A stretch of DNA of 64,000 bases from Candidatus Saccharimonadales bacterium (GTDB taxonomy: Bacteria; Patescibacteriota; Saccharimonadia; Saccharimonadales; Saccharimonadaceae). This document shows, piece by piece, positions 1 through 64,000 of the stretch. Made by a program: the position numbers and the translations under genes. The first letter of the stretch is position 1. Every line of letters begins with the position of its first letter. Location: assembly GCA_038319685.1 (NCBI GenBank), contig JBBQDN010000005.1:15277-79276 (forward strand). The letters run 5' to 3'. A model generated the notes under the pieces. It searched no databases, was not told the origin of the DNA, and worked only from the letters and a program-made list of their open reading frames with translations.

Positions 1-2206
1 TGCCCGGTAAGAATGTGTAGCTTTCTAAGAAGATATCAATTGGCGCACCTTTTTTTACTTCTTTAGATGATATGGTTTTATTTTTAATATTTTGATCGGT
101 CTGTGATGATTGAAAATAAACTGGAATCTGAACAGAATCTTTTGTCGCACTTAGGTCGGGGCATATATCTTGGTCACTGCCTGGACAGATATTATAATCA
201 AATAAACTATCATTATTGACGTTGCCTTCGCGCCAAACCTGCGAAGCTATGGCGTTATTTCCTTTTGAGTTTGGGTGGAATGATTCTTGATTTTCACTAC
301 GACCCCAAGCAGCAATACCTGTTACATACACATCGTCACCGTCACAAAGCTTATGCCCATTAAGGCTATCTTCGATGTTAATATACTTCACACCCGCAGC
401 CTCTGTTGCTTTTTTGATCACATTATTTAAATAACTTACACCCGCTGTTATCATTTGACGCTCTTGGTCATCGAGAAATCCAATGTTTGTACCGCACGAA
501 GCATTCTTATTACTATTTATAAATTGAGGATAGCCAAGAACGTATATTTTAGACAAAGATCCTGATGCAAGATACAAATCTTTATAAAGTGATTTTAAAC
601 TATCAAACTGGTCTTTGATTATACTGGCGAGTGACGACTTACTTTCGTCTGTAGCATATTCGCATGTATTAGGAAAGATTAAGCATTTTTTTATCTTATC
701 AGCAAAACCAACATCATTCCCACCCATAGTTAAAGTAATGACTTTTGGCTTATATTTTTTTACAAACTCAATTTGCTTCTGACGACCGGGGATGAATTCG
801 TTGAGTGCTTGGGTTTTTAAATCGTCCATGCTGTAGCGAATAAGTTGTTTTTCTTGACCTTCGTATAGACTACTCGCTTGTCCTTTTACGTCCCATATTT
901 TTGCACCAGAACACGCTACTGTCGCCCATTGCCTAGGTTCGTTTAATGCCAAATTCATACTACGTGCAAGCAGGTAAGGATACGACCTGGTACTAACGTG
1001 ACATTTTTCACGCGGTCGTCCTAGACTAAAATTCTCTTCTACGTCCGTAAAACTTGTATAATATTTTCGACCAAATTGATCTTGCTCGGTGTCGCCTTCT
1101 CCACTCGAATACGAATCACCTAGGGCGAGGTATTCCAGACGCGGCGCGACATATCCGGGCGCACTGAGGGTAAAAAGTTGGAAGTTATTTGCATTGGGAC
1201 CGCCGTAAAAACTAAATTGTCCGTTATCACCAGAAAACGTATAGTCGGATGTTTCGAAATGCCCACTAACTGGTTCGCCAATGACTGTTCGATCGATATG
1301 TCGACTTTTACAGGCAAGGGAACTATCGAAAGGATCGGCTTCGGATAGGTTGACTGATCCGCAGTCACCTAGATGCCATATATCTATATCAGTCGCCAAA
1401 CCGATGGCGACATACTTGCCGTCATTTGATACGCGGATTTTGGGCCAATATGGCGTCGCCTCATCAAAAGCATGTGGCTCGCCGTAAAATGTTGTTATTT
1501 GTTTTGTTGTAAGGTCAATTAGTTTATACCTCGTGCCAGAACTGCTTGAATTGACCCAGGCTACAAATCGACCGTTTTCCGATTCACCGTGCGCTATCAT
1601 TTCGCTGTGAACATCGCCCGTGTCGTTTGTTTTACTACTTATATACGGCGCGGTTTCGTTAAGATCAAAAATATACTGCGTATAGAGTGATCCCTGTGTA
1701 TCTCGGTGAATATATTTAGAAACATTTTCATATATGCGCATTTCGACATTAAAATATCCCGTTGGATCGGCTGGAAAAATGAATGTGTCTGTTCCTTCGA
1801 CCAAAACACTACTCCAACTGACACCAAGTAGTTTATACATGCGGCGGTCTGACCCAAAACTTACGACCGGCGTATAGTTGTCGTACACGGCGTAGCGTAT
1901 ATGTTCACCGTGTGTCACACATAACTTAGCGTCTACACTAGTGGCAAATCCGGTAACAACCGTGACTGTTTCGTTGATACATTTTCTGTATGAACCACGA
2001 GGAACCGTCCCTCCAAGGGTACTGTCTGATGCCTTCGTCGCTGTTTTTTCGACAGTAATGTTCTGATTATTTGTCCAATCAATTGGATTATCAGTAGCCT
2101 TAACGTTCAGAAATGCCTGCAAGATGCCCGTAATAAAAACAATACTACTTATGCCAAGTAGTAAGGTCGATGAAAAACGTTTTGCGCGCATTCTAGGCCT
2201 TTGCAT
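1..2206 (-). CDS. secreted SGNH/GDSL-family hydrolase with N-terminal PD40/beta-propeller-like region (partial, C-terminus off window)
   Basis: Absent from the supplied track because it has no stop inside the window. My reverse-complement read from ATG 2206 (in-frame ATG also at 2191) stays open to nt 1, giving 735 codons. N-terminus MQRPRMRAKRFSSTLLLGISSIVFITG looks like a signal/anchor. SGNH blocks present: LALGDSYSSGEG (~nt 1094-1129), TLTMGGNDVGF (~nt 706-738), ESFHPN (~nt 270-285). PD40-like RVSNDGKYVAI upstream. Confidence 0.7.
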   Translation of the reverse strand, partial: MQRPRMRAKRFSSTLLLGISSIVFITGILQAFLNVKATDNPIDWTNNQNITVEKTATKASDSTLGGTVPRGSYRKCINETVTVVTGFATSVDAKLCVTHGEHIRYAVYDNYTPVVSFGSDRRMYKLLGVSWSSVLVEGTDTFIFPADPTGYFNVEMRIYENVSKYIHRDTQGSLYTQYIFDLNETAPYISSKTNDTGDVHSEMIAHGESENGRFVAWVNSSSSGTRYKLIDLTTKQITTFYGEPHAFDEATPYWPKIRVSNDGKYVAIGLATDIDIWHLGDCGSVNLSEADPFDSSLACKSRHIDRTVIGEPVSGHFETSDYTFSGDNGQFSFYGGPNANNFQLFTLSAPGYVAPRLEYLALGDSYSSGEGDTEQDQFGRKYYTSFTDVEENFSLGRPREKCHVSTRSYPYLLARSMNLALNEPRQWATVACSGAKIWDVKGQASSLYEGQEKQLIRYSMDDLKTQALNEFIPGRQKQIEFVKKYKPKVITLTMGGNDVGFADKIKKCLIFPNTCEYATDESKSSLASIIKDQFDSLKSLYKDLYLASGSLSKIYVLGYPQFINSNKNASCGTNIGFLDDQERQMITAGVSYLNNVIKKATEAAGVKYINIEDSLNGHKLCDGDDVYVTGIAAWGRSENQESFHPNSKGNNAIASQVWREGNVNNDSLFDYNICPGSDQDICPDLSATKDSVQIPVYFQSSQTDQNIKNKTISSKEVKKGAPIDIFLESYTFLPG

Positions 2207-2280
2207 GCTTTTATCTTAGGTTATGCTGAGAGAAATAACAAGATAGTTCGAAATCACAATAAACAGGCTAGTATAGATAT

Positions 2281-3351
2281 ATGCGATTACTCGAATATGA
2301 AGCAAAGACAATCCTCCGAGAATATAACATCCCGGTTCCTGACGCGCTTGTTGTGACGAAACAATTCACTCCTGAATTACAATTCCCTGTCGTTCTGAAA
2401 TCTCAGGTCCCGACGGGTGGTCGCGGCAAAGCAGGTGGCGTTGTTCGGGTAAATACGCCGGACGAAATGACGCCGACAATTGATCGTATTTTTGCACTGA
2501 CGATTAACGGTTTTGTGCCGAGTGCGATCTTGGCCGAGCAGACCATTGCTATTAAGACAGAACTCTACCTGTCCCTGTTTATTAACCGTGACCTGGGTCG
2601 TATCGAATTGATGGCACATACAAGAGGTGGGGTGGAGGTAGAGCGAGAGACGGAATTTGGAATATGGAAGGTAGAAGGTGGCAAAGAGTCAGCCGAGCTA
2701 CTAGGTCAAAGACTGGCGGAGTATTATGAATTACCAGATCAAACATTCGCCCTTCAGGACCTTATTCAAAACCTCATGACATGTTTTATCAAAAATGATG
2801 CCACGCTGCTTGAGATTAATCCGTTGGTTTTGACGGATGATCATGAACTTTTAGCGGCTGATTGTAAAATGGAATTAGATAACGCTGCACATTTTCGTCA
2901 CCCTGAATGGAATTTTGAGGATACTGTCGTAAATAGTAACTTCGTTGAACTCGATAAAAACGGTACTGTCGCGACGATCGCCAACGGAGCTGGCCTGGCT
3001 ATGGCAACAGTCGATGCCGTCAGTGCGATCGGATTACAACCCGCTAACTTCCTTGATATTGGAGGTGGGGCAAGTAGTGAAACGATCCTGGGAGCATTTC
3101 ATAGAATTATGGAATTGTCAGATATTAAGGTGATTGTCATTAATATATTTGCCGGGATTACTCGTTGTGACGAAGTCGCACGGGCAATCATTGTCGCGAG
3201 GAAACAGATACCCACCCTGCCACCTCTATGTATACGACTGGCTGGAACTAACTTTGAACAGGCAGTGGCAATCCTATCAAAAGAAGGTATCCCTACGCTT
3301 GCAACTCTCAACGAATGTCTAATATCAGCCCAGGAGATCGTTCATGGATAA
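2281..3351 (+). CDS. sucC: succinate--CoA ligase (ADP-forming) beta subunit
   Basis: MRLLEYEAKTILREYNIPVP..GGRGKAGGV..INPL..ANGAGLAMATVD..ANFLDIGGGA..NIFAGITRCD is colinear with SucC. At 356 aa it is somewhat short. 8-nt overlap with sucD. Confidence 0.9.
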   Translation: MRLLEYEAKTILREYNIPVPDALVVTKQFTPELQFPVVLKSQVPTGGRGKAGGVVRVNTPDEMTPTIDRIFALTINGFVPSAILAEQTIAIKTELYLSLFINRDLGRIELMAHTRGGVEVERETEFGIWKVEGGKESAELLGQRLAEYYELPDQTFALQDLIQNLMTCFIKNDATLLEINPLVLTDDHELLAADCKMELDNAAHFRHPEWNFEDTVVNSNFVELDKNGTVATIANGAGLAMATVDAVSAIGLQPANFLDIGGGASSETILGAFHRIMELSDIKVIVINIFAGITRCDEVARAIIVARKQIPTLPPLCIRLAGTNFEQAVAILSKEGIPTLATLNECLISAQEIVHG

Positions 3352-4210
3352 TACATTACTCACTGCAACGAACGTGATTATTCAGGGCATTACAGGTGCA
3401 CAGGGCGCATTTCATACCGCGAGTATGCGCGCTGCAGGGACAACTATCGTCGCGGGGACATCCCCGAATAAGGCTGGTGAGTTTGTCGACGGTGTGCCGG
3501 TGTATGATTCAATTGCCTCTATACAAAAAGATTTCACGGTCGACACGAGTATTATCTTCGTCCCTGCACCTCATGCCAAAGCTGCGCTTATCGAAGCAAT
3601 TACCGCCAAGATTCCCCTAGTCGTCTGTATTACCGAGGGTATTCCTGTTCACGATATGATTATCGTAAAAAAGATGGCAAGGGAAGTGGGCGTCACATTA
3701 ATTGGGCCTAACTGTCCCGGAATTTTACTCCCCGGAGTTCACAAACTAGGCATTATCCCCACGTATATGGGTTTGCCGGGATCGGTCGGGATCGTCAGCC
3801 GATCAGGTACCCTAACCTACGAAGCAGCTGCGGAACTGACCGCACGTGGGATCGGACAAAAATATATTATCGGTATTGGTGGTGACCGAGTCCGTGGAAC
3901 CGACTTTATTGACTGTTTAGCATTATTCGAAAGTGATCCCGAGGTGAGTTCAATTGTATTAATCGGTGAAATTGGTGGCGATAGCGAACAACAGGCCGCT
4001 ACCTACATTAAAACATCAGTTACAAAACCGGTGTATGCCTATATCGCAGGTAACTGCGCACCTGTCGGTGTCCAGTTAGGACATGCGGGTGCGATACTCG
4101 GCAGTGAAACAGAGTCGGCAAAAAGTAAAACCAGCGCTCTGCGACACGTAGGCGTGACGACAGCCGAAACCATTACGGATCTTATTAATTCTGTATTAAT
4201 TAATAAATAA
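3344..4210 (+). CDS. sucD: succinate--CoA ligase alpha subunit
   Basis: GITGAQGAFH, IGPNCPGI, SRSGTLTYE and GHAGAI (catalytic His loop) motifs. Confidence 0.92.
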   Translation: MDNTLLTATNVIIQGITGAQGAFHTASMRAAGTTIVAGTSPNKAGEFVDGVPVYDSIASIQKDFTVDTSIIFVPAPHAKAALIEAITAKIPLVVCITEGIPVHDMIIVKKMAREVGVTLIGPNCPGILLPGVHKLGIIPTYMGLPGSVGIVSRSGTLTYEAAAELTARGIGQKYIIGIGGDRVRGTDFIDCLALFESDPEVSSIVLIGEIGGDSEQQAATYIKTSVTKPVYAYIAGNCAPVGVQLGHAGAILGSETESAKSKTSALRHVGVTTAETITDLINSVLINK

Positions 4211-4224
4211 TATACAATTAGGAC

Positions 4225-5190
4225 ATGTCGTCATTTATCTCTATTGTTGTGCCACTATATAATGAGCAGCTCGGCATCACCTCTTTTCACAAAAGTCTTG
4301 TGAAAACATTGATCACTATTCCTGATATTACCTACGAAATCATTTATTGCGATGACGGCAGTACCGACAATACGCTAGAGGTTATCACGAGTCTCGTAAA
4401 GAAAGAAGGATTCGTTCGAATCATTTCCCTATCAAGGAATTTTGGCAAAGAATACGCACTAACAGCCGGTATTCATAACGCCAACGGCGATGCAATCGTC
4501 ATGATCGATGGTGACGGTCAACACCCGGTTGAATTACTGGGAAGTTTTATACAAACATGGAAAGATGGTGCTCAGATTGTCGTAGGTGTACGAAAAAGTC
4601 ACACTAGGTTGCCCCTTCGGGTACGTTTTAATTCATGGTTATTTTATAGTTTATTCAACCGGATTACGCGTCAAAAACTCGTTCCTAGTTCAACCGACTT
4701 TCGATTAATTAATTCTGATGTACGGTCTGCTTTTTTGAAACTTCAAGAATCAAATAGAATTACGCGTGGACTTATAGATTGGCTTGGGTTTAAACCAGCC
4801 TATATATCCTTTGTCGCGAATGAACGTCAGTTTGGTAAACCTTCATATGACACACGTCAACTTATCGAACTGGCGATTAATAGCTTTATATCGCTCAGTC
4901 CTAGGCCTCTTTATATATTTGGATATGTTGGTATTGTTATATCTATTCTGAGCGCAATTTTAGGATGTAGTGTTATTATTGAACAATTCTTGTTGCATGA
5001 TCCGTTATATTGGCATTTTAGTGGGACTGCAATGTTAGGTATCGTGATACTTTTTCTGGTTGGTATTGTTTTGATGTCACAAGGAGTTCTTTCGTTATAT
5101 GTTTCACATATTCATACCCAAAGTAAACGACGACCTTTATATATTGTTGATTACAAGCATTCCATTGGTATAGATGAACGTGATAATTAA
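4225..5190 (+). CDS. family-2 glycosyltransferase, polyprenyl-phosphate sugar synthase type (GtrB/ArnC/DPM1-like)
   Basis: SIVVPLYNE, DDGSTDNT, SRNFGKE, IDGDGQHP, plus two C-terminal TM helices. Confidence 0.85.
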   Translation: MSSFISIVVPLYNEQLGITSFHKSLVKTLITIPDITYEIIYCDDGSTDNTLEVITSLVKKEGFVRIISLSRNFGKEYALTAGIHNANGDAIVMIDGDGQHPVELLGSFIQTWKDGAQIVVGVRKSHTRLPLRVRFNSWLFYSLFNRITRQKLVPSSTDFRLINSDVRSAFLKLQESNRITRGLIDWLGFKPAYISFVANERQFGKPSYDTRQLIELAINSFISLSPRPLYIFGYVGIVISILSAILGCSVIIEQFLLHDPLYWHFSGTAMLGIVILFLVGIVLMSQGVLSLYVSHIHTQSKRRPLYIVDYKHSIGIDERDN

Positions 5191-5581
5191 ACTGTTTCGT
5201 ACGAATCAGCTGTTTCGTTACTTTCTTATTGGTGGCCTGTCATTTGCTGTAGAAATGGGGATCTTATTTACCCTACGATATGTCTGTCACTTTTCTCCGG
5301 TTGTGTCGGTTGGTATTAGTTTTTGGGTTGGGTTCTCGGTCGCATATATATTGCAAAAAGTTATCGTATTTAAAAGCACTGACTATTCTAAAAAAGTCAT
5401 TGCCAAACAAGTGACACTGACGTTACTTCTTGTTGCGTGGAATTATATTTTTACACTCACCGTCGTTCATTTACTTGAATCGGTTTTTTCGGTTATTATT
5501 ATCAGGACGGTAGTTATTATAATGACGACGACATGGAATTTCTATATATATAAGATAATCTTTAAATCAAAGACTGATTAA
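5174..5581 (+). CDS. GtrA-family membrane protein (putative polyprenyl-P-sugar flippase)
   Basis: 135 aa with four hydrophobic helices. N-terminal FRYFLIGGLSFAVEMGILF is typical of GtrA. Overlaps the upstream GT2 by 17 nt. Confidence 0.75.
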   Translation: MNVIIKLFRTNQLFRYFLIGGLSFAVEMGILFTLRYVCHFSPVVSVGISFWVGFSVAYILQKVIVFKSTDYSKKVIAKQVTLTLLLVAWNYIFTLTVVHLLESVFSVIIIRTVVIIMTTTWNFYIYKIIFKSKTD

Positions 5582-5582
5582 C

Positions 5583-8165
5583 ATGCGCTATCGTAAGAAA
5601 AAGACATTTTTTGAAAAATATATAACACCCGTATATACTTCTCGTAATTTCCCTGTCATGTACCTGCTTGTAAGTATTGGCATACTGGTGTTCACGACGA
5701 TCCTCTGGTCAATTCTAGGAGCAATAATTAACCTCGGCAATGCTGATAGTAGCGTAAATCCACTATTATTTGAAAGCTCATCCACCTTTCACGGTGCAAG
5801 CCTTCCTGAGCAACATACTTTCCTATTTAAACAGCCGCTGTTTTTACTTATTAAATTTCTAGGTGCAAATGATATAGCGTTTATCGTTAGCACGGTACTT
5901 ATAGTCCTACTTACTATAGGTACGCTCGCCTATCTCATTTCTCGGATTGAACGACGACCCGTCGTACTAGCGACAATATACCTCGCCCTGGCGCTCTGTT
6001 TACTACTCACCCCGACCGAACCATATGCAGGATCTTTACTGCCAGTTAACCTAGCAATGCTTGCGACAAGAAATATTGAATATGTCGTATTGATTGCTGG
6101 ATTATTACTCGTTATACGATCGGGTGGTATTCGAACAAAACAATTTATCTATTCCTGTCTGGTATTTGCGGCTTTATTTGCAAGTGACAGACTATTTTTA
6201 GGACTCAGTCTCGGTGGAGCTGTGGCTATGAGTATTGTCTACCTTATTGGCCGCAAAAAGCCACTTTTGAATCTATCTCTTCGTTGGGCGTTCGCGTCGA
6301 TACTAGGTTATATGATTTCCATGGGTGTTATTTTTGTGCTGCAAATCACGCATATCATCACTATCGGCAGTTCTGCCGGAAGTAGCCCATACTCATTTGT
6401 ATCTTCATTAAAGGATGGGACGCTGGCGATTATTTATGGGTTTTTGGGTATTTTTACTAATTTTGGAGCAAATCCGGTTGTCGATATTCGTGTCGCGGCG
6501 TCCATTCCTAGCGAGTTTTTCCATAGAATGATGAGTTTAAACGGTGTCGTTTTTGTTATCACAATCTGTATTACTCTACTTATCCTCGTTAGTATGGCTA
6601 TAGTATTTATCCGAAGTCTGAAATCGGAAAAGAAGAAAGTAATTCGCTACCCTAACCAGGCTGTCAGTCTGTCTCTTTTACTGTTTTTTACAACCCTTAT
6701 TGCCGTCGTGCTATTTGTGAGCACAAACCATTACTACCCTGTTGATTCTCGTTATTTGACGATTGTTTTATTCGCTGGTTTCATCGCCTTTCCAACTTAT
6801 CTCCGGGGAGTGCGACTAAAGCGTACTCGTATCATTTTGTGTGGCTGTGTTATTACATTGGGAATTGTTTTAGGAAGCTTTATTGCTGTTGATAATTTCA
6901 ATACATCGATCATAACGATGAATACTGTAGTAACCCGTAATGAACGCATAATACAGACAATTAATAGTCATCCAGGAACGACACTTATTGGTGACTACTG
7001 GCGAGTTATTCCTATTAAACAAAAGAATCAAGGACTTGGCATAGTCCCGCTCGAAGACTGTTTTACGCCGCGAAAAGCACTGACAAGTAGTACCTGGCAG
7101 TTAGATATATCTCATAAAAGCTTTACCTATTTACTATCACTTGACGCAACAAGCCCCGCCTACCCACACTGTACGCTCGATCAAGTCGTAAAAGAGTACG
7201 GACGACCGAATAGTAGTAGTGTTATTCAAGGATCACTCGAACACCCACAGGAGTTATTGCTTTTTTATGATGGTGGTATTCACAAAAATCAACCTTTGGC
7301 AGTCACCTCACCAACTCCAAGTACTGTTGTGCCCAAGAATTTAGCTGATGTTAAAAAACGTGTTTGTAACAACCAAACAATTATGAATTTTTCTGCTCAT
7401 GAAGATGATGATATTCTTTTTATGAATCCCGATCTATTGCATGATATAAAAAAGGGAAGTTGTATACGAAGTGTTTATTTTACCGCAGGTGATGCTGGTG
7501 CTGATAATAATTATTGGACGGGTCGGCAAAAAGGTACACAGGCCGCATATGATAGTATGCTCGGCAAAAATGACCAGGTCTGGATTGATCAGATTATACG
7601 ATTACCGAGTGGTCAGTTCGCAACCATATCTAACCCTAGTGGGAATAGTGCAATATCGTTATTGTTTCTCCATATACCTGATGGAAATATGAATGGAAAC
7701 GGGTTTGCGAGCACACGACACGAAAGTCTGGGTCGGCTTTATTCATCGCACATACCATTAATACGTACCGTCGATAACAGCTCTACGTACACACGTGAAC
7801 AACTAATAAACACTTTGGTTTCCCTGATGCAATTTTACACCCCTGAGTCCATACGATCTCAGAGCGCTGATAAGAGCGGGCAATTCATAGACCATAGTGA
7901 CCACACAAATGTCGCATATTTCACAACGGATGCATACACCATTTATACACAGGCTATGGAGATAAAACCTCAAATAGTGTACTACCTGGGCTATCCTGTT
8001 CATAGTCTGCCTGGAAATGTGTTTGATGAAGATTTAATAGAAAAAACGAAGGCTTTTGAGGCGTTTGGACGGTATGATAACGCCGTATGTCATAGTTCGG
8101 TAGAATGTGATACCAAATCAGTATATGGCTTTTACCTTCGAAGGCAATATATCCGTGATCACTAG
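5583..8165 (+). CDS. polytopic membrane protein (GT-C/GtrC-like?) fused to C-terminal PIG-L/LmbE-family deacetylase domain
   Basis: About 12 hydrophobic helices in aa 1-445. The C-terminus carries PIG-L motifs SAHEDDDILFMNPD, VYFTAGDAG and DHSDH. Confidence 0.6.
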   Translation: MRYRKKKTFFEKYITPVYTSRNFPVMYLLVSIGILVFTTILWSILGAIINLGNADSSVNPLLFESSSTFHGASLPEQHTFLFKQPLFLLIKFLGANDIAFIVSTVLIVLLTIGTLAYLISRIERRPVVLATIYLALALCLLLTPTEPYAGSLLPVNLAMLATRNIEYVVLIAGLLLVIRSGGIRTKQFIYSCLVFAALFASDRLFLGLSLGGAVAMSIVYLIGRKKPLLNLSLRWAFASILGYMISMGVIFVLQITHIITIGSSAGSSPYSFVSSLKDGTLAIIYGFLGIFTNFGANPVVDIRVAASIPSEFFHRMMSLNGVVFVITICITLLILVSMAIVFIRSLKSEKKKVIRYPNQAVSLSLLLFFTTLIAVVLFVSTNHYYPVDSRYLTIVLFAGFIAFPTYLRGVRLKRTRIILCGCVITLGIVLGSFIAVDNFNTSIITMNTVVTRNERIIQTINSHPGTTLIGDYWRVIPIKQKNQGLGIVPLEDCFTPRKALTSSTWQLDISHKSFTYLLSLDATSPAYPHCTLDQVVKEYGRPNSSSVIQGSLEHPQELLLFYDGGIHKNQPLAVTSPTPSTVVPKNLADVKKRVCNNQTIMNFSAHEDDDILFMNPDLLHDIKKGSCIRSVYFTAGDAGADNNYWTGRQKGTQAAYDSMLGKNDQVWIDQIIRLPSGQFATISNPSGNSAISLLFLHIPDGNMNGNGFASTRHESLGRLYSSHIPLIRTVDNSSTYTREQLINTLVSLMQFYTPESIRSQSADKSGQFIDHSDHTNVAYFTTDAYTIYTQAMEIKPQIVYYLGYPVHSLPGNVFDEDLIEKTKAFEAFGRYDNAVCHSSVECDTKSVYGFYLRRQYIRDH

Positions 8166-8212
8166 TTTAGTGCAGATCTATTAATAGCCTACGTGGTATT
8201 ATAAGAGTATAT

Positions 8213-9154
8213 ATGAAAAAGATTTCATTACTAATCCCTGCGTATAACGAACAGGAAGTCATCCGTGCACTTTATGAACGATTAGGGATGCTTGCAGAAA
8301 AAACACCAGATTATGATTTCGAGTTTTTGTTCGTCAATGATGGTAGCCGTGATAAAACGCTTGAAATAATTAAAGCGTACGCTGAAAAAGATAGGCGTAT
8401 TGCTTATGTGAATCTATCTCGTAATTTCGGCAAGGAAATTGCGATGATCGCTGGACTTGATCATGTATCGGGTGATGCAACCGTTATTATCGACGCTGAT
8501 CTCCAGGACCCACCAGAATTAATCCCTCAGATGATCGAGTTTTGGGAACAAGGCTACGATGATGTGTATGCTCGCCGTAGTAGCCGCAAGGGTGAAACTT
8601 GGTTTAAAAAAGCCACGAGTACATTATTTTATAAAATACTCCAAAAATCGACGAATATTCCGATCCAACGTGATACCGGTGATTTCCGATTACTTAGTCG
8701 CAGGTGTGTCGAAGCGCTCAAGACAATTCGTGAATCACAGCGCTATACAAAGGGATATTTTAGCTGGATTGGCTACAAGAAAAAAGAAATTACCTATGTT
8801 CGTGATCCGCGTTTGGCTGGTGAAAGTAAATGGAATTATTTTAAACTCGTTAATCTTGCTATTGATGGAATTGTATCTTTTACAACAGTACCCTTACGTT
8901 GGTCGACGATTTTAGGTATTATCACCTCCGTTCTTGCCTTTATATATATCATTTATCTCGTTATCCGCACAGCCCTGTTTGGAACTGACCTGGCCGGCTA
9001 CCCTTCCATGATGGCTGTCATCCTATTTCTGGGTGGTATTCAGCTGCTTTCTATCGGTATTATCGGTGAATATGTTGGAAGAATATTCAATGAGACCAAG
9101 AATCGACCTCTGTATTTTGTCGAAGAACTCCATAAAAGTGGCAATAAAAAATAA
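8213..9154 (+). CDS. family-2 glycosyltransferase, polyprenyl-phosphate sugar synthase type (second copy)
   Basis: SLLIPAYNE, NDGSRDKT, SRNFGKE, IDADLQDPPE, plus two C-terminal TM helices. Confidence 0.85.
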   Translation: MKKISLLIPAYNEQEVIRALYERLGMLAEKTPDYDFEFLFVNDGSRDKTLEIIKAYAEKDRRIAYVNLSRNFGKEIAMIAGLDHVSGDATVIIDADLQDPPELIPQMIEFWEQGYDDVYARRSSRKGETWFKKATSTLFYKILQKSTNIPIQRDTGDFRLLSRRCVEALKTIRESQRYTKGYFSWIGYKKKEITYVRDPRLAGESKWNYFKLVNLAIDGIVSFTTVPLRWSTILGIITSVLAFIYIIYLVIRTALFGTDLAGYPSMMAVILFLGGIQLLSIGIIGEYVGRIFNETKNRPLYFVEELHKSGNKK

Positions 9155-9560
9155 AGCACAAAAAGGCAGATTTGCCGTTGTTGGCATTGCCAATACAATC
9201 ATTGATTTTGGGGTACTATTCACTCTTAAAATAGCAGGTTTGCCAGAAATACCAGCTAATATCGTATCGACCTTTACTGCATTTTGTTTTAGTTTTTTTG
9301 CGAACAAAAACTACACGTTTAAAACATCTGGAACTAATGTTGCACGCGAACTAGGATTATTTATACTGGTCGCACTGACAGGAGCCTGGGTTATACAATC
9401 ACTTGTCTTAGCGGGTATGCTATCTGTCCTCTCACCTCTCCATTTATCTGAATTAATCACGCTGTTTATCGCAAAAATTATCGCTGTTGGTGCGGGACTA
9501 ATATGGAGCTATGTGATGTATTCGCGGGTAGTATTTAAAAGCAAAGAAACTACTGTATGA
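9090..9560 (+). CDS. GtrA-family membrane protein (second copy)
   Basis: GRFAVVGIANTIIDFGVLF is a GtrA N-motif; four TM helices. Start is ambiguous: the track gives 9033, ATG 9090 has a GGAAG upstream, and GTG 9138 would give 140 aa. Confidence 0.7.
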   Translation: MRPRIDLCILSKNSIKVAIKNKAQKGRFAVVGIANTIIDFGVLFTLKIAGLPEIPANIVSTFTAFCFSFFANKNYTFKTSGTNVARELGLFILVALTGAWVIQSLVLAGMLSVLSPLHLSELITLFIAKIIAVGAGLIWSYVMYSRVVFKSKETTV

Positions 9561-10654
9561 GCCATATTGCGATCGATGCACGAATCATTAAGTCGTCGAC
9601 GGGTCGCTATGTCGAAAGATTATTACATTACTTACAAAAAATTGATCATGAGAATAACTATACAGTTTTAATTCGTTCCAAAGACAAAGATTTTTGGAAA
9701 CCATCATCACCTAATTTTAAAATTGTTATTGCAGATTTTGACGATTATTCGTTCGGTGAACAGATAGGATTCAAACGATTACTCGATTCATTATCACCTG
9801 ATCTGGTTCATTTTTGCATGCCGCAGCAACCTATATCGTACCGAGGTAAAAAAGTCACGACTATTCATGATTTAATACTGCTAAAAACATATAATTCCGA
9901 CAAAAACTGGTTTATATTCCATACTAAACAATTCGTTGGCCGGTTTGTTTTTAAACGAGTCGCTAGATCAAACAACCATATACTATCCCCCACTAAATTC
10001 ACAAAAGACGATATTTTGAAATTTGTTTCCGTGCCATCGGATAAAATTACGATCACGTGTGAATCAGCAGATGTTATTAAAAGTAAACAAACTCCTTACA
10101 AGCACCCGTTTAAAACATACATCATGTATACTGGTTCGCAAAGTGATTATAAAAACATCAAACGACTAGGTGATGCACACCAAAAACTACTAGTGACTCA
10201 CCCAAATCTTGGCCTCATTTTAGTGGGTAAAAAAAACGATAGTGCACTAATTAACGAAGCATATTTCATGAAAAAAGGCTATAAAAATATTCATTTCACT
10301 GGGTTTGTATCGGACGAAGAATTAGCTTGGCTATATAGCAACACCGAAGCATACATATTCCCGTCGCTTATGGAAGGGTTTGGACTGCCTGGACTCGAGG
10401 CAATGGGATACGGCGCACCGGTCGTTAGTAGTAATACAACCTGCCTACCGGAAGTATATGGGGATGCAGCGCATTACTTTAACCCACTTAGTATTAGTTA
10501 TATTGCATCATCTATTAAGGACGTCATTGATAATAAAGTACTTAAAAAATCACTGATTAAAAAAGGCTACGAACAGTTCAATAAATATTCATGGGAACGA
10601 ATGGCGAAGCAAACTCACCAGGTATATATAGATGTGTTACAAAATAAGACTTAA
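9557..10654 (+). CDS. GT4 (Glycos_transf_1) glycosyltransferase
   Basis: C-terminal EGFGLPGLEAMGYGAPVVSSNTTCLPEVYGDAA is the E-x7-E region typical of GT4. Confidence 0.85.
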   Translation: MSHIAIDARIIKSSTGRYVERLLHYLQKIDHENNYTVLIRSKDKDFWKPSSPNFKIVIADFDDYSFGEQIGFKRLLDSLSPDLVHFCMPQQPISYRGKKVTTIHDLILLKTYNSDKNWFIFHTKQFVGRFVFKRVARSNNHILSPTKFTKDDILKFVSVPSDKITITCESADVIKSKQTPYKHPFKTYIMYTGSQSDYKNIKRLGDAHQKLLVTHPNLGLILVGKKNDSALINEAYFMKKGYKNIHFTGFVSDEELAWLYSNTEAYIFPSLMEGFGLPGLEAMGYGAPVVSSNTTCLPEVYGDAAHYFNPLSISYIASSIKDVIDNKVLKKSLIKKGYEQFNKYSWERMAKQTHQVYIDVLQNKT

Positions 10655-11112
10655 GAACTTTTTTGCGCAATAATAATACGACGCTCACGACCTTCACCTT
10701 CAGAAAAGGTACGAATGTCATCATACTCACTGGCAACATGATGAACAATCCGTCGATCGGCTGCGTTAAGGTCGGCTATATATGAGTCACCGGTCGTGCG
10801 TACACCTTCGATCCATTCACGGGCTTTTTCGGCTAGTTTTTCAGCACGTTGTTTTTTGTAGTCGGCAACATCAACATTAACGCGTGCAACGACTGCTTCG
10901 TTATTGCGAAGTGTCGTCGAGATAAGATACTGAATACTCCGAAGTGTTTCAGCATTACGACCAATCAGTAGACTATTATATTCACTAGTCGGAACAGATA
11001 GTTCGATAACGTCCTCCTGGCAACTTGCCGTTACTTCAAGATTGACACTAAAAAATGACAAAATATCTTCGAGGTATTTCTTTGCAAAATCAATTGATGC
11101 TTGTTGATCCAT
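10651..11112 (-). CDS. jag: Jag/KhpB-like RNA-binding protein (KH + R3H)
   Basis: R3H-like ADRRIVHHVASEYDDIRTFSEGEGRERRIII. Lies immediately downstream of yidC with a 1-nt overlap. Confidence 0.8.
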   Translation of the reverse strand: MDQQASIDFAKKYLEDILSFFSVNLEVTASCQEDVIELSVPTSEYNSLLIGRNAETLRSIQYLISTTLRNNEAVVARVNVDVADYKKQRAEKLAEKAREWIEGVRTTGDSYIADLNAADRRIVHHVASEYDDIRTFSEGEGRERRIIIAQKSS

Positions 11113-12062
11113 TATTTGCCTCCTTTTTTATAGCTATCCTTGGCGACGATACGCGTTACTGTCCCCGTCTTAGCAACTTTTTCGCGGGCTTTGGCAGTGG
11201 CCTTTTTGTGAGGTGCAGTACCAGGTGTTTTTAAATCTGCAATTTGGTCAAGTTCGATTTCATCCTTTTTCAAAAGGTAGCGTTGTTGAGCGACCGCGAC
11301 AAGGTTTGATACTGCATAATATAGTGCCAGTGCACCAGGAACAGTAATCATAATAAAGAACATAAAGAATGGAAGTACTTTGACCATTTTTCCCATAACG
11401 ATCGCGTTCATTTCGGACTGATCAGCTTGTTTACCGTCGGCTGCTTCGGTGATAACATCGCGTAGACGTTTTTTGTTTTCGGTGTGTGGCATTGTCTGTT
11501 TTGACATAATATATTGTGTACCTGCGGCAATTACCGCGAGGATAACAAGGACGATATTAACGCTACCGTGAGAAAATGCACTCTGTGTCAGGTTAACGAC
11601 ACCAAATAATGTTTCGTTAAATTTATCAGGATGTTGGATAATTTGTTTGATTGGTTCAAGGTTTTCAAGAAAATCATAAGTAAATTTTGCTACTTGATCA
11701 CGGTGAAGGGTAAAAACCTGAATAACACTGTAAAGTGCGATGAAGATCGGAAGTTGAATCAAAAGAATACCGATTGATCGGAACGGACTTACACCGTGTT
11801 GTTTATACAGCTCGAGCATCTGCATACTTTCGAGTTGTTTATTGCCTTTTGTCGCTTTTTTAATCTTTGCGAGTTCAGGTTGAAGTTTTTTCATTGCTTT
11901 TGTTTGGTGAAGTTGTCTTTTCACCAACGGGTACATTGCTGTACGAATAAGGATTGTGAACAAAATAAGTGCAACACCAAAATCATGACCTGGAATAACA
12001 CTATAGAGGACAATGAGCAGGTTAAAGATTGGCTGCACAATCAAGATATCAAAAATATTCAC
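11112..12062 (-). CDS. yidC: membrane protein insertase YidC/Oxa1 family
   Basis: Short Gram-positive-type YidC: PLVKRQLHQTKAMKKLQPEL, ELYKQHGVSPF, multiple TM helices, basic C-tail. Conserved rnpA-yidC-jag order. Confidence 0.9.
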   Translation of the reverse strand: MNIFDILIVQPIFNLLIVLYSVIPGHDFGVALILFTILIRTAMYPLVKRQLHQTKAMKKLQPELAKIKKATKGNKQLESMQMLELYKQHGVSPFRSIGILLIQLPIFIALYSVIQVFTLHRDQVAKFTYDFLENLEPIKQIIQHPDKFNETLFGVVNLTQSAFSHGSVNIVLVILAVIAAGTQYIMSKQTMPHTENKKRLRDVITEAADGKQADQSEMNAIVMGKMVKVLPFFMFFIMITVPGALALYYAVSNLVAVAQQRYLLKKDEIELDQIADLKTPGTAPHKKATAKAREKVAKTGTVTRIVAKDSYKKGGK

Positions 12063-12110
12063 ACTTAAACTCCAAAACTATTTGATTAATATTATAGCAG
12101 TTTTTAGGGA

Positions 12111-12458
12111 TTATTTATAGAGATTTGCTGACTCGAAAAGTTCGCGAATCACCTTTGTAAGTTCATCTGCTGGTAGTGAGATAACTTCACTAGAAAAAAC
12201 GAGGAGTGCGACATCATACACACCATTTAGTTTCGGATGTTCATGCCGAATAACTTCGTAAATACGACGGCGTATACGATTACGACCAACAGCACTTTTG
12301 AGCACTTTTTTACTAACAACAACTGAAAACCGTGAGTTTTTTCGATGAGAATTGGGAGAATATTTAATCGTCACTAAATGTGACCGAATGGCATGGCCGT
12401 TTTTATACACGTAGCGTAAACTACTGTGTCCATGAAACCGGTAAAGAAATGCGATCAT
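12111..12458 (-). CDS. rnpA: ribonuclease P protein component
   Basis: RFSVVVSKKVLKSAVGRNRIRRRIYE is the RNR motif. I chose internal ATG 12458 (MIAFLYRF...); the track's longer N-terminus (to 12557) is low-complexity and would abut rpmH. Confidence 0.8.
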   Translation of the reverse strand: MIAFLYRFHGHSSLRYVYKNGHAIRSHLVTIKYSPNSHRKNSRFSVVVSKKVLKSAVGRNRIRRRIYEVIRHEHPKLNGVYDVALLVFSSEVISLPADELTKVIRELFESANLYK

Positions 12459-12561
12459 GTAGGTAGTATATGGTATTTGGCTGGAAGATGGTATTTGGAA
12501 TATAGAATATGGCGTGTTTATAAATATCAAATAAAAAATGGCTCTGTATCGAGCCATTTTC

Positions 12562-12699
12562 TTAGACGGTCAGTTGAGCGCGACCTTTAATTCGGCGACG
12601 CTTAATAACAGCACGTCCAGCCTTGGTCGAAACACGTGCACGAAAGCCGTGAGTACGAGCGCGGTGGCGGGTGTGTGGTTGGTGGGTTCGTTTTGGCAT
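12562..12699 (-). CDS. rpmH: 50S ribosomal protein L34
   Basis: Not in the track (45 aa). My translation is [45 protein letters not shown], which fits the L34 consensus. Canonical position upstream of rnpA. Confidence 0.9.
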
Positions 12700-12784
12700 A
12701 TCCTTGCTATTGTAGCTTTTTTATCTTTTTTTTGCAAGGTTATGTATTGAACAAGGTTGGCTGTTGTTGTCTAATAATAAAAAC

Positions 12785-12899
12785 TTCTCCACATACATTG
12801 AACAGTTATCCACACTTTTATAGATTGACTGGCTCACTGTGGAAAACTAGCACCCCTTGTCTCTGCGATATTACGGTACGGATTGATGGTTGTGGAAAA
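12785..12899. promoter_or_regulatory. DnaA-box cluster upstream of dnaA (putative oriC / dnaA autoregulatory region)
   Basis: Perfect TTATCCACA at 12806-12814. One-mismatch boxes: TTCTCCACA at 12785-12793, and TTTTCCACA on the reverse strand at 12838-12846 and 12891-12899. An AT-rich tract lies at 12721-12783. Confidence 0.6.
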
Positions 12900-12970
12900 C
12901 TTATGACACGGCTATACTAAAAGTAATACAAGTTTGAGGTAGAAACGACCAAAGGGATAGGTTTTTTATA

Positions 12971-14329
12971 ATGGATCGTGGGTTATGGCAGAGTGTACTT
13001 GGCGAGATCGAATTATCAGTTTCGCATGCTGCTTTTACAACGTGGTTTAAAAATACCGAACTTATAAGTAGTAATGACGATGTTTTTACGATTGCTGTTC
13101 CGAATATTTTTGCAAAAACCCAGTTTGAAAAAAAGTTTAATCAACAGATTAAAGACATATTACTAAAAAACGGTGCGTCTCCTCGAAAAATTACTTATAC
13201 AGTACGAACGACTCATAAAACAATCGTAAGCCGAGAAGTGACTCAGAATGAATCACGGGTTGATGAATTAATGTCAAAACCGTCTTCATTGATATCAAGG
13301 AACGCTGCACCGAAAAACGGACTCAATCCTCGTTACACGTTTTCTAATTTCATTGTCGGGTCAAGTAATGACCTGGCGTACACTGCCTGCCAGGCTGTCG
13401 CGTCACAACCAGGCACGAAATATAACCCTCTCTTTTTATACGGTGGGGTTGGGCTCGGTAAAACTCACCTTATGCAAGCGGTTGGTAATGAAATTGCTCT
13501 TCATCAACCAGATGCCCGAATTCTCTATATCAGTTCCGAGACGTTCGTCAAAGAATTCCTGGAAAGTATTCGGTTCAAGAAAAAAGGTTTTTCGGATAAG
13601 TACCGAAATGTCGATGTCCTGATTGTTGACGATATGCAGTTTATTGCCGGTAAAGAAAAAACTCAGGAGGAGTTCTTTCACACTTTTAATGAGCTCCATC
13701 AAAACAATAAACAAATTATTATCAGTAGTGATAAACCTCCAAAAAGCATCCCGACTCTTACCGAGCGTCTGCGAAGTCGATTCGAATGGGGTATGTCGAT
13801 TGATATTCAGATGCCCGATTTTGAAACCAGATGTGCAATTATTGCGGCTAAATCGTCACTATCGGGTGTTGAACTAGGCCGTGAAACAGTTGAGTACCTT
13901 GCAAATACCATTAAAACAAATATTCGTGAACTTGAAGGTGCATTAAATCAATTACTTGCCTATGCTGAAATGCGCGGCGTCACACCTGATATTTCAATCG
14001 CCGAAGGATTGATTGGTAATATACGTGTCTCGCGACCACAACACTTACTTCCTCGTCAGATTATCGAAAAAACAGCCAGGCACTTTCAAATTGATAGTAA
14101 GGAAATATGTAGCGCCAAACGGGACAAACATATTGTTGTGCCGCGTCAGATCGCCATGTATTTACTACGTAGTGAACTGCACCTTAGTTTCCCAAAGATT
14201 GCTGTTGAACTCGGACGTAAAGACCACACTACTGCTATTCATTCCGTCGAAAAGATTGAAAAAGCTATGAAATTAGATTTCATGATTCGCGAGCAAGTCG
14301 CAGAAATTCGAGAGAAACTTTATGCGTAA
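12971..14329 (+). CDS. dnaA: chromosomal replication initiator DnaA
   Basis: GGVGLGKTHL (Walker A), LIVDDMQF, ELEGAL, and a C-terminal DnaA-box-binding HTH (RQIAMYL..DHTTAIH). Confidence 0.97.
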   Translation: MDRGLWQSVLGEIELSVSHAAFTTWFKNTELISSNDDVFTIAVPNIFAKTQFEKKFNQQIKDILLKNGASPRKITYTVRTTHKTIVSREVTQNESRVDELMSKPSSLISRNAAPKNGLNPRYTFSNFIVGSSNDLAYTACQAVASQPGTKYNPLFLYGGVGLGKTHLMQAVGNEIALHQPDARILYISSETFVKEFLESIRFKKKGFSDKYRNVDVLIVDDMQFIAGKEKTQEEFFHTFNELHQNNKQIIISSDKPPKSIPTLTERLRSRFEWGMSIDIQMPDFETRCAIIAAKSSLSGVELGRETVEYLANTIKTNIRELEGALNQLLAYAEMRGVTPDISIAEGLIGNIRVSRPQHLLPRQIIEKTARHFQIDSKEICSAKRDKHIVVPRQIAMYLLRSELHLSFPKIAVELGRKDHTTAIHSVEKIEKAMKLDFMIREQVAEIREKLYA

Positions 14330-14342
14330 AACAATATATCTT

Positions 14343-14554
14343 GGTGGAAAAACTGTGCATAGTACGGGGATACAAACCAGTATAACTTGTGTGGTATCAT
14401 CCCCTGTTATGTATACAACCAAGCGAAATCAAGATACTTGGTCGGATAAATGGCTAGTTATACGAACTTTTATACCTTACTTACTCACGTACCTATCCAC
14501 ACCTAAAATTACCCATCTACCTCTATTGAACACATTTTTTACCCCGTTTCCACA
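14343..14554. promoter_or_regulatory. degenerate DnaA-box-like sites in dnaA-dnaN spacer (possible second oriC half)
   Basis: CTATCCACA at 14493-14501 (1 mismatch). GTTTCCACA at 14546-14554 and reverse TTTTCCACC at 14343-14351 (2 mismatches each). The 275-nt spacer is non-coding and AT-rich. Confidence 0.35.
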
Positions 14555-14604
14555 GCCCCTATTAATAGCAACCACCAAAGGAAATATTTAAAAAGGAACT
14601 AATA

Positions 14605-15705
14605 ATGAAACTCTCAGTAACTCAGGAAAATCTCTCAAAAGCACTGACAATAGTTGGACGAGTCGCCAGCAGTAAAACACAACTTCCTATTCTTAGTAAT
14701 ATTCTGCTTCGAACAGACGGCACTCGCCTACTTATTGCAGCGACAAATTTGGAAATAGCAACAACGCAGTATATTGGTGCGAAAGTAGTCGCTCCAGGCG
14801 CTATTACAATTCCTGCAAAACTGGTTGTTGAGTTCGTATCAAGCCTTCCGAAAGGGACTGTTGAACTAGAAGTAAAAGACAGTAATTTACATATTCGTGC
14901 AGGAAGTTATAGTTCGACAATTAATGGCGTCATTGCTGATGAATTTCCTGAACTCCCGACGATTGATGAATCGGCATCGGTTCACTATACGATTAATACA
15001 ACCGATTTTAAACAAGCTGTTTCACAAACGATTATAACCAGTGGAAGTGATAATACTCGTCCTGTGCTTACGGGAGTATTTTGGCACTCATTTGAAGGCT
15101 ATCTCTATTTAGCGGCAACGGATGGGTATCGGCTATCTGAACGAAAATTGATTGAAACAAAAAGTGAGATTGCGGCGATCATTCCAACCACTACACTTCA
15201 GGAAATACTTCGGACACTTACAGATGACGTTCATGAAATCGATGTATTATTTGACGAAACCCAGGTACGGTTTCGAATTGGTGAATCTGAAGTAACCAGT
15301 CGACTGATCGACGGGAATTATCCTGACTATCGTCAATTAATCCCGGCAAAGTCAGAAACCGAGATTACTGTTTCGACCGATGAATTTACACGAATTACAA
15401 AAATAGCCGGTTTATTTGCCCGCGAATCAGGTGGAAGTATCACGATTACTGCAGACAAAGAAAAGCAAAGTTTTGCGATTCACTCGATTGCTTCACAAAT
15501 TGGTGAAAACACTTCTCATTCGGATGCGCAAATTAGTCATGATGGTCAAGTAACTCTTAATTCTCGCTATCTTAGCGAAGCACTGTCTGTTATCGACGGC
15601 GACACGGTTATTTTCAGGTTTAGCGGTAAACTTGCGCCGTGTGTTCTGACCACAACAACCAAAGATGTGATTTATAAACACATTATTATGCCACTGAAAA
15701 GCTAA
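14605..15705 (+). CDS. dnaN: DNA polymerase III beta sliding clamp
   Basis: 366 aa. N-terminal MKLSVTQENLSKAL..V..SK..LPILSNILL and three-domain length. Sits between dnaA and recF. Confidence 0.95.
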   Translation: MKLSVTQENLSKALTIVGRVASSKTQLPILSNILLRTDGTRLLIAATNLEIATTQYIGAKVVAPGAITIPAKLVVEFVSSLPKGTVELEVKDSNLHIRAGSYSSTINGVIADEFPELPTIDESASVHYTINTTDFKQAVSQTIITSGSDNTRPVLTGVFWHSFEGYLYLAATDGYRLSERKLIETKSEIAAIIPTTTLQEILRTLTDDVHEIDVLFDETQVRFRIGESEVTSRLIDGNYPDYRQLIPAKSETEITVSTDEFTRITKIAGLFARESGGSITITADKEKQSFAIHSIASQIGENTSHSDAQISHDGQVTLNSRYLSEALSVIDGDTVIFRFSGKLAPCVLTTTTKDVIYKHIIMPLKS

Positions 15706-15707
15706 CT

Positions 15708-16745
15708 ATGACTCTGTTGCGCCGACTTAAGGTTCAGAACTTTCGTACTCACATCACGATGGACGTGAGTATTCATGACGGCGTGACACTTATTACGGGT
15801 TCGAACGGAAGTGGTAAAACATCACTTATCGAAGCGATCTATATTGCCCTGCGTGGTTCGTCGTTTCGTGGGGTTGATATGGATATTGTTCGGCATAGTA
15901 GCGAGTGGTGGCGGGTCGATCTATTAGATGATGACCAGGCGACCCGCAGTGTAATGTTTGACTCATCGAAATCAACCGGACGTAAACGGTTTATTATCGA
16001 CAGTAAAACGACGTATCGCTTACCTCAAAAACACAAATGGCCGGTTGTATTGTTTGAACCGGATGACCTTCGGTTACTCCATGGCTCACCTGCGCGCCGT
16101 CGATTATTTATTGATCGCTTCATAGGCCAGTTAGACCCACTGTACACGACGGTACTTCATAAATACGAACGAGGACTCAAGCAACGGAATAATTTGCTTA
16201 AAAAGCAGTATATTGCCGATGACGAGCTGTTTGTTTGGGATCTATTACTTAGTGAATATGGTGCAGAGATTATTCAAAAACGAGTTCACTATATTGAATT
16301 ACTACAATCCGAGCTGTCGGACACCTATAATTCAATTGCACATACGGATGATGAGGTGAAAATTCATTATTCACACGACATTACAAGACAAAAACTACTG
16401 AGTGATTTTCATGAACATCACAGTAAAGACAAAGCTATGGGTAATACAAGCGTCGGACCACATCGACACGACATAGACTTTATCTTTAATAGTATGCCTG
16501 CAACGACCGTTGCGTCACGGGGTGAAATACGAAGTGTTGTTCTTGCGCTTAAATTCCTTGAAGTAAAGATTATTGAATCAGGACTTGGCATGAAACCAAT
16601 TATCTTACTTGACGATGTTTACAGTGAACTTGACGAAACACGTCGTCATAAACTTGTCGATAGTATCAAGACATACCAGGTTATTATGACGAACACACAT
16701 GGATTACCAGAAGCGAAAACATATCATCATATTGAACTTGTTTAA
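15708..16745 (+). CDS. recF: DNA replication/repair protein RecF
   Basis: L.V.NFR, Walker A GSNGSGKTSLIEAI, LLDDVYSELD (Walker B/D-loop). Confidence 0.9.
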   Translation: MTLLRRLKVQNFRTHITMDVSIHDGVTLITGSNGSGKTSLIEAIYIALRGSSFRGVDMDIVRHSSEWWRVDLLDDDQATRSVMFDSSKSTGRKRFIIDSKTTYRLPQKHKWPVVLFEPDDLRLLHGSPARRRLFIDRFIGQLDPLYTTVLHKYERGLKQRNNLLKKQYIADDELFVWDLLLSEYGAEIIQKRVHYIELLQSELSDTYNSIAHTDDEVKIHYSHDITRQKLLSDFHEHHSKDKAMGNTSVGPHRHDIDFIFNSMPATTVASRGEIRSVVLALKFLEVKIIESGLGMKPIILLDDVYSELDETRRHKLVDSIKTYQVIMTNTHGLPEAKTYHHIELV

Positions 16746-17419
16746 TTAATAAGAACAGGCAGACCTAGATCGATAGCGTTTACTTTACTCAGTACGTCAT
16801 GAGGAATCTGAGGATATTGTTTTGATGAGAGTGTGACTCCGGGTGGGTTCGTGACGAGTACCCAATTACCTTTTTCTTTTTTCATAACGAACCGCAGGCG
16901 ATCACGGCTAAGGGATTCTTTACCGGTGTAATTAAGCGTACTTCCAAACCATTCACCATGACTATATAACTTTCCTTCGTTTAACGAATAAAGTGTTTTC
17001 AGTGTTGGGCTATCGCGGTCAAGAGCAGCTAATATATCAGGTAATTCAGCTTTGAGCTGTGACATGAGGTATGTATCGCTATAGTCGACATCTATTTTTT
17101 GTGTCACAGGTTTGTCGCCGACAAGTACTCTGATCGTCTTGCTTTTAATACTATCACCAGTTGCTTTGAGTGTATACGTCCCCTTTTTCAGAGTTATTTC
17201 TTTACCCTGTTCAATAACTTGATTGAGTGTTCCAAGCGAACTAGAGATACCCGTATTTGGCTCACCGTTATATAATTCCATTTTTTTCACCAGCGCACTA
17301 TCAAACGTAATAGTAAGTTTTTGAATCGAATTTAAGTAACTCGCATAGATAAGTATTGGCGTCACGATAATGATAAGTACGACGGAGATAATAATTAGTT
17401 TTCGGTATTTATATAACAT
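16742..17419 (-). CDS. bitopic membrane protein, function unknown (last gene of T4SS-like block)
   Basis: N-terminal KLIIISVVLIIIVTPILIYA anchor followed by a ~195-aa soluble domain. 3-nt gap to the upstream gene. Convergent 4-nt overlap with recF. Confidence 0.55.
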   Translation of the reverse strand: MLYKYRKLIIISVVLIIIVTPILIYASYLNSIQKLTITFDSALVKKMELYNGEPNTGISSSLGTLNQVIEQGKEITLKKGTYTLKATGDSIKSKTIRVLVGDKPVTQKIDVDYSDTYLMSQLKAELPDILAALDRDSPTLKTLYSLNEGKLYSHGEWFGSTLNYTGKESLSRDRLRFVMKKEKGNWVLVTNPPGVTLSSKQYPQIPHDVLSKVNAIDLGLPVLIN

Positions 17420-17422
17420 AGC

Positions 17423-17794
17423 TTATTTCTCCAACGGATTCTTGAAATCAATAAATTCAATTTTATAATCGGTAACGTCATATCCCCAGGCTTTTAACTT
17501 TTCAATCGCCACATAACGATAACGTGGTGATGGTGTCCGGATGGTTATGACAATATCATTACTCGTTTCACCAACCGTTTTATAGGCAATTGTATAATAC
17601 GGATCAATGTACGGTAATCGTGTTGTGATTGGATTGTCGTCGATGAATGATGTTCTGACATCAACTGTCGCCGGTGGCTGTGATTTGGACAATAATATCC
17701 CACCAATAACGACAAATATAACTATTCCTCCGATTATTAGTAGCGTAATGAGCCTGCTGTTTTTGTCAATAAAATCTTTTATCATATTCCCCAC
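17423..17794 (-). CDS. bitopic membrane protein, function unknown (T4SS-like block)
   Basis: Single N-terminal TM (LITLLIIGGIVIFVVIGGILL). 1-nt gap to the upstream gene. Confidence 0.55.
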   Translation of the reverse strand: MGNMIKDFIDKNSRLITLLIIGGIVIFVVIGGILLSKSQPPATVDVRTSFIDDNPITTRLPYIDPYYTIAYKTVGETSNDIVITIRTPSPRYRYVAIEKLKAWGYDVTDYKIEFIDFKNPLEK

Positions 17795-17795
17795 C

Positions 17796-18281
17796 TTACA
17801 TATCTACCGAAGGTTCATTTTTAATTGTCTTTGACGTATCATCGTCAATTTTTAGACTAAAATGTGACATATCTATATCTGTTATAGTGACAAATATATA
17901 TTTTTTACTATCAACCTCGCCGAGTCTCACTTTAAAGCTATATACTCTAGTATTCTTGGTATATGTCAGTGATTTTGCGTTAATTGCTACCTGTTTATAG
18001 GTGTTTTTATATGTATCAATGACAGTTGTTTTTAGTAGTGATACAACTTTTTTAGATTGGTGAGAGCCCATTCCTTTATCGATAAGGAGTGAACTTCCAT
18101 ATAGAGAGAATTCACTTGCTTTTTCACCCGATGTTACACCGTTAACGGTGATAATCTGGCCAGTATCAGGATCGAGCGTATCGTAACTGACTTTGAATTT
18201 TGCTTGGTAAATAAAGTATACTCCCAAGGCAGACAAGATGAGGACGAATATAAGGCTAGCTATAATAATATATCGTTTCAT
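17796..18281 (-). CDS. bitopic membrane protein, function unknown (T4SS-like block)
   Basis: Single N-terminal TM (YIIIASLIFVLILSALGVYFI). Tightly packed in the operon. Confidence 0.55.
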   Translation of the reverse strand: MKRYIIIASLIFVLILSALGVYFIYQAKFKVSYDTLDPDTGQIITVNGVTSGEKASEFSLYGSSLLIDKGMGSHQSKKVVSLLKTTVIDTYKNTYKQVAINAKSLTYTKNTRVYSFKVRLGEVDSKKYIFVTITDIDMSHFSLKIDDDTSKTIKNEPSVDM

Positions 18282-18292
18282 ATCATACCTTT

Positions 18293-20668
18293 CTATGGTT
18301 TTATCGCTATCGTTGCACTTCGGAAATCAGACGCGCCGTATATAAGGTTTGGATCCCATGGTTTTTGGTTATAAGCGTCAGTTCCAGAAGATGGTGCTGC
18401 GGAATCACCAATAAGATACTGGCCGTCAGGAGTGATGCCTCGGAGGACGATGAAGTGTCCTGCGGTAGTAAATGGTTTTGCACCAGCACCACTCACGATT
18501 ACCATATTTCCGGCTTTAAGTGCCGCATCGATTGAATCTTTAATACCTGCTGGTGCACCTGTATAGGCGAATAATAGCTGACTTTTCACCCCCCAGTTTT
18601 CCAGAATTCTTGGCATTTGAGCTGCATCATAAGGTGTTGAGTTTGCTTTAATCCATTCTCCGACGATATAAGGATTTATTGACTTGTCTTTCCAGGTTGC
18701 AATCACCATGGCCGGTGCGCTTGCACCACAGGCATTGCCCGCATACGATCCACCAGAATATTCTTTTTGGCCCCACTGCGGGTCGCCTTGGCGATAGAAT
18801 ACAAAATCACCTGCCGCAACACCCGTACCGGTTGTATTTCCTGTGCAGCCCGACGTGGATGCAGTGGTTGAAGTTCCTGCTGAAGTTGGCGCGCCTGGTG
18901 CGATACTCGCGTTATCGACGTAAAGATCATACACTCGTTTTGCTTCGCCACCACGAACACGACGGACATCGCTAGGAGAATCATTTGATTCTTCGTAGCC
19001 ACGGAAATTATCACTCGGAGTTCTGATATTTTCACCTTTGCGTCCATGAATAGTAATTGCCGCTTCGATTGGGTCAGTCTCTGTTTTTAGTATCTCTAAC
19101 ATTTTTGACCACTTTGGGCTATTTATTTCTTCCCATACGAACCCTAATTGACCACCCATGTCGAGCATATTGACCTTTTTTGCTTTCATGAATGCAACGA
19201 GAGGATCTTGCCGTTCTGGGAATGTCCACTGGACTAATCCAAACCCAGTCCCACTTTTTGGAACATAATTTGGATCACTTGTTGTTGTGCTTGGTTGTAC
19301 TGAAGCTGGGTTTAATCCTGATTCTTGGACCATGTTACCTATAAATCCTGAAGCTTGAGCAAGGGTCAACCCATTATTCATAAAGAAACTGAGTATTTTT
19401 TCAGTATTATCCTTACCTGTCAGTGTAATTGATCCTGCTGAACTTGCCGCGCAGCACCCAGCATTATTACTACTTGTGGCGGTAGATACAGGTGTTCCAC
19501 CGCGGAATCGAATTGCATGTTGGTAGGCGGCTTCGATTTTATCAGCCGAAACCTTATCCTTCACTGTTTTGATGACAGCCCCAATATCAGTATTGGTGAA
19601 TAAAGGCATATCAACACCAGCATTCATAGCTGCAGCAACTGCATCAGGGACGGTTAATCCAGAGTAACTTGCCATCGGTGATAAATCGTCAGTGGTAATA
19701 GTGCCTGAAAAACCAACTATTTCACGAAGGTAATTAACCGCTTGGGGATTGATACTGACAGGTGTTGAACCCCATTCATTGATTCGTCCATTACTTAACA
19801 TAACTGCGGCACCATTAAGGTTACCTAGTGTTTTATATGGTTTTAATTGTCCTGTATCTTCGAGGTTTTTGAGACTCTGCGAAGCTGCTTGACCATTATC
19901 AGTGTTTTGTGTAAGATCACCAATACCTGGAAAATGTTTATAGACGGGTTTTACTCCTCCGTTACTAAGCCCCTTCGCAAACGCGCCGGCCTTTTCTGAA
20001 ATCACATCTGGGTTTGTTGACCAAGTTCGATGAGAGGTTGTCATAAAACCAGCAGAATTTTGAATATCAAGGACTGGTGCTAGGTCGACGTTTACTCCAT
20101 TTGCGATTAAAGTAGTGGCGACTTTTTTACCTTGGGCCTCGATATCCGTCGCCGACATACTCGCACCCATATCCTGCGCAGATGGCATATCAGGGACAAA
20201 ACGAGTCACATCTCCACCTTCGTCATCAGCACTAATAAACATCGGCGTACCATTAGTATCATTAAGGGCTTTAAAGAATGCCGGAGTTAATTTAGAGAAG
20301 TCAGCTCCGTTAAAGAATACGCCGCCAATTTTAAAATCAGTCACTGCTTTATTCACTGCTTCGGTCTGAGTTGGGTCGTATCCGACAATAAACGTTTGTG
20401 CGATTTTTTGTTCCGGGGTGATTGTGGCTGGTGCTGCAGTTGCGACACCAGTAGGTGTGGCGGAGCAAGATTTTGCCGTACGGCTATAAGTGAGGATATC
20501 GTTTCCGGAATAAAACGCAGGGTCATCACCTTTTATAATGGGGTCGTCGACAGCATAAGCGACCGCCGGTGTGATTGTTGATATAATAAAAGCGCTCGCA
20601 AGTGTCAAGATGAGAGCTCTTTGTGAGAGTCGTTTAAGAGATAGGACTATTTTTTGAATGGTTTTCAT
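18293..20668 (-). CDS. three-domain cell-wall hydrolase: GH3 (NagZ-like beta-N-acetylhexosaminidase) + lysozyme-like + C39-like/papain-like Cys peptidase
   Basis: Signal/anchor LILTLASAFIISTITPAVAYA. GH3 motifs SADDEGG, DLAPVLD, KHFPGIGD. Central FIGNMVQESGLNP...GFGLVQWT resembles a phage-tail-lysozyme-type motif. C-terminal GNACGASAPAMVIA ... AGHFIVLRGI forms a Cys/His pair. Confidence 0.7.
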   Translation of the reverse strand: MKTIQKIVLSLKRLSQRALILTLASAFIISTITPAVAYAVDDPIIKGDDPAFYSGNDILTYSRTAKSCSATPTGVATAAPATITPEQKIAQTFIVGYDPTQTEAVNKAVTDFKIGGVFFNGADFSKLTPAFFKALNDTNGTPMFISADDEGGDVTRFVPDMPSAQDMGASMSATDIEAQGKKVATTLIANGVNVDLAPVLDIQNSAGFMTTSHRTWSTNPDVISEKAGAFAKGLSNGGVKPVYKHFPGIGDLTQNTDNGQAASQSLKNLEDTGQLKPYKTLGNLNGAAVMLSNGRINEWGSTPVSINPQAVNYLREIVGFSGTITTDDLSPMASYSGLTVPDAVAAAMNAGVDMPLFTNTDIGAVIKTVKDKVSADKIEAAYQHAIRFRGGTPVSTATSSNNAGCCAASSAGSITLTGKDNTEKILSFFMNNGLTLAQASGFIGNMVQESGLNPASVQPSTTTSDPNYVPKSGTGFGLVQWTFPERQDPLVAFMKAKKVNMLDMGGQLGFVWEEINSPKWSKMLEILKTETDPIEAAITIHGRKGENIRTPSDNFRGYEESNDSPSDVRRVRGGEAKRVYDLYVDNASIAPGAPTSAGTSTTASTSGCTGNTTGTGVAAGDFVFYRQGDPQWGQKEYSGGSYAGNACGASAPAMVIATWKDKSINPYIVGEWIKANSTPYDAAQMPRILENWGVKSQLLFAYTGAPAGIKDSIDAALKAGNMVIVSGAGAKPFTTAGHFIVLRGITPDGQYLIGDSAAPSSGTDAYNQKPWDPNLIYGASDFRSATIAIKP

Positions 20669-21156
20669 GAAAGTGCAACCCTTACTTGTGGGGGAAAATT
20701 AGTCGTATCCGGAAACGTTGTTCCTGGACCAGCGACAATGACGAGTCCTCCAGCGGCTGTGCCGTTATCTTTGAGGATGATTTTTGCATCATCAGTTTGA
20801 ACGTTTGTTAGTCTGACGGTTACAATGTACCATGCTGTGACCGGTGACGTAAAGCTGACGATTGTAAAATTAGCTTTCCCTACTGAACTAACAAGTGACA
20901 TTGGAGCTGCTTTTATTATAGCGCTATTTAAATCACTTGCCGTTCGATTCGGATATTGATTTATTTTAATTGGACTATTTTCGACCGATGGAGTGACGGT
21001 AGGTTTGATAACCTCCGGGATTTTATTAGTCGTATCCGTATCGTTCGTCACACCTATTTCAGAGGGTTGTTTCATAAGTATATACCACGTCAGTACACCC
21101 GCTACTGTAAAGATACAGGCACATATACTTATGATTATTTTTGTTCTCGTTATCAT
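20665..21156 (-). CDS. bitopic membrane protein, function unknown (T4SS-like block)
   Basis: N-terminal TM IIISICACIFTVAGVLTWYIL. 4-nt overlaps with both neighbours. Confidence 0.55.
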   Translation of the reverse strand: MITRTKIIISICACIFTVAGVLTWYILMKQPSEIGVTNDTDTTNKIPEVIKPTVTPSVENSPIKINQYPNRTASDLNSAIIKAAPMSLVSSVGKANFTIVSFTSPVTAWYIVTVRLTNVQTDDAKIILKDNGTAAGGLVIVAGPGTTFPDTTNFPPQVRVALS

Positions 21157-24100
21157 GCTGCTACTCCTGATTTTTTAAATCGAAGGACATGTTCCCAAGC
21201 ACCGTACGTTCCACTAGCAGGTCCGATTTGCTTTGGAAAAGCCGTGTCCTGAGTATGTGCCCCAAATTGTTGGAATTTTTGACCCGCAACATCATTCGAC
21301 ACAATAATCTCCGTATGACCACTTCGTAGAAGTATGTCTCCTGGTTTAGCATCGGCCTTTGAAACCTCTACGAAATTGGAATTTCCAAGCATATTTGAGG
21401 TCGCAATACCACCGACGTCGACGCCGAATGCGTCATAGATTGACATACGTATCAGCCCACTACAGTCAACAATCGAATCAGTTCCAGCAACAAACCCACC
21501 GGCATTAAACTTCGTCATAAAATCAGCAGCTGTTCCGTCATGTCCACCACCCCATAAGTAGCCATAATCATCGAATTTAAATGCATGGCAGCTAATTTGC
21601 GCTAGATCATCGGCAGCCAGTGTTTTACAGGCTTCAGGGGCTGTTGCAGATACGGTACTTCCGTCCGCTGTTCCTGCGCCACCTTGAGCACTTGGGTCAA
21701 CTTCCGCATCCATACCGTCATTAATCGGGTTATCTATATTGTAGACGCGGAAGTATTTGTAGTCACCCCCCTCACCGTCGGTCAGACATTCGGCACCAAG
21801 TCCTACACCGTTATTATCGTCAGCTTCATCAGATTCACCCCACCCAGCTTGCCTATCAGTGCATGATTTCTGCCACTGCGCGTAGCGACTGTCAGTAATA
21901 GCTTCGCCAGTATCACCGTTAATTTGCTGATGATCAAGCATGTAATCAACAGCAACTGTTGAATCCATATTTAATTCATCGTTCGGTAGTACATAGCGAA
22001 CATTACAAAAAACATCAGCGTCAATCCCAACATCTTCGTAACCAGAATCAGTACATTTACTAAATCGATCTTCGTTAAAAATCTGTGCAGCATTTGCTTG
22101 TGGAATAATACTACTAAATGCTGTTCCAATAAATGTTGGAATAGTTGTCATAGCTGCCGATACGCTACTCATCGAACCGACGATTGTCGGATTTATTTTA
22201 CGGACCAGCGATCCCATGAAGGAGTATTGTTTTGTAATATCAAATGGTGTATCTTTCGCGTCATATGTTTCTGAGGCAATGTTTTGCTGTTTGACTTCAT
22301 TTGTGGCGGCAAAATATGACTTAAGAGTCTGTTTATTGCCAGGTTGAAGTCCACGTTTTTGTGCAAAACCACCAAGTAACGCACCTCCACCGGCAAACAC
22401 TGCATCGCCCGCATCGACACCTGCTGTGTCATGGTTAACAACCGTACCGGCCACAATATCTGCCAGGGATGCTTCAAGGAACGGCATCGCAAAACCAATA
22501 GCGAGTGAACCACCAACGGATACAATAGTACTAATGCCGAAAGTTCCAATCGAAGAAACCAGACCACCAATCAGACCAATCGTACGCGCCCACCAACTCT
22601 GCACTGTTTTACAGACACTACGAATATTCGCACGTCCTTCTTTAGAGTTACCGCCTCCAGCACCAATAACACCTGCAATAGTATCAAGAACATTTGCGAG
22701 TGTACCAGTTAATCCTCCTCCGACCATATACTGTGCTGAACGTGACGTTAAAGTTGGCGCTTCATTATAGGCTGCTACTTTGTAGCCCGGTGAGTCAAGT
22801 GCATTCTTGCCGTAGAATGGGTTTTCTGTTTGTTTTGTTTGAATAACGCCAGATGAGTCGGCACCTGTAATTGTTGACTCATCAGTTGCATACTTAGTTG
22901 TATCGACGGCGGTTAGTTTTTTACCGATATAATTAGCTTCTGTATCTGTCGCATCACCTGCTTTGATGGAATCTGCAAAATTAAAAAACACCATCGCAAA
23001 CTGCGCAAGTTGTATGGCGCGGGTAATTTTTGCGGCCGCTGCAACAGCACGTGCAGTGTTATACACAGTACAGGCAGTATCAGCTGCTCCTGTAATAGAT
23101 AGTCCTTTAAAGCCTGCTTTTAACACTCCACCCGTTGCTTTCTTTCCAGCACCAGCTATATCATTAATATGCCCCACTTGACCTGGATTGCTAGCAATTT
23201 CAGTAAACCTCGGGTTGGCGGTTCCGTCAGGGAGATTTTCGTATACTTTATCAGTTCCGTCAAGATAATATTTGCCGTTACTATCTTCTTGGACAACGCT
23301 CGCTTTATCGACAAGTCCCGTAAAAGCTTTATCACCCGCGGTGGCGTTATCGACTGCTTTGTTTCGTTCTTCATCCGTCGCACCTACGACCTTTTTTGAT
23401 TTATCCGTTTTAAAATTCGCAAACATTTTTTTAGCAATTGAATCCGAAAACCCTGCGAACTTAGGATTATATGCTTTATGGAGTGCACTTCTGAGGCCAG
23501 GGTCTGTCTTCGCTAATCTTGTTAATTCTCCCGGATCACCCATTCTTTTTCCATCGGGTGTCGTCAAACCCGTAACTTTACTTCGTCCAGGAATTGGGCT
23601 ATTTTCTCTTTCTACTTTAAAACCAGCCTTTTCAAACTTTGAAATCTGTCTGTTTGACATAGAAGTAAATTTACAGCGAATTTTTACTCCCGTACAAACA
23701 CTTAGTTTTGGCGAAAGTCCGCTAAGTCGTGCACGGAGCACATGATCAGAACGAAAGTCCATTGCAGTTAGTTGATCATCCAAATCACCCATAATCGTTT
23801 CTTTTAGTTGTACAGGTAAGATCGAAAGACTCGTGAAAGCAAAGAATCCGCCGCCGCCGAATAACAAGGCGAGAATGAAACCAGTTGCACCCTTTTTTTT
23901 GAAAACTTTTGAAATATTACTAAAATTCAAACGGTTATTTGAGGCAGGTGCGCCACCTGCTGTGGTTGAATTTTTCCACCCGCCGGTATTCTCTTCTTTA
24001 TCTTTGGCATCATTGCGATTTTTATTGCCATCACCGTCGTATTTACTGGACTGATTTGATTTTTTACCAGATCCAGAATCGGAACTATCACCACTATCAT

Positions 24101-24245
24101 GGTTCGCTGGGTCATTGGCAAATGCCTCGGCGTCATCAGTACCTTGTTTTGCGTAGGCGTCGGGGAACTGTTCGGCAGCTTGAACCTCGCCGGGATTGTA
24201 GGCGGCATCTTGTTCTTCTTTGGTATCGTTAGTTCTCAGAGCCAT
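21153..24245 (-). CDS. 1030-aa membrane protein with C-terminal NlpC/P60 peptidoglycan endopeptidase domain
   Basis: Acidic disordered N-terminus (~110 aa). TM segments GFILALLFGGGGFFAFTSL and IGLIGGLVSSIGTFGISTIVSVGGSLAIGFAMPF. C-terminal DCSGLIRMSIYDAFG ... GDILLRSGHTEIIV is the NlpC/P60 Cys-His pattern. Confidence 0.7.
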   Translation of the reverse strand: MALRTNDTKEEQDAAYNPGEVQAAEQFPDAYAKQGTDDAEAFANDPANHDSGDSSDSGSGKKSNQSSKYDGDGNKNRNDAKDKEENTGGWKNSTTAGGAPASNNRLNFSNISKVFKKKGATGFILALLFGGGGFFAFTSLSILPVQLKETIMGDLDDQLTAMDFRSDHVLRARLSGLSPKLSVCTGVKIRCKFTSMSNRQISKFEKAGFKVERENSPIPGRSKVTGLTTPDGKRMGDPGELTRLAKTDPGLRSALHKAYNPKFAGFSDSIAKKMFANFKTDKSKKVVGATDEERNKAVDNATAGDKAFTGLVDKASVVQEDSNGKYYLDGTDKVYENLPDGTANPRFTEIASNPGQVGHINDIAGAGKKATGGVLKAGFKGLSITGAADTACTVYNTARAVAAAAKITRAIQLAQFAMVFFNFADSIKAGDATDTEANYIGKKLTAVDTTKYATDESTITGADSSGVIQTKQTENPFYGKNALDSPGYKVAAYNEAPTLTSRSAQYMVGGGLTGTLANVLDTIAGVIGAGGGNSKEGRANIRSVCKTVQSWWARTIGLIGGLVSSIGTFGISTIVSVGGSLAIGFAMPFLEASLADIVAGTVVNHDTAGVDAGDAVFAGGGALLGGFAQKRGLQPGNKQTLKSYFAATNEVKQQNIASETYDAKDTPFDITKQYSFMGSLVRKINPTIVGSMSSVSAAMTTIPTFIGTAFSSIIPQANAAQIFNEDRFSKCTDSGYEDVGIDADVFCNVRYVLPNDELNMDSTVAVDYMLDHQQINGDTGEAITDSRYAQWQKSCTDRQAGWGESDEADDNNGVGLGAECLTDGEGGDYKYFRVYNIDNPINDGMDAEVDPSAQGGAGTADGSTVSATAPEACKTLAADDLAQISCHAFKFDDYGYLWGGGHDGTAADFMTKFNAGGFVAGTDSIVDCSGLIRMSIYDAFGVDVGGIATSNMLGNSNFVEVSKADAKPGDILLRSGHTEIIVSNDVAGQKFQQFGAHTQDTAFPKQIGPASGTYGAWEHVLRFKKSGVAA

Positions 24246-24257
24246 AAAATACTTCTA

Positions 24258-26153
24258 TTATACGCTATATTCGCCAGGGTTCATGTAGCCAGAATTTGCA
24301 ACTGGTGTCCCCGTGGTCGGCGGTTGATTAGTTGGTTTAACACTATCGGCAGGATTGGTTGAAATGAGATTTTGTTCGGTCTGGGAGGGGACGATTTGAA
24401 TATGGACGTGGTTCTGTCCGGCAAAGAACAACCCCTGTCCAACCGGGAAATTCGCAAGGCGTTTTCGTTCTTCTTCGGTTAATTTAAATACATCTGACAA
24501 AACATCGACAGCACTAGACGATTGTTTTAATAGTAACTGCATCGATGAGTTGGCGACGATTGCCCGACCCATTTTGCTGCCCATGAAATCTTCGACATCT
24601 TGAGTGATCGTGGTGAGTCCGAGGTAATATTTACGGGCACGTTTTGCCAGGCTGAACAAGAAGTTCGCAGAATCATCATATTTCATCAATTGCCACGCTT
24701 CATCGACGATGAGCATGCGCTTTTTCTGAACTGAACGGCAAATATTCCAGATGTGTGACAGGACGATATACATAGCGACTGGACGAAGTTCGTCTTCGAG
24801 GTCACGAATATTGAATACCACCATATTATTATTGATATCGATATTTGATTGCTGGCTAAATATACCAGCAAATGTTCCTGATGTGTATTTACGAAGGCGC
24901 TGTGCCAGTGCAGGACCAGTCCCGCCCATATGAAGGAGTGTATCGTAAAGGTCGGAAATAGTTGGCGGCAGTGAGTTATGGGTTAATGGATCACTCGTAA
25001 TACCGGCACGGGCATAGGTATCAATAAGTCCTTGGTCAAGGTCGGCTTCTTCGGCAGGGGTGAGGGCTGACATCGCCTGCCCTGCGGCGGTTGTTTGCGT
25101 CCCACCAAGCATGAGTCTAAGAAGGCCGTGAAGTGTAACAAGGTTGGCACGGAGGGCGTCATCAGCTTCGTCACTGTCGATCACTCGTGGCAGGTCAAAC
25201 GGGTTAATACGAGTATCGGCGTTCAGACTAAGACGGATGTAGCTGCCACCGACGGCATCACAGAGTTTTTGGTACTCGTTTTCGGGGTCGATGATCAATA
25301 TTTCTGAACCGACCATCATGCTACGGAGGGCCTCAAGTTTAATCGTAAACGATTTACCTGCACCAGATTTTGCAAACACCACCATATTTGCGTTTTCCAG
25401 AGAGAAACGGTCGAAAATAACCAGGCCATTATTATGCATATTAATACCGTACAGCACACCTTTTTCCTGAGTCAGATCGGCGCTGGTAAATGGAAAACTC
25501 GTACTGATCGCACCGGTGTTCATGTTACGACGAATTTGCAGCTGATCGGTCATTTGTGGCACGGTACTATTTAAACCTTGTTCTTGTTGACTACTGGCGA
25601 CCTTACTGAAAATAAGTTGTTGACCAAATAACGTTTCAATTTTGTGTTGTACGAAACTCAGTTCATCAAGGCTGTCGGCGTATAAAGTAACGTAAAGTCC
25701 ATATCGAAAGAATCGTTCTGACCCAACCTGTAGTTCATCGCGCAGTTCCTCGGCGTCCTGTAGGGCTGCTTCGAGTCCAGGATCACGCGTACGACCCTTT
25801 TCGTTGTTGATCGACATGGTTGCTTCGAGCTGCGTTACTTTTTTACGGAGGTTCTGTAATACAACTTGGCTTTCGACCGGATAAATAAACATACTAATAT
25901 CGAGCACTTCGTCGATATTGATTAATGAACTAAGCCATCCAGTGTAAATTTGGCGGGGATAACCATAGATATATAGCGTTCGGCCATATTTTGTTCCGAG
26001 TCGGAAATGACTTGAATGAATTTCGAGACTGCTCGGTGCAATTAGGTCGCGGAGTGTTGTCATGCCCTTTAAAAAGGCTTGTTCGATTTCGGCTTGTTCG
26101 CGTGCACGCTGCTGAGCAGCGATATCAATAGGATCGAGCTGTTTTTTAGCCAT
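24258..26153 (-). CDS. virB4: VirB4-family T4SS ATPase (Gram-positive TrsE/PrgJ/TcpF type)
   Basis: Walker A VFAKSGAGKSFT, Walker B RMLIVDEAWQL, GLTTITQDVEDF, N-terminal YGYPRQIYTGWL pattern. Follows a PrgI-like gene. Confidence 0.85.
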   Translation of the reverse strand: MAKKQLDPIDIAAQQRAREQAEIEQAFLKGMTTLRDLIAPSSLEIHSSHFRLGTKYGRTLYIYGYPRQIYTGWLSSLINIDEVLDISMFIYPVESQVVLQNLRKKVTQLEATMSINNEKGRTRDPGLEAALQDAEELRDELQVGSERFFRYGLYVTLYADSLDELSFVQHKIETLFGQQLIFSKVASSQQEQGLNSTVPQMTDQLQIRRNMNTGAISTSFPFTSADLTQEKGVLYGINMHNNGLVIFDRFSLENANMVVFAKSGAGKSFTIKLEALRSMMVGSEILIIDPENEYQKLCDAVGGSYIRLSLNADTRINPFDLPRVIDSDEADDALRANLVTLHGLLRLMLGGTQTTAAGQAMSALTPAEEADLDQGLIDTYARAGITSDPLTHNSLPPTISDLYDTLLHMGGTGPALAQRLRKYTSGTFAGIFSQQSNIDINNNMVVFNIRDLEDELRPVAMYIVLSHIWNICRSVQKKRMLIVDEAWQLMKYDDSANFLFSLAKRARKYYLGLTTITQDVEDFMGSKMGRAIVANSSMQLLLKQSSSAVDVLSDVFKLTEEERKRLANFPVGQGLFFAGQNHVHIQIVPSQTEQNLISTNPADSVKPTNQPPTTGTPVANSGYMNPGEYSV

Positions 26154-26980
26154 TAGACTGTCTCCTCGCCAGCAACACCAAGCCGTGGAGCTTCGCCTTG
26201 ACCTTTACGAACATAGGTACTGGTCACGGCTTCAAAGTTACCGAGTGGTTCACGAACAGCAGTGTCGGGATTGTACATGTTGTAGTATAGTTCACCTAAT
26301 TCTTTGGTATTAAGCTGAATGCAGCGGACGCCGATTTGAAATAGTCCGCTCATGACTGAATCGGTCCGGTTTTTAATCTCATCTTTGGCTTTGTCGTATG
26401 ACGCTTTGTCAATTTTTGTTGCGCTGACTGTTTGTTTTGCAAACACTTTACCGAAAAATCCCTTACCTTGTTCAACAATATTCGTCAGGTCACCCGCTGG
26501 GAAAAATGGTATGATAACAAAAAAACTCTTGTCCATAATATTTGCTTCTTGGGACAAGATATCGATAAAGTTAATATAGTCATCCATCAGGACGTTTAAA
26601 AGCATATTGTCTTGTGATTTACGAATCATCGACAACCGGTCGATGTATGGGCCAATATCAACGCGCTGTGACCGAATAAAGATTTGTACGGGGAAATACA
26701 GCGCGTTAAGGAAGTTCTGATAGCTAAACTCAACACCTTCGCGTTCACGACTACTCATGAGGTCAAAGTTAATTGACTTACACGCGATGACCGACCTGAA
26801 ACTACCATCGTTCATAATCACCATCCCATCACGGATTTCAGATATCAGCAAACTACTCTGGGTAGAATTTTGCCCAGTTTGTTTTTTGACGACTTCTTCC
26901 TTGTCCTGTCCAGTAGTTGGCACGTTTGCGACAGGCGCAGTCGATGCTTGACCCGGAATTGGTTGATTATTTGGCGGCAC
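26153..26980 (-). CDS. soluble 275-aa protein, possibly VirB4 N-terminal-domain-like; function unknown
   Basis: No TM. The pattern IRDGMVIMNDGSFRSVIACKSINFDLMSSREREGVEFSYQNFLNALYFPVQIFIRSQRVD recalls the non-ATPase N-domain of VirB4/TraC proteins (from memory, unverified). Its stop overlaps the virB4 ATG (TAATG). Confidence 0.3.
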   Translation of the reverse strand: MPPNNQPIPGQASTAPVANVPTTGQDKEEVVKKQTGQNSTQSSLLISEIRDGMVIMNDGSFRSVIACKSINFDLMSSREREGVEFSYQNFLNALYFPVQIFIRSQRVDIGPYIDRLSMIRKSQDNMLLNVLMDDYINFIDILSQEANIMDKSFFVIIPFFPAGDLTNIVEQGKGFFGKVFAKQTVSATKIDKASYDKAKDEIKNRTDSVMSGLFQIGVRCIQLNTKELGELYYNMYNPDTAVREPLGNFEAVTSTYVRKGQGEAPRLGVAGEETV

Positions 26981-27013
26981 GATTCCCCACTCTTCCTACC
27001 TTATCCTCTATCT

Positions 27014-28042
27014 CTATCGCAGTGATATTACTACTTCATCGTCATGATGTTCTTGTTTTTGACGAATTCGATGAGCTTCGTGTGCGATTGTCTCTATAGA
27101 GAGATCAGAGTTACTTGCAAGGCTTATTATATCAGGAGAGACGTGATTCTCGCTAGTTTTCGTTTCAGTGATTTGCGCGACGGGTGTGGGGCGTGTAACA
27201 GCAGCCTGTGTTGGTCGTGAGACGGCTGTTTGGGGTTGGCTGGCGATTACAGTAGACTGTGGGACAGTGGCCCCTCCGAGTGGCTGTATGACGGTCTGGC
27301 GGATTGCACTTGGGTATGGGTCGAACACGACGTGAGGGTCACTCGCTGGTTGTGCGACGGGAGTCGGGGGGGTGAGCGCAGTGTAGGGATTTGGAATAAC
27401 AACAGGTTCTGGCTGAGGTGTCATAACAGGTGCTGGTTGAATCGCGGATTGGTGCATTTGATTAATCATGTCCTGGCGACGTTTGACGTCAGCTTGACCG
27501 ATCATATTATTAAATGACTGCGATACCTTGGCGTCGTCATCGAGGACATCTTCGGTTTGTTGAGCGGCGAAAAACATATCAGTCACCATTGAATTGTCTG
27601 GACCTGTTGGCATCGGCACGCCACGAACTGCCCAGCCCCCACTATCAACCACACTTGCCAGGTATGAAAGTCTTTTTTGTGCTTCGTTTTGTGAAATATT
27701 TTTCGTACGTTGAATTTCAACTACCTTTGGCGCGGTAATTTCGACCAATGATTGAATACCATCTGGTTCCCATAACCTTCGACGGGGTTTTAAATAAAAC
27801 GACACAATCGCTGCCAGATAAATTTCCATCGGCTGATCTTTGCGCAGCGGCAGTGCTAGTGCACCAAAAAACAGGATGATCGGTAGCGGGATAACCGCTA
27901 GTGGGATGAATAACTGTGCCAGCCCCCACGCTAGCCCACCAGATATCGCAACAATAATTAAATAAATAAATTGGCGAAAGCTAAACGGCCCGATGAGTTT
28001 GTCATCAGCTTCAACATCTTGAGGTACTTTATAGACCGCCAT
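27014..28042 (-). CDS. PrgI/VirB3-like T4SS membrane protein with long P/Q/T/V-rich C-terminal extension
   Basis: MAVYKVPQDVEADDKLIGPFSFRQFIYLIIVAISGG followed by a second TM matches the PrgI-family N-terminus. Positioned upstream of virB4. Confidence 0.6.
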   Translation of the reverse strand: MAVYKVPQDVEADDKLIGPFSFRQFIYLIIVAISGGLAWGLAQLFIPLAVIPLPIILFFGALALPLRKDQPMEIYLAAIVSFYLKPRRRLWEPDGIQSLVEITAPKVVEIQRTKNISQNEAQKRLSYLASVVDSGGWAVRGVPMPTGPDNSMVTDMFFAAQQTEDVLDDDAKVSQSFNNMIGQADVKRRQDMINQMHQSAIQPAPVMTPQPEPVVIPNPYTALTPPTPVAQPASDPHVVFDPYPSAIRQTVIQPLGGATVPQSTVIASQPQTAVSRPTQAAVTRPTPVAQITETKTSENHVSPDIISLASNSDLSIETIAHEAHRIRQKQEHHDDEVVISLR

Positions 28043-28166
28043 ACTGGTTATTAGTATATCATTTTGTCACAATGTCGCGGTCATCATACTCGTGGTTTTT
28101 TAAATGCAAGAACGCGCACCATCGTAACGGTGTGCTTCGTATAATGAACACTAAATCTTGTTTGCG

Positions 28167-31100
28167 TTAGCTGCCGTTATTATTACGATTTTCCATATCA
28201 TGGAGCGCATTTTGCATCGAAGCATCTTCATGAGCAATCTCGATATTTGTTTCACGACCTGTTTCTCGTAGTCTGCCGGCATGGTCGATAGCAGTTTGCT
28301 GTGCGCTATCGACGTCGGATACGTAATTTGCCTCACCCTTTGCTCTTGCACTTATGTCTGCAATTGACTGTAGGGCAGCCTTTTCTTTTGTTCCCATGCC
28401 TGCACTAATTTTTTCATTACCGAGTACAGCAGCAGCAGTTTCACCAGTCAGACCTCCAGAGCTAGCTGCAGACTGGATAGCTGATTCAGTTTGTCCGGCG
28501 ATTTGTTCATGAGATAATCCACTCCACGTACTGGCTTTCGAACTCTCGTCTGTGAGTGAAGTGCCGGGTGCTGTTCGTGACCACGCATCTAGTCCAGCGT
28601 CCTTACCCTTAATACCAGCACTCGATATGTCCTTGCGAAGACTTTGACCAAGTTCAGTATCAGTACCTGGATTTGACGTAGAAAGAGTTTCCCTTAGGGC
28701 GGCAACACCCTTTGCTCCTGTTTGACTAGTGAGGATTCCGGCCGCTGCTCGTGCCCTATTGCCAGCAGCACTTCGTACTTGTTCAGATTGACCAGTATCA
28801 TTAGCTGTCGCTATTGCATTTGATAATTCTGTCTGCAAACCAGCTACTAATTGATGCGGTTCAAACTTTGCTTTAAGAAGGAATTCTTCATTCTCAACCT
28901 TTTCCTTATCAATTTTATTGAGCTGTCCTTGTGCTCGAGCCTGATAACCAACTGCGTTTGCACCGGCGACACTTGCTGCAAATTCAGGATCCTTTACTGC
29001 TTTTTTCAAAATTGCTTCATTCTGAAGGTCTTTCAGCTGATCAGTACGCCCGGATCGTTGAGTATCGATGCGGCCTCTTCTCTTTAGTGCTGCTCCGCGA
29101 CCTGGCATTGACCATTTATTTTCATCCAGAGCACGGATACCGCGTCGCGTTTTTTGGTCATCAGCGAATCCACGTGCACCCTTTTTCATACGATCAAACG
29201 GACCTTTGTTTGGGTTATTAACAAATGCGCCAACCTTGCCAAGTACACCACCGGCGGCCTTCATGATGATTGGCGTGAGCGCAAGCGGGACGATTGCGAC
29301 GAGCGCACCCATAATTTGAATTGCAACAATGTAAGGTGGAGAGGATGCTTGTGAGCTGGCAGTAGATATAATAACCTGTGATGCGAGTGCTGATGCTCCA
29401 AACATTAGTCCGATAATAGGAAACATTAATAGCATTGTTTGGAATAGACCTCGCCATTTTTTGAATAATGATTCAGTATTTGGTAATAGAAACGCGACGA
29501 ATGCCAGTGGCGAGATAACGATTAGCAGAACGATAAGCGCTTGTCTAACTGTAAGTACGACGAAAACCGTCACGATCGCCAGTAACGCAACGATAAGCGC
29601 AGGAAGTAACGCAGACAGTGTAATATAGAGCACTGCAGCACCTGCTATAACTGCCGCGGTAGTAAGGCCTAGCCAACCGCTACCACCCGTAGAGGCCCCA
29701 TTAATCGTCGCTGAATCCGGAACCGTTAGACTGCCTGCGAGACCCTTAAAGACACCATTTACAGAAGTCCCGATAATGTTGGATGCATCAACTGCTATCG
29801 AGCATATCCAAAAAGATATATTAACCAGTATTGCTGCTGCAACTAACCTTGGGAGCATTTTTTTTATACCATAGTTAGTGATTCCAACGCTGGTCACTTG
29901 TGAGAAGATAATAATCAAAAAGACAATCACGAATACGACATTTGAAATATTACGCATAGCTGACCATGCGTTATAAATCCCAGTTGAACCCGTAACGACT
30001 GGTTGTACGGTTAGTAAACTCGCGACAATTCCATAGGCGCCATCAACAATACCCGCCATGAATTTAAGGACAGGACAAACAATCCACCCAATACCGTCAA
30101 TCGCACAAGTAGTTGGGTTATCTTTTGTATTGTCGACGGTTGGGTTTGTAGTAATAATACCGTCTGCCCCACCGGCTGCCTTGGTCGCACCGAATTTACA
30201 TGCAGTGTTCCCGGGTATGTCAGGATCCGAAGATGAACTGACAGGGTATGTAATGTCGCAGTATGCTGGGTCTGACTTATGAACAAAGCCAGCGTCACAG
30301 GCCGCTAAACCGATAGCATCTCGCGGATACTGGTCCTTACAAGTGACTGGCTTATGCGTTGCGTACCAGGCTGCATACGCATCGACATTTGGATCCATCA
30401 TGAGAACCTTGATTTGCGCGCAGGTTGGATTGTTGCCGTCACCATTTTCCAGTCCATAGGTATAGATTTTATCGGTATTAAAAGAGATATCTGCCTTTGG
30501 TTTATAGAGCCAATCTTCCCTGGCGCCCGCATCGGTGATAATAGCTACCGCTATGGCACCTGCTTTTTCGTCGGTCGTGGCTGTTGCGACAGACTTTATC
30601 TTGTCAGCACAATACATTTCAAAGGTTGCCTTACCGATATAATATTCTAAGTAGCCCGGAGGGCCTGGGTTACCCGCACCTCCATAGTACTTTATCTCAA
30701 TAGCACGTTTGACCGAGTCTAGCCTCTTACCCGTATCACTTGAAACTGAAAAATCACCCGATCCACCGTCGCCACATGGACTGCCGTTGGTCCGCTTGAC
30801 ATCTGCATTACTAAAGAGGTCGCAGAATGCCTCGGTTTTTCCACTATATCCAAAAGCAGCAAGTGCGCTACTGATGAATCCTGGCTGATCACAATACGAA
30901 GTACCACCATGCTGCCCTGCATCGCCGTTACGAATAATACCAGTCGACACATAATGATCGACACTAAACCATGATCCATTTGCAACATCACCTGCTGATA
31001 TATTGTACGTGTTTCCGACAGGTCTAAACGGAGCTGTTTTAGCACATGCCGCTAGAGCACGGTAGTAGATGAATGCATTTGCTTGATCATCAATTGAAAC

Positions 31101-31208
31101 ATTATCCACGGGGGCCGCAAGTGCGAGATTCGATAGAGAAATAGTACTAATAACCGTCGAAACGATCATCAAAAGTGCAAGTAGTGAGTACTTTATTTTT
31201 GTCTTCAT
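28167..31208 (-). CDS. giant VirB6/TrbL-like polytopic T4SS channel protein, paralogue 1
   Basis: I chose ATG 31208 (MKTKIKYSLLALLMIVSTVISTISLSNLALA signal; AAGG RBS). It has a ~370-aa Cys-rich ectodomain, the motif CAIDGIGWIVCPV, at least 6 TM helices, and a ~400-aa helical/low-complexity C-tail. Confidence 0.6.
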   Translation of the reverse strand: MKTKIKYSLLALLMIVSTVISTISLSNLALAAPVDNVSIDDQANAFIYYRALAACAKTAPFRPVGNTYNISAGDVANGSWFSVDHYVSTGIIRNGDAGQHGGTSYCDQPGFISSALAAFGYSGKTEAFCDLFSNADVKRTNGSPCGDGGSGDFSVSSDTGKRLDSVKRAIEIKYYGGAGNPGPPGYLEYYIGKATFEMYCADKIKSVATATTDEKAGAIAVAIITDAGAREDWLYKPKADISFNTDKIYTYGLENGDGNNPTCAQIKVLMMDPNVDAYAAWYATHKPVTCKDQYPRDAIGLAACDAGFVHKSDPAYCDITYPVSSSSDPDIPGNTACKFGATKAAGGADGIITTNPTVDNTKDNPTTCAIDGIGWIVCPVLKFMAGIVDGAYGIVASLLTVQPVVTGSTGIYNAWSAMRNISNVVFVIVFLIIIFSQVTSVGITNYGIKKMLPRLVAAAILVNISFWICSIAVDASNIIGTSVNGVFKGLAGSLTVPDSATINGASTGGSGWLGLTTAAVIAGAAVLYITLSALLPALIVALLAIVTVFVVLTVRQALIVLLIVISPLAFVAFLLPNTESLFKKWRGLFQTMLLMFPIIGLMFGASALASQVIISTASSQASSPPYIVAIQIMGALVAIVPLALTPIIMKAAGGVLGKVGAFVNNPNKGPFDRMKKGARGFADDQKTRRGIRALDENKWSMPGRGAALKRRGRIDTQRSGRTDQLKDLQNEAILKKAVKDPEFAASVAGANAVGYQARAQGQLNKIDKEKVENEEFLLKAKFEPHQLVAGLQTELSNAIATANDTGQSEQVRSAAGNRARAAAGILTSQTGAKGVAALRETLSTSNPGTDTELGQSLRKDISSAGIKGKDAGLDAWSRTAPGTSLTDESSKASTWSGLSHEQIAGQTESAIQSAASSGGLTGETAAAVLGNEKISAGMGTKEKAALQSIADISARAKGEANYVSDVDSAQQTAIDHAGRLRETGRETNIEIAHEDASMQNALHDMENRNNNGS

Positions 31209-31247
31209 GTCATAAACCTTATGATTACATTTAACAACACTAGACAT

Positions 31248-31282
31248 AAAAATACCAGCCCGTCGTTAGGGCTGGTATTTTT
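31248..31282 (-). terminator. intra-operon hairpin with flanking T/A runs (bidirectional rho-independent-like)
   Basis: AAAAATACCAGCCC-gtcgtta-GGGCTGGTATTTTT. Sits between the 425-aa gene stop (31300) and the paralogue-1 start (31208). Confidence 0.5.
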
Positions 31283-31299
31283 CATTTTAGCAACAAGAA

Positions 31300-32577
31300 C
31301 TACTGCACTGTTAATACGTCTGAGGTGTAGATGGCAGACTCAGTCTTGCCGGTGTTAGGATTTACCACATCGTGTACTACAAAAACCAGTTCCGAGTAAC
31401 CAGTACTATTACCTAGCGCTACTTTAGTAAAGTCGATTGAATAACTCGTTGGGTTTATTGGTTTGCGAATTGAATCTGCAAGAGGCGTAGCTGTCTCATA
31501 TGCAGGAATATCGTCTTGTTGAAAATCATGGCTGTTGTATGCATCGACGGCAGGTTGATATGCTCGAAGACCGACAAAGTTAATACTTTCAAGGTAAAGA
31601 CGTCCAAGCTGTTTGTTTTGCGAGCCAATATAATAAGCAAGGTAATCACGGAGTTTAACATTGTCGAGTACTTTCTGATCTGAGCTATCGACTGTTATAT
31701 CAACAGACTTTTCCAGGTCACTAGCTAGCGCAGGGTCGTCGAGTCGAATCTTAGCAATCGCATCCAGTACATTATTGCGATAAAGGAAAGTGGCCATTTG
31801 ATCAAACTCTTTCCCTGATGCCTCTTTGCTATATGTCAATGGATCCATTTCTGACCAATTTTTCGCAGCGATTTGATTAAAAGATGCTTGGGTTTCGGGA
31901 GATAGTTGATCCCAAAGTCCAGCCCCACCTTTAAGAGGATCATTTTCGGAAACAGTTGTTTCGGGCGTTGTCGTTACTGATGATCCCATATCGCCACTTG
32001 CTGGTACCCCTACTTCGGACGTAGGTGCAGGAGTGGATTCTATAACGACACTAGTTGCGCCTTGTTCGACAGTGCTAGGTGCGAGTGTGCCAGGGATGAC
32101 GGGCGCAGTGGCCGTCGGTTCTACATTTGACGGAGTAGATTCGTTACTAGACGTCGCTGCTTTGATGCCAACTGCTGCACCTACTGTAAATACAAGCGCA
32201 AGCGCACCAATACGAATTTTTGAACCAAGTGACCTAGGTTGTTTGTTGTGTTGTATATGAAGTGCTTCGAGATGAGCACGACCCGCTGCCATTTCAGCAT
32301 CCGTTATTGGGCCGGCACTTTCACTTAAATCCCCAGGAATAGCAAATGGAACTTCCGTATGAACATAGGAACCAACGCCACCTGGATTAGAAATGGTATC
32401 CGGAGCGAGCCAACCCTGATCAGCAACAGCATCAGGAAGACCAGTTTCTCTATAGTGTTTTGTTCCGGGAACCTCAATAGGTTTTCCGTCGGGTCCAATA
32501 AGACCCGAGTGGCGGGCTTGTTCCGCTGCACTACGTGATGATGGTTCTGGGTTTGGTCCTGATGTTTCAAAAGCCAT
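31300..32577 (-). CDS. bitopic membrane protein (cytoplasmic N-domain, 1 TM, S/T/P linker, ~210-aa ectodomain); VirB8-analogue candidate
   Basis: TM IGALALVFTVGAAVGI at ~aa 123-140. The topology is like VirB8/PrgL/TcpC. No sequence motif recognised. Confidence 0.35.
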   Translation of the reverse strand: MAFETSGPNPEPSSRSAAEQARHSGLIGPDGKPIEVPGTKHYRETGLPDAVADQGWLAPDTISNPGGVGSYVHTEVPFAIPGDLSESAGPITDAEMAAGRAHLEALHIQHNKQPRSLGSKIRIGALALVFTVGAAVGIKAATSSNESTPSNVEPTATAPVIPGTLAPSTVEQGATSVVIESTPAPTSEVGVPASGDMGSSVTTTPETTVSENDPLKGGAGLWDQLSPETQASFNQIAAKNWSEMDPLTYSKEASGKEFDQMATFLYRNNVLDAIAKIRLDDPALASDLEKSVDITVDSSDQKVLDNVKLRDYLAYYIGSQNKQLGRLYLESINFVGLRAYQPAVDAYNSHDFQQDDIPAYETATPLADSIRKPINPTSYSIDFTKVALGNSTGYSELVFVVHDVVNPNTGKTESAIYTSDVLTVQ

Positions 32578-32629
32578 GGTTTACAGTTCCTTGTGCGCTT
32601 ACTTGGGCACGTAATGTACTAATGCTTTT

Positions 32630-32658
32630 ACTATACACTATTTTTTAATAAAAAGCAA
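32630..32658 (-). promoter_or_regulatory. sigma70-like promoter upstream of the 425-aa gene
   Basis: On the minus strand: TTGCTT (32658-32653), 17-nt spacer, TATAGT (32635-32630). An AAGGAA RBS precedes ATG 32577. Confidence 0.35.
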
Positions 32659-32711
32659 CATGTTTATTGATATGTCAAGAATTGATTTTAAAAAACGGAT
32701 GTGTTTATGGA

Positions 32712-35318
32712 CTAAATACCAAGTCGGTCACGGATCTCAGGTTTAATGAGACGCAGGGTTTCAGGGCTGGACGTAAGGTTTCCTATGAGTTTCGCATACG
32801 CTACAGGATCTCCAGCTACAGGATCGGTAAGTTTATCAATTGCATGATGCTGCATTGTTGAGTTTGATGCGGCAAACTTATCGGATGCCAAGTTTCTCCA
32901 AGTCGCGATATCTTCATTGATTGTATTAAACGTTACTGTTGGACCCTTGGCGTTGTTAATCCAATCATCGAAGCTCTTTCCGGCCTTACGGATATCGCCA
33001 TTCATACCAAGTACTTCTTTGAAATCGAGTAGATCCTGAGTTGCAGGAGCGCTACTTTCGTAGGTTGTAATAATATCAGCAAGTTTTGCGATACCGGGTG
33101 GGCCATTTTTTGCGATGGTATTTGCATATGCGATGCGCTGAGATAATGTCGTCGACGTATTAAAAGCAGTCTCCAAACGGCCAATGTCCGTCGATAGCGC
33201 GTAGTCCATGGTGTCTTGAATGTTCTTTGTGTCCTCTACGTACGATTGACTAACGGTTGCCTTTGCTCTTGCGAGAACTGAGTTTTGGCCTTGTTCACCC
33301 ATAACTCCACCTGCGAGCACAAGCCGTATAGGATCCGTCTTGAGGGCATCTGCGAGGTCAATTTGTCCAGCACGTTCGGCTTGTTGTTTACGCATTCCTT
33401 GTATTGCAATAGACTGTGCGGTGACATGACTATCACTAACAAGGGTACTCATCGGTGTACCTGCGGCGTACGCAGTGCCACCACGACCACTTTCCCATTC
33501 TTTTGTTTCAGCGTCCCAAGTTGCTTTTGCGTCTTCTGTTTGGCGGGTGGCAAGGTGTTGGGTTAGTCTCTGTGCACGCATACCTGGGTTGGTAATCGCG
33601 TAGCGTTCCTGGTCCGCTTCAACTTGTGCTTCAGACATAGAGACATCTAATTTAGCAATGCGAAGATTCGTTTCATCAGCACGAACTCGGACATTACTGA
33701 GGCGCATATCGTTAAATGCCTTGTCTATAACAGCTTGAGCGGTATCTTTCTTAATACCTGCATGAGTCATACGATGGCTAGCGTCCTGGTAGCCCTTATC
33801 ACCCATACCGTGTGCTTCGGATTCGGCTTCGTAGGCTTTCTTCCATTGTTGTTCGCGCATATGTTTGACGTGTTTGCGCTGGGCACTGGCGCGGAAGGCG
33901 TTACGTTTTGGTGGGGTTGCAAGTGAGCGAGCTTTATGGTGGTCAGCCCGTTCTTTGCTCCAGTTACGGGTACGGTCTAAAATGCCCTTTTTCGGATTGT
34001 TGACCATACCGGCAATACGGCCAAGCAGTGAACCACTCAGTTTAATCAGGAGTGGTGTGATAACAACTGGAGCGATCTGCACCATCATACCCAGGATGAG
34101 AATAACGATTGAATCGGCGTTTTGAATAATCGCCGTTCCTGCCAGCTGCGATCCGCCGAATACGATCGAAAACATCGGGAACATGATCAGGAGGGTCATG
34201 AATGTATCTTTCCATTTATCGAATAATTTTTCAGTATTGGGTAAAAGGAATGCGACGAATGCGAGTGGTGAGAGGATGACAAGAATCGTGATAAGTGCCT
34301 GACGAGCGGCGAGCACGAGGATGGCGACGACTGCTGCGAGCAAGACAATGACCAGTCCTGGAAGGAGTAAGTAGATCGCAGCAGCAAATCCACCACCTGT
34401 TGCAACGATTGCCGAATGAACGGCGATTGCCCCTGCCCCGAGCGCTGTTGCACCACCGAGCACTGCAGCGGTCACGACTTCCCAACCGGTCACGTTCCAG
34501 CTATTCCCAGTGGTTCCGACGATTTGGTTACGAATCGAAATAAAGATATCTTGGATAGAATAGCCAAGGATATTTGACACGTCAACCGCAACCGAACAAA
34601 TCCAGTACGATATATTCACTAAAATAGCCGCGACGATGAGGCGCGGAAGTAGCTTCTTGATACCATAATTGGTCATCATCCCACCAACGAGTTGTGAGTA
34701 AATAATAATGAGGAATGCAATGACAAACGCAACGTTTGCGAAACTTTGCATGACTGACCAAGCACGGTAAAGTGCTGCCTGCTGATTTGTTTGCACCGGT
34801 CGCACTTCGAGGAAACTACTGATGATGCCAAACAGCCAGTCCATTGCTTTGGCGAGGAAATTGGTGACAGGACAGACAATCCAGCCGATACCATCGACCA
34901 CACAGCTTGTCGTGCTGGTTGTGGGACTTGCTGCTGACGGGGTGATATTAACGGTTGATGGTGATGATGGGTTGGTATAGACACCAGGCGGCGTGTAGTC
35001 ATAGGTGACATAGGTTGCGGCGGCTGCTGTCGGCGGATCGGTACCGGGTGCAAAATAAATAACGTAAGCTTTAGACAGAATTGCCGGGGCAATCGGTGCT
35101 GAATCGATAGAAGTATAGTATTTACTACCAGGAGTGATACCAAGGCCATCCGTAGCTGTTGCATCGGTCGGTCCAGTAAAGGTTTTACCGTCGTAACTGA
35201 TTGATTGACCTGTCCACGTAGCGTCGGCAGGAGCAGCATGCGTTGGCTGGACGGTAAAAAGGATACTTGAAAGGATAGCCAAGATGGCGGTCATGGCAAA
35301 AACAAACAACATTCGCAT
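32712..35318 (-). CDS. giant VirB6/TrbL-like polytopic T4SS channel protein, paralogue 2
   Basis: I chose ATG 35318 (MRMLFVFAMTAILAILSSILFTVQPTHA signal; AGGGGT RBS). The track's extra 75 aa run into the divergent promoter region. Contains motif CVVDGIGWIVCPV, at least 6 TM helices and a ~430-aa helical C-tail. Confidence 0.6.
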   Translation of the reverse strand: MRMLFVFAMTAILAILSSILFTVQPTHAAPADATWTGQSISYDGKTFTGPTDATATDGLGITPGSKYYTSIDSAPIAPAILSKAYVIYFAPGTDPPTAAAATYVTYDYTPPGVYTNPSSPSTVNITPSAASPTTSTTSCVVDGIGWIVCPVTNFLAKAMDWLFGIISSFLEVRPVQTNQQAALYRAWSVMQSFANVAFVIAFLIIIYSQLVGGMMTNYGIKKLLPRLIVAAILVNISYWICSVAVDVSNILGYSIQDIFISIRNQIVGTTGNSWNVTGWEVVTAAVLGGATALGAGAIAVHSAIVATGGGFAAAIYLLLPGLVIVLLAAVVAILVLAARQALITILVILSPLAFVAFLLPNTEKLFDKWKDTFMTLLIMFPMFSIVFGGSQLAGTAIIQNADSIVILILGMMVQIAPVVITPLLIKLSGSLLGRIAGMVNNPKKGILDRTRNWSKERADHHKARSLATPPKRNAFRASAQRKHVKHMREQQWKKAYEAESEAHGMGDKGYQDASHRMTHAGIKKDTAQAVIDKAFNDMRLSNVRVRADETNLRIAKLDVSMSEAQVEADQERYAITNPGMRAQRLTQHLATRQTEDAKATWDAETKEWESGRGGTAYAAGTPMSTLVSDSHVTAQSIAIQGMRKQQAERAGQIDLADALKTDPIRLVLAGGVMGEQGQNSVLARAKATVSQSYVEDTKNIQDTMDYALSTDIGRLETAFNTSTTLSQRIAYANTIAKNGPPGIAKLADIITTYESSAPATQDLLDFKEVLGMNGDIRKAGKSFDDWINNAKGPTVTFNTINEDIATWRNLASDKFAASNSTMQHHAIDKLTDPVAGDPVAYAKLIGNLTSSPETLRLIKPEIRDRLGI

Positions 35319-35496
35319 AGAGTTACCCCTATGCGAAACGTACTTTTTCACGTCCCACATACAAATAATAATAGCACTATATGTCATAAAAGTCAATGCC
35401 CCGCGGAGCTTTATACCATATACTATAGTACCAAAAAAACACTCATTGTCGATATTGTTGCCAATCGCGCGTTTTTGTCGTACATTATAGATAGTT

Positions 35497-35904
35497 ATGA
35501 GCCTAAAACAAACAATAAAGATGTCACTACTAGGTACGGTCACCCTGGGTATAATTGGCCTATCGATTGGGACTACTCCGGCATTGGCACAGAGTCAGTG
35601 TGGTAAGGTAAATACTGCGATTATCACCTGTAGTCAACGAGAAACTGGTGACCTCAAAGACAGTGGTGTTTGGGGTATATTGATACTAGTCATTAATATT
35701 ATGACCGCCGGAATTGGTATATTGGCTGTTGGGGCGATTGCCTATGGGGCTATTTTGTATTCAACCGCCGGTGGAAGTGCTGAACAAACGAAAAAAGCAA
35801 TTACTGTTATTACAAATACGGTGATTGGGCTGGTTTGTTTTCTCTTTATGACCGCGATCCTTAATTTCCTGATTCCGGGAGGGATATTTAATGTCATACC
35901 GTAA
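35497..35904 (+). CDS. VirB2/TrbC-like T4SS pilin paralogue P1
   Basis: Signal ...IGTTPALA, a Cys pair (QSQCGKVNTAIITC), then a two-TM hairpin with loop YSTAGGSAEQTKKA. Confidence 0.55.
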   Translation: MSLKQTIKMSLLGTVTLGIIGLSIGTTPALAQSQCGKVNTAIITCSQRETGDLKDSGVWGILILVINIMTAGIGILAVGAIAYGAILYSTAGGSAEQTKKAITVITNTVIGLVCFLFMTAILNFLIPGGIFNVIP

Positions 35905-36595
35905 CGTCACCGTAAAATCACGAATTAAGAACTGGGTACTTGCCATATTTTTTGTTGCATCAACCGGGGGTGCACTGGTGACAACTGCCCTGCCTCAAAC
36001 GGCAAGCGCTGCATGTGCGACAAGTTTTTTCGGGATTCCCGCTTGGTATGACGGAATGATCGGTGGTGATTGTAGGGTGCTTGACCCGTCAAGTTTCCCC
36101 GGAGGTTTGTCGGGATTTATTTGGAGGATTGTCCTGAATGTTGTCGAGATTATTTTACTGGTGTCTGGCTATGTTGCTGCCGCGTTTATAATTGTTGGTG
36201 GGTTTAAATATATTACCAGTGCTGGATCGCCGGATGATTCAGTAAAAGCCAGAAAAACAATCATTAATGCAGTGATTGGGTTGGTGCTTTCGATGTCGTC
36301 GGTGGCGATTGTCAATGTCGTCACAACAACTGTTGTGGGTGGAGTAGATGCGACGGGCATTCCGACAATCAGTGCGGACGGCGTAACACTTGCTGCTATC
36401 CTTAACGCAGTGTATTTCTGGGCGGGTGCAATTGCCGTGCTGATGATCGCTATTGGCGGACTACTGTATGTTGTATCGGGGGGTACTGCGAGCAATATCA
36501 CCAAAGCAAAAGATACAATTATTTATGCATCGGTCGGGCTTATCATTATTATTATGGCGTTTACGATAACACAAGTCGTCATAGGAAGGTTTTAA
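35891..36595 (+). CDS. tandem double-domain VirB2/TrbC-like pilin P2
   Basis: Signal ...LPQTASA, a Cys pair, then two consecutive hairpin modules: GGFKYITSAGSPDDSVKARKTIINAVIG and GGLLYVVSGGTASNITKAKDTIIYASVG. Confidence 0.55.
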   Translation: MSYRNVTVKSRIKNWVLAIFFVASTGGALVTTALPQTASAACATSFFGIPAWYDGMIGGDCRVLDPSSFPGGLSGFIWRIVLNVVEIILLVSGYVAAAFIIVGGFKYITSAGSPDDSVKARKTIINAVIGLVLSMSSVAIVNVVTTTVVGGVDATGIPTISADGVTLAAILNAVYFWAGAIAVLMIAIGGLLYVVSGGTASNITKAKDTIIYASVGLIIIIMAFTITQVVIGRF

Positions 36596-36596
36596 T

Positions 36597-36965
36597 ATGA
36601 AAAAAATGAAACAATATGTCATGATGTTTGCGCTGGCCACGTGCCTGGCGGTTAGTGCTATTGCACCTGTTTACGCAGTAAACGTATTCCCTGCCTGTTC
36701 GGTTGATCCTGGGTCTGAGGTTTGTAAGGCGGCTGGAACCGACAGAGCCGACAGTACGATAAAAACCGTGATTAATACAGTCATTTATATTATCGGTATT
36801 GCGGCGGTCATCATGATTGTTATCGGTGGCCTGCGCTATGTTTTGTCGGGTGGTGATTCATCGGGAACTAAAGGTGCGAAGGATACGATCTTGTACGCAG
36901 TTATTGGTCTGGTGATCGCTATTCTGTCGTTTTCGATTGTTAACTTTGTCGTTGGGAGATTTTAA
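36597..36965 (+). CDS. VirB2/TrbC-like T4SS pilin paralogue P3
   Basis: Signal ...IAPVYA, Cys pair ACSVDPGSEVC, and hairpin IGGLRYVLSGGDSSGTKGAKDTILYAVIG. GGAAGG RBS. Confidence 0.6.
   Translation: MKKMKQYVMMFALATCLAVSAIAPVYAVNVFPACSVDPGSEVCKAAGTDRADSTIKTVINTVIYIIGIAAVIMIVIGGLRYVLSGGDSSGTKGAKDTILYAVIGLVIAILSFSIVNFVVGRF
36799..36857 (+). repeat. 59-nt tract identical to 37196-37254 (pilin P3 vs P4)
   Basis: By eye, ttgcggcggtcatcatgattgttatcggtggcctgcgctatgttttgtcgggtggtgat is identical in both genes. A 3-nt indel follows, then high identity continues. Confidence 0.85.
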
Positions 36966-36966
36966 T

Positions 36967-37365
36967 ATGAAAGTAATAAAAAGGAAGTATATGAAAAAAC
37001 TACAGATGATTATTGTGAGCTTCGTTGCATTATTTGCGATTGGTGCGGGAAGTTTAGTACTTAGTCCACAAACGAGCTATGCAACTCCGGCGGATGAAAT
37101 CAAAAAAGGCGTGACGAATGTTGGTGGCGGCACCAGTGGAACGCTTGACGCGGGTATCAAAAATGCCATCAACGTGATCCTGTATGTCACCGGTGTTGCG
37201 GCGGTCATCATGATTGTTATCGGTGGCCTGCGCTATGTTTTGTCGGGTGGTGATAGTTCATCGACCAAAGGTGCGAAGGATACAATTCTGTATGCTGTAG
37301 TGGGACTTATCGTGGCGATTATCGCGTATGCGATTGTTAACTTTGTCGTCGGTGCGTTTAGCTAG
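36967..37365 (+). CDS. VirB2/TrbC-like T4SS pilin paralogue P4
   Basis: Start is ATG 36967 or 36991 (both have an RBS). Signal ...PQTSYA, no Cys pair, hairpin IGGLRYVLSGGDSSSTKGAKDTILYAVVG. Confidence 0.6.
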   Translation: MKVIKRKYMKKLQMIIVSFVALFAIGAGSLVLSPQTSYATPADEIKKGVTNVGGGTSGTLDAGIKNAINVILYVTGVAAVIMIVIGGLRYVLSGGDSSSTKGAKDTILYAVVGLIVAIIAYAIVNFVVGAFS

Positions 37366-37409
37366 CCCCGTAAACTAACATATTCAGGAAAGCATAAGCC
37401 AAATGGCTA

Positions 37410-37438
37410 TTAACAAATAGCGCCCAATCTGCTATAAA
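37410..37438 (+). promoter_or_regulatory. sigma70-like promoter for pilin P5
   Basis: TTAACA (37410-37415), 17-nt spacer, TATAAA (37433-37438). An AAGAAAGGAA RBS precedes ATG 37473. Confidence 0.35.
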
Positions 37439-37472
37439 CTAAAGAGAGTAAATCCTAAGAAAGGAATTAAAA

Positions 37473-37880
37473 ATGAAACGAACATTAAAGAAAATAGCTC
37501 AGAGCCTCCTTCTGGTTCCAGTTGTTGCACTTGGTGTAAGCCTGGCGCTTCCAGCCGTTGCCCCAACAAACGCGAACGCCGCATTCAATGGCGGTATCAG
37601 CAACGGTGCAGCTGACAGTAAAGGTACTGGCCAACAAGATAATCTTGATGGTACGGATGGTGTGTTTAAAACCGTCACAAACGTGATGCTGTACATCATT
37701 GGTGCGATTTCTGTCATCATGTTGATCATCGGTGGTATCCGCTATGTGGTATCAGGTGGTGAAAGCAGTGCAGTTACCGGTGCAAAAAACACCATTCTGT
37801 ATGCGGTTATCGGTATTATCGTTGCGATCATTGCGTACGCACTGGTCAACTTCGTTATTACAAGTTTCTCAGCACCATAG
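37473..37880 (+). CDS. VirB2/TrbC-like T4SS pilin paralogue P5
   Basis: Signal ...PTNANA and hairpin IGGIRYVVSGGESSAVTGAKNTILYAVIG. Confidence 0.6.
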   Translation: MKRTLKKIAQSLLLVPVVALGVSLALPAVAPTNANAAFNGGISNGAADSKGTGQQDNLDGTDGVFKTVTNVMLYIIGAISVIMLIIGGIRYVVSGGESSAVTGAKNTILYAVIGIIVAIIAYALVNFVITSFSAP

Positions 37881-37901
37881 TTTAGCAGACGCTCGTTTGT
37901 A

Positions 37902-37936
37902 TACTCCCCTCTTACTACAGAGGGGAGTATTTATTT
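37902..37936 (+). terminator. rho-independent terminator of the pilin operon
   Basis: TACTCCCCTCT-tacta-cAGAGGGGAGTA followed by TTTATTT. Confidence 0.75.
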
Positions 37937-37967
37937 AGAGAATAATTGCGTACTTCTTTAGGATAGT

Positions 37968-37997
37968 AAATAACCCGCACATACATGCGGGTTATTT
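37968..37997 (-). terminator. hairpin downstream of hsp20
   Basis: AAATAACCCGC-acatacat-GCGGGTTATTT, 20 nt past the hsp20 stop. Confidence 0.45.
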
Positions 37998-38017
37998 ACG
38001 GGGCAAAACCTAGGTAA

Positions 38018-38491
38018 CTACTGAATTGTAATTTTCTTGGCTTGTTCCTGTTTGACTTTACTAAAGCTGATGGTGAGGACGCCGTCTTTTAGGACTGCTT
38101 CGACTTCATCTTCTTTGACAGCAACAGGAAGTGCGAGTGTACGGCTAAATTCGCCCCAATAACATTCCTGAATGTGCCAGTTGGTTGCATCAGTGTCGTC
38201 ACCACTACTAAGAGTCCCGCTGATTGTCAAAATACCATCACTGATACTGACATCAAGTTCTTCTTTGTTCACACCTGCGGTGCGGGCTTTGACGACTAAT
38301 CGTTCGTCTGTTTCATAGACATCAACTGCGAGTTGACCCGGGAAATCATCTTCTGATTCTTCCCATGTGCCATTATCAGCTGCTGGTGCGGCTGTAACGT
38401 GTTCTTGCTGTACGGTTAGATCATCATCGTTTAGAAACGCGGCTGCGAGTTCATCTTCGATCAAGAGATCATCATTCTGTTTACGGGCCAT
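38018..38491 (-). CDS. Hsp20/alpha-crystallin small heat-shock protein
   Basis: Alpha-crystallin-domain pattern (AVDVYETDERLVVKARTAGV..LTISG...FSRTLALPV..V.A.LKDGVLTI). ATG 38491 is preceded by GGAGGA; the track start at 38503 is a GTG inside the RBS. Confidence 0.85.
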   Translation of the reverse strand: MARKQNDDLLIEDELAAAFLNDDDLTVQQEHVTAAPAADNGTWEESEDDFPGQLAVDVYETDERLVVKARTAGVNKEELDVSISDGILTISGTLSSGDDTDATNWHIQECYWGEFSRTLALPVAVKEDEVEAVLKDGVLTISFSKVKQEQAKKITIQ

Positions 38492-38597
38492 GATATCCTC
38501 CACTTTCTCTAGGCTCTATTGACAAGTAGTCTCTTACAGTATAACGGAGCTATGCGGTATAATCAATGCAACAGGGTATGTAAACGTAAAAAACACA

Positions 38598-39263
38598 ATG
38601 ATAGATAGACTACTTGGCATCATCGCTCCGCACTACTGTTCTGGATGTGGTAAAACAGGTACCTTATTATGCGATAATTGTAAATATGACATCATTCAGG
38701 AACCACTTGAAACCTGTATCGTGTGTCAGTGCCTAACAGGTACGGACAATCTTTGTCGGCGCTGCAAAGTCCCCTATCAAAAAGCTTGGTGTGTCGGCGA
38801 ACGGTCGGATAGTCTGCAGCGGCTTATTGGGGTGTATAAATTTCGCCGGGCCAAGGCTGGATACTGTGATATTGCCGAACTACTCCTTAGTCGACTGCCG
38901 GAATTACCTCCATCGACAATTATTGTGCCGATTCCGACGGTCGGTAGCCATATACGAGAGCGAGGCTATGACCATATGGCCCTGATTGCACGATATATTG
39001 CCAAAAAACGAGGCCTTGTGACGCAAAACGTCCTCGTACGCAAAACAAATACCAAACAACGGGATGCGAGCTTTAGGGTACGTCAGCAACAAGCTAAGCA
39101 GGCATTTGGATGTCGTGGTCTGTTAGAACCGGATGTTCCGTATGTATTGATTGATGACGTCGTGACGACAGGTGCGACACTATACTACAGTGCGCAGGCG
39201 CTGCGCGATGGCGGCGCAAATATAATATGGGTGGCTGCTGTGGCCAGACAGCCTCTCGACTAA
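38598..39263 (+). CDS. comFC: ComF-family protein (ComFC-type phosphoribosyltransferase)
   Basis: N-terminal Zn-finger CSGCG...CDNC...C..C....C..C and PRT motif VLIDDVVTTGATL. Confidence 0.85.
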   Translation: MIDRLLGIIAPHYCSGCGKTGTLLCDNCKYDIIQEPLETCIVCQCLTGTDNLCRRCKVPYQKAWCVGERSDSLQRLIGVYKFRRAKAGYCDIAELLLSRLPELPPSTIIVPIPTVGSHIRERGYDHMALIARYIAKKRGLVTQNVLVRKTNTKQRDASFRVRQQQAKQAFGCRGLLEPDVPYVLIDDVVTTGATLYYSAQALRDGGANIIWVAAVARQPLD

Positions 39264-39308
39264 TTGTCCGTCATCTGTTAATATAGTTTTCAGCCACACA
39301 AAAGATAC

Positions 39309-39398
39309 GGAGAGGTGCCCGAGTGGTTTAAGGGAACGGTCTTGAAAACCGTCGTGCCAGCAATGGTACCGAGAGTTCGAATCTCTCCCTCTCCGCCA
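39309..39398 (+). tRNA. tRNA-Ser (anticodon TGA)
   Basis: Manual cloverleaf: acceptor GGAGAGG, anticodon stem ACGGT/ACCGT, loop CTTGAAA, long variable arm, GTTCGAATC T-loop, encoded CCA. Confidence 0.85.
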
Positions 39399-39401
39399 TA
39401 T

Positions 39402-39429
39402 AAAATAACGACCATTCGGTCGTTATTTT
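39402..39429. terminator. bidirectional hairpin terminator
   Basis: AAAATAACGACC-attc-GGTCGTTATTTT. Sits between the tRNA-Ser and the convergent 460-aa gene. Confidence 0.7.
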
Positions 39430-39438
39430 ATATGGCGC

Positions 39439-40812
39439 CTATTTTTCGAGTAAAATGTAGCCCTCGCCTTTATTTGCTGTGTGCCAGCCGTTTCGTATGA
39501 GTTGCTGTGTCATCGATGAACGATTTGTGTTTATCGGTACCAGCACGCAGGTGATGTTGTGTACTGCAAACTGACCGTCACGAAACGATGCGTCGGTGAA
39601 TATTTTTGTGTAGTCCGACATATACTTGTGACCACCACCTTCCCAGCTTGGCATGCGACCGTCGATATACACTTTATAACCTGGTAATTTCCATATCAGG
39701 TAGCCTCCGATGCCATATTCATTGAATAAGTTGCCTTTACAGGGGTGTTGTTCGAGATATGTCACCGCGTGAACGGGGTAATAATCTTCGCGGTTAGGGG
39801 AAATTGCATACACATCGTAGCCTGTCCAGCCGACAAACAGCGTGATAACGACGATAACAAACCATATAACATTTCGTCGACTGGTATCGATTGTGGTGGG
39901 GATTTTTATGGCCAATTCTTTGACGTACTCGGTCGTATACGGAAGTGACAGAACAACAAATAATGGGTAATGACGGATGCTCGATAGCGCGGCGAAAAAC
40001 AATAAAACATCAACCTGCAGGTATGATCGCCATTTTTTCCCTAGGAGCAGTAAAAAACCAGCACCCCAAATCGCGACATAGGCGATCGTTTGCCATACAC
40101 TTCCGATAGGTACCCATTCGTTGATGACCCAGCGTAACGACCCGTCGAGTGTTGTACGGAAAATTTCAACATACAGATCGACACCGTAAGGATTGATAAA
40201 TGTGACTAAAATTGAGCCGCCAAGTAATAAGAGGAGTTGTTTTGATCTTTTCACGATTGCCCAGTAACCCAGGAGCACGAGTCCGATGGCAAATCCGCCA
40301 TGTATATTTGCCCAGAGTAAAAAAAGTAGTGGCAATATATAGCGCCAACGACGATCACGGGCCTGTACAATGCGGTAAACTAGCACAACACCCAGAACAG
40401 TCCACGTGACCGCCCGGATGCCCGCAAACGGTAAAACGGCTAGAACACCCAGGATAATGAGGGGTCCGTACGATTTACGAGCGACGAGGAAGAACGCGAG
40501 AGTCCATAGACTGGCATAGACTAGCGCCAGCAGTGTATAGCCACCGAACGAATACAGATAATAAAGTATGATATCACTCAACCATTCGTGATTCACCCAC
40601 GGGAAGTCAGACGCCGTATAGGTGAAAATATCAGTCGCTGGAATAGCGTGATGAACGAAATAATCACCGGACATCAAGTGCCATCCAAAATCAGGGTCTA
40701 GTTTAAGATAGGATAAAACAAAAAATAAAATAAAAACGAGACTAAAGGTCAGAAGTGGTGGCCAGTGGAGCCAGCGAAATAGTTTTTTAGTTTCGGAAAT
40801 CTTTTGTCCCAT
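39439..40812 (-). CDS. polytopic integral membrane protein (>=10 TM) with C-terminal soluble domain; possible GT-C-type glycosyltransferase
   Basis: Hydrophobicity pattern plus N-terminal DPDFGWHLMSGDYF..IP.TDIFTYT...W.NHEWL loop. No catalytic motif identified with certainty. Start is ATG 40812 or GTG 40821. Confidence 0.35.
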   Translation of the reverse strand: MGQKISETKKLFRWLHWPPLLTFSLVFILFFVLSYLKLDPDFGWHLMSGDYFVHHAIPATDIFTYTASDFPWVNHEWLSDIILYYLYSFGGYTLLALVYASLWTLAFFLVARKSYGPLIILGVLAVLPFAGIRAVTWTVLGVVLVYRIVQARDRRWRYILPLLFLLWANIHGGFAIGLVLLGYWAIVKRSKQLLLLLGGSILVTFINPYGVDLYVEIFRTTLDGSLRWVINEWVPIGSVWQTIAYVAIWGAGFLLLLGKKWRSYLQVDVLLFFAALSSIRHYPLFVVLSLPYTTEYVKELAIKIPTTIDTSRRNVIWFVIVVITLFVGWTGYDVYAISPNREDYYPVHAVTYLEQHPCKGNLFNEYGIGGYLIWKLPGYKVYIDGRMPSWEGGGHKYMSDYTKIFTDASFRDGQFAVHNITCVLVPINTNRSSMTQQLIRNGWHTANKGEGYILLEK

Positions 40813-40851
40813 TCGCCCCACTATACCATAGGGTATGGTGGCGGGTCGGTG

Positions 40852-41259
40852 CTACACGTTCGTTCCGCCGCTCACACCAGTTGGTGAAAAGCTACCAATC
40901 ACAAAGTTGATCATTGCGTACGCAAATAGCGCCACCATCACGCCGATGATCGCATATAAAATCGTATTTTTGGCGGCGGTGATGGCGGTCGAATTACCAC
41001 CGGATACCACGTAGCGTAGTCCTCCGACGATAATCATAATAACTGACACCGCACCAATGGCATATAGCATGACGTTACTGATTGTTGTGAAAACACCAGC
41101 TGCACCGAACAAATCGACGACCTGCCCTGTGCCCTGTGCAGCCAGAGCGCCATCGGCGACAGACCCGCCGAACGCGCTTGCCATGGGTGCAATCAGGATA
41201 CTTAGGATAACCATAGTCACGCCAGAAATAGTGGCGAAGATAGTTTTGACTGATTTCAT
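40852..41259 (-). CDS. VirB2/TrbC-like T4SS pilin paralogue P6 (distal copy)
   Basis: I chose ATG 41259 (AAAGGAA RBS): MKSVKTIFATISGVTMVILSILIAPMASA signal and hairpin VGGLRYVVSGGNSTAITAAKNTILYAIIG. Closest to P5. Confidence 0.6.
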   Translation of the reverse strand: MKSVKTIFATISGVTMVILSILIAPMASAFGGSVADGALAAQGTGQVVDLFGAAGVFTTISNVMLYAIGAVSVIMIIVGGLRYVVSGGNSTAITAAKNTILYAIIGVMVALFAYAMINFVIGSFSPTGVSGGTNV

Positions 41260-41296
41260 CCAGGATTCCTTTCGTGGTTTAGATAATATATTTACC

Positions 41297-41324
41297 ATTA
41301 TAGCAAAAGACGTGAAATAGTCTA
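41297..41324 (-). promoter_or_regulatory. promoter of distal pilin P6
   Basis: On the minus strand: TAGACT, 16-nt spacer, TGCTATAAT (perfect -10 at 41302-41297 with upstream TG). Confidence 0.4.
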
Positions 41325-41417
41325 CCCTCCGCCCCTGTAGTGTGCTACAATAATTCGAGCACGGGAGAGTTATATATGGCAAAAAGCCACCCTATATACC
41401 CGCGCCGACGATCACAC

Positions 41418-41510
41418 GGAGGGGTACCCAAGTGGCTTAAGGGGATGGTTTGCTAAATCATTAGTCTGGGGAGACCTGGAGCGGGAGTTCGAATCTCCCC
41501 TCCTCCGCCA
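41418..41510 (+). tRNA. tRNA-Ser (anticodon GCT)
   Basis: Acceptor GGAGGGG, anticodon loop TTGCTAA, long variable arm, GTTCGAATC T-loop, encoded CCA. Confidence 0.85.
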
Positions 41511-41513
41511 AAT

Positions 41514-41549
41514 AAAGTAGACACTACGGCTGTAGTGTCTACTTTATTT
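41514..41549 (+). terminator. rho-independent terminator after tRNA-Ser(GCT)
   Basis: AAAGTAGACACTAC-ggct-GTAGTGTCTACTTT followed by ATTTG. Confidence 0.7.
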
Positions 41550-41672
41550 GCTTCGGAAGCGAGAGATTGGAACTCTCGCAATATTTCAAAATAAGCTGAG
41601 GGTTCAGCGCTGTAGATCAACGTATAGGCAGAATAAAATAGTGCGATATTCCTGAACAGTAAGAAATGACAA

Positions 41673-42344
41673 CTATTTTAGTTCTTCTCGAAGCTTTGTT
41701 AAATCAAAGACGGTGAATAAATGATCCGTTTGACCAATGAGTTCTTCATTGAATAGTTGCTCTAGCGCTCTACTTGCGGTTTCTCTGTTCATATTTATCG
41801 AGTCTGCAATATCCTGATGTGTGATGGGGGCGTTAATAATAACTTTATTGTTATGTGAAGTGCCGAATCTTTCAGCAATAGAAAGAAGCTCGGCTATGAC
41901 TCTCCCTCGCGCAGACCTAAATTCAAGTATTTGTATACGTTGTGTGTAAACTGCTATGACATTTACTGTTTGGTTTAGGATTTCTTGGGTTAACCACATG
42001 TTTGTCCCCATTGCGATACGTAACTTATCTTTGGATGTTTTTATGACGGTCACATCATTCATTGCTTCGTAGAAAAGACCGGTAATGTGATTGCCATCTA
42101 GCGCCCACGGGAGGGGTATTAGCTCTCCTTCTTCATGGATCAGTAAAAGATTCGCATGACCATCAGCCGAAGTTGAATGTGATTTGACGAAGCCCTTTTT
42201 GATAAGATACACACCGTCTGGTTCATCATAGCCATTAACGATGGTTTCACCACCGACAAATTCTTCCGTCGTGCCATCACTGAAATACGAGAGTATACTC
42301 TTATCTTTTCTGGTCGTTGAACGAAAACGGTTGTGGTCTATCAT
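41673..42344 (-). CDS. Crp/Fnr-family transcriptional regulator
   Basis: N-terminal cNMP-binding beta-roll (GVYLIKKGFVK...GE) and C-terminal HTH ITHQDIADSINMNRETASRALEQL. Confidence 0.8.
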   Translation of the reverse strand: MIDHNRFRSTTRKDKSILSYFSDGTTEEFVGGETIVNGYDEPDGVYLIKKGFVKSHSTSADGHANLLLIHEEGELIPLPWALDGNHITGLFYEAMNDVTVIKTSKDKLRIAMGTNMWLTQEILNQTVNVIAVYTQRIQILEFRSARGRVIAELLSIAERFGTSHNNKVIINAPITHQDIADSINMNRETASRALEQLFNEELIGQTDHLFTVFDLTKLREELK

Positions 42345-42462
42345 AACGTCAGTATAGAACTAATTATGATTTAATGTTGTGCGCAATCGCACAGACATAG
42401 CCCAATATAAGCACTACACTACGACTAGACTTCGGTTAATGGAGTTGCTAGGTGGGGGGGAT

Positions 42463-42648
42463 ATGACACACGGAATTATTTCAACAAAGAGTAAATATTT
42501 TAAAAAACACACAGCAACACTCTCTTACAAACCAACGACAAAAAAAGATCTTAGATTCAAAACAATTCACTATGAGTTTTCTGCCATAGTATATAGCCAA
42601 GCACGAATATTTAAAAAAATTGACCGAATACTGAAGAACACATATTAA
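42463..42648 (+). CDS. small basic hypothetical protein (61 aa)
   Basis: ATG 42463 is preceded by a GGTGGGGGGG purine-rich RBS and ends 4 nt before the next gene. No recognisable motif. Confidence 0.25.
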   Translation: MTHGIISTKSKYFKKHTATLSYKPTTKKDLRFKTIHYEFSAIVYSQARIFKKIDRILKNTY

Positions 42649-42652
42649 CATT

Positions 42653-43420
42653 ATGATTAAACCTGACATTATTGAAAAACTTGGACTATTTAATAACTCT
42701 GAGCTAAATATATTCTCGGTATATCTGGGTAGTGATTCGATCAAGGCACCAAGTAGCGGGTTTTTGCGTACCCAGTTTCACTCATTATTGCACCGTGACA
42801 TGGACTCGGTATCTCGACACACATACGCCCATGACATACATAATATAACTCGGTATCTCGATGGATATATTCCGTCAGCGAGAACTATCGCTTTATTTTC
42901 TTCTGGCGATCGACTATGGGAACAAGCGAGCCTGGAATACTCGCTTCCAATAGGTATAACCCTAGGTAATTCGCCCTACCTAAAACCGATACTTGGCTCT
43001 TTGGATCATTACTCAAAGTACATAGTACTGCTTGTTGATAGAGAAAAGCTTCGGATATTTACTGTCGATCAGGGTGAGATGGTAGATCATTCTGAGGTTT
43101 TGGATGATTCAGTCCCCCAGGTGTCTAAATCAACAGGGATGGAGTTTGCTGTTGGAAAGAGCGACGTTAATCAAAGGCATAACGACCTCCTTTTGCAGCG
43201 CCACATTGATTTACTGGCTAAATCAATCGTAAGATTTAATAATAAAGAACGAGTTAAATTTGTCATTATAGGGGGACATTCAGAACTATTCAAAAAAGTA
43301 TACGCATCACTACCTCCGGGTATCCGATCAAAGGTTGCGGGTACATTTGTGACAGAAGTCAATATTCCGCTTAGTGATATCATGAAGAAATCTAAACTAG
43401 TTGCGGCACAGGTTAGTTAA
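42653..43420 (+). CDS. hypothetical protein, possibly bacterial eRF1-like (baeRF) family
   Basis: N-terminal ...LNIFSVYLGSD and central YIVLLVDREKLRIFTV resemble patterns I associate with baeRF/eRF1-like families. Unverified. Confidence 0.3.
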   Translation: MIKPDIIEKLGLFNNSELNIFSVYLGSDSIKAPSSGFLRTQFHSLLHRDMDSVSRHTYAHDIHNITRYLDGYIPSARTIALFSSGDRLWEQASLEYSLPIGITLGNSPYLKPILGSLDHYSKYIVLLVDREKLRIFTVDQGEMVDHSEVLDDSVPQVSKSTGMEFAVGKSDVNQRHNDLLLQRHIDLLAKSIVRFNNKERVKFVIIGGHSELFKKVYASLPPGIRSKVAGTFVTEVNIPLSDIMKKSKLVAAQVS

Positions 43421-43535
43421 TAAAAAAACTAATACGTGATGCTGCGCACACAGCACCGCGTTAAATACAATGAACCCGAGACTGAAACAATTGAACTGAT
43501 ATGTCCCTTGCTCTGGTGATATACTAATAGTAATA

Positions 43536-44090
43536 ATGAATAAGCTTAGTCATAAATTGAAACAACTAATCGTCACCGTCGCGTGCTTGATGTTCGTTCT
43601 TATTCCCACAACCGTCGCTGCTTCGCCGTTTGGCCAAGGAGTCTTTGGTGCTGATGTGCCATTTGGGTCGGTCACAAGCCTGGCGATTAACCTTGGGGGG
43701 AACGTATCACTTAGTTTAAGCCCGAGTGGGCCAAACCTTAGCGGAACAGGGTCGCATGTTATTACGGTGACATCGACCGATGTTGTGGGCTACCAACTAT
43801 TTGTTCGCAGTAACGGGAATAGTAATATGGTTAATGGCAGTGCAACCATCCCGGCAAGTGGCAATAGCACGGGGGCAGCGCTCAGTCTCAATACTTGGGG
43901 GTTTAATACCGATGGAACCAGTAACTTTATCGGTATGACAACGACACCACGGCTTATCAAAGACACGACCGGACCGGCAAAGACGGGCGACACCACGACT
44001 GTTACCTACGGGGCACTTACCGACGCAGTGCAATCTGCGGGCCAGTATACTACGACTGTGATTTATACTGCTATCGCAGAGAATCAGTAG
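43536..44090 (+). CDS. secreted beta-rich protein, WxL- or SCPU-like
   Basis: Signal ...PTTVAASP, internal VVGYQLFVRS, and C-terminal AGQYTTTVIYTAIA strand, like the terminal G-x-Y...hydrophobic strand of WxL/SCPU proteins. Confidence 0.35.
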   Translation: MNKLSHKLKQLIVTVACLMFVLIPTTVAASPFGQGVFGADVPFGSVTSLAINLGGNVSLSLSPSGPNLSGTGSHVITVTSTDVVGYQLFVRSNGNSNMVNGSATIPASGNSTGAALSLNTWGFNTDGTSNFIGMTTTPRLIKDTTGPAKTGDTTTVTYGALTDAVQSAGQYTTTVIYTAIAENQ

Positions 44091-44970
44091 TCGTCGGTTT
44101 TTTAGGCTGATGCCTAATACGTCGACGCCAACGAGCGAACATGACGATACCCCATCCTGCAACAATTACCACTGCATAAAACCATAACGGTGTGTATACG
44201 ACAATTCCCTCGACAACGACGGGTTGTGATATATCAGTTGTATAGCCGTAGGTCACTTTGTATATACCAGGAAACAGTGGAGCTTGTACTGACTCATCGA
44301 CATGTCGCACGACGCCAGGCAAAAGGATATGACTAACAGACACGGTGCTTTTATTGGTCCACGGGCCACCTATCGATGCGTGTACGGTCGCAGTGTAGTG
44401 AACGTTACCAGTGTTTGCGATATCGAGTGAGAATGGGATACGGTCACCGACAACAAAGGTGGTGATAGTATGTGACCGCAGTGTATTTGTTTGCGTTGTG
44501 TTGCCTCGTATAGTCATATATAGAGGTGCGGCTACTTGGATCCGGCTACTGACACCTTTTTGTTTGACCGTCGCACCGGCGATGATAGTGTAGTATTTCC
44601 CTCCTGGTGCTGTACGCGCAGGCGGCGTCACACTATAGGTGACACGTTCGTTTTTCCCCGGTTCGAGTAGAACGACGGTTTTACTAAAATGCAACCAGTT
44701 GTCTGTGACGTCACTAAACGTGTAGTTGTAGGAATAGTCCGAAACCGAGAATTCCTCGACAGATAGCGTGACGGTGAGCGGCGACTGGGTATAGTTTGCG
44801 ACCATTACTTCCCCCAGTGCTGTTTTACCGGCGTCAACATCCAGAAAATTGCGCGGGGGCGAAATGAATAGCCCCCTGTTTGTCGTTGATTGGGCGTTTG
44901 CAGTAGTCGGACAAAGGCCGACCGACACAATCATGATAATGATCGCGGCCACAAATAGTATGCGTTTCAA
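44071..44970 (-). CDS. DUF916/DUF3324-like Ig-fold cell-surface protein with C-terminal TM anchor
   Basis: Signal ...TTANA, FISPPRNFLDVDAGKTALGEVMVANYTQSPLTVTL, C-terminal TM WFYAVVIVAGWGIVMFA plus an RRRIRH tail. Confidence 0.4.
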   Translation of the reverse strand: MKRILFVAAIIIMIVSVGLCPTTANAQSTTNRGLFISPPRNFLDVDAGKTALGEVMVANYTQSPLTVTLSVEEFSVSDYSYNYTFSDVTDNWLHFSKTVVLLEPGKNERVTYSVTPPARTAPGGKYYTIIAGATVKQKGVSSRIQVAAPLYMTIRGNTTQTNTLRSHTITTFVVGDRIPFSLDIANTGNVHYTATVHASIGGPWTNKSTVSVSHILLPGVVRHVDESVQAPLFPGIYKVTYGYTTDISQPVVVEGIVVYTPLWFYAVVIVAGWGIVMFARWRRRIRHQPKKPTTTDSLR

Positions 44971-44982
44971 CGGATGTACCCC

Positions 44983-45582
44983 CTAGCTGCGCTTGATGAG
45001 TTGGACTTGGATATCGGTCACGACATTATTGTAATGTTTGATAGCAAAGGCCTGAGATTCTTGGTTACGGGTCTGCCATTCGGGTGCAATAACATAGCCA
45101 TAGCCGAAATCAAAATCACACGTCACAGGATAGTGATCAAGCTTGTTGTCGATGCGCCACTGTTTATTGACGTACAAAAAACTAGCTTCTGAAATGGCTC
45201 GCTGGTGGGTTGGATCTTGCCAGGCGCGCATACTGGAATAATACGGACAGACAATTCGCGCAAAACCCTTGAGTGGGATGTTTGGGTTAGCCGGGTCAAA
45301 TTCGGCTGGTTTTAAAATACGGTAGATTTCGTCAAAAAACTGATAGAATGGATCATTAAAACTATCACCATGAGGAATATGTTCGACAAAGTTCGAACAT
45401 TCGATTTCGTCGACAGAATTATCGGCAAATTGCGTCCACGGGAACGTCAAAAGGTCTTGAACGTAATCGACGCCCTTGGTTTTTATAAGATCAACGCCTT
45501 TAAATCCTTCGGGTTTGTGTTCGCCAGACCCAAGCGATAATTTTAGGGGTTCAGTATTTTTTGTCGTTTTTTTCGTAGCCAT
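44983..45582 (-). CDS. class I SAM-dependent methyltransferase
   Basis: LSLGSGEHKPEGFKGVDL (motif I-like), FADNSVDEIECSNFVEHIP, YRILKPA. Confidence 0.5.
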   Translation of the reverse strand: MATKKTTKNTEPLKLSLGSGEHKPEGFKGVDLIKTKGVDYVQDLLTFPWTQFADNSVDEIECSNFVEHIPHGDSFNDPFYQFFDEIYRILKPAEFDPANPNIPLKGFARIVCPYYSSMRAWQDPTHQRAISEASFLYVNKQWRIDNKLDHYPVTCDFDFGYGYVIAPEWQTRNQESQAFAIKHYNNVVTDIQVQLIKRS

Positions 45583-45592
45583 AAGTTCTCCT

Positions 45593-46318
45593 TTACCACA
45601 TCATCTGATTAACTGCATCGAAATGTCCAACCCGTACGCGGCTATCACACGCAAATTTATAGCCAAGTTCACGGGCGTGTTGGAAAAACCATAAATCCTG
45701 CGTAAATACCTGGACACCGCCGCCAGGAACGACTTCTTGTTTGGTTTTGAACCAATGTCCGTATTCAAATCGTTTGTCTTTGAGCATTTCAATCCGGAAT
45801 AGAGTAAATCCCATGCCAAGACCGTTACACGGGGTGATGGCTTCGGGGGCTGGTATGCGAGGAATAAAATTAAGTGGCATGGTATTTGGGTCACCGTAGC
45901 ACATTGGCTGTCCGGCGTCACCCTTGGTCCAGTACAGGCCACCAACGGCATCGTAATCGTCGATTGATTCGTATAGTTTGACCAGGCCGTCAGGTGGCGG
46001 TGCATTGTCTTCTTCGAGGGTGAGAATGAATTTGAATGAACTCAGTTCGGGGTTTTCAAGGATCATTTTGATAACCTGGTTATAGGCTTCGCCGACTTCC
46101 ATGCCCTCCATAAACAGCGGACCGAGGACTTTTTGGTTCATTGGACGAATCATTCCCTGCCAACTTTGGACAATACGAGCAGGAATCATGCCCCTAGTTG
46201 GGCAGACGATGATTGTCGATAGGTCACGATACGTCTTTTCTTTTTCCAGGCGCGTTGAATAGTCACTCGAGTTATGAATGCCGGCGTTGTCGGGTACGAG
46301 AATTTGTGGTTTTACCAT
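45593..46318 (-). CDS. GT-A fold glycosyltransferase (GT2-like)
   Basis: IIVCPTRG, LEEDN (DxD-like), TQDLWFFQHARELGYKF..D..V.VGH. Confidence 0.45.
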   Translation of the reverse strand: MVKPQILVPDNAGIHNSSDYSTRLEKEKTYRDLSTIIVCPTRGMIPARIVQSWQGMIRPMNQKVLGPLFMEGMEVGEAYNQVIKMILENPELSSFKFILTLEEDNAPPPDGLVKLYESIDDYDAVGGLYWTKGDAGQPMCYGDPNTMPLNFIPRIPAPEAITPCNGLGMGFTLFRIEMLKDKRFEYGHWFKTKQEVVPGGGVQVFTQDLWFFQHARELGYKFACDSRVRVGHFDAVNQMMW

Positions 46319-46365
46319 ATCTAGGATTTAGTATATCACGCCTTGAGCCAGCTGGTGCGGTATGT

Positions 46366-47055
46366 TTATGCGTCGACCCATGCAGTTGTAGCAGTGGGCG
46401 AAAATGGGCCGATGAACGACGCCGAACCGCCAGTAAAGCCAATATCATCAAAACAAAAATTACTAATAACACTGTTGGTGGTGAGTTTACCAAATTCCGC
46501 GCTGGTCGCATTTGTCGTCCCAAGGTCAAGAGTAGAGGTAGTAAAGGTACTTTCAACAGGGCTTGCCGAATCTCCTACATAGTAGGCAAAAGAGGCTGAT
46601 CCTGTTGTCGAGGTGTCGACAGTAATGCCAAGTTCGATGCGGTACCAGACGCCAGAACTTAGGGGATTAGTAAAGGTAAATATACCAACCCCTGAGGTGT
46701 CTGTCAACTGGAGCCTATACGTGCCAGAGGTATTAATGCATGTACAGGTTGTGGTACTGTTTCGTATGGTTGCGATGCGAGCTGCAGCCGATGGTGTACC
46801 AAGCATACAGAAATAAAATCGAATGGCAGCGTTAATATCGTTTTCACCATTGAACCTCATGGCCATTGTACCACCCGTAGTGTCCGAGCTAGCATTGTAG
46901 GACTGAGACCCATGCATTACCGACAGGCCGCTATATTTAATTGACCCTGTTCCTGAAACGGCAACAACATTAAACGCATCACCCGACCCAGTCTGGTTAA
47001 TAGCCAAATTGGCTCCGACCGTTCCACCCTCTGCGTTGTTATTATGGTATGCCAT
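46366..47055 (-). CDS. signal-less beta-rich protein, LamG/concanavalin-like jelly-roll candidate
   Basis: No signal peptide. Pattern ...GVWYRIELGITVDTSTTGSASFAYYVGD resembles LamG-type lectin folds. Confidence 0.3.
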   Translation of the reverse strand: MAYHNNNAEGGTVGANLAINQTGSGDAFNVVAVSGTGSIKYSGLSVMHGSQSYNASSDTTGGTMAMRFNGENDINAAIRFYFCMLGTPSAAARIATIRNSTTTCTCINTSGTYRLQLTDTSGVGIFTFTNPLSSGVWYRIELGITVDTSTTGSASFAYYVGDSASPVESTFTTSTLDLGTTNATSAEFGKLTTNSVISNFCFDDIGFTGGSASFIGPFSPTATTAWVDA

Positions 47056-47081
47056 ACGTTACTATTTAGTATACACGGGCA

Positions 47082-48485
47082 CTATACGTACATCCAGGGG
47101 AGCGGCGTTTGGAAAAGGGGGAGGAATTGCAGCTCTATGCCAATGAGAGAGTAGTCTTGACCATCGGGCGTGGTAAGGCCGAGGGTTTGCGAACCGAGAT
47201 TGGGCGCTGATTGGTATGCCGTAGTAGCGGATAGGTCAAAGAAAGTATACTGCGCCTCCGGGGTAGCAGCGTGAGTACGGAAGTTGAATAAGTCGATTGA
47301 TGAAATCACGGGAGCGGCTGATATCCAGGACACAACTGAATTATTAGCTGTAGTCGTAATAGTTGCTATCGGGGCGCTGGCGGCCCCACTAGTACTTGTA
47401 ATAGCAGGGGTGGCGGCTAGCTGGGCACAGCGCCAGTGTTCGACTAACATCATCATATCAAGCGGGGCTCCTACAGTCGCCATTGATACAGTAATACTCG
47501 GACTACCTGCAGTGACCGTACCTGTCCATATAACAACATAACAATATAAAGATGTCGTTCGTTCAACTTGTTTCGTCCAGCTTATGCCACCACCAGTAGC
47601 AGTCGGTGTGGCAAGCGGACTAGCTCCGTCACTGGTCGTAGCTTTAATAACAATAAGATCACCAGTTACCGGCGTAAATGCCGTTGTGGTTACGGTTCCA
47701 TCTCCAGCTGCATTATTACCAACATCGTATGCATTTATGAGTATCGGTTGGGTTGGCACAACAATCCCAGCTGGCAAGACTTCTACCATAGAGAAATGGT
47801 GTTTCATGCTGGTTGGGGCAGTATCGTTCAGCGTGACACTAGTGCCAGCACTGGGTGTTATAGAGTTTTGTCGCTGTACCCAGTACGCCAAGCCATCCGT
47901 ACTATTTGTGACCACAGAACTAGCGCCGTTTATGGTGGTCGTCTGGTTGGCTCCCACGGTTGGCCCCGTTGCATTTTTGTAGTTCGAGACAACGCCGAAG
48001 ACCCAGCTATTATCATATGTCGTCGTCAGACTTAAGGAAGCCGTGCCTGCGGCCCTACTGCGTCGGACGGCAACATTCCCAATTTGGTATGGTGAAGCAC
48101 CGGTAAATACAACCACTTGCGCCAAGCCTGAGGGGTCATTAGACGATAAATCGTTAACAGGATAAGCAGCAATAGACATATTGGTTTGCGCGCTGGGGCA
48201 GTATGCCCACCAGACGGTGGTAGCACCGTACAGAGCCGGTGCCGTTGCGGTACTAATGCAGTCGAGCGCTCCTTCATAAGGCTGCCAGTTCAGGCTCGTC
48301 GTCAAAGAATCAGTCATTCCGTAGATGTCTTGCCTATCGGGCAGAGCCACTGAAATTGAGAAAAATACAAATATAACCGAACCGGCTGGCGGAGAAAATA
48401 CAGCTGGTTGTATACCGGAAGGCTGTTCTATGGTCCAGTTTATGGGGTGGGGTGCGGGGGTGGAGGAGTCAATAGCGAGCGCCAT
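47082..48485 (-). CDS. signal-less 467-aa S/T/A-rich hypothetical protein (tail-fibre-like cassette)
   Basis: Long uninterrupted ORF, tightly packed (10-nt gap upstream). No signal peptide, no TM. Confidence 0.5.
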   Translation of the reverse strand: MALAIDSSTPAPHPINWTIEQPSGIQPAVFSPPAGSVIFVFFSISVALPDRQDIYGMTDSLTTSLNWQPYEGALDCISTATAPALYGATTVWWAYCPSAQTNMSIAAYPVNDLSSNDPSGLAQVVVFTGASPYQIGNVAVRRSRAAGTASLSLTTTYDNSWVFGVVSNYKNATGPTVGANQTTTINGASSVVTNSTDGLAYWVQRQNSITPSAGTSVTLNDTAPTSMKHHFSMVEVLPAGIVVPTQPILINAYDVGNNAAGDGTVTTTAFTPVTGDLIVIKATTSDGASPLATPTATGGGISWTKQVERTTSLYCYVVIWTGTVTAGSPSITVSMATVGAPLDMMMLVEHWRCAQLAATPAITSTSGAASAPIATITTTANNSVVSWISAAPVISSIDLFNFRTHAATPEAQYTFFDLSATTAYQSAPNLGSQTLGLTTPDGQDYSLIGIELQFLPLFQTPLPWMYV

Positions 48486-48495
48486 TACAAAATCC

Positions 48496-51198
48496 CTACC
48501 ATGTTTGGTTCTTAAACACTATATATGGCATGGCGGCGCTTCGCATGTTGTTCTGGGTAATTCGGGACATGGCAATGTTGGTCGGTAAGGCCGATGAACT
48601 GGCACTATAGAAACCGACGCCTTCCTGGATACCCTGTGTAGCGTTGATGGCTTGGCCCAGAATTCCTTGGTATGACGAGCTAATATTCGTAAATAGCATA
48701 TTCGAGGCGGTAAACCAGTTCGCGCCGGTTGTCGTGCTTTGCGACCACATACCTAGCCAGTAGTTGCCTTCTGACATGCTGATGTTTAGTGGCATTGTCA
48801 GTCCACGCAGTCCTGACACCACACTATAGCTACCGTTTGACGTATTTGTCCACTGATAACTGGCGCTTCCCGATGACTGTGTCACGAGACTTAAGGTAGA
48901 GCCACTTGCGGTAAAGATACCTGCAGCAATAGACAGCGCACCAGCATGTGAGCTGTTTGACGACGAACTCATACTAATACTGACCAGCTGCATGAATTGG
49001 GAAGCATTAACAAAAGCGTTGGCCTGGAGCTTATAGAAATAAACCGACCCGTTCCCCATTTGGGTATTCGACAATGAACCATACTGTAGTTGATTGGGTT
49101 CCCAGTTACTTATCGTCCCGGCAGCCGGTGCACCGATACTTATGGTCGAACCGTTCGTAAATATACTGACGCCACCAGTTGCTGACATACTGGAGGTCTG
49201 AGGGACGAATATATTAAATGACTGACTAGCACCGTTGGTAGAAGATACAATTGTAATTGCACCCCCACCTTCAACGATGTTAGCCGTGCCGCTAGTGTAA
49301 GTAGTCTGTGAATTGCCCAGGGCAATTCCTCCACCTCCGCCCCCGCCGGCAGCTGACGCGGTAATAGTAGAGCCGTTTAGGCCAAACGATACGCCGTTAG
49401 CATTGCTAAAAACAATTGATCCAAGGTTCCCACTGGCTGTCCCAGCCGAGAAGTTAACGGGTGACGGTGCCGCGGTGCCACCCGAAATCATAATTGATCC
49501 GGCGGAATACCCCACCGATACATTGCCGGCACCGTTAAAGCTGAGCGTACGGGCGTCCATTGTGCTGGACGAAGATTGTCCGGTCGTGTTGCCAACAGCG
49601 TAGCCACCAACAGCCTGGTTGGTCTGATTAAACGAAGCCGATGCAGTAATTGTTGATGCGTTCCCGCCAAACGTAATGTTGTTACTATTGGCAAAACTAA
49701 TGTTACCTGACGACCCAAGGATTGATACCATGTTTTGTGTTTGAACAGTTTGACTCGTAATACCGTTATGTGACGCGGTCAGTGTCTGTCCGTTTAGGCC
49801 AAATGACAGACCGTTCAGGTTTGACAGGCGGATAGTACCGGTTGTGACACTGTTGACACCGTCATATATAGCTTGGATAAGGCTGGCAGTTTGGTTGGTC
49901 TGTGTTGGTACGGATATAAACATCGAACTGGCTGAAAATCCAATGCTGGCCGCACCGAGGCCGTTAAAACGCATACTTCGGGCGTCAAACGTCCCGCTAG
50001 ACGTCAGTGACGTGTTATTGCCGGCCGAAAAGCCGATGGTTTGGTTGGTCTGTGTTGGTACTGAGATCTGGAATGAACCGTTGGTATACCCGACACTGGC
50101 CGCACCGAGCCCATTAAAGCTTATGGACCGTGCATCGCGCGTCCCAGAACTACTTTGCGTGGTATTACCTAGTGCATACAGACCAACAGTCTGGTTTGTT
50201 TGTGCCGCAGCCGATATGGTTAATGTATTACCCACGGAATCGGTTGCCTGGGACAGTGTAATATTATTGCCACCCGCGAAAATCATTTGGTTCGATACGG
50301 TACCAGTGGTGCCGAGCGTATTACCGAGTGTGCTTATGCCGATCGAAAAAGCTGGCGCGCCGATGCTAACGGTATTGCCATTGGTAAATAAGCTTAGTAT
50401 GCCGCTGACCGAGAGGCTAGAAAGCGCTGGCACCGAAAAGTTAAACGACTGGCCGGCACCATTGACAGAAGATGCGATAGTGATGGCGCCTCCAGCCTCA
50501 AATAGATTAGCCGTGCCGCTCGTATAGGTAGTCTGTGAGTTCGCCAGGGCGATCCCGCCACCGCCACCACCAGTAATGCCTGAAATCTGGATAGAACCGT
50601 TACTGTAGCCCACGCTGACTCCACCCAGGCCATTGAAACTTAACGACCGAGCATCACGCGTGCCAGAACTACTTTGCGTGGTATTACCTAGTGCATATAT
50701 GCCAACAGTCTGGTTGGTCTGAGCCACGGTTTGCGCACCAGATATCTGAATCGATCCGTTCGAATAGCCGACGGTTGCACCACCCAGGCCATTGAATAGT
50801 AGACTATTTGCATTTAGAACCGTTGACGAATTTTGTGTCGTGCCGCCAGAGGCATACATCGTTATATTTTGGTTCGTTTGGTTTGGTCCTGATATCGTCA
50901 GCGCGTTACCTGCTTGCGACAACGTGATATTATTGCCACCGACCAATGTTAATGTTCCCGAACTAACCTGAGCCATAACACCTGTCGTGTTGCCACCAAG
51001 TGTCAGGTTATGAAGGTTTTGTGTCTGAACTGTCTGGTTAGCTGCAGATATGCTAATTGTTGCTGAAGATCCGTTGATACTTTGTGAGAGTGTGACATTG
51101 TTCCCACCAGCGAACACAATACCACGGTTAACAGTACCGGTCGTACCCGACGTGTTTCCGATATTGCTCATGCCAAATTTAGGAGGAATGTAGGTCAT
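48496..51198 (-). CDS. 900-aa Cys-free repetitive beta-helix/fibre-like protein
   Basis: No signal peptide. About 7 units of ~49 aa beginning QTNQ (QTNQTVG.YALGNTTQSSSGTRDARS.SFNGLG..SVGYSNGS.QIS). Two ~75-aa GGGGGG(G)IAL.NSQTTYTSGTAN blocks. Unique ~210-aa W/Y-rich C-terminal domain. Confidence 0.65.
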   Translation of the reverse strand: MTYIPPKFGMSNIGNTSGTTGTVNRGIVFAGGNNVTLSQSINGSSATISISAANQTVQTQNLHNLTLGGNTTGVMAQVSSGTLTLVGGNNITLSQAGNALTISGPNQTNQNITMYASGGTTQNSSTVLNANSLLFNGLGGATVGYSNGSIQISGAQTVAQTNQTVGIYALGNTTQSSSGTRDARSLSFNGLGGVSVGYSNGSIQISGITGGGGGGIALANSQTTYTSGTANLFEAGGAITIASSVNGAGQSFNFSVPALSSLSVSGILSLFTNGNTVSIGAPAFSIGISTLGNTLGTTGTVSNQMIFAGGNNITLSQATDSVGNTLTISAAAQTNQTVGLYALGNTTQSSSGTRDARSISFNGLGAASVGYTNGSFQISVPTQTNQTIGFSAGNNTSLTSSGTFDARSMRFNGLGAASIGFSASSMFISVPTQTNQTASLIQAIYDGVNSVTTGTIRLSNLNGLSFGLNGQTLTASHNGITSQTVQTQNMVSILGSSGNISFANSNNITFGGNASTITASASFNQTNQAVGGYAVGNTTGQSSSSTMDARTLSFNGAGNVSVGYSAGSIMISGGTAAPSPVNFSAGTASGNLGSIVFSNANGVSFGLNGSTITASAAGGGGGGGIALGNSQTTYTSGTANIVEGGGAITIVSSTNGASQSFNIFVPQTSSMSATGGVSIFTNGSTISIGAPAAGTISNWEPNQLQYGSLSNTQMGNGSVYFYKLQANAFVNASQFMQLVSISMSSSSNSSHAGALSIAAGIFTASGSTLSLVTQSSGSASYQWTNTSNGSYSVVSGLRGLTMPLNISMSEGNYWLGMWSQSTTTGANWFTASNMLFTNISSSYQGILGQAINATQGIQEGVGFYSASSSALPTNIAMSRITQNNMRSAAMPYIVFKNQTW
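49131..51171 (-). repeat. in-frame coding tandem repeats (~147-nt unit plus a ~225-nt duplicated block)
   Basis: For example, cagaactactttgcgtggtattacctagtgcata occurs at both ~50143-50176 and ~50663-50696. ggtctgtgttggtac occurs at ~49899 and again at ~50048. Confidence 0.7.
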
Positions 51199-51204
51199 AC
51201 TACT

Positions 51205-51921
51205 TTAAATTATATACCAGTTACTTCCGTTTGATATGACACGTACGGAAAAGTACTGGCTATCAAGCGAGAATGTTGTTGCGCCGTCGAGTGTGTCGCT
51301 TCCTGATCGTCCAACCACACAGGTGTTAGCCGAACTATCGATACGTTTTACATAAAAACTATAGCCGGAAAATGATGCCGCAAGTGGCAGGGTGATGGTT
51401 GTGTTTCCGCTGGCGGCATCAGCAAAAATAACCACATCCGTGCCGGTGATTGTATAGCTACTAATTTTTGTGACGGTCGCGAGGTTCTGGTTAGTGTCAA
51501 CATCGCTCCAGGTTGGTATGCCACTGGCTACGCGAAGTGTTTTGCCGGTTGCTCCGACGGGGATACGGGTGAAATATCCACTGTTATCACGATAGTACAA
51601 GTCACCTGTCGCGCCGGAACTGTCATCGTAGAGTGCAACTTTTTTGCGAACCGTTCCGGTAGTGATCGTAAAATAGAGCGAATCATTGTTAAATTCAACT
51701 GCGCCTGTTTCGGCGGCGGTCATGACCGTCCCAGAGGTGAGTTTTATTGGTGCCGTTCCTGCGGTGGCCGAACCAGCCCTGACAGTAATCTTTTGGTGAC
51801 CGCCGTTGACGGCATTATCGGTGCCATCGTCGTAGTGTTCCTTCATTAGGTACTGACGGATAATATCACCCCATACGCCGTCGTCGTTATTGACGATTGG
51901 TAATCGTTGCGGAGTTGGCAC
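51205..51921 (-). CDS. phage-tail-fibre-like protein (N-terminal fibre/adaptor motif)
   Basis: MPTPQRLPIVNNDDGVWGDIIRQYLMKEHYDDGT and GTAPIKLTSGTVMTAAETGAVEFNNDSLYFT resemble motifs I recall from phage/actinobacterial tail-fibre proteins (from memory). No signal peptide. Confidence 0.45.
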   Translation of the reverse strand: MPTPQRLPIVNNDDGVWGDIIRQYLMKEHYDDGTDNAVNGGHQKITVRAGSATAGTAPIKLTSGTVMTAAETGAVEFNNDSLYFTITTGTVRKKVALYDDSSGATGDLYYRDNSGYFTRIPVGATGKTLRVASGIPTWSDVDTNQNLATVTKISSYTITGTDVVIFADAASGNTTITLPLAASFSGYSFYVKRIDSSANTCVVGRSGSDTLDGATTFSLDSQYFSVRVISNGSNWYII

Positions 51922-51923
51922 GG

Positions 51924-52139
51924 CTAGACCCCAAACTTACTGGTGCCGAAACCCTTCGGTTTGGTCGTTGTCGGCGTGGTAGTTATGGAACCGGGTGCTG
52001 CTTTCCATTTTTGAAGATTGGCAATAAGGTTGTTAATACCAATGATCGCAACAAAAAAACCCAAAGCATAGCGCAGGAATTGTTTGCGGTTTAACTCCTT
52101 ACCCAGGAGTTGCGAATTTAGAAATCTCTCCATTAACAA
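51924..52139 (-). CDS. 71-aa single-TM protein
   Basis: NRKQFLRYALGFFVAIIGINNLI hydrophobic segment followed by a T/P-rich tail. 2-nt gap to the downstream gene. Confidence 0.4.
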   Translation of the reverse strand: MLMERFLNSQLLGKELNRKQFLRYALGFFVAIIGINNLIANLQKWKAAPGSITTTPTTTKPKGFGTSKFGV

Positions 52140-52190
52140 ATGCCTCTTATTAATAAAGTATAAGATATCGTTATATGTAAGTCAAAGCGA

Positions 52191-53252
52191 TTATGGTTTC
52201 AGGGACACGCGGGGGTGTTTTTTGTGTCGGATGAGGGTAAAGGTTTTGCGGACTATTGACCAAATGCTAAATAATAACAGCCCAATAATGATGATTACAC
52301 CAGCGATGATTTTCCAGGGCAGTACCCAGAACGTTACTTCGCCTTCGATAGGAATGTCACGACTGCCATCGTTATACACACCAACAAGTTTTGCAGTGTA
52401 TTGGCCAATTCTAAAACTGGTAATTTTAGACCAATCCCACACCTCCCCCGTTGTGCCGTCGGTGTTGGTTTTAAACGACGGAAATCCGTCCCCCCAAGTT
52501 GTTTCAAGGCTTCGAATGCTTCCGGGTAAAATGTACCCTTTGTTTTCGTTGACGGCGAGTGTTGCAATCGGGCTTGCCCCATCGCTGCCTCGTTGGATAA
52601 ATATATTGCCATACGGTTGAAGAATACTATTACCTGTATTTTTAAATCGTACTTTTATGCGCGAAGGGAGATATTCATAGATTTGTTTGTCTGCTTCTAG
52701 TTCGACAACGTCTAGCTTACGAGTTGCACCAGGGCGATCAACATTCAGAAGTGTAAACACGGCTACCGATCCTTTGATAAGCCGTCCACTTTCAGTTGGC
52801 TGTGGAGTGTTCTGACGACTGATGACGAGCGCAAAAGAATAACTAAATCCTGTGTCTTTTGGCAGCGCAATTCGTACTTTTTGCGTGAACCATTGACCAG
52901 GTTGGACGGTAAACGATGGACTGGCAAAACTAACCCATTGACCAATATCAGGCGGGATAGTGTCATCAAGGCTGACGGCACCGGTCGTACTGTTAAAGGT
53001 AAAACTTCGTGAGTCTATTTTTAAATCTTCGGGATTAGTGCCTGTATTTCTAATTTTTAATTCAAGTTCGGTTGTTTGCCCAGGTTTTATTGTCGTGACC
53101 AGAGGTGATGGGCTAACCTGTAGCGAAAACTCCCCTGCTGTCTGTGCGGACGCGTTTGGAGATAGTAAAACGGATGAGGCGGTGATGACACCGCATAATA
53201 ATAGTCCAAAAACTCCCCACGCCCGGTTAAATTGTGCAAAACGACGTAACAT
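52191..53252 (-). CDS. DUF916/DUF3324-like Ig-fold cell-surface protein, tandem paralogue B
   Basis: Signal ...PNASAQT, FSLQVSPSPLVTTIKPGQTTELELKIRNTG, WVSFASPSFTVQPGQWFTQKVRIALPKDTGFSYSFALVIS, C-terminal TM plus basic tail. Confidence 0.45.
   Translation of the reverse strand: MLRRFAQFNRAWGVFGLLLCGVITASSVLLSPNASAQTAGEFSLQVSPSPLVTTIKPGQTTELELKIRNTGTNPEDLKIDSRSFTFNSTTGAVSLDDTIPPDIGQWVSFASPSFTVQPGQWFTQKVRIALPKDTGFSYSFALVISRQNTPQPTESGRLIKGSVAVFTLLNVDRPGATRKLDVVELEADKQIYEYLPSRIKVRFKNTGNSILQPYGNIFIQRGSDGASPIATLAVNENKGYILPGSIRSLETTWGDGFPSFKTNTDGTTGEVWDWSKITSFRIGQYTAKLVGVYNDGSRDIPIEGEVTFWVLPWKIIAGVIIIIGLLLFSIWSIVRKTFTLIRHKKHPRVSLKP
52423..52484 (-). repeat. 62-nt tract identical to 53520-53581 (tandem paralogues)
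   Basis: attttagaccaatcccacacctcccccgttgtgccgtcggtgttggttttaaacgacggaaa is identical in both genes by eye. It encodes the shared FPSFKTNTDGTTGEVWDWSKI segment. Confidence 0.85.
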
Positions 53253-54325
53253 TACCGAGTGCCACCTTTGACTGTTTGTTTTTCATATTTTGGTATAGCT
53301 GACTGGGCGGCAAGCGCTATTCTGACTGCTTTTTGTGTTCGGCGTTGTGCTATCTTACGTCCAATAAACCAGACAATAACAATAAATGTGATCAGTGCGA
53401 GAATCGCCCGCCATGGTATGACCCAAAATGTCACCGCAGCTTCGAGTGGCACGTCACGCTCGCCGTCGTTATACACACCAACAAGTTTTGCGGTGTATTG
53501 GCCAATTCGAAGGTCGGCGATTTTAGACCAATCCCACACCTCCCCCGTTGTGCCGTCGGTGTTGGTTTTAAACGACGGAAACCCATTATCCCATTTTGTT
53601 GTGAGTGTTCGACTAGTCCCAGGCAATATATAGCCTTTATTGTCATTGACGGCAAGTGCTGCGATCGGGTTTGTTCCTTCACTGCCTCGTTGGATGAATA
53701 TGTTACCGTACGGTTGGACAATACTATTACCACTGTTTTTAAATCGTACCTTTATATCGGCCGGGATATATTCGTATAGTTGTTTCGTGGTTTCAAGTTC
53801 AACAACATCAAGCTTACGAACCGCACCCGGTCGATCAACGTTCACGAGTGTAAAAACAGCAACCGATCCTTTAAGAAGTCGCCCGCTTTCGGTTTTTTGT
53901 TGCACCGTTTTTGGACTAATGATGAGCGCGAACGAATAGCTAAATCCCGTATCTTTCGGAAGAGATATTTTTACTTTTTGAGTGAACCATTGACCAGGTT
54001 GAACAGTAAAATCGGGTGAACTAAAACTGATCCAGTCCTTGATTTCAGGGGGACTTGTGTCGTCAACCTGGACTTCACCAGTTTCGTTATTTATATGAAA
54101 ACTACGAGGTGACATCGTGAGGTTTTGGACCTCAAGGCTATTACTACGAACTTTGAGTTCGATTTCGGTCGTTTGTCCTGGTTTTATTGTCGTCACAAGA
54201 GGAGAAGGCGTCACTTGGATTGAGAATTCACCAGTTGACTGCGCAAGGACGGGATCCGATATGACTGCTTGTGAGGCAATTACCATCATAATCCCAAGCC
54301 CAATAGAGAACAAAAACTTTTTCAT
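53252..54325 (-). CDS. DUF916/DUF3324-like Ig-fold cell-surface protein, tandem paralogue A
   Basis: Same architecture as 52191-53252 and colinear throughout. 1-nt overlap with the downstream paralogue. Confidence 0.45.
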   Translation of the reverse strand: MKKFLFSIGLGIMMVIASQAVISDPVLAQSTGEFSIQVTPSPLVTTIKPGQTTEIELKVRSNSLEVQNLTMSPRSFHINNETGEVQVDDTSPPEIKDWISFSSPDFTVQPGQWFTQKVKISLPKDTGFSYSFALIISPKTVQQKTESGRLLKGSVAVFTLVNVDRPGAVRKLDVVELETTKQLYEYIPADIKVRFKNSGNSIVQPYGNIFIQRGSEGTNPIAALAVNDNKGYILPGTSRTLTTKWDNGFPSFKTNTDGTTGEVWDWSKIADLRIGQYTAKLVGVYNDGERDVPLEAAVTFWVIPWRAILALITFIVIVWFIGRKIAQRRTQKAVRIALAAQSAIPKYEKQTVKGGTR

Positions 54326-54381
54326 GTGTGTCCGTAGTATATCACTTGTGGTTGGTATGAACTACACGAAGTGGAGGTTGC

Positions 54382-55428
54382 TTAAAACAGGCCGGCACCG
54401 ATGATCGTGAGCGTGTCTGTGTAATCCGATGCAGCTGCAGTTGTTGCATCGATGGCAACATTGTTTTTGATCGTCAACACAGCGGTATTAGCCGATCCTG
54501 TTGAGGTTGCGAGTGGCCGTAGTGACGTGTCAAGTCCGCCGCCCTGTCCTGCACCAGAACCGACAAATGGTGCGGCGACGGTAATTGTACCGGAACCACC
54601 CACCTGGCTACTGGTAATACCTGTGTTATATCCAAGCGTACCGGCAACGAGTGTGCTATTCGTACCTGGTGTTGTCGATGCAATAGTACTTGCTGCAGAT
54701 GCAGAGGTCAGACCAGTATTGGCATCTTTTGCCCACACCATCCAACCATTTTTGGCATTTGTATTTACGGTTGCAGTACGCGGTGTTGGACTGGTGATAA
54801 CCGAAGCGGTTGATAGTGACCCGAGTGCATCGGTATTAGCACTAAGTGCGAACGAGAAAATTGCAGGGACTGTCGCGGATACGACAACTTGATCGTCGGT
54901 AATGCTGGCAGTTGCATACGATTCAGTATCGATGACCGCTGGGACGGAGGTGCGAGTAGAAACGCTTCCGAGGTTAGAGCTGGTTGCAGATGATTTGATA
55001 CTTACGGCGGCAGTGTTTGCCCAGTTAAAACAGTAGAGTGTACCAACAGTAAGGTCGCCGCTAGGGAATGTGACGACTTGTCCAGTGACATTGGTCGCCG
55101 TTGCTATGCTTGGCCATGCAGTTCCGCCGGTTGGCCAGGCAGTATTGGTGGTGTTGATGGTAAAGTTCGCAGATGTACCGAGCGTGTAGCCAGTAGGGAA
55201 TGTTACTTGCACGTCGGCTTCTGTTGCAACGGTCGCAGGCTGTGCACAAACAGTTCCCGTTGTTGCTGTGCTAATTTTCATACGGTCAAAACGAACAGCG
55301 ACCTTTGTGAGTGCTGCAGCGTGTGTTATTTGTGCGTAAATAATCGGCGCGATAAGCGCGAACACGATAATGCCAGCCATAGTTATTAGTCGTAAGTTTA
55401 CTGTCTTGTGACTATATGTCATGTTCAT
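54382..55428 (-). CDS. secreted T/A/S-rich beta protein, WxL- or SCPU-like
   Basis: Anchor/signal ...IYAQITHAAA, internal NAKNGWMVWAKDAN, C-terminal ASDYTDTLTIIGAGLF strand. Confidence 0.35.
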   Translation of the reverse strand: MNMTYSHKTVNLRLITMAGIIVFALIAPIIYAQITHAAALTKVAVRFDRMKISTATTGTVCAQPATVATEADVQVTFPTGYTLGTSANFTINTTNTAWPTGGTAWPSIATATNVTGQVVTFPSGDLTVGTLYCFNWANTAAVSIKSSATSSNLGSVSTRTSVPAVIDTESYATASITDDQVVVSATVPAIFSFALSANTDALGSLSTASVITSPTPRTATVNTNAKNGWMVWAKDANTGLTSASAASTIASTTPGTNSTLVAGTLGYNTGITSSQVGGSGTITVAAPFVGSGAGQGGGLDTSLRPLATSTGSANTAVLTIKNNVAIDATTAAASDYTDTLTIIGAGLF

Positions 55429-55570
55429 TGTGCTGATCCCCTATTGTTTTATGTATTTTTTGGCTTTTTCTGCAAAGAGAGCTGAGTTCTACTTTATGAG
55501 AATATAAGCGCCTTTGTGGTGATTATACCGCTAACGATTATTTATTGTCAATTACATTTTCTGAATCAAA

Positions 55571-56131
55571 TTATAGCCACTTCCAGTTGTTTGCAAGAAT
55601 CGACAGCGTAGTGTCGATTTTTGTACTATCAACAACATTGCCACCGACAACAACGGACGCATAACGATTATTATGGACAATAAATACCGTTGTTTCTGGT
55701 GGTCCATTTAGTTTTCGGAAACTGACACTTCCCGGTGGAAACAGAGTTGATTTCGTTTGTTCATATTGATCAGGCGTTTTTAATCGAAAATTGTAATCTG
55801 CTACCCCCGATAGCCCCTCGCTCGTGAGAAGTGAAGACGTAATACCTACTTGTAAGTCACCACCCCCAATGGCAAACGCAGTCATGTGTACCATCGATGT
55901 ATTAGCAGGGTTCTGAGTGGTTTCGATCCTGAACCCATCGGGTATGTGTGTCGTAAAAAATGGCGTCGTGACGGTTTGATCAGGTTTTGGAAGTGAATCT
56001 TCGGGACGTGTTGTCGACACTACTACTGTTTTTCGTGAAGGACTATTGCCCCACTGGATAAACATAATGGTTCCGATAATTATCACCAACAAGATAGCCA
56101 TACTGACGGCTACCTTCCATGTCCGATTCAT
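55571..56131 (-). CDS. bitopic membrane protein, unknown function
   Basis: I chose ATG 56131 (MNRTWKVAVSMAILLVIIIGTIMFI), which forms an ATGA overlap with the upstream gene's stop. The track's longer version overlaps that gene by 90 nt. Confidence 0.5.
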   Translation of the reverse strand: MNRTWKVAVSMAILLVIIIGTIMFIQWGNSPSRKTVVVSTTRPEDSLPKPDQTVTTPFFTTHIPDGFRIETTQNPANTSMVHMTAFAIGGGDLQVGITSSLLTSEGLSGVADYNFRLKTPDQYEQTKSTLFPPGSVSFRKLNGPPETTVFIVHNNRYASVVVGGNVVDSTKIDTTLSILANNWKWL

Positions 56132-57147
56132 CGATGCGCTCGGGCGGGTTTTTTCTTTGCCCGATTCCGTCCGTGCGTTCCGATAATAATTGACGATGCG
56201 GCACGTGCATCGGTCCACACCAGCAGCCCAAGACCGATGAGCATGACAAGGCTAGCGTAGATACCCGCCGAAATAATACGCTCATCAATAAGCGGTGTCG
56301 CAATAGGTGATAGTGGTGATGATGGGATATATGGAGTGACTGCGGCGAACTGTCGTTTCAATGATCGCCCGTCGGTATCGGTAACTGTCACAGTAATGAA
56401 ATAGGTATGAAAATCGGCATAGACGTGACTCATGTGAATCTCTTCGGTTTTGACACCGCGTTTACTGGTGACAATGCCATCTCCCCAGTCGATAGTAACT
56501 GTATATGGCGACACGCCACCTTCGAACATTCCTACCCATTCGGCGTCTTTGTTGGGACCATACGTTACATAACTATATTTACTGAGCATTTTAAGCCCAA
56601 CGACGTCGTTGCCACCGGCCTGACCCGGCGTGGTTTTTCCCGGAGCCGATATGCCATCAGGTACACTAGAAGGCAGTCCTGTAGCTGGGGGAATGTAGGT
56701 GACAGTAACAGGAATACTGTCTGGGCCGTAGTCACCTGTTATATTAACGCTCTTGGCAACGAGTCGGTTGGTTCCCTGCTGGAGCGTGATAGGGATCGTG
56801 AACGTACCCGATGGACTACAGCTGGTCGATCCAACAAAGCCCACATCAGAATAGATACTAATAATGATCGATTGAGAGAGCGTGTTGCATGTGCCAACTA
56901 TAGTTGCGAGTGGTGAGGTAAAAACTGCCCCATCTGTTGGTGAGGTGATGACGGCGGCCTGCGTGGGGATTTGAGCGGATATTTTGGCACTGATGACAAT
57001 TTCGTCGGCTCCTGCGGTGTGTGCAATACCAGCAAGCGCAAGTGTGAACACGGCAACCACAACCAACAGTCCCCTATACGACGTATGGCGATGAGCAAGT
57101 GTTTTGCCGGTATGTTTGTGGCTTTGGAGGTGGAGTAATCGATGCAT
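56128..57147 (-). CDS. Ig-like + PKD-domain surface protein with His-rich N-terminal leader and C-terminal TM
   Basis: PKD signature TIDWGDG...HVYADFHTYFITVTVTDTDGRS. N-terminus HLQSHKHTGKTLAHRHTSYRGLLVVVAVF. C-terminal TM GIYASLVMLIGLGLLVW. Confidence 0.6.
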   Translation of the reverse strand: MHRLLHLQSHKHTGKTLAHRHTSYRGLLVVVAVFTLALAGIAHTAGADEIVISAKISAQIPTQAAVITSPTDGAVFTSPLATIVGTCNTLSQSIIISIYSDVGFVGSTSCSPSGTFTIPITLQQGTNRLVAKSVNITGDYGPDSIPVTVTYIPPATGLPSSVPDGISAPGKTTPGQAGGNDVVGLKMLSKYSYVTYGPNKDAEWVGMFEGGVSPYTVTIDWGDGIVTSKRGVKTEEIHMSHVYADFHTYFITVTVTDTDGRSLKRQFAAVTPYIPSSPLSPIATPLIDERIISAGIYASLVMLIGLGLLVWTDARAASSIIIGTHGRNRAKKKPARAHR

Positions 57148-57249
57148 GATGTTTACGCTTCTGATGAGATAAAGTATAGCATTAACGGGGCCAGGGGTAT
57201 AATTTCGATTGGATAAAGTATCACTATATGCTCATGGTATACTAATTCT

Positions 57250-57789
57250 ATGCAACCAAATAGTGACGAAAATGACCCGTTTGATCAGGTAGTAACTGAC
57301 GAAAACACTCCACAACAACCAGCCGATGCATCACAACCAGTTCACTGGCAGGCAAATGAATATATCCATCATGATAAAACGATCGTGTGGTATGTTATGT
57401 TTGGTCTAATCATTATCGCACTAACGGTATTTGCTTTGTTGGTGCTTCAGTCGATCACCTTTGCCATTTTAGTGCCAGTCATGGGCGCAGCGCTGTTTGT
57501 TTATACGAAACGACCACCGCACGTTCTTGACTATACAATCAGCAGTAAAGGTTTGTATATCAATGACCAACTCTTTAGTTTTAATGAGTTCAAAGGTTTT
57601 GGGGTGATCCAAGATGGTAGGGAATATTCCATTATGCTTATTCCAGTGAAACGATTTCGACTGAGTGTGTCTGTCTATTTTCCCGAACAGGCCGGTGAGG
57701 CAATTGTCGATATGCTCGGTATGCGGCTACCTATACAAGAATTACGCCTTGACCTAGTTGATAGGGTGACGCGAAAACTGCGTATTTAA
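57250..57789 (+). CDS. two-TM membrane protein with C-terminal PH-like soluble domain, unknown function
   Basis: TM hairpin IVWYVMFGLIIIALTVFALLVLQSITFAILVPVMGAALFVY. Extended -10 TGGTATACT lies 6 nt upstream of the ATG. Confidence 0.5.
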   Translation: MQPNSDENDPFDQVVTDENTPQQPADASQPVHWQANEYIHHDKTIVWYVMFGLIIIALTVFALLVLQSITFAILVPVMGAALFVYTKRPPHVLDYTISSKGLYINDQLFSFNEFKGFGVIQDGREYSIMLIPVKRFRLSVSVYFPEQAGEAIVDMLGMRLPIQELRLDLVDRVTRKLRI

Positions 57790-57925
57790 CGGTTCCTGAC
57801 TTGCCCAACCCCAGTAATGCGTGGTACAATAACCGATGTTCGCTACAGAAATGTCGCAGGAAGTACCTTCTAGTTACACGAAAAGCGTGACTATACATGT
57901 GATGCATGTGTGGTCGCGCAATTTT

Positions 57926-58002
57926 GCACCCGTAGCTCAGCTGGATAGAGCGTCGGCTTGCGGAGCCGAAGGTCATAGGTTCAAATCCTGTCGGGTGTAC
58001 CA
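57926..58002 (+). tRNA. tRNA-Arg (anticodon GCG)
   Basis: Manual fold: acceptor GCACCCG/CGGGTGT, D-loop AGCTGGATA (A20), anticodon stem TCGGC/GCCGA, loop TTGCGGA, T-loop TTCAAAT, A73, encoded CCA. Confidence 0.75.
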
Positions 58003-58003
58003 C

Positions 58004-58037
58004 GAAAAAAGACTCATCGTTTGATGAGTCTTTTTTC
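58004..58037. terminator. bidirectional hairpin terminator
   Basis: GAAAAAAGACTCATC-gttt-GATGAGTCTTTTTTC. Sits between the tRNA-Arg and the convergent DUF4190-like gene. Confidence 0.75.
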
Positions 58038-58049
58038 GTGGGCGATACC

Positions 58050-58472
58050 CTATGTTCGCAGATCGTTTGCGTGCATACGAGGCATGTCTTGATAAGGACT
58101 ATCGGTATACCCAGGATGACCAGTCGGCTGACCGATTGACCAAACAATCAACCAAATCCAAAGACCGATCAGGATAATCGAAAGAAAAGTACTGATCGCC
58201 CCTGTAATAATCCCGGCAAGGCCCATACCGTGACCACCACGTTTTTGTTTGATCGAAATAGCTCCCGTAATAATCGCAGGAATACCGAGCAAAAAACCAA
58301 ACCCAACAAATGACACAATACCCATAACCATTGATGCAGTCGCAAGACCCGTGTCTTGACTCGCAGGTGCGGCAACTACCTGCTGAGTAGGGACATAAGG
58401 TGGAGGCGTCACCGGTTCGGGCGCTACTACCGGTGTTTCGGGGCTCTCGTATTTTTTATCAGGCATACTCAC
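58050..58472 (-). CDS. DUF4190-like small membrane protein
   Basis: P-rich N-terminus, then GIVSFVGFGFLLGIPAIITGAISIKQ and GLAGIITGAIS helices. Confidence 0.6.
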   Translation of the reverse strand: MSMPDKKYESPETPVVAPEPVTPPPYVPTQQVVAAPASQDTGLATASMVMGIVSFVGFGFLLGIPAIITGAISIKQKRGGHGMGLAGIITGAISTFLSIILIGLWIWLIVWSIGQPTGHPGYTDSPYQDMPRMHANDLRT

Positions 58473-58598
58473 TCCTTAAGATTCAATTTTGAATCTATTT
58501 TACAGCGAAAGAGAGAAAGTTGATAGGGGATGACAAATATGAATACACTGCAATTCCCCATACATTAATCACCCAGACAAGCTGGGTGATTAATGTTA

Positions 58599-58686
58599 TG
58601 GCGGAGAGAGAGGGATTCGAACCCTCGGTGGGTTACCCCACACCGCTTTTCGAGAGCGGCCAGTTAAACCACTCCTGCATCTCTCC
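58599..58686 (-). tRNA. tRNA-Ser (anticodon CGA)
   Basis: The reverse complement gives GGAGAGA acceptor, anticodon stem CCGCT/AGCGG, loop CTCGAAA, long variable arm, GTTCGAATC, encoded CCA. Confidence 0.85.
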
Positions 58687-58730
58687 GTACTACCGTGCCC
58701 TATTGTAACAAAAAATGCTAGAATACCTCT

Positions 58731-59126
58731 ATGAGTGATTCTATTTTTACAAAGATTATAAACGGTGAAATTCCCAGTCATATCGTTTACGAAGACGACC
58801 GCGTGATCGCTTTTTTAACGACTCATCCACTGGTTGAAGGCCATACCCTGGTAGTGCCAAAACAACAAATTGACCAGTTGTGGGATCTTGATGACGAAAC
58901 GTACGTCAACCTGTGGAAAACTGCTCAAAAAATCGCTCTCCACCTTCGTGAAGTGATGAATGTTGACCGAGTTGGCGTTGTCGTCAAGGGGTTTGAAGTT
59001 CCCCACACGCACATTCACCTACTGCCTGTAAACCATCACAGTGGTGTGCTGTTTGATCAATCGACACCACCGCCGACACCACCGGACAATGAATTAATTG
59101 CCACTGCGCAGCGTCTTCGTTTTTAA
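58731..59126 (+). CDS. HIT-family (histidine triad) nucleotide hydrolase
   Basis: IF.KII.GEIPS N-terminus and HTHIHLLP histidine triad. Confidence 0.9.
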   Translation: MSDSIFTKIINGEIPSHIVYEDDRVIAFLTTHPLVEGHTLVVPKQQIDQLWDLDDETYVNLWKTAQKIALHLREVMNVDRVGVVVKGFEVPHTHIHLLPVNHHSGVLFDQSTPPPTPPDNELIATAQRLRF

Positions 59127-59128
59127 TC

Positions 59129-59587
59129 ATGCCTATCCGTATTTTGGCAGTTGGTAAAAAACATGAGCCATGGGTAGTCGACGGTATTGAACGCTATATA
59201 AAACGCCTAGGCAAACCGTTTGATGTGCAGTGGGTATTATTGCCACATTCAAGCCTAGACGAGCTCAGGGCTCGTCAGGAAGAGTCTGAACGTATCCTTG
59301 CACGGCTTAGTACCGATGAGTTTGTCATCTTGCTTGACGAGAAGGGCAAGATGATTGACTCCCCTGCCCTATCAAACCTGTTGCTCGCTCCGCTTGAATC
59401 TTCGAAACCCACCACTGTTATTATTGGCGGCGCATATGGTGTTGATGACTCGGTTCACGTCCGAACTGATTTCGTGTGGTCACTCTCGCCTCTGGTATTC
59501 CCCCATCAACTTGTTCGGCTTATACTTATCGAACAGATCTACCGAGCGCAGGAAATTGCGCGCGGCGGGCCGTACCACCATGTGTAA
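59129..59587 (+). CDS. rlmH: 23S rRNA (pseudouridine1915-N3)-methyltransferase RlmH
   Basis: IRILAVGKK...YIKRL N-terminus, IGGAYGV, C-terminal SPOUT knot LS.LVFPHQLVRLIL.EQIYRA. Confidence 0.85.
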   Translation: MPIRILAVGKKHEPWVVDGIERYIKRLGKPFDVQWVLLPHSSLDELRARQEESERILARLSTDEFVILLDEKGKMIDSPALSNLLLAPLESSKPTTVIIGGAYGVDDSVHVRTDFVWSLSPLVFPHQLVRLILIEQIYRAQEIARGGPYHHV

Positions 59588-59688
59588 TATAGCCTAATCC
59601 TTGAACGTCTTCCAGGATCTTGCCACTCGCTCCGTACTGCACCAAACGACACCAGCAGCGATGCTGCAGGGATCTATTCACCATACAA

Positions 59689-59717
59689 TTGACATAGTAC
59701 AAAGCTTATGCTATATT
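59689..59717 (+). promoter_or_regulatory. near-consensus sigma70 promoter
   Basis: TTGACA (59689-59694), 17-nt spacer, TATATT (59712-59717). Lies 26 nt upstream of ATG 59744. Confidence 0.5.
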
Positions 59718-59743
59718 GATTAAGTAAACCTAAAAAAACAAAC

Positions 59744-60082
59744 ATGTATTCATTTTCATTACTCAACCATTTTGCTGTCATCATTAGCCTGCTCACCGCA
59801 ACAGGGGTGACGCTGCACGACACAAAACTCGACAGAGCATTTGTTTCGACGATTAACACGCCGATTATTTCTCGATCCGTTGTTTCGTCCGCTGAAAGTA
59901 TCAAATCAACCGAACTGCATACGCACGTCGAGCGAACCTCATTTGCCCAGGCAGTCCACAACATTCAAAGTGGATCGCCCCGAATTCACCCCCGTGAAGA
60001 TCATAAAAAACATGTGACACCAAAATCAGTGAGTCGTGGTCACCACGCGTTTGATAATTACAGCCTCCCGATGGTCGTGTAA
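59744..60082 (+). CDS. hypothetical 112-aa protein with N-terminal hydrophobic segment
   Basis: ORF with a strong upstream promoter. HFAVIISLLTATGV looks like a signal/anchor. Confidence 0.4.
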   Translation: MYSFSLLNHFAVIISLLTATGVTLHDTKLDRAFVSTINTPIISRSVVSSAESIKSTELHTHVERTSFAQAVHNIQSGSPRIHPREDHKKHVTPKSVSRGHHAFDNYSLPMVV

Positions 60083-60086
60083 CGCA

Positions 60087-62636
60087 TTATTTCAGGATGG
60101 TGAGTTCATGTTCAAGCTGTAAAACGAGAGTTTTATGGGTATCAAGCTGTTCGCGCGTTTCCGTCACCAATCGTTCTGGTGCCTTAGAAACGTAGGTTTC
60201 GTTACCGAGTCGTGTTTCGAGAGTGATAACAAATGCTTTTGCCTCTGCTAGTCGAACCTCAAGGTTTGTCTGATGTTCATACAGAGTTTCTTCGCTGACG
60301 TCTAGCCAGGCTTCACGACCACTGCTAGCCAGGCGTAATCCCCTTGCCTGATCAGCCACTTTAACATCCTCTAGTTTTGCCAAGTGCTTGATCAGTTCGG
60401 TGTTATCGGCAATCAAGCTGTCATTTTGGTAAAGCAGCGTGTATCGTTCGTTACCTGGTAATTCGGCCATGACATAGCGTGCTTCGACGACTAATTTTTG
60501 TAACTGACCAAATTCTGCCGCTGCAATACTATTGAATTTTACCGCGCGTGGCCAGGACGTCGTTATCAGTAGATCATCATGCCATGGCAGTGTTTGCCAG
60601 ATGGTTTCTGTTACGAATGGTGCGAACGGATGTGCTAGTTTTAGACAGGTATCCAGTACCCATGCGAGCATTGCTGGGTTGGTTTGTTTTTTGCTTGATT
60701 CGATATACCAGTCAGCAACCGAGTCCCAAATAGCGTGATACACGCTGTCGCCGGCCTCCGCAAACCGGTAGGCTTCGAGTTGCTTGTCGATATCACTGAC
60801 GGCGCTGTTGAGTTCTCGGATAATCCAATAATCAGCCAGTGTTTCTGGTCGTGGTGGACTAGGCTGGTAATTTTCGCCGACACTGTCTTCAATATATCGT
60901 GCTATATTCCAGAGTTTGTTACAAAAATTACGTCCAGAAATAACGTTACTGGTGGCAAACGCTTGATTTTGTCCCGCGCTTCGACTGGCAACGATCCCTA
61001 GTCGCAGTGCATCCGACCCGTACTCAGCAACGATTTCCATCGGGTTGACGACATTCCCCTTGCTTTTACTCATTTTTTGACCATGTTCATCCAGGATGAG
61101 TCCATGTAAATAAACATGCCGAAATGGTACTTGATTGGTCACATGTAGCCCCAGCATAATCATACGCGCAATCCATGGGTACAAGATATCAACCCCTGTT
61201 TCAAGCACGCTTGTTGGGTAAAACCGCGACAGTTTGCCTTTTTCCAAAAAATCGGTCGTGATGAATGGCCACTGACCACTGCTAAACCAGGTGTCAAAGG
61301 TGTCTTCTTCGCGGCGATATGTTGTACCATTTACTACAATACTTTTTTCATCAATTCGTTCATCAAAAATCCAGTCATCTGGGTTGTTGATGTTCTGAAA
61401 CGCCGGGATGGGAATCCCCCACGGGATCTGCCGGCTAAGGTTCCAGTCGTGTAGGTTATCGTAATACTGGATCAACGCCTGTTTTTTACTTGCTGGGCTA
61501 AATCCGATTTCACCGGATTCGATTGCCTGTTTCGCACGATCCGCCAGGCTTCGGACCTTCAGGAACCACTGTTCTTTGATGAGTGGTTGGATTGGTTCGC
61601 CACTTTTATAGTCATACCCAACGCTATGTTCGATCGTTTCCTCACCACGCCTGGCTTCTTCGTCGTTTAACTCGGTGAGGATCCGTTTGCGTGCAGCCAT
61701 GACATCGAGTCCAACATACTGTGATGGCACGTTGATCATTCGGCCGTCAAAATCAATCACTTGGATACGTTCGAGATTATGACGATTACCAATTTCAAAA
61801 TCATTTGGGTCGTGTGCTGGCGTTACTTTGACGGCGCCAGTGCCAAAAGTAGGATCGACGAGTTCGTCGCCTATTATGGGGATTTCGCGCCCAGTTAGCG
61901 GTACGAGAACGTGCGTGCCTATCAAGTCTTTGTAACGCGGATCGTCCGGATGAACTGCGATTGCCGTGTCGCCGAGCATTGTTTCGGGACGAGTGGTGGC
62001 AACAACAATTTCACCGATTTGATCGAGCATTTGATAGGCTATTTTCCACAAAGTCCCCTTCTCTGTTTTATGAACAACCTCGATATCGGCATAGCTGGTT
62101 TGATATTTCGTACTGTAATTGACGATTCGCTCACCTCTATAAATAAGTCCTTCATCCCAGAGTTTTTTGAACGTCCCATAGACGTTTTTGATCACCTTTT
62201 CGTCGAGTGTAAAAACCAGATCTTCCCACGAACTACTGACGCCTAGGGCACGGAGCTGCAATTCCATATTTCCCCGTTGTTTTTCGACAAAATTCCAGAC
62301 CTGCGCGTACAATTGCTCGCGAGTAAAACTAAATCTATCTTGACCTTTCGCAGTCAGTTCTCGTTCGTATACAACCCAGGTTTCAAATCCAGCATGATCC
62401 GCACCAGGAATATAAATAACATCACGACCCTTCATGCGGTAATAGCGAGCGAGTATATCTTCGAGTTGGACGGTTAATGCGTGACCTGTATGGAGGTTAC
62501 CATTGGCATTTGGCGGTGGCATTACGATACTATACGGGTCACCCTTCCCTGTTGGAGCAAAAGCACCGGCTGTTTCCCACATGGCGTAGATATTTGGTTC
62601 GTATTGGTTTGGGTCGTAGGTTTTTGCTAGATTCAT
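60087..62636 (-). CDS. valS: valine--tRNA ligase
   Basis: PPPNANGNLHTGHAL (HIGH), KMSKSKGN (KMSKS), C-terminal coiled coil. I chose ATG 62636 (MNLAKTYDP...); the track's 28 extra residues are hydrophobic junk. Confidence 0.95.
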   Translation of the reverse strand: MNLAKTYDPNQYEPNIYAMWETAGAFAPTGKGDPYSIVMPPPNANGNLHTGHALTVQLEDILARYYRMKGRDVIYIPGADHAGFETWVVYERELTAKGQDRFSFTREQLYAQVWNFVEKQRGNMELQLRALGVSSSWEDLVFTLDEKVIKNVYGTFKKLWDEGLIYRGERIVNYSTKYQTSYADIEVVHKTEKGTLWKIAYQMLDQIGEIVVATTRPETMLGDTAIAVHPDDPRYKDLIGTHVLVPLTGREIPIIGDELVDPTFGTGAVKVTPAHDPNDFEIGNRHNLERIQVIDFDGRMINVPSQYVGLDVMAARKRILTELNDEEARRGEETIEHSVGYDYKSGEPIQPLIKEQWFLKVRSLADRAKQAIESGEIGFSPASKKQALIQYYDNLHDWNLSRQIPWGIPIPAFQNINNPDDWIFDERIDEKSIVVNGTTYRREEDTFDTWFSSGQWPFITTDFLEKGKLSRFYPTSVLETGVDILYPWIARMIMLGLHVTNQVPFRHVYLHGLILDEHGQKMSKSKGNVVNPMEIVAEYGSDALRLGIVASRSAGQNQAFATSNVISGRNFCNKLWNIARYIEDSVGENYQPSPPRPETLADYWIIRELNSAVSDIDKQLEAYRFAEAGDSVYHAIWDSVADWYIESSKKQTNPAMLAWVLDTCLKLAHPFAPFVTETIWQTLPWHDDLLITTSWPRAVKFNSIAAAEFGQLQKLVVEARYVMAELPGNERYTLLYQNDSLIADNTELIKHLAKLEDVKVADQARGLRLASSGREAWLDVSEETLYEHQTNLEVRLAEAKAFVITLETRLGNETYVSKAPERLVTETREQLDTHKTLVLQLEHELTILK

Positions 62637-62793
62637 CCGTAAAATTCCAGGTTTTATTCCTTCACGTGAAAAAAAGACACAAGTCACCACAGGCGTTTCC
62701 AATAGAAAACACCAAATCACCTAACTTCCTAATTTCACATGTTTGTTTTCACTTCGTATTATACCACATTCACGACAGTGTATAATTGGATAT

Positions 62794-63777
62794 ATGATAA
62801 CCGTACAGGTATGTAACGACAAAAGGGAATGGGACGACTATATCCTCTCGCATGGTGGCCACCCGCTGCAATTGTGGGGTTGGGGTGAAGTAAAGTCTGG
62901 CCACAATTGGCAGGTGACACGTGTGTTTATTGCCAAAGATAGTGAACCGATCGCGAGTGCGCAAATATTAGTCCGCCGGTTACCGAGTCCGTTTCATTCG
63001 CTCGCCTATATTCCCAGGGGTCCTGTCGCGAGTATCCAGGATAGGGAAGTGGTTCTAGATGAACTTGCTGACTATGTTCGACAGACGTTCAAATCTGTTG
63101 CCCTGTCCGTCGAACCAGATGACGAAGGCGAGTTTGCTGTTGAGGGCTGGCACCAATCTGACAATACGATTCTTATTGCGCGAACATTAATCCTAGATCT
63201 TGACCAGAGTATCGAATCGCTCCAAGGGGCAATGAGCAAAAAAACGAGGCAATACATCCGCAAATCCGGCAGCGAACAGATGACAGTTCGTCGGGTTAAA
63301 ACCAAACAAGAGCTGTCACAATGCCTGGAAATCTATAAACAAACGTCCAAGCGAGCTGATTTTGCCCTTCACGACGACGAGTATTATTACGATATTTTTA
63401 ATCTGATGGGTGACTATTCACCGGTGTTTGCGGCGTTTGTCGATGATCAACCGGTGGCTTTTTTATGGCTCGCAATCAGCGAACGGACGGCATTTGAACT
63501 ATATGGCGGGGTCAATGACCAAGGCCAAGAACTCCGAGCCAACTATGCACTTAAATGGTACGCCATTTCAAAAATGAAAGAGTGGGGAATTGGTCGCTAC
63601 GATCTTAACGGGCTATTGAACGATGGCATCAGCACCTTTAAACAGGGGTTTGCTGATCACGAAAATAACCTTGTTGGTACGTACGATAAACCACTGTCAT
63701 CACTCTATATCCTATGGAGTCATGGGCTTCCGACGGTGAAACGCATCGTGCGTACATTTAAATCGTTGCGTAAATAA
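62794..63777 (+). CDS. FemAB-family peptidoglycan interpeptide-bridge aminoacyltransferase
   Basis: N-terminal EWDDYILSHGGHPLQLWGWGEVK and C-terminal YDLNGL...FKQGF are typical of the FemX/FemAB family. I chose ATG 62794, which sits 7 nt after TATAAT. Confidence 0.75.
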   Translation: MITVQVCNDKREWDDYILSHGGHPLQLWGWGEVKSGHNWQVTRVFIAKDSEPIASAQILVRRLPSPFHSLAYIPRGPVASIQDREVVLDELADYVRQTFKSVALSVEPDDEGEFAVEGWHQSDNTILIARTLILDLDQSIESLQGAMSKKTRQYIRKSGSEQMTVRRVKTKQELSQCLEIYKQTSKRADFALHDDEYYYDIFNLMGDYSPVFAAFVDDQPVAFLWLAISERTAFELYGGVNDQGQELRANYALKWYAISKMKEWGIGRYDLNGLLNDGISTFKQGFADHENNLVGTYDKPLSSLYILWSHGLPTVKRIVRTFKSLRK

Positions 63778-63869
63778 CAACGGATATATTATTTTCACAC
63801 CCTAAACCATCAAATAGTTGATGACTTGGGGCGTGAGACAGGAGATGAGCTGCTCACGGGTCCAGAAAC

Positions 63870-64000
63870 CTATTCGGTGAGTTTGGCATCGATCAGTGCA
63901 TGTTGCAGTTCTTTGGTACTCATGTTCATGACCTTTGCGAGAGACTGCAGCGCATGATGACCAAGCCCAATGGACTTAGTAGGTTTATCATGCATGCCAA
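63870..64000 (-). CDS. hypothetical protein (C-terminal fragment only)
   Basis: Open minus-strand frame from the window edge to TAG at 63872-63870 (...MHDKPTKSIGLGHHALQSLAKVMNMSTKELQHALIDAKLTE). No function recognisable. Confidence 0.25.
   Translation of the reverse strand, partial: GMHDKPTKSIGLGHHALQSLAKVMNMSTKELQHALIDAKLTE

Follow-up and report, generated by a model that had tools for sequence, protein, structure and literature searches.

The DNA analysed here, a window of 64,000 nucleotides from a MAG labelled Candidatus Saccharimonadales, contains the origin-adjacent chromosomal T4SS and pilin cluster of nearly all Saccharibacteria. The locus is real but not new, because it has already been published and is essential in a cultured relative growing on host bacteria. 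In Southlakia epibionticum ML1, nearly all genes of the T4SS SEML1_0004-0019 are essential by Tn-seq (Wang et al., Cell 2023, PMC10633639), and the T4SS region of TM7x has been described as well (McLean et al., 2020, PMC7427843). We are highly confident that the locus as a whole is best explained as a vertically inherited Saccharimonadia chromosomal T4SS equivalent to SEML1_0004-0019, which is non-conjugative and most likely works where epibiont and host meet. A non-conjugative role had been proposed in a sequence-only reading of the window; it is supported here and is the published consensus (PMC10633639, PMC12102498, PMC11665869).

Gene layout and chromosomal setting

Twelve tightly packed, co-directional ORFs occupy the minus strand (16742-35543; Table 1). 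They are separated by gaps of 1, 3, 11, 12, 33, 52, 124, and 134 nt or overlap by 4 nt (20665-20668 and 21153-21156) or 1 nt (26153), and this machinery operon is divergent from a five-gene pilin operon on the plus strand (35497-37880). Judging from sequence, the first start of the minus-strand operon, which is that of VirB6-like protein 2, is probably ATG 35318 and not the upstream GTG 35543; a signal-peptide-like sequence follows Met76 of the ORF begun at the GTG. Between the operons, promoter-like sites (consensus matches only) are found at 35396-35368 on the minus strand (TTGACT-17-TATTAT, with TG upstream) and at 35458-35486 on the plus strand. A terminator-like hairpin with a 12-bp stem (37901-37930) follows pilin 5. 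At the other end, the last gene of the machinery operon and recF are convergent and share 4 nt (16742-16745). The flanking genes of the locus are jag, yidC, and rnpA as well as dnaA, dnaN, and recF. A cluster of four DnaA boxes (12785-12899), among them the single perfect one of the 64-kb window, adjoins dnaA and lies ~3.9 kb from the T4SS locus. The packed operon facing five pilin genes, the convergent recF overlap, and the proximity to oriC are all found as the sequence-only reading had described them.

Table 1. Features of the T4SS and pilin locus, with positions counted from the first letter of the window.
Feature	Position	Strand	Remarks
225-aa bitopic protein, last gene of the operon	16742..17419	-	N-terminal TM segment; position of SEML1_0004
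123-aa bitopic protein	17423..17794	-	TM residues 15-33; variable accessory gene
161-aa bitopic protein	17796..18281	-	TM residues 5-23; lineage-specific accessory gene
Exported three-domain cell-wall hydrolase, 791 aa	18293..20668	-	Pfam, PDB; position of SEML1_0006
163-aa bitopic protein	20665..21156	-	TM residues 7-25; lineage-specific
1030-aa membrane protein, directly downstream of virB4	21153..24245	-	Position of SEML1_0007
VirB4 ATPase, MPF_FATA / CD1110 family	24258..26153	-	NCBIfam, PDB, Pfam, Walker motifs
TrsD-like protein, 275 aa	26153..26980	-	1-nt overlap with virB4; position of SEML1_0009
PrgI/VirB3-like protein	27014..28042	-	PF12666 7.7e-12
Extended VirB6-like polytopic protein 1	28167..31247	-	TM map, paralogy
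425-aa bitopic near-orphan	31300..32577	-	TM residues 123-141; position of SEML1_0012
Extended VirB6-like polytopic protein 2	32712..35318	-	Paralogue of VirB6-like protein 1
Divergent promoter region	35319..35496		Between machinery and pilin operons
Divergent VirB2-like pilin 1	35497..35904	+	Signal peptide + 2 TM; PF18895 E = 0.006
Tandem double VirB2-like pilin	35891..36595	+	Signal peptide + 4 TM; PF18895 1.1e-16
VirB2-like pilin 3	36597..36965	+	PF18895 2.5e-10; TrbC/VirB2 5.6e-5
VirB2-like pilin 4	36937..37365	+	PF18895 6.3e-9; 51% identical to pilin 3
VirB2-like pilin 5	37473..37880	+	PF18895 4.4e-9
Sixth VirB2-like pilin, beyond the span first noted	40852..41382	-	PF18895 1.4e-6; 57% identical to pilin 5

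A VirB4 relative is encoded in at least 558 species-level genomes, nearly all labelled Saccharibacteria. The recurring order is dnaA-dnaN-(recF), followed by hydrolase, large protein, virB4, trsD-like, prgI, and virB6-like genes, then pilins, then hsp20 and comF. Among the 53 related genomes with enough flank to judge the distance, 50 have dnaN <10 kb from virB4, and the median identity in the same genomes is 87% for VirB4, 75% for dnaA, and 68% for dnaN. The synteny comparison thus bears out the proposed core-chromosome context.

Both the constant position next to dnaA-dnaN and a VirB4 that is more conserved than dnaA argue against an integrated conjugative element (ICE), or its decayed remnant, with relaxase, coupling protein, and integrase outside the window. 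Such an origin would fit a VirB4 of the CD1110 family, which is typical of Firmicutes conjugative elements, and pilins resembling a Mycoplasma ICE pilin-like family. However, no ORF in the 64-kb window has a Pfam match to a VirD4/TraG coupling protein, relaxase, integrase, or VirB11, and a search for att-like direct repeats flanking the T4SS locus found none, in line with what had been claimed for the window. Monoderm T4SSs normally lack VirB11. Furthermore, no more than 103 Patescibacteria genomes have relaxases in a published survey, and these seldom lie close to virB4. Growth of ML1 requires its T4SS genes, whereas genes of mobile elements are normally dispensable. According to the literature, many Patescibacteria, ML1 among them, encode VirD4-like proteins at a great distance from virB4; in ML1, the gene is non-essential. 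A coupling protein or relaxase may also lie outside the window in the present genome. An ICE is nevertheless largely refuted as an explanation, and we consider it extremely improbable.

Components of the machinery

The identity of VirB4, the predicted motor of the system, is firmly supported. The protein scores 368.5 bits against NCBIfam NF045971 (cut-off 325), matches PDB entry 4ag5 (1.6e-48) as well as PF19044 (VirB4-type P-loop, 1e-28) and PF12846, and carries the Walker motifs AKSGAGKS and MLIVDEAW. It has >8000 homologues, the best 120 of which are 87-100% identical. The alignment to NF045971 spans model positions 173-734 of 752, the first ~170 positions being missing. The TrsD-like protein is less firmly supported; it probably represents the N-terminal domain of VirB4, encoded by a gene of its own. 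It matches NCBIfam TrsD (2.8e-6) and, weakly, the N-terminal parts of three NCBIfam VirB4 models, and the top 13 Foldseek matches in the PDB are all R388 T4SS entries, TrwK/VirB4 where named (low-confidence model, pLDDT 46). A local hhalign profile-profile comparison with VirB4 was negative. Over the 80 related loci in which gene presence was counted, the TrsD-like protein occurs in 79, at 68% identity.

The PrgI/VirB3-like protein is also firmly identified (PF12666, 46 bits, cut-off 27); like VirB4, it had been recognised in the sequence-only reading. Its two-TM N-terminal domain (residues 16-53) is followed by a ~250-aa extension, and the gene is present in 75 of the 80 loci. The assignment of two paralogous VirB6-like proteins is more weakly supported and is suggested by topology and by TrbL matches of relatives. 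In VirB6-like protein 1, a signal peptide and a ~340-aa outer domain precede 6 TM segments, after which a C-terminal domain of ~370 aa follows, and the cores of the two proteins are 43% identical (E = 1.5e-92). Its family comprises 15,113 cluster representatives; among 50 members, TrbL was matched in 10 at E <= 1 (best 9e-5) and was the only Pfam family matching more than one. Profile searches with VirB6-like protein 1 itself gave no significant family match, and protein 2 reached TrbL at E = 8.8 only. The earlier VirB6/TrbL call is not backed by HMMs for the proteins of the window themselves, and its support is indirect, through their relatives.

The three-domain hydrolase is firmly supported as such. 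It combines a GH3 NagZ/LpqI-like beta-N-acetylglucosaminidase (PF00933, 3.8e-44), a phi29 gp13-like lysozyme (PF18013, Phage_lysozyme2, 9e-25), and a C39-like cysteine peptidase (PF13529, Peptidase_C39_2, 2e-8) behind a signal anchor (residues 18-36), with PDB matches to 4yyf (9e-35), 6gfv LpqI (1e-32), and 3csr (3e-5). We predict that it is a VirB1 analogue. The 1030-aa protein, with relatives in 60 of the 80 loci (~27% identity) and no sequence match in the PDB, possibly has a C-terminal NlpC/P60 peptidase (E = 0.0017), a match that at 18.7 bits falls short of the cut-off of 23. Of the two hydrolases proposed earlier, the first is therefore confirmed and the second stays below threshold.

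Relatives of the 225-aa bitopic protein occur in 14 of the 80 loci (~28% identity) and the 123-aa protein in 12, and neither found a match in family searches (including profile searches for the former); the 161-aa and 163-aa proteins are each found in a single locus. In the 425-aa near-orphan, the N-terminus is cytoplasmic and conserved; beyond the TM segment, a linker rich in Pro and Thr leads to an outer domain of ~215 aa. Its only two matches among 5.8 billion proteins are itself and a single homologue (54% identity), and its AlphaFold model has a pLDDT of 32. It is a candidate VirB8 stand-in. These proteins make up the at least five bitopic proteins noted before as putative VirB8 stand-ins, from which the TrsD-like protein drops out: it has zero predicted TM segments and is therefore probably cytoplasmic.

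Four pilins above the Pfam threshold and a divergent fifth are firmly supported. T4SS_pilin (PF18895) matches four of the five plus-strand ORFs, as expected from the earlier VirB2-like call, while pilin 1 remains below threshold (17 bits) and is tied to the others as a paralogue of pilin 3 (BLASTP 1e-6); it occurs in 32 loci. In the double pilin, PF18895 matches in two stretches, and each half aligns to other pilins. Pilin 3 also matches the NCBIfam Mbov_0395 pilin-like family (1e-7). The sixth pilin adjoins an 8-TM protein (39439-40821).

Relation to known secretion systems

The correspondence with ML1 is a mapping by gene order and the annotations of the published table rather than by comparison of ML1 protein sequences. 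Order and orientation agree gene for gene from the 4-nt convergent recF overlap to the divergent pilin array: small exported proteins, multi-domain lysozyme/peptidase, ~1000-aa protein, VirB4, ~280-aa protein, PrgI, VirB6-like, small variable protein, second VirB6-like, pilins. The flank with hsp20, comF, tRNA-Ser, a polytopic protein, and an extra pilin is also shared, as is the absence of a nearby coupling protein or relaxase. SEML1_0024 (pilin) and SEML1_0023 (glycosyltransferase-like), both non-essential in ML1, occupy positions comparable to the sixth pilin and the 8-TM protein. However, ML1 has six pilin genes instead of five (one double) and two small bitopic genes between recF and the large protein instead of four. 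Its hydrolase begins with a glucosaminidase domain where GH3 is found here, and its large protein ends in a DD-peptidase fold instead of an NlpC/P60-like one. Between the VirB6-like genes, ML1 has the NTF2-like, non-essential SEML1_0012, which is unrelated to the 425-aa near-orphan.

A survey of Patescibacteria T4SSs reports rarity of relaxases, pilin arrays, dnaA proximity, MPF_FATA affinity, and TrsD (Quinonero-Coronel et al., Microb Genom 2025, PMC12102498). Our locus shares a TrsD homologue next to the gene for an MPF_FATA-like VirB4, a PrgI-type VirB3, the VirB2-like pilin array, the absence of a nearby relaxase or coupling protein, and proximity to dnaA/dnaN/rnpA, with no substantive difference; by this likeness in gene content, it would be one more member of the surveyed clade. 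The locus is a monoderm-type (MPF_FATA-like) T4SS. With monoderm conjugative T4SSs of the pGO1/pIP501 (TrsD/TrsE, TraD/TraE) and CTn2/CD1110 types, it has in common a VirB4 that passes the CD1110-family threshold, the pairing of this VirB4 with a TrsD-like protein, a VirB3 of the PrgI type, and a cell-wall hydrolase with several domains. VirB7, VirB9, VirB10, and VirB11 are absent from both types and here. In contrast to both, the window yielded neither a relaxase nor a coupling protein nor a surface adhesin, and the locus is chromosomally fixed, essential in a relative, and equipped with a VirB2-like pilin array that monoderm conjugative T4SSs generally lack.

Helicobacter pylori ComB and Bordetella Ptl likewise operate without a VirD4 coupling protein or relaxase. 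They show that DNA import and the export of proteins delivered by Sec are within reach of a VirB4-only T4SS. Unlike our locus, both are diderm systems and possess a VirB7-VirB10 core. A competence system like ComB, passing DNA to ComEC/ComF for transformation or nucleotide supply, would account for the shared VirB2-, VirB3-, VirB4-, and VirB6-like parts and for a ComF-family gene just past the pilins (38598-39263; TIGR00201, 6e-22), an adjacency that recurs in 13 loci, and this possibility has been raised (PMC11665869). Yet ML1 cannot do without its T4SS, while deletion of comEC ends transformation and leaves the cells viable. In addition, the comF gene adjacent to the ML1 locus is non-essential, and competence is attributed to type IV pili. 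Hence, we regard DNA uptake as unlikely, though ComEC-independent nucleic-acid uptake may be compatible with the comEC and comF genetics of ML1.

By analogy with Bordetella Ptl, Xanthomonas, and Streptococcus suis, the system might instead deliver hydrolases or toxins to the surface or the interior of the host cell, as has been speculated for effectors (PMC7427843, PMC10633639). Protein export by T4SSs that lack a coupling protein is known from Ptl and Brucella, and two large hydrolase-bearing proteins, the second with the sub-threshold NlpC/P60 match, are encoded in the operon. However, no effector or recruitment signal is known, the ordinary N-terminal signal anchors of the hydrolases fit a VirB1-like assembly role, and the small Sec-dependent proteins once likened to pertussis toxin subunits are VirB2-like pilins. 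We consider effector export rather unlikely, if less so than DNA uptake through ComEC/ComF.

For the preferred reading, a vertically inherited system at the epibiont-host interface, pilus assembly, the kind of cargo, and the direction of its transport are inferred. A VirB4 hexamer, complemented by the separately encoded TrsD-like N-terminal-domain paralogue, would supply energy and be tethered to the membrane by the PrgI/VirB3-like protein. It would dock onto a membrane channel formed by one or two extended VirB6-like proteins. The peptidoglycan would be opened by the multi-domain hydrolase, perhaps with help from the putative peptidase at the C-terminus of the 1030-aa protein. The pilins might be exported by Sec, inserted into the membrane, extracted by VirB4, and polymerised into a pilus or tube reaching the host bacterium. 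The system would serve the epibiont as a conduit for the uptake of host material or for the delivery of proteins to its host.

Gene layout and machinery proteins

The locus comprises twelve co-directional ORFs on the minus strand (16742-35318, or to 35543 in the longest reading; 225, 123, 161, 791, 163, 1030, 631, 275, 342, 1026, 425, and 868-943 aa) and five divergent ORFs on the plus strand (35497-37880). Intergenic gaps among the minus-strand ORFs do not exceed 134 nt, three same-strand overlaps span 1-4 nt each, and the last machinery gene overlaps recF convergently by 4 nt. This map matches the sequence-only reading, in which twelve packed genes face a five-gene divergent pilin operon. 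The last VirB6-like gene more likely starts at ATG 35318 because this codon is followed by a signal-peptide-like sequence, is preceded by a promoter-like site and avoids an overlap with the first pilin gene. The longest reading of this gene, from GTG 35543, would overlap the pilin gene and was dropped.

Features of the T4SS locus, in window positions
Feature	Position	Strand	Evidence or remark
Three-domain cell-wall hydrolase, exported	18293-20668	minus	GH3 + phi29 gp13-like lysozyme + C39-like peptidase
Large protein	21153-24245	minus	NlpC/P60 match, sub-threshold
VirB4 ATPase	24258-26153	minus	Pfam PF19044 and PF12846, PDB 4ag5, NCBIfam CD1110 family
TrsD-like protein, 275 aa	26153-26980	minus	NCBIfam TrsD; no predicted transmembrane segment
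PrgI/VirB3-like protein	27014-28042	minus	PF12666, 46 bits (cut-off 27); extension of ~250 aa after the PrgI domain
VirB6-like proteins	28167-31247 and 32712-35318	minus	6-7 TM segments with large soluble domains
Promoter-like site, TTGACT-17-TATTAT with upstream TG	35396-35368	minus	before the last VirB6-like gene
Promoter-like site	35458-35486	plus	precedes the pilin operon
Terminator-like hairpin, 12-bp	37901-37930		after the pilin operon

The central ATPase is a VirB4 of MPF_FATA affinity. It passes the cut-off of the NCBIfam model "VirB4-like conjugal transfer ATPase, CD1110 family" (conju_CD1110; 368.5 bits, cut-off 325), matches the VirB4 C-terminal domain (PDB 4ag5, 1.6e-48) and carries both a Walker A (AKSGAGKS) and a Walker B motif (MLIVDEAW), which bears out its earlier assignment, as the Pfam match does for the PrgI/VirB3-like protein. 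It shares 85-98% identity with the VirB4 proteins of genomes that carry the label Saccharimonadales. Immediately upstream, with a 1-nt overlap, lies the TrsD-like ORF, which is present in 79 of the 80 best loci. Its match to NCBIfam TrsD (E = 2.8e-6) reaches 27 bits, far under the curated cut-off of 200, and three VirB4 models match it as well, each over an N-terminal stretch. The alignment of the window VirB4 with its 752-position family model, in turn, does not begin before position 173. Together, these two observations suggest that the pair might represent a split VirB4. The TrsD/TrsE pairs of pGO1-type plasmids resemble this arrangement. In a low-confidence AlphaFold model of the TrsD-like protein (pLDDT 46), the top 13 Foldseek matches are all R388 T4SS entries, TrwK/VirB4 where named. 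When the TrsD-like family was compared with VirB4 by hhalign, profile against profile, no match emerged from alignments that were shallow (Neff about 2).

The two VirB6-like proteins share a core of 6-7 helices that is 43% identical, and an exhaustive search places this core in a family of about 15,000 cluster representatives. Of the 50 members of this family that were scanned, 10 match TrbL at E <= 1 (best 9e-5), and every other Pfam family is matched by a single member at most. The window's own proteins match TrbL at E = 8.8 or not at all. The core profile retrieved low-complexity noise only from PDB sequences. Beyond the Pfam tally, no bridge to canonical VirB6 was found among the 150 matches listed, since all of them are close relatives. 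The polytopic topology of the pair fits the proposed VirB6/TrbL-like assignment, and a significant TrbL or VirB6 match was obtained for neither protein. Of the two peptidoglycan hydrolases initially proposed, the three-domain enzyme is well supported, with a GH3 domain closest to NagZ/LpqI beta-N-acetylglucosaminidases, and the NlpC/P60 match of the large protein falls below threshold. Transmembrane prediction yields five bitopic proteins in the locus. The best candidate among them for a VirB8 stand-in is a near-orphan (31300-32577). Only two sequences of it exist, and for this reason an AlphaFold model run for a VirB8/NTF2-like fold reached a pLDDT of 32.

Chromosomal position and the question of mobility

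The left flank of the locus consists of jag, yidC, and rnpA, followed by dnaA, dnaN, and recF. The rpmH-dnaA spacer contains the only perfect DnaA box of the window, inside a four-box cluster (12785-12899) that is separated by about 3.9 kb from the locus end. To the right of the pilins follow hsp20, a ComF-family gene, tRNA-Ser, a protein with eight TM segments, and a sixth pilin. Homologues of VirB4 number more than 8000, and relatives are encoded in 558 or more species-level genomes. The best 120 homologues listed are 87-100% identical and, where named, derive mostly from Candidatus Saccharimonadales/Saccharibacteria or are metagenome-derived. Near-identical VirB4 genes also occur under records of Streptomyces caniscabiei (a 957,675-bp contig), Flaviaesturariibacter, Acidobacteriota, and Paracaedibacteraceae, which are most likely mis-binned or contaminating Saccharibacteria contigs.

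The 80 best loci retain the order dnaA-dnaN-(recF), variable small genes, hydrolase, large protein, virB4, trsD-like, prgI, one or two virB6-like genes, pilins, hsp20, and comF. The distance between virB4 and dnaN is below 10 kb in 50 of the 53 loci with a full flank (median 6.4 kb). Together with the dnaA-dnaN-recF flank and the DnaA-box cluster, this substantiates the oriC-adjacent, core-chromosome context proposed before. In the full-flank genomes, identity to the window copies is 87% for VirB4, 75% for dnaA, 68% for dnaN, and 55% for recF. The fixed gene order and position and the identity of VirB4 above that of dnaA, dnaN, and recF indicate a locus under strong constraint that is vertically inherited, unlike a mobile element. 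The conserved core genes are interspersed with genes that change quickly from one genome to the next.

When all ~64 ORFs in the 64-kb window were scanned against Pfam, none matched VirD4/TraG, TcpA, integrase, VirB11 or relaxase, the last of which, with oriT, would be expected of a conjugative MPF_FATA T4SS. Among ATPases of the VirB4/VirD4 superfamily, virB4 alone was matched in the window; a coupling ATPase was thus not found there. Neither were att-like direct repeats bracketing the locus. Scans and repeat search therefore agree with the sequence-only reading that these components are missing in 64 kb. Despite the MPF_FATA affinity of its ATPase, an identity of the locus as a conjugative ICE of the MPF_FATA type is effectively excluded, because its chromosomal position is fixed across species, VirB4 is conserved beyond dnaA, and integrase, relaxase, and bracketing repeats are absent in the window.

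Pilins and neighboring gene clusters

The plus-strand ORFs form a divergent VirB2-like array beside the machinery genes, as had been anticipated. PF18895 (T4SS_pilin) scores above cut-off in four of the five, and ORF 1 is a sub-threshold paralogue. All five combine a signal peptide with paired transmembrane helices. They diverge in sequence, with pairwise identities of 28-59%, and ORF 2 holds two pilins in tandem. A further match of the pilins is to a Mycoplasma ICE family, the NCBIfam model "Mbov_0395 family pilin-like conjugal transfer protein", with 36.9 bits (2.1e-9) as the best score against a cut-off of 40, and the Mycoplasma ICE ATPase Mbov_0397 is the second-best model for the window VirB4. 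Based on these two matches, two-helix pilin-like proteins may be native to MPF_FATA systems, which would run against the proposal that these systems lack such pilins (PMC12102498). The sixth VirB2-like pilin (40852-41382, minus strand) adjoins the eight-TM protein (39439-40821), which has no family match. Neither the pilin nor the GT-C-like glycosyltransferase that Southlakia epibionticum ML1 encodes at a comparable position is essential, a hint that the sixth pilin could be an accessory one, separate and perhaps glycosylated.

Further to the right, a 255-aa protein (42653-43420, plus strand) contains a baeRF_family10 domain (bacterial archaeo-eukaryotic release-factor-like, 2.7e-17); an 89-aa ORF precedes it and a Crp-family regulator (41673-42344) lies opposite. 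About a dozen co-directional minus-strand ORFs (44071-57147) are almost without family matches. One of them (56128-57147) matches NCBIfam "CPR_pilus_PamR, pilus system RbmA-like protein" (4.8e-37, 127 bits, cut-off 300), and two others (52191-53252 and 53252-54325) show weak Fn3-like matches. This region may be a pam operon for the donor-strand-exchange pilus of CPR bacteria (bioRxiv 10.64898/2026.03.03.709456). At the left end of the window, positions 2281-10654 encode succinyl-CoA ligase-like alpha and beta subunits and then a glycosylation cluster (two GT2, two GtrA-like, one 860-aa PIG-L deacetylase fusion, and one GT4), a metabolic content that is unusual for a reduced genome.

A possible role in epibiosis and published counterparts

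The best reading of the locus is that the machine serves epibiosis and not conjugation. VirB4 would drive the membrane machine, VirB2-like pilins would be assembled into a host-contacting pilus or conduit, and the cell-wall hydrolases would assist this assembly. In the diderm VirB/VirD4 system, pilus biogenesis requires VirB4 but not VirD4, which agrees with the presence of pilins and the lack of a coupling protein in the locus.

In its published gene table, the ML1 cluster (SEML1_0004-0019) has the gene order and the 4-nt recF overlap seen in the window, and it is likewise flanked by hsp20, comF, tRNA-Ser, and an additional pilin. Nearly all genes of the ML1 cluster are essential by Tn-seq, and the authors point out the pilins and the missing coupling and relaxase proteins (PMC10633639). 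The region has been described across Saccharibacteria (McLean et al., 2020; PMC7427843). A Patescibacteria-wide survey of T4SS reported MPF_FATA ancestry, TrsD beside virB4, VirB2 arrays, scarce relaxases, and a location near dnaA for which gene dosage was suggested; genes for VirD4-like coupling proteins are mostly distant from virB4 and non-essential in ML1 (Quinonero-Coronel et al., 2025; PMC12102498). In a 2025 review, these systems figure as the latest additions to the T4SS superfamily (PMC12857230).

A 2024 perspective calls the role of the T4SS "completely unknown" and raises effector delivery or ComB-like nucleic-acid uptake (PMC11665869). A ComB-like competence role is weakened by the published ML1 genetics, which separate T4SS essentiality from ComEC but would be compatible with import independent of ComEC. 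VirB7, VirB9, and VirB10, which would form a ComB-type outer core, gave no family match in the locus scans of the window. Effector export is a less likely alternative, with no effector known. We consider it rather improbable that the T4SS works "in reverse", as a feeding tube importing host nucleic acids or other macromolecules that the biosynthetically poor organism cannot make. Such a VirB4-built pilus of VirB2-like subunits would pierce the host envelope without a coupling protein, aided by the hydrolases of the operon, and both the split of VirB4 into a TrsD-like protein and a shortened VirB4 and the duplication of the extended VirB6-like proteins would adapt the machine to this task. The idea has been raised before (PMC11665869), and tubular structures have been noted (bioRxiv 10.64898/2026.06.21.733656).

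The non-conjugative reading of the locus is sound and corresponds to the published consensus, and the locus is one more member of an already known, experimentally probed system. To this system the window makes small additions, namely the possible split-VirB4 pattern, the Mycoplasma ICE-like pilins, and the fast-changing genes between the core genes. The system is class-wide in ultrasmall epibiotic bacteria, is essential in the sole species tested, and is said to be unique in pairing a monoderm T4SS with VirB2-like pilins.

Follow-up and report, generated by a model that had tools for sequence, protein, structure and literature searches.

Cell-wall hydrolases of described systems

The VirB1-like hydrolases encoded in the operons of Gram-positive conjugative T4SSs, namely PrgK (pCF10), TraG (pIP501), Orf14 (Tn916) and CwlT (ICEBs1), are among the closest known parallels to the locus described here. 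The pCF10 gene order is prgH-I-J-K, and CwlT, like the others, is an anchored multidomain wall hydrolase. The hydrolases PrgK, TraG and Orf14 are products of Gram-positive T4SS operons and combine several domains with a TM anchor: in PrgK, LytM, muramidase and CHAP units are joined to an intracellular domain and a TM segment, while TraG has SLT and CHAP domains (PMC12857230).

Within the Saccharibacteria, the closest described system is that of Ca. Southlakia epibionticum ML1, in which SEML1_0006 and SEML1_0007 follow virB4 directly and precede recF-dnaN-dnaA (PMC10633639, Wang et al. 2023). SEML1_0006 combines GH73, Phage_lysozyme2 and Cys proteinase domains on a single protein, and SEML1_0007, of about 1100 aa, ends in a peptidase of DD-peptidase fold; both were essential by Tn-seq (PMC10633639), and both have been noted as likely VirB1 substitutes (PMC12102498). 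No relaxase or coupling protein has been reported for the Saccharibacterial T4SS (PMC10633639), and the system is therefore probably not conjugative.

Genomic context

The window examined here is a 64,000-nucleotide stretch of Candidatus Saccharimonadales DNA. The ORF list, together with Pfam and NCBIfam matches of the neighbors, places two hydrolase genes on the minus strand inside a T4SS operon, as the first-pass annotation had proposed: one encodes a protein of 1030 aa (21153..24245) and the other a protein of 791 aa (18293..20668). Homology searches found 95 homologues of the former and 81 of the latter, and a profile of the 1030-aa family retrieved 1078 cluster representatives at 50% identity (E<=1e-30), indicating real genes and not chance ORFs.

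Both genes are translationally coupled into the Gram-positive-type operon, which adjoins dnaA-dnaN-recF, through start/stop overlaps of 4 nt at 21153-21156 and 20665-20668. Between them lies a gene, extra in comparison with S. epibionticum, for a 163-aa bitopic protein (20665..21156, minus strand; TM 7-25 by TM scan) that has no Pfam match; the syntenic loci L002 and L003 carry an ORF of 163-168 aa at the same place. Genes for VirB4, PrgI, T4SS pilins and a protein resembling TrsD/TraC surround the hydrolase pair. Directly upstream of the 1030-aa gene is a VirB4-type ATPase of 631 aa (24258..26153, minus strand; Pfam P-loop_TraG; NCBIfam conju_CD1110, E=6.6e-110). It is preceded on the same strand by the TrsD/TraC-like protein (275 aa, 26153-26980) and a PrgI/VirB3-like protein (342 aa, 27014-28042), both from Pfam/NCBIfam searches; PF26593 is annotated on genes syntenic to this pair (26153..28042).

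Farther upstream, a minus-strand block (28167..35543) encodes polytopic VirB6-like proteins of 1026 and 943 aa on either side of a 425-aa bitopic protein, as judged by TM scan. The proteins of this block have no direct Pfam match in the window; the genes syntenic with it in L002-L004 are annotated with TrbL_3, and for S. epibionticum SEML1_0011 and SEML1_0013 are annotated in Table S2 (PMC10633639). A divergent array of VirB2-like pilin genes follows on the plus strand (35497..37880), with a Pfam T4SS_pilin match at 35891-36595 and a similar TM pattern in the remaining genes. At its other end the operon closes, convergent with recF, with three small bitopic proteins of 161, 123 and 225 aa (16742..18281, minus strand; ORFs and TM scan), whose counterparts SEML1_0004 and SEML1_0005 were scored essential in S. 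epibionticum (PMC10633639).

The 1030-aa membrane-anchored protein

The 1030-aa protein, which occupies the PrgK position, is the counterpart of SEML1_0007. As delineated by ORF, homologues and AF2 model, it runs from a disordered N-terminus through a TM segment and a conserved Cys-rich body of about 700 aa to a C-terminal peptidase. An intracellular N-terminal part, a TM anchor and several extracellular wall-hydrolase domains including a papain-fold CHAP or NlpC/P60 unit are found in PrgK, TraG, Orf14 and CwlT. The predicted transmembrane segment (residues ~119-145; 23811..23891, minus strand) was located by hydropathy and is a helix in the AF2 model. A Gly-rich hydrophobic hairpin (residues ~556-599; 22449..22580, minus strand), also located by hydropathy and modeled as two helices of low pLDDT, may be a second membrane insertion. 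The body has 8 invariant Cys, a pattern compatible with an extracytoplasmic location, and since these flank the hairpin on either side, both flanks are suggested to be extracytoplasmic.

The first-pass annotation had assigned the C-terminus to NlpC/P60. This assignment (residues ~870-1025; 21171..21638, minus strand) stands at the level of the NlpC/P60/CHAP superfamily by profile and fold searches, but not by the NLPC_P60 HMM, which remained below the Pfam cut-off (18.7 versus 23 bits). A 7-sequence profile of the C-terminus matched the NlpC/P60 structure 6b8c (E=7.6e-6) and CwlO, and Foldseek of the AF2 model returned CHAP/NlpC-type lysins only, including 8xyf and BFVD CHAP lysins, at a probability of 0.99-1.0. 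The putative catalytic residues C928, H977 and H997 are invariant in the alignment. SEML1_0007, by comparison, ends in a Hedgehog/DD-peptidase (M15-type) fold. For the region of about 860 aa that comprises the N-terminus and body, there was no match in PDB, BFVD, Pfam, NCBIfam, PHROGs or PLSDB, so that it is its position that points to a role as a subunit of the machine; to PrgK, TraG, Orf14 and CwlT, the body gave neither a sequence nor a fold match.

The 791-aa three-domain hydrolase

The 791-aa protein, the positional counterpart of SEML1_0006, was delineated by ORF, Pfam and synteny as a putatively exported hydrolase with GH3, gp13-type lysozyme and C39-like Cys peptidase domains. All three, named already in the first-pass annotation, exceed their Pfam thresholds and retain key residues. 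By hydropathy scan, the N-terminal signal or anchor (residues 1-39; 20552..20668, minus strand) comprises a K/R-rich n-region, a hydrophobic stretch at 18-36, and then AYA and VD on either side of a putative cleavage site. It looks like a Sec signal, the cleavage site being read from the sequence and not from a dedicated predictor.

The GH3 N-terminal (beta/alpha)8 domain (residues 86-381; 19526..20413, minus strand) matched Glyco_hydro_3 with E=3.8e-44, scoring 151.8 bits where the cut-off is 27, and its best PDB matches were 4yyf and 6gfv (E about 1e-33). Together with B. subtilis YbbD/NagZ (3bmx), 4yyf and M. tuberculosis LpqI (6gfv) are solved relatives with which the domain shares the nucleophile and the residues that bind the sugar; D148, E150, R214, K244, H245 and D327 are invariant in all 64 aligned family members. 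These relatives, however, carry the Asp-His acid/base dyad in the motif KHFPGHGxxxxD[ST]H, whereas the 791-aa family has N255-T256-D257 in its place, D257 replacing the acid/base His in 63 of the 64. Alignment recovered key residues in all four catalytic domains of the pair, but the GH3 domain lacks the dyad of NagZ, which leaves its chemistry uncertain. The N-T-D variant (N255/D257) is family-wide, and occurs also in PDB 5bu9 and many Actinomycetota GH3 genes.

A secreted GH3 had been thought unusual on the ground that NagZ is cytoplasmic. This does not hold, since extracytoplasmic NagZ is normal in monoderms, as in the lipoproteins LpqI (6gfv) and YbbD, the NagZ of B. subtilis (PMC6987092). 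The unusual point is the fusion of GH3 into a T4SS hydrolase: the fused GH3-lysozyme-peptidase architecture was found on none of the PLSDB plasmids. LpqI, 4yyf and YbbD/NagZ are single-domain barrels outside the membrane, none fused to other lytic domains; PrgK, TraG, Orf14 and CwlT all lack a GH3 module; and SEML1_0006 has GH73 (PF01832) as its first module.

The middle domain (residues 420-541; 19046..19411, minus strand) is a muramidase-like Phage_lysozyme2 domain (Pfam E=9.2e-25), the family of the N-domain of the phi29 gp13 tail lysin (PDB 3csr, 3csq). Against 3csr (E=3e-6), E449 and Q458 align with gp13 Glu45 and Gln54, for which catalytic roles have been suggested (PMC10394673), and the column of E449 is occupied in 60 sequences, 58 of which have the Glu. 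Like the 791-aa protein, gp13 carries lysozyme and peptidase on one chain, in its case for piercing the wall from outside. The partner of the gp13 lysozyme is an M23 peptidase and gp13 is part of a virion, whereas the partners here are GH3 and a Cys peptidase, in the context of a T4SS and not of a prophage.

The third domain (residues 624-756; 18401..18799, minus strand) is a C39-like papain-fold cysteine peptidase (Peptidase_C39_2, PF13529; 35.4 bits versus a cut-off of 24) in which Q627, C647 and H738 are invariant among 9 sequences. Foldseek returned papain-fold proteins only, the matches being weak (best E=1.5e-3, TM 0.3-0.4; model pLDDT 66).

Conservation and module exchange

The order PrgI, TraC-like protein, VirB4, ~1000-aa protein, GH3/lysozyme protein and recF recurs at the syntenic loci L002-L004 and in a minimum of 15 Saccharibacteria genomes, each representing a species. 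The hydrolase pair is therefore a conserved feature of Saccharibacteria and not unique to the source genome. The essentiality of the S. epibionticum orthologues was scored in co-culture, where Tn-seq cannot separate T4SS assembly, cell division and host attack.

A new point is that catalytic modules have been swapped repeatedly between orthologues on conserved scaffolds. On unbootstrapped NJ trees, at least 23 class changes were counted in the 1030-aa family (57 sequences, 8 peptidase classes) and 12 in the 791-aa family (34 sequences). GH3 is absent altogether from some members of the latter, and some homologues carry extra SGNH/GDSL esterase or Exo_endo_phos domains. This exchange, the missing GH3 dyad, and the conservation of the pair with the essentiality of its S. 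epibionticum counterparts had escaped the first-pass annotation.

Proposed function and alternatives

The two proteins probably serve to cut the cell wall for the chromosomal T4SS, of Gram-positive type, that lies near the Saccharibacteria replication origin. The 1030-aa protein would be made directly after VirB4, as PrgK is in pCF10, and anchored by its TM helix with a cytoplasmic N-terminus of about 115 residues; outside, a conserved, disulfide-rich and mostly helical body would carry at its tip a Cys-His-His peptidase of NlpC/P60 type, cutting stem peptides or their cross-links. The 791-aa protein would leave the cell by Sec with three catalytic units: GH3, attacking the GlcNAc-beta-1,4 bond from the chain end, the gp13-type lysozyme, cutting the MurNAc-beta-1,4 bond, and the papain-fold peptidase. 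Local cleavage of both sugar bonds and of the peptide part of peptidoglycan could open a passage for the T4SS channel and VirB2-like pilus, which would then depend on both hydrolases. As judged from the domain calls, glycan- and peptide-cleaving modules are combined across the pair, as first proposed. The accompanying claim of far more lytic capacity than a VirB1/PrgK-type enzyme was overstated, as Gram-positive T4SS hydrolases have several domains already: PrgK and TraG carry two or three modules on one protein (PMC12857230), against four here, split over two proteins.

Our reading is that at the least the producer's own wall would be cut, and turnover of the modules lends plausibility to action on the host wall as well. 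It is possible, though rather unlikely, that the actinobacterial host wall at the contact site is the main substrate, with peptidases fitted to the host chemotype and GH3 freeing GlcNAc or stripping GlcNAc decorations, thereby feeding an auxotrophic epibiont or exposing host glycan. Module exchange and the exo-acting type of GH3 speak modestly, and indirectly, for this reading. Repeated replacement of peptidase modules on conserved scaffolds resembles target-driven diversification in phage lysins, and the added esterase or Exo_endo_phos domains are in line with such a role; yet hydrolase domain content varies also in ordinary conjugative T4SSs, where the donor wall is cut (PMC12857230), and the class-change counts come from trees without bootstrap support. 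NagZ-type GH3 enzymes such as LpqI and YbbD work from chain ends, which is typical of muropeptide salvage and not of hole-making, and an exo-acting glucosaminidase is of no obvious help in opening a hole; GlcNAc harvest, however, cannot be the core function, since GH3 is missing in some family members.

Export of the 791-aa protein as a free Sec-dependent enzyme would also suit breaching or harvesting of the host wall. The X-Tfes of Xanthomonas are wall-degrading enzymes that depend on a T4CP, carry their secretion domain at the C-terminus and reach the target periplasm by injection. As bacteria-killing effectors they are analogous in function, and solely under the host-targeting reading, in that a T4SS is tied to enzymes directed at another bacterium (Souza et al. 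2015, cited in PMC7427843), whereas the 791-aa enzyme has a putative Sec signal and the Saccharibacterial T4SS has no reported coupling protein. The role of the Saccharibacteria T4SS has been described as completely unknown (PMC11665869), and T4SS-like tubes extend toward the host envelope in another cultivated parasitic bacterium, OT8 (bioRxiv 10.64898/2026.06.21.733656).

It is very improbable that the pair are housekeeping autolysins, serving so small a genome as main wall hydrolases in growth, budding and daughter-cell separation and merely lying beside T4SS genes near oriC: essential orthologues would be expected of sole autolysins, a near-oriC location may raise expression (PMC12102498) and autolysins show module variability as well, but translational coupling ties the genes into the operon, with VirB4 on one side and more small conserved membrane proteins on the other, their order with VirB4 is kept across distant Saccharibacteria, their architecture and position parallel PrgK (PMC12857230), and the large conserved body of the 1030-aa protein would be superfluous in an autolysin.

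Genomic context of the hydrolase genes

ORF calling placed both hydrolase genes in a packed run of ORFs extending from 35543 down to 16742 (-), with the 791-aa hydrolase encoded at 18293-20668 (-) and the 1030-aa hydrolase at 21153-24245 (-). Between them lies a 163-aa bitopic ORF (20665-21156, -) that overlaps each hydrolase gene by 4 nt, indicating translational coupling. Upstream of the 1030-aa gene are a VirB4-type ATPase of 631 aa (24258-26153, -; NCBIfam conju_CD1110, E=6.6e-110), a TrsD/TraC-like protein of 275 aa (26153-26980, -), a PrgI/VirB3-like protein (27014-28042, -), and two polytopic proteins of approximately 1000 aa (28167-31247 and 32712-35543, both -), followed by five divergent VirB2-like pilin genes (135, 234, 122, 142, and 135 aa; 35497-37880, +). 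The 3' end of the operon is made up of three small bitopic proteins and is convergent with recF-dnaN-dnaA, past which rnpA, yidC, and jag are found, placing the operon at the replication origin. Both hydrolase genes lie, as in the VirB1/PrgK class, within a T4SS cluster beside VirB4, VirB3, and VirB6 genes. No SLT family was detected by Pfam.

VirB4 is encoded as two proteins, the 275-aa TrsD/TraC-like N-terminal part and the 631-aa ATPase, with coordinates that overlap by one base. A frameshift artefact was rejected since a TraC-like protein and a VirB4 of ~610-640 aa are likewise present in three loci from related genomes (L002-L004). The two ~1000-aa polytopic proteins have at least seven hydrophobic segments each and no Pfam match of their own, and the syntenic counterparts of both match TrbL_3; the system seems to have two VirB6-like subunits of extended length. 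Approximately double the usual TM segments are encoded by the 234-aa gene, suggesting a fusion or duplication of pilins. The 163-aa bitopic ORF occupies the position of the VirB8-like PrgL in the pCF10 gene order. No relative of this ORF was detected in other loci by tblastn. The 168-aa ORF at the inter-hydrolase position of related locus L003 (9487-9993) is 33% identical to a second bitopic ORF of the window, 161 aa in length and downstream of the 791-aa gene (17796-18281, -); the 163-aa and 161-aa proteins share no similarity that would indicate paralogy.

Domain composition of the 791-aa hydrolase

Three Pfam domains were identified in the 791-aa protein, each above its gathering score. The N-terminus looks like a Sec signal: in a hydropathy scan, basic residues precede a hydrophobic core (18-36) that is followed by AYA|VD. 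Residues 86-381 belong to GH3 (PF00933; E=3.8e-44, 151.8 bits vs. a cut-off of 27), the match spanning profile positions 3-309 of 316. Among solved structures the closest are 4yyf and that of LpqI (6gfv), a mycobacterial lipoprotein, both at E of about 1e-33. The nucleophile D327, located in a [ST]-D motif, is invariant in 64/64 aligned family members, as are the sugar-binding residues D148, E150, R214, K244, and H245 (KH and D-x-EGG).

The NagZ motif reads K-H-[FI]-P-G-[HL]-G-x(4)-D-[ST]-H. This Asp-His dyad motif is absent from the 791-aa GH3, which has KHFPGIGDLTQ-N255-T256-D257 instead, and alignments to 4yyf and 6gfv are ungapped from KHFPG to the acid/base motif. Across the 64 family members, the position of the NagZ His is occupied by Asp in 63, and that of the dyad Asp by Asn in 50, Asp in 7, and His in 5. 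The NCBIfam NagZ score of 99.7 bits is below the cut-off of 207. The domain belongs to GH3 but does not fit the canonical NagZ motif, the acid/base of NagZ being an Asp-His dyad (Litzinger 2010, cited in PMC6987092). A dead pseudo-enzyme was nevertheless rejected, given the invariant nucleophile and binding residues. The His-to-Asp change is, moreover, retained in the family and shared by many actinobacterial GH3 genes of the free-standing kind, as would be expected of a variant that works. The domain was taken as a conserved and probably active member of a NagZ-like GH3 sub-clade, with a carboxylate replacing the catalytic His. Export of a NagZ-type enzyme had been viewed as an oddity in the first-pass annotation, a view that fails for monoderms, as illustrated by the match to LpqI and by the extracytoplasmic NagZ of B. 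subtilis (PMC6987092).

The N-T-D variant is also present in PDB 5bu9. In a genome scan biased toward the variant by its search pattern, [PV][VT][YF]KHFPG[ILF], N-T-D was found in most of the free-standing GH3 genes recovered as nearest non-Saccharibacterial relatives, which are mostly from Actinomycetota. The free-standing form (KHFPGxGxxxxNTD; loci L021 and L023-L083) occurs in dozens of Microbacterium species, Actinomyces timonensis, and Nocardiopsis, as well as in some Chloroflexia and Dormiibacterota. Across the scanned Actinomycetota genomes, a GH3 clade with Asp at the site of the catalytic His of NagZ is widespread. No biochemical characterisation of this clade was found in the literature. 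None of 72,556 PLSDB plasmids matched the 791-aa protein over more than ~42% of its length, the matches among those listed being confined to the GH3 region. Both the N-T-D variant and the presence of a GH3 within a T4SS hydrolase appear to be new.

Residues 420-541 belong to Phage_lysozyme2 (PF18013; E=9.2e-25, 87.9 bits vs. a cut-off of 28.2). Alignment with phi29 gp13 places E449 on Glu45, the suggested catalytic residue, and Q458 on Gln54 (residue roles per PMC10394673), and E449 is kept in 58 of the 60 sequences having a residue at that column. Relatives of the 791-aa protein are named 'phage tail tip lysozyme' at NCBI, a name that derives from PF18013; a prophage or phage tail gene was rejected, the context being a conserved chromosomal T4SS beside dnaA.

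Residues 624-756 belong to Peptidase_C39_2 of the clan CA papain fold (35.4 bits vs. a cut-off of 24), with the oxyanion Gln, Cys, and His in order (Q627, C647, and H738, invariant in 9 sequences). Foldseek matches were all papain-fold (staphopain, a papain-like CdiA toxin, Alr0975, and a deubiquitinase), with weak scores attributable to a mediocre AF2 model of the domain (pLDDT 66, with low values near the catalytic Cys), and a sequence search against the PDB returned nothing meaningful. The evidence supports the fold class and the catalytic residues, and the context suggests that the domain acts on peptidoglycan. Bacteriocin-processing C39 peptidases, which are fused to or associated with an ABC exporter and act on double-glycine leaders, share only the fold with this domain: no ABC transporter domain was detected in the 791-aa protein by Pfam, and the domain here forms part of a wall hydrolase encoded among T4SS genes.

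Domain composition of the 1030-aa hydrolase

The 1030-aa protein begins with a disordered, low-complexity region (residues 1-115), followed by a TM segment at ~119-145 and a Gly-rich hydrophobic hairpin at ~556-599. Eight Cys residues, invariant over 57 homologues, flank the hairpin on both sides, which fits an extracytoplasmic, disulfide-bonded body. Much of the body is confidently predicted in the AF2 model, with 345 residues of the protein at pLDDT >= 90. The ~860-aa N-terminal region and body had no match in Pfam, NCBIfam, or PHROGs, nor by tblastn against the 72,556 plasmids; phmmer against the PDB returned only a chance antibody match, and in Foldseek searches of the AF2 model against the PDB and BFVD the C-terminal domain alone was matched. 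A suspected resemblance of the body to phage tape-measure proteins was not borne out by these sequence and fold searches.

The C-terminal domain scored 18.7 bits against Pfam NlpC/P60 (PF00877), below the cut-off of 23, with a partial match to profile positions 9-61 of 105. A profile built from seven orthologous C-termini matched the NlpC/P60 structure 6b8c (E=7.6e-6), as well as CwlO and MepS. Foldseek matched the domain to the CHAP endolysin 8xyf (probability 0.99) and, in BFVD, to models of CHAP lysins or 'morphogenesis protein 1 hydrolase' (probability 1.0). Furthermore, C928 (in DCSG), H977 (in GHTE), and H997 are invariant and form an ordered Cys-His-His triad. On the basis of profile, fold, and residues, the domain was accepted as a member of the NlpC/P60-CHAP superfamily that falls outside the Pfam family at its curated threshold. 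The domain calls of the first-pass annotation were correct for both proteins, and the loss of catalytic residues that it had allowed for was not seen on alignment: each of the four domains retains its nucleophile or catalytic acid, the sole departure being the conserved substitution at the GH3 acid/base.

Conservation and counterparts in Ca. Southlakia epibionticum

The closest named relatives are from Candidatus Saccharimonadales MAGs. Loci L002-L004, the gene neighbourhoods of three diverse homologues, share a common order of TrbL_3 (VirB6-like), PrgI, TraC-like protein, and VirB4, continuing with a ~1000-aa protein, optionally one of ~165 aa, and a GH3/lysozyme2/X protein, where X is the third module, before recF, dnaN, and dnaA. 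By tblastn on the genome-scan loci, a GH3(+lysozyme2) gene was located 3-4 kb downstream of VirB4, adjoining recF-dnaN, in at least 15 Saccharibacteria genomes. Of 1.84 billion cluster representatives, 1078 were recovered at E<=1e-30 with a profile of the 1030-aa family.

The T4SS of Ca. Southlakia epibionticum ML1 comprises SEML1_0006-0019, in which SEML1_0006 and SEML1_0007, the counterparts of the 791-aa and 1030-aa proteins, directly follow virB4 (SEML1_0008) (PMC10633639). SEML1_0006 is annotated with PF01832 (GH73 glucosaminidase), PF18013, and a cysteine-proteinase fold, SEML1_0007 (1113 aa) has a C-terminal Hedgehog/DD-peptidase fold, and both were scored essential by co-culture Tn-seq (PMC10633639 supplementary tables); neither is discussed in the main text of the Cell paper. 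VirB1 profiles are rarely found near virB4 in most Patescibacteria classes, and the peptidase and lysozyme genes of S. epibionticum have been treated as likely VirB1 substitutes (PMC12102498). The hydrolase pair is a conserved Saccharibacterial feature that was previously on record, and the feature in the window is real, well defined, and of a known kind, T4SS-associated multidomain wall hydrolases with direct orthologues catalogued as essential in a cultured Saccharibacterium. What the window adds is a new combination, with an N-T-D GH3, a gp13-type lysozyme, and a C39-like domain on one protein and NlpC/P60 on the other. The contrast drawn by the first-pass annotation with a 'single VirB1/PrgK-type hydrolase' was overstated, as such hydrolases of Gram-positive conjugative T4SSs are themselves multidomain, PrgK consisting of LytM, muramidase, CHAP, and an intracellular domain and TraG of SLT and CHAP (PMC12857230).

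Module exchange across homologues

The C-terminal ~160-220 residues of the 1030-aa family fall into at least seven unrelated classes, defined partly by BLAST clustering of the tails: M23 (35 members), VanY/M15 (12 members), an M15-like class with H...D...HxH and without a Pfam match (12 members), CHAP (9 members), NlpC/P60-like, including the window protein (7 members), other (6 members), and C39_2 (1 member). Mapped onto a neighbour-joining (NJ) tree built from the conserved body, the C-terminal classes require at least 23 changes over 57 sequences, compared to 7 if the classes were monophyletic, and the third module of the 791-aa family requires at least 12 changes over 34 sequences, counts that are indicative only since the NJ trees were unbootstrapped. 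This third module is C39_2, Amidase_3, M15_4, M23, VanY, CHAP, Amidase_2, or PF26571. The middle module is replaced once by an Rpf-like transglycosylase (homologue P0031), and the first module is GH3, GH73 (S. epibionticum), or missing (P0062, P0066, and P0069). The interchange of GH73 (endo-glucosaminidase) and GH3 (exo-glucosaminidase type) at the first scaffold position suggests selection there for the ability to cleave the GlcNAc-MurNAc bond. The modularity of both hydrolase families appears to be new.

Additional domains are found in some homologues. Exo_endo_phos (EEP; PF03372, DNase I/sphingomyelinase-type) is located beside an M23 or CHAP tail in 13/95 homologues of the 1030-aa protein (P0139, P0141, P0144-P0146, P0148, P0150, P0153, P0154, P0156, P0157, P0166, and P0167), which could act as T4SS-tethered extracellular nucleases or phosphodiesterases in organisms unable to make nucleotides. 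Some members of both families (P0032, P0045, P0051, P0052, P0063, and L004 6684-10004) carry SGNH/GDSL esterase domains (PF13472), which may be peptidoglycan O-acetyl esterases preparing glycan for lysozyme.

Inferred role of the hydrolase pair

Saccharibacteria require the T4SS for epibiotic growth, and its role has been described as 'completely unknown' (PMC11665869); the means by which they cross thick actinobacterial walls, and the physical or chemical nature of host lysis, are likewise open questions (PMC11880426). Predictable chemistry within the T4SS machine is confined to the two hydrolases, making them the most direct experimental handle.

The best-supported interpretation, and a rather likely one, is that the pair serves the T4SS as its wall-cutting module. 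The 1030-aa protein is probably part of the machine; it occupies the PrgK position directly after VirB4, with a predicted PrgK-like layout of cytoplasmic N-terminus, TM segment, and extracellular hydrolase. The 791-aa protein would be a free exported enzyme, joining predicted activities on the GlcNAc-beta-1,4 bond and the MurNAc-beta-1,4 bond to a peptidase. If only the organism's own wall is opened, the pair would be an ordinary, though elaborate, VirB1 equivalent.

That the target is instead a foreign wall is a more tentative proposal, retained as a separate rival because the rapid turnover of peptide-cleaving modules and the salvage-type GH3 lean toward a foreign, variable target, as do the extra SGNH or EEP modules of some homologues. 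The pair might, with similar reserve, be regarded as a modular kit for dismantling the host wall that is tied to the epibiont T4SS. The conserved scaffolds would hold the enzymes at the contact site, and the peptidase or amidase modules (M23, M15/VanY, CHAP, NlpC/P60, C39, and Amidase_2/3) would fit the host chemotype, helping to set host range. The N-T-D GH3, for which the nearest non-Saccharibacterial relatives found are mostly actinobacterial, would release host GlcNAc or strip GlcNAc decorations from the host wall, and homologues with EEP or SGNH domains would widen the kit to nucleic acids or lipids and O-acetyl groups. If the modules track host wall chemistry, they would represent the first molecular host-range determinant in a large uncultured group and a guide to pairing epibionts with hosts in culture, a host-range hypothesis rendered testable by the module shuffling in related loci. 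The genes are coupled within the operon and keep their synteny with VirB4, which makes a role as housekeeping autolysins improbable.

Other features of the window

Seven consecutive ORFs (467, 900, 238, 353, 357, 348, and 339 aa) at 47082-57147 (-) form a block with no Pfam match at E<=1e-5. A FemAB-family gene (62743-63777, +; E=6.8e-34) points to an interpeptide bridge in the peptidoglycan of the organism itself, which bears on the peptidase modules that could act on the cell's own wall. Adjoining a Crp-type regulator is a baeRF_family10 protein (42653-43420, +), a bacterial homologue of archaeo-eukaryotic release factors.

Follow-up and report, generated by a model that had tools for sequence, protein, structure and literature searches.

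The window analysed here, a stretch of 64,000 nucleotides from an environmental Saccharimonadales lineage distinct from both Southlakia epibionticum ML1 and Nanosynbacter lyticus, carries two very large membrane-protein genes within a type IV secretion system (T4SS) cluster. Saccharibacteria are tiny bacteria that live on other bacteria, and their T4SS is needed for growth on these hosts. The genes of the cluster are as follows:

18293..24245, minus strand: downstream operon genes for proteins of 1030, 163 and 791 aa (profile matches)
24258..26153, minus strand: VirB4 ATPase (NCBIfam conju_CD1110, 368.5 bits, cutoff 325; Pfam P-loop_TraG)
26153..26980, minus strand: TrsD/TraD-like protein, similar to the VirB4 N-terminus (NCBIfam NF041427, E 2.8e-6)
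27014..28042, minus strand: PrgI/VirB3-like protein (Pfam PF12666, E 7.7e-12)
28167..31247, minus strand: paralogue 1, extended VirB6-like protein of clade 1 (ORF; 1013-1026 aa depending on the start, 31208 or 31247)
31300..32577, minus strand: intervening bitopic protein of 425 aa, positional counterpart of SEML1_0012
32712..35387, minus strand: paralogue 2, extended VirB6-like protein of clade 2 (ORF; 868-891 aa depending on the start)
35497..37880, plus strand: five tandem VirB2-like T4SS pilin genes (Pfam PF18895), divergent from paralogue 2

Four of the pilin ORFs matched PF18895 with E-values from 1e-16 to 6e-9, and the first (35497-35904) with E 0.006, under the curated cut-off. The TrsD-like orthologue in locus L001 gave a TraC-like match (PF26593). 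A frameshifted VirB4 was considered for the 275-aa and 631-aa ORFs and ruled out, as the TrsD-like/VirB4 split is conserved elsewhere and described in the literature. Downstream, the 1030-aa protein has a weak NlpC/P60 match and the 791-aa protein combines GH3, phage lysozyme and C39-like domains of a wall hydrolase; gene order in this part matches locus L001 and other loci. A distance of 1.5 kb separates the operon end from the replication genes dnaA (12971-14329), dnaN and recF, and in two complete genomes (L065 and L074) the locus is found at 2.5-24 kb. Position matching to Table S2 of PMC10633639 suggests that the 425-aa protein is the counterpart of SEML1_0012 (NTF2-like, i.e. VirB8-like); searches of its sequence against Pfam, NCBIfam and PDB sequences gave no match.

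About 45 window ORFs were scanned against Pfam or NCBIfam (small ORFs and six Pfam orphans aside). Neither a coupling protein nor a relaxase was found among them, and the VirB9, VirB10, VirB11 and VirD4 families were likewise absent from the scanned ORFs; the cluster is monoderm in type. The monoderm-type gene set is present, with VirB3/PrgI, TrsD, VirB4, VirB6 and a wall hydrolase, plus the VirB2-like pilin array. By its gene content the locus is unmistakably a T4SS, and in gene set, order and location near the replication origin it agrees with the chromosomal Saccharibacteria T4SS (Wang 2023; Quinonero-Coronel 2025).

The sequence-only reading had placed the two large ORFs at 28167-31208 and 32712-35318 and left their strand unstated; both are present, on the minus strand. 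For paralogue 1, the first ATG at 31247 yields 1026 aa and the start at 31208 yields 1013 aa. Paralogue 2 has its stop at 32712 and three start options, 35318 (868 aa), 35360 ('MWDVKK', 882 aa) and 35387 (891 aa, the choice of the gene caller), of which 35360 is common to most orthologues in the alignment and is most likely the true start. The pairwise alignment that had been proposed was run with BLASTP and returned 43% identity over 355 aa (E 1e-92), restricted to the hydrophobic core, and the helix motif LPRL..AAILVNIS.WICS.AVD.SNI was found in both proteins as claimed. Judged on their sequences, the two are real, diverged copies of one family, with a similarity far beyond chance. A further core-bearing copy was sought across the window and no third one was found. 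Paralogue 1 has at least 803 homologues, every one from Saccharibacteria, with a best match at 58% identity, and paralogue 2 has 3004.

The two proteins were divided into the following parts, all on the minus strand:

31116..31208, minus strand: signal peptide of paralogue 1 (MKTKIK, a hydrophobic region and ALA/AP), read from the sequence
30108..31115, minus strand: ectodomain of paralogue 1, about 335 aa, 10 Cys, predicted alpha/beta fold (AF2 pLDDT >90, residues ~50-330)
30042..30107, minus strand: motif C-x3-G-x-G-W-x2-C-P ... D of paralogue 1, where an amphipathic helix begins
29178..30107, minus strand: VirB6-like hydrophobic core of paralogue 1, about 310 aa (43% identity to paralogue 2; TrwI profile match; core HMM 453 bits)
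28170..29177, minus strand: predicted cytoplasmic helical tail of paralogue 1, about 336 aa, ARM/HEAT-like repeat (pLDDT >90, residues 740-970)
34905..35234, minus strand: Cys-free ectodomain of paralogue 2, a predicted beta-sandwich (about 95 aa) with an S/T/P linker after it (AF2, eight strands, residues 56-148)
33972..34904, minus strand: motif and VirB6-like core of paralogue 2 (BLASTP and TrwI matches; core HMM 497 bits)
32715..33971, minus strand: predicted cytoplasmic helical tail of paralogue 2, about 419 aa (AF2, charge, HHalign)

The shared motif CAIDGIGWIVCPV / CVVDGIGWIVCPV, described as preceding the hydrophobic core, was located in both proteins. Four of its residues, C381, G387, C391 and D402, are invariant in all 150 family members (P0001 numbering; the earlier numbering is 13 lower), and W388 and P392 are kept in 148 of the 150. 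It sits N-terminal to the profile region that aligns with TrwI.

Signal peptides were predicted in both proteins, with a conserved A-x-A site whose position -1 (A44) is invariant in 66 aligned proteins. The paralogue 1 ectodomain had been described as some 370 aa long with many Cys; the mature domain is shorter (about 335 aa) and its Cys-richness stands, with 10 Cys in addition to the two of the motif. Cys columns 68/119/142/158/213/276 are kept in 17-24 of the 24 orthologues with this domain type. For paralogue 2 the earlier label 'Pro/Thr-rich' holds for a short S/T/P linker only, the rest being a confidently predicted beta-sandwich (pLDDT ~88-92 in the AF2 model). Almost all clade-2 N-domains (165/168) belong to one sequence family of about 150 aa including the signal peptide, and those of clade 1 fall into 23 sequence clusters with two main length classes of ~344 and 178 aa; the shortest clade-1 N-regions are 46-61 aa including the signal peptide, so that some members have almost no N-domain. 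An even number of Cys was counted in ~94% of clade-1 N-domains. HHalign detected no homology among the two main clade-1 length classes and the clade-2 domain. The ectodomains had no match in Pfam, NCBIfam or PDB sequences, and Foldseek, run on the full-length models, found none for them in PDB or BFVD. From these comparisons, the clade 1 N-domain is variable and appears swappable and repeatedly exchanged, and that of clade 2 is a single conserved domain, a predicted beta-sandwich of ~100 aa.

Identity is 26-55% in the ectodomain and tail compared with 60-77% in the core, and the ectodomain diverges no faster than the cytoplasmic tail. The host-contacting tip or channel proposed earlier for the ectodomains is a candidate role. 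Since the closest orthologue is only 52% identical in the paralogue 1 ectodomain, synonymous sites are saturated there.

The C-terminal tails had been put at about 400 aa each; they are helical as described, with differing lengths of ~336 and ~419 aa. Foldseek gave weak importin/armadillo fold matches for the paralogue 1 tail, which has a net charge of +10 over its first 60 aa. The clade-1 and clade-2 tails are homologous (HHalign probability 96%), and Cys occurs in the C-tail of no family member, paralogue 1 included. At least five hydrophobic helices in an N-out/C-in arrangement were predicted, with hydropathy, AF2 helices and charge pattern in agreement, and loop net charges obey the positive-inside rule across 150 sequences. 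In the topology check suggested earlier, signal peptides, loop charges and Cys distribution put the N-domains on the outer side and the tails in the cytoplasm, and the N-out/C-in prediction is supported. In R388 VirB6, hydrophobic helices need not all be membrane-embedded, with only two in the membrane (PMC9259494).

The VirB6 assignment was examined by sequence and by fold. A phmmer search of paralogue 2 against the PDB had TrwI/VirB6 as its sole match (E 0.015), and a 20-sequence core profile again matched only TrwI (E 0.037, 242 profile positions); the core-only profile was used in place of a full-length family profile, which returned only low-complexity coiled-coil matches from the tail. 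The TrbL/VirB6 profile signal, sought as a check on the sequence-only reading, is specific and reproducible for TrwI and TrbL and stays below the Pfam threshold: Pfam TrbL was the commonest weak match among family cores (10/20, best E 9.5e-4), paralogue 2 reached E 8.8 and 6.5 bits against PF04610 (threshold 25.9 bits), and paralogue 1 had no match to it. A 'MAG1210 family' NCBIfam match was too weak (E 0.4) to be considered. Most homologues carry a precomputed PF19590 label; hmmscan, run on five of these proteins, failed to recover it, no paper mentioning it was found, and it was left out of the evidence.

AF2 models of paralogues 1 and 2 had a mean pLDDT of 80 and 76, and pTM of 0.38-0.42; at such pTM values the positions of the domains relative to one another cannot be trusted. 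With Foldseek, the TrwI/VirB6 chains 8rt9_F and 8rtd_L were the top matches of the paralogue 2 model (probability 0.96) and the top membrane-protein matches of the paralogue 1 model (probability 0.92); these matches are of moderate strength, with target TM-scores of 0.36-0.42 over ~290-314 aligned columns, E ~0.1 and rmsd of 10-12 Å. Further fold matches were to phage proteins named TrbL/VirB6. Together with the T4SS gene context, the TrwI matches in sequence and fold support the VirB6-like reading.

The family of 150 proteins splits 75/75 into two clean clades, with 63-68% identity within and 47% between them. Two same-strand core-bearing ORFs occur in 34 of 77 Saccharibacteria loci, 32 of which were classed as having one per clade; in some MAGs the two copies are on separate contigs. 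Synteny is kept in more than 30 Saccharibacteria loci, as far as complete Nanosynbacter genomes, and across loci the genes keep strictly to their place between the pilins and PrgI/VirB4. The oral Nanosynbacter arrangement has the copy with the long ectodomain in first place, directly adjoining the other.

Among cultivated strains, the cluster SEML1_0006-0019 of ML1 is syntenic with the window locus, and ML1, TM7x and the window share the order pilin array, VirB6-like, small gene, VirB6-like, PrgI, TrsD-like, VirB4, large hydrolase-like protein. The ML1 pair SEML1_0011 / SEML1_0013 is of similar size (998 and 1088 aa), has ARM-like tails and lies in a near-origin locus. Matched by order and size, the window pair is almost certainly orthologous to SEML1_0011/SEML1_0013 and to TM7x_00055/TM7x_00060 of Nanosynbacter lyticus, and its Cys-rich ectodomain is one of many clade-1 N-domain types. 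Both ML1 genes belong to an essential T4SS cluster, become essential in Tn-seq (PMC10633639 Tables S1/S2) and carry the Foldseek labels 'Type IV secretion system protein' and 'TrbL/VirB6' (PMC10633639). Essentiality of the T4SS for epibiotic growth is known from ML1 only (PMC10633639). The TM7x genes are both annotated as virB6 and are oppositely regulated (bioRxiv 10.1101/2022.03.25.485537).

TrwI/VirB6 of R388 (PDB 7O3V, 8RT9, 8RTD) is the sole solved structure matched in both sequence and fold. The match spans ~240-310 core residues at ~15% identity and includes a conserved P-x-x-F...W segment; like the window pair, TrwI adjoins virB3/virB4. TrwI differs in that it is 342 aa long and has no signal peptide, ectodomain, Cys motif or cytoplasmic tail, all four of which the window proteins have, and its system, that of a diderm, includes VirB5 and VirB7-10, none of which the window system has. 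The Rickettsiales proteins RvhB6 / VirB6-1..4 have, as in the window pair, a VirB6 core, large hydrophilic extensions and tandem paralogues. This extended-VirB6 class has been described (PMC12857230). Rickettsiales VirB6 belongs to a diderm alphaproteobacterial P-type T4SS and its extensions are chiefly central or C-terminal; homology between these and the window extensions was neither found nor expected, and VirB6 enlargement in the two groups is independent. The Rickettsiales comparison drawn earlier stands as an analogy and not as kinship, the true relatives being monoderm-type Patescibacteria T4SS. The VirB6-like proteins of Gram-positive MPF-FA systems (such as Tn916 Orf15; 700-900 aa) are also monoderm and carry a VirB6 core with extra domains (PMC12857230). 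They resemble the window pair in overall size and in serving a monoderm T4SS. Their extra domains are described as unstructured, whereas the window N-domains and tails are confidently folded in prediction, and MPF-FA systems are conjugative, with coupling protein and relaxase and without pilins, whereas the window has pilins and neither of those two proteins among the scanned ORFs.

We consider it very probable that the pair are two VirB6-family subunits of the origin-proximal chromosomal T4SS of a Saccharibacterium (order Saccharimonadales) and, as part of the same reading, that these paralogues diverged long ago and are not redundant. Their common plan would begin with a cleaved signal peptide and an N-domain outside the cytoplasm, continue with an interface helix headed by the invariant Cys-x9-Cys 'GxGW' motif and a core of ~310 aa, and end in a homologous helical-repeat tail. 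In R388, VirB6 assembles as a pentamer and recruits VirB2 through its helix alpha1 (PMC9259494). By analogy with R388 TrwI/VirB6, the cores would oligomerise atop the PrgI(VirB3)/VirB4 ATPase complex and build the membrane platform or stalk base, where VirB2-like pilins would be recruited and the translocation path would start, the tails would dock cytoplasmic partners such as VirB4 and substrates, and the N-domains would project into or through the wall. The clade 1 N-domain would be disulfide-stabilised and repeatedly exchanged, and the clade 2 N-domain a conserved beta-sandwich. The oligomeric state, co-assembly of the paralogues, disulfides and contact with pilins or host are points that we infer.

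The two paralogues might instead be alternative platform subunits for different life-cycle stages, host encounter or attachment and stable symbiosis, giving two T4SS variants of different function from one operon. In TM7x one virB6 is upregulated at initial encounter and the other in stable symbiosis (bioRxiv 10.1101/2022.03.25.485537), Tn-seq timing in ML1 differs between SEML1_0011 (ES/ES/ES) and SEML1_0013 (NE/ES/ES) (PMC10633639), and the copies on different contigs in some MAGs would also fit. However, ML1 needs both genes, and the core and tail conserved in both clades are consistent with shared partners. Short gaps and a common orientation within one operon, seen in the window and in most loci, point to co-expression of the pair, and stage-specific alternation seems rather unlikely. 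That the extensions are lineage-specific decoration, acting as structural spacers around a core that alone matters, would agree with the near loss of the N-domain in some clade-1 members and with a divergence of ectodomain and tail much faster than that of the core. The single family and fixed length of the clade-2 N-domain in 165 of 168 proteins, the tails homologous across an old duplication with pLDDT >90 and the Cys pattern conserved in the window's ectodomain type make this very unlikely.

A reading as polytopic transporters or polymerases (ABC-2 type permease, oligosaccharide repeat-unit polymerase), present in the locus as bystanders, was already disfavoured. It draws on the KEGG label K01992 (ABC-2 permease) on both ML1 homologues (PMC10633639), one database entry named 'oligosaccharide repeat unit polymerase' and the Pfam TrbL score under threshold. 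The scanned window ORFs nevertheless include no ABC ATPase gene nearby, Pfam and NCBIfam gave no transporter or polymerase family match, VirB6 is the sole match in both PDB sequence and fold among membrane proteins and the site next to the pilins is strictly conserved, so that bystander status is extremely improbable.

A more specific form of the VirB6-pair reading is on the whole unlikely. Both paralogues would co-assemble in one VirB6 ring, and the swappable, disulfide-stabilised clade-1 ectodomain would replace the missing VirB5 as a wall-spanning stalk or tip, touching the host surface while the multi-pilin pilus grows beneath it. The Cys-x9-Cys/GxGW motif would serve as a hinge or collar joining this ectodomain to the pilin-recruiting first core helix. 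If so, exchange of clade-1 domain types would help to set host range.

Annotation of this pair exists already for cultivated strains, the sequence-only reading describes a known system correctly, and the current picture of the Saccharibacteria T4SS is unchanged by it. The new detail consists of the two co-occurring clades, the invariant motif Cys (150/150), the variable and the conserved N-domain, the homologous tails and the charge support for N-out/C-in. Among T4SSs, that of Saccharibacteria was the first found to be essential to the survival of its owner, and its pairing of pili with a machine of Gram-positive type is unusual. The conserved pair on a shared chassis, the Cys motif and the conserved and variable N-domains offer handles for mutagenesis in the genetically tractable ML1 and for cryo-ET maps.

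Two large ORFs, proposed in a sequence-only reading as giant VirB6-like paralogues with common motifs, were confirmed as genuine and lie on the minus strand within a type IV secretion system (T4SS) operon. The features concerned are as follows.

28167–31247, minus strand: paralogue 1 ORF; the start at 31208 used in that reading gives 1013 aa
Stop at 32712, candidate starts at 35318, 35360 and 35387, minus strand: paralogue 2 ORF
Minus strand: PrgI/VirB3 (Pfam E 7.7e-12)
Minus strand: VirB4 (NCBIfam 368 bits, exceeding the cutoff)
Minus strand: 1030-aa operon protein (weak NlpC/P60 match)
35497–37880, plus strand: five tandem diverged VirB2-like pilin genes (PF18895), divergent from the operon

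In alignment, most paralogue 2 orthologues use the start equivalent to 35360 ('MW...'). Both proteins carry the motifs given in that reading, which recur at no other place in the window. BLASTP aligned the two only in the hydrophobic core, over 355 aa at 43% identity (E 1e-92).

Identity with VirB6 was evaluated by profile, sequence and structure comparison. The curated Pfam TrbL profile did not match paralogue 1 and matched paralogue 2 below threshold (E 8.8), but the weak signals obtained were specific to TrwI/TrbL. TrwI, the VirB6 of plasmid R388 and the structural reference for the pair, was the sole PDB match of paralogue 2 (phmmer, E 0.015) and the only one of a core-only family profile (E 0.037, 242 positions aligned, including the conserved P-L-x-F...W segment). 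TrbL was the most frequent weak Pfam match of family cores (10/20). AlphaFold2 models (pLDDT 80 for paralogue 1 and 76 for paralogue 2) had TrwI/VirB6 chains as their best membrane-protein fold matches (probability 0.92 and 0.96, target TM-score 0.36–0.42), and structure matches in a viral library included phage proteins named TrbL/VirB6. Taken with the T4SS gene context, these specific weak sequence and fold signals leave the proposed VirB6 relationship well supported as a remote homology. PF19590 is precomputed for most homologues and carried by neither window protein; hmmscan against the current Pfam copy did not reproduce this label.

The operon is transcribed in the order paralogue 2, a 425-aa bitopic protein, paralogue 1, PrgI/VirB3, a TrsD-like protein and VirB4, followed by the 1030-aa protein, a 163-aa protein and a GH3, lysozyme and C39-like hydrolase. 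The last (18293–20668, minus strand, 791 aa) is an unusual triple wall-hydrolase fusion, with GH3 N-terminal, phage tail lysozyme and C39-like peptidase domains, that closes the operon and is conserved in the homologous locus L001. The TrsD-like ORF, with VirB4 N-terminal-like matches, and VirB4 (24258–26980, minus strand) overlap by 1 nt at 26153; a split VirB4 was considered and rejected, as the same arrangement is conserved in all relatives examined. Within the pilin array, the pilin repeat is doubled in the gene at 35891–36595. A sixth pilin gene (40852–41382, minus strand) lies on the opposite strand 3 kb past the array, beyond HSP20 and a phosphoribosyltransferase-like gene, and adjoins a CRP/FNR-type regulator (41673–42344, minus strand) and a baeRF family-10 release-factor-like protein (42653–43420, plus strand). 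Downstream of the T4SS region is a run of co-directional ORFs (45593–57147, minus strand), an orphan block whose six largest members (339–900 aa, 47082–57147) matched no Pfam family at E<=1e-5. Neither a coupling protein nor a relaxase turned up in the window ORFs that were scanned. As dnaA, dnaN and a recF-like gene (12971–16745, plus strand) are located 1.5 kb from the operon's far end, the whole T4SS is at the replication origin, in agreement with the origin-proximal monoderm-type T4SS described for Patescibacteria (PMC12102498).

Both proteins begin with a signal sequence (basic n-region, hydrophobic h-region, A-x-A|A-P cleavage site) whose -1 alanine shows no or almost no variation. Residues 45–380 of paralogue 1 are predicted by AlphaFold2 to form an alpha/beta domain (pLDDT >90) with 10 cysteines, and 6 of the 10 Cys columns are kept in most orthologues sharing that domain type. 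For residues 56–148 of paralogue 2 the prediction is a beta-sandwich of eight strands (pLDDT ~90), with an S/T/P linker after it. After the N-domain stands the motif [ST][ST]-C-x3-G-[IVL]-G-W-I-[VI]-C-P...D, and 150/150 proteins keep its two Cys, second Gly and Asp; in the core profile it is N-terminal to the entire TrwI-aligning part and is therefore family-specific. Mean net charge over 150 sequences alternates between loops (ectodomain -8/-4, KK loop +2, long loop -1.5, PNTE..KKWR loop +1.2, tail start +8 to +10). Cys count is even in ~94% of clade-1 N-domains, and the C-tails hold no cysteine whatsoever. The signal and cleavage site, loop-charge alternation and Cys distribution together support a predicted N-out/C-in topology, which places the ectodomains outside as first proposed, with the caveat that in the R388 structure the membrane actually contains just two of the VirB6 helices (PMC9259494).

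All close homologues belong to Candidatus Saccharibacteria/Saccharimonadales. The 75 top hits per query (75 + 75 sequences) split perfectly into two clades, with identities of 63–68% within and 47% between clades. Paired core-bearing ORFs (same strand, within 10 kb) were present in 34/77 fetched Saccharibacteria loci, 32 of them classed as one copy per clade. HHalign shows the clade-1 and clade-2 tails to be homologous (probability 96%, E 3.5e-9, 178 columns). The clade-2 N-domain is a single fixed-length family (165/168); clade-1 N-domains fall into 23 sequence clusters of 46–490 aa, and the clade-2 N-domain and the two main clade-1 length classes (~344 and ~178 aa) have no detectable homology among them. 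Identity to the nearest orthologues was 52–55% for ectodomains, 72–77% for the core and 37–48% for tails; the ectodomains thus diverge faster than the core but not than the tails, giving no specific sign of acceleration at such depth. The core profile matched 21,557 cluster representatives (50% identity clusters), making this a very large family in metagenomes.

Synteny reaches complete oral Nanosynbacter genomes, where the copy order is swapped and the copies abut. In these and related loci (L031, L034, L038, L040, L062–L067, L075) the first copy is the one with the long ectodomain, a gap of only ~45–120 bp without an intervening gene separates the two, and the second scores near-equally on both clade HMMs. 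In L074 (Ca. Minimicrobia vallesae, complete genome; 7732–9445) the long-ectodomain copy is in two overlapping ORFs (7732–8310 and 8021–9445), which may reflect a frameshift, pseudogene or assembly error. Full Saccharibacteria-type pairs also occur in MAGs labelled Verrucomicrobiia and Chloroflexi (L003 and L032), whose contigs are probably mis-binned.

The operon matches the published essential T4SS cluster of Ca. Southlakia epibionticum ML1, SEML1_0006–0019 (PMC10633639). A small NTF2-like gene in that cluster separates SEML1_0011 (998 aa) from SEML1_0013 (1088 aa). Both genes are needed, their products are labelled from structure as 'Type IV secretion system protein' and 'TrbL/VirB6', and each has an ARM-like tail (PMC10633639). 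In Nanosynbacter lyticus TM7x, two neighbouring genes already named virB6 respond oppositely during host encounter (bioRxiv 10.1101/2022.03.25.485537). These gene pairs are the closest known relatives and probable orthologues of the window pair. Gram-positive MPF-FA VirB6 proteins of 700–900 aa (PMC12857230) offer an analogy, and the extended VirB6 of Rickettsiales an analogy only. Since the Patescibacteria survey refers to 'the detected virB6 gene' without taking up duplication (PMC12102498), the clade structure, invariant Cys motif, folded N-domains and tail homology appear to be new descriptive points on a known component.

By analogy with R388 (PMC9259494), oligomers of the cores would sit on top of VirB3/VirB4, with pilins recruited by the first core helix. 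The two copies may assemble together or may each serve a different stage. The tails would be turned toward the ATPase and substrates, and the N-domains may extend into or through the wall. With no VirB5 present, and with one of the N-domains both variable and disulfide-rich by prediction, the clade-1 ectodomain is a possible candidate for a tip or host-contact element.
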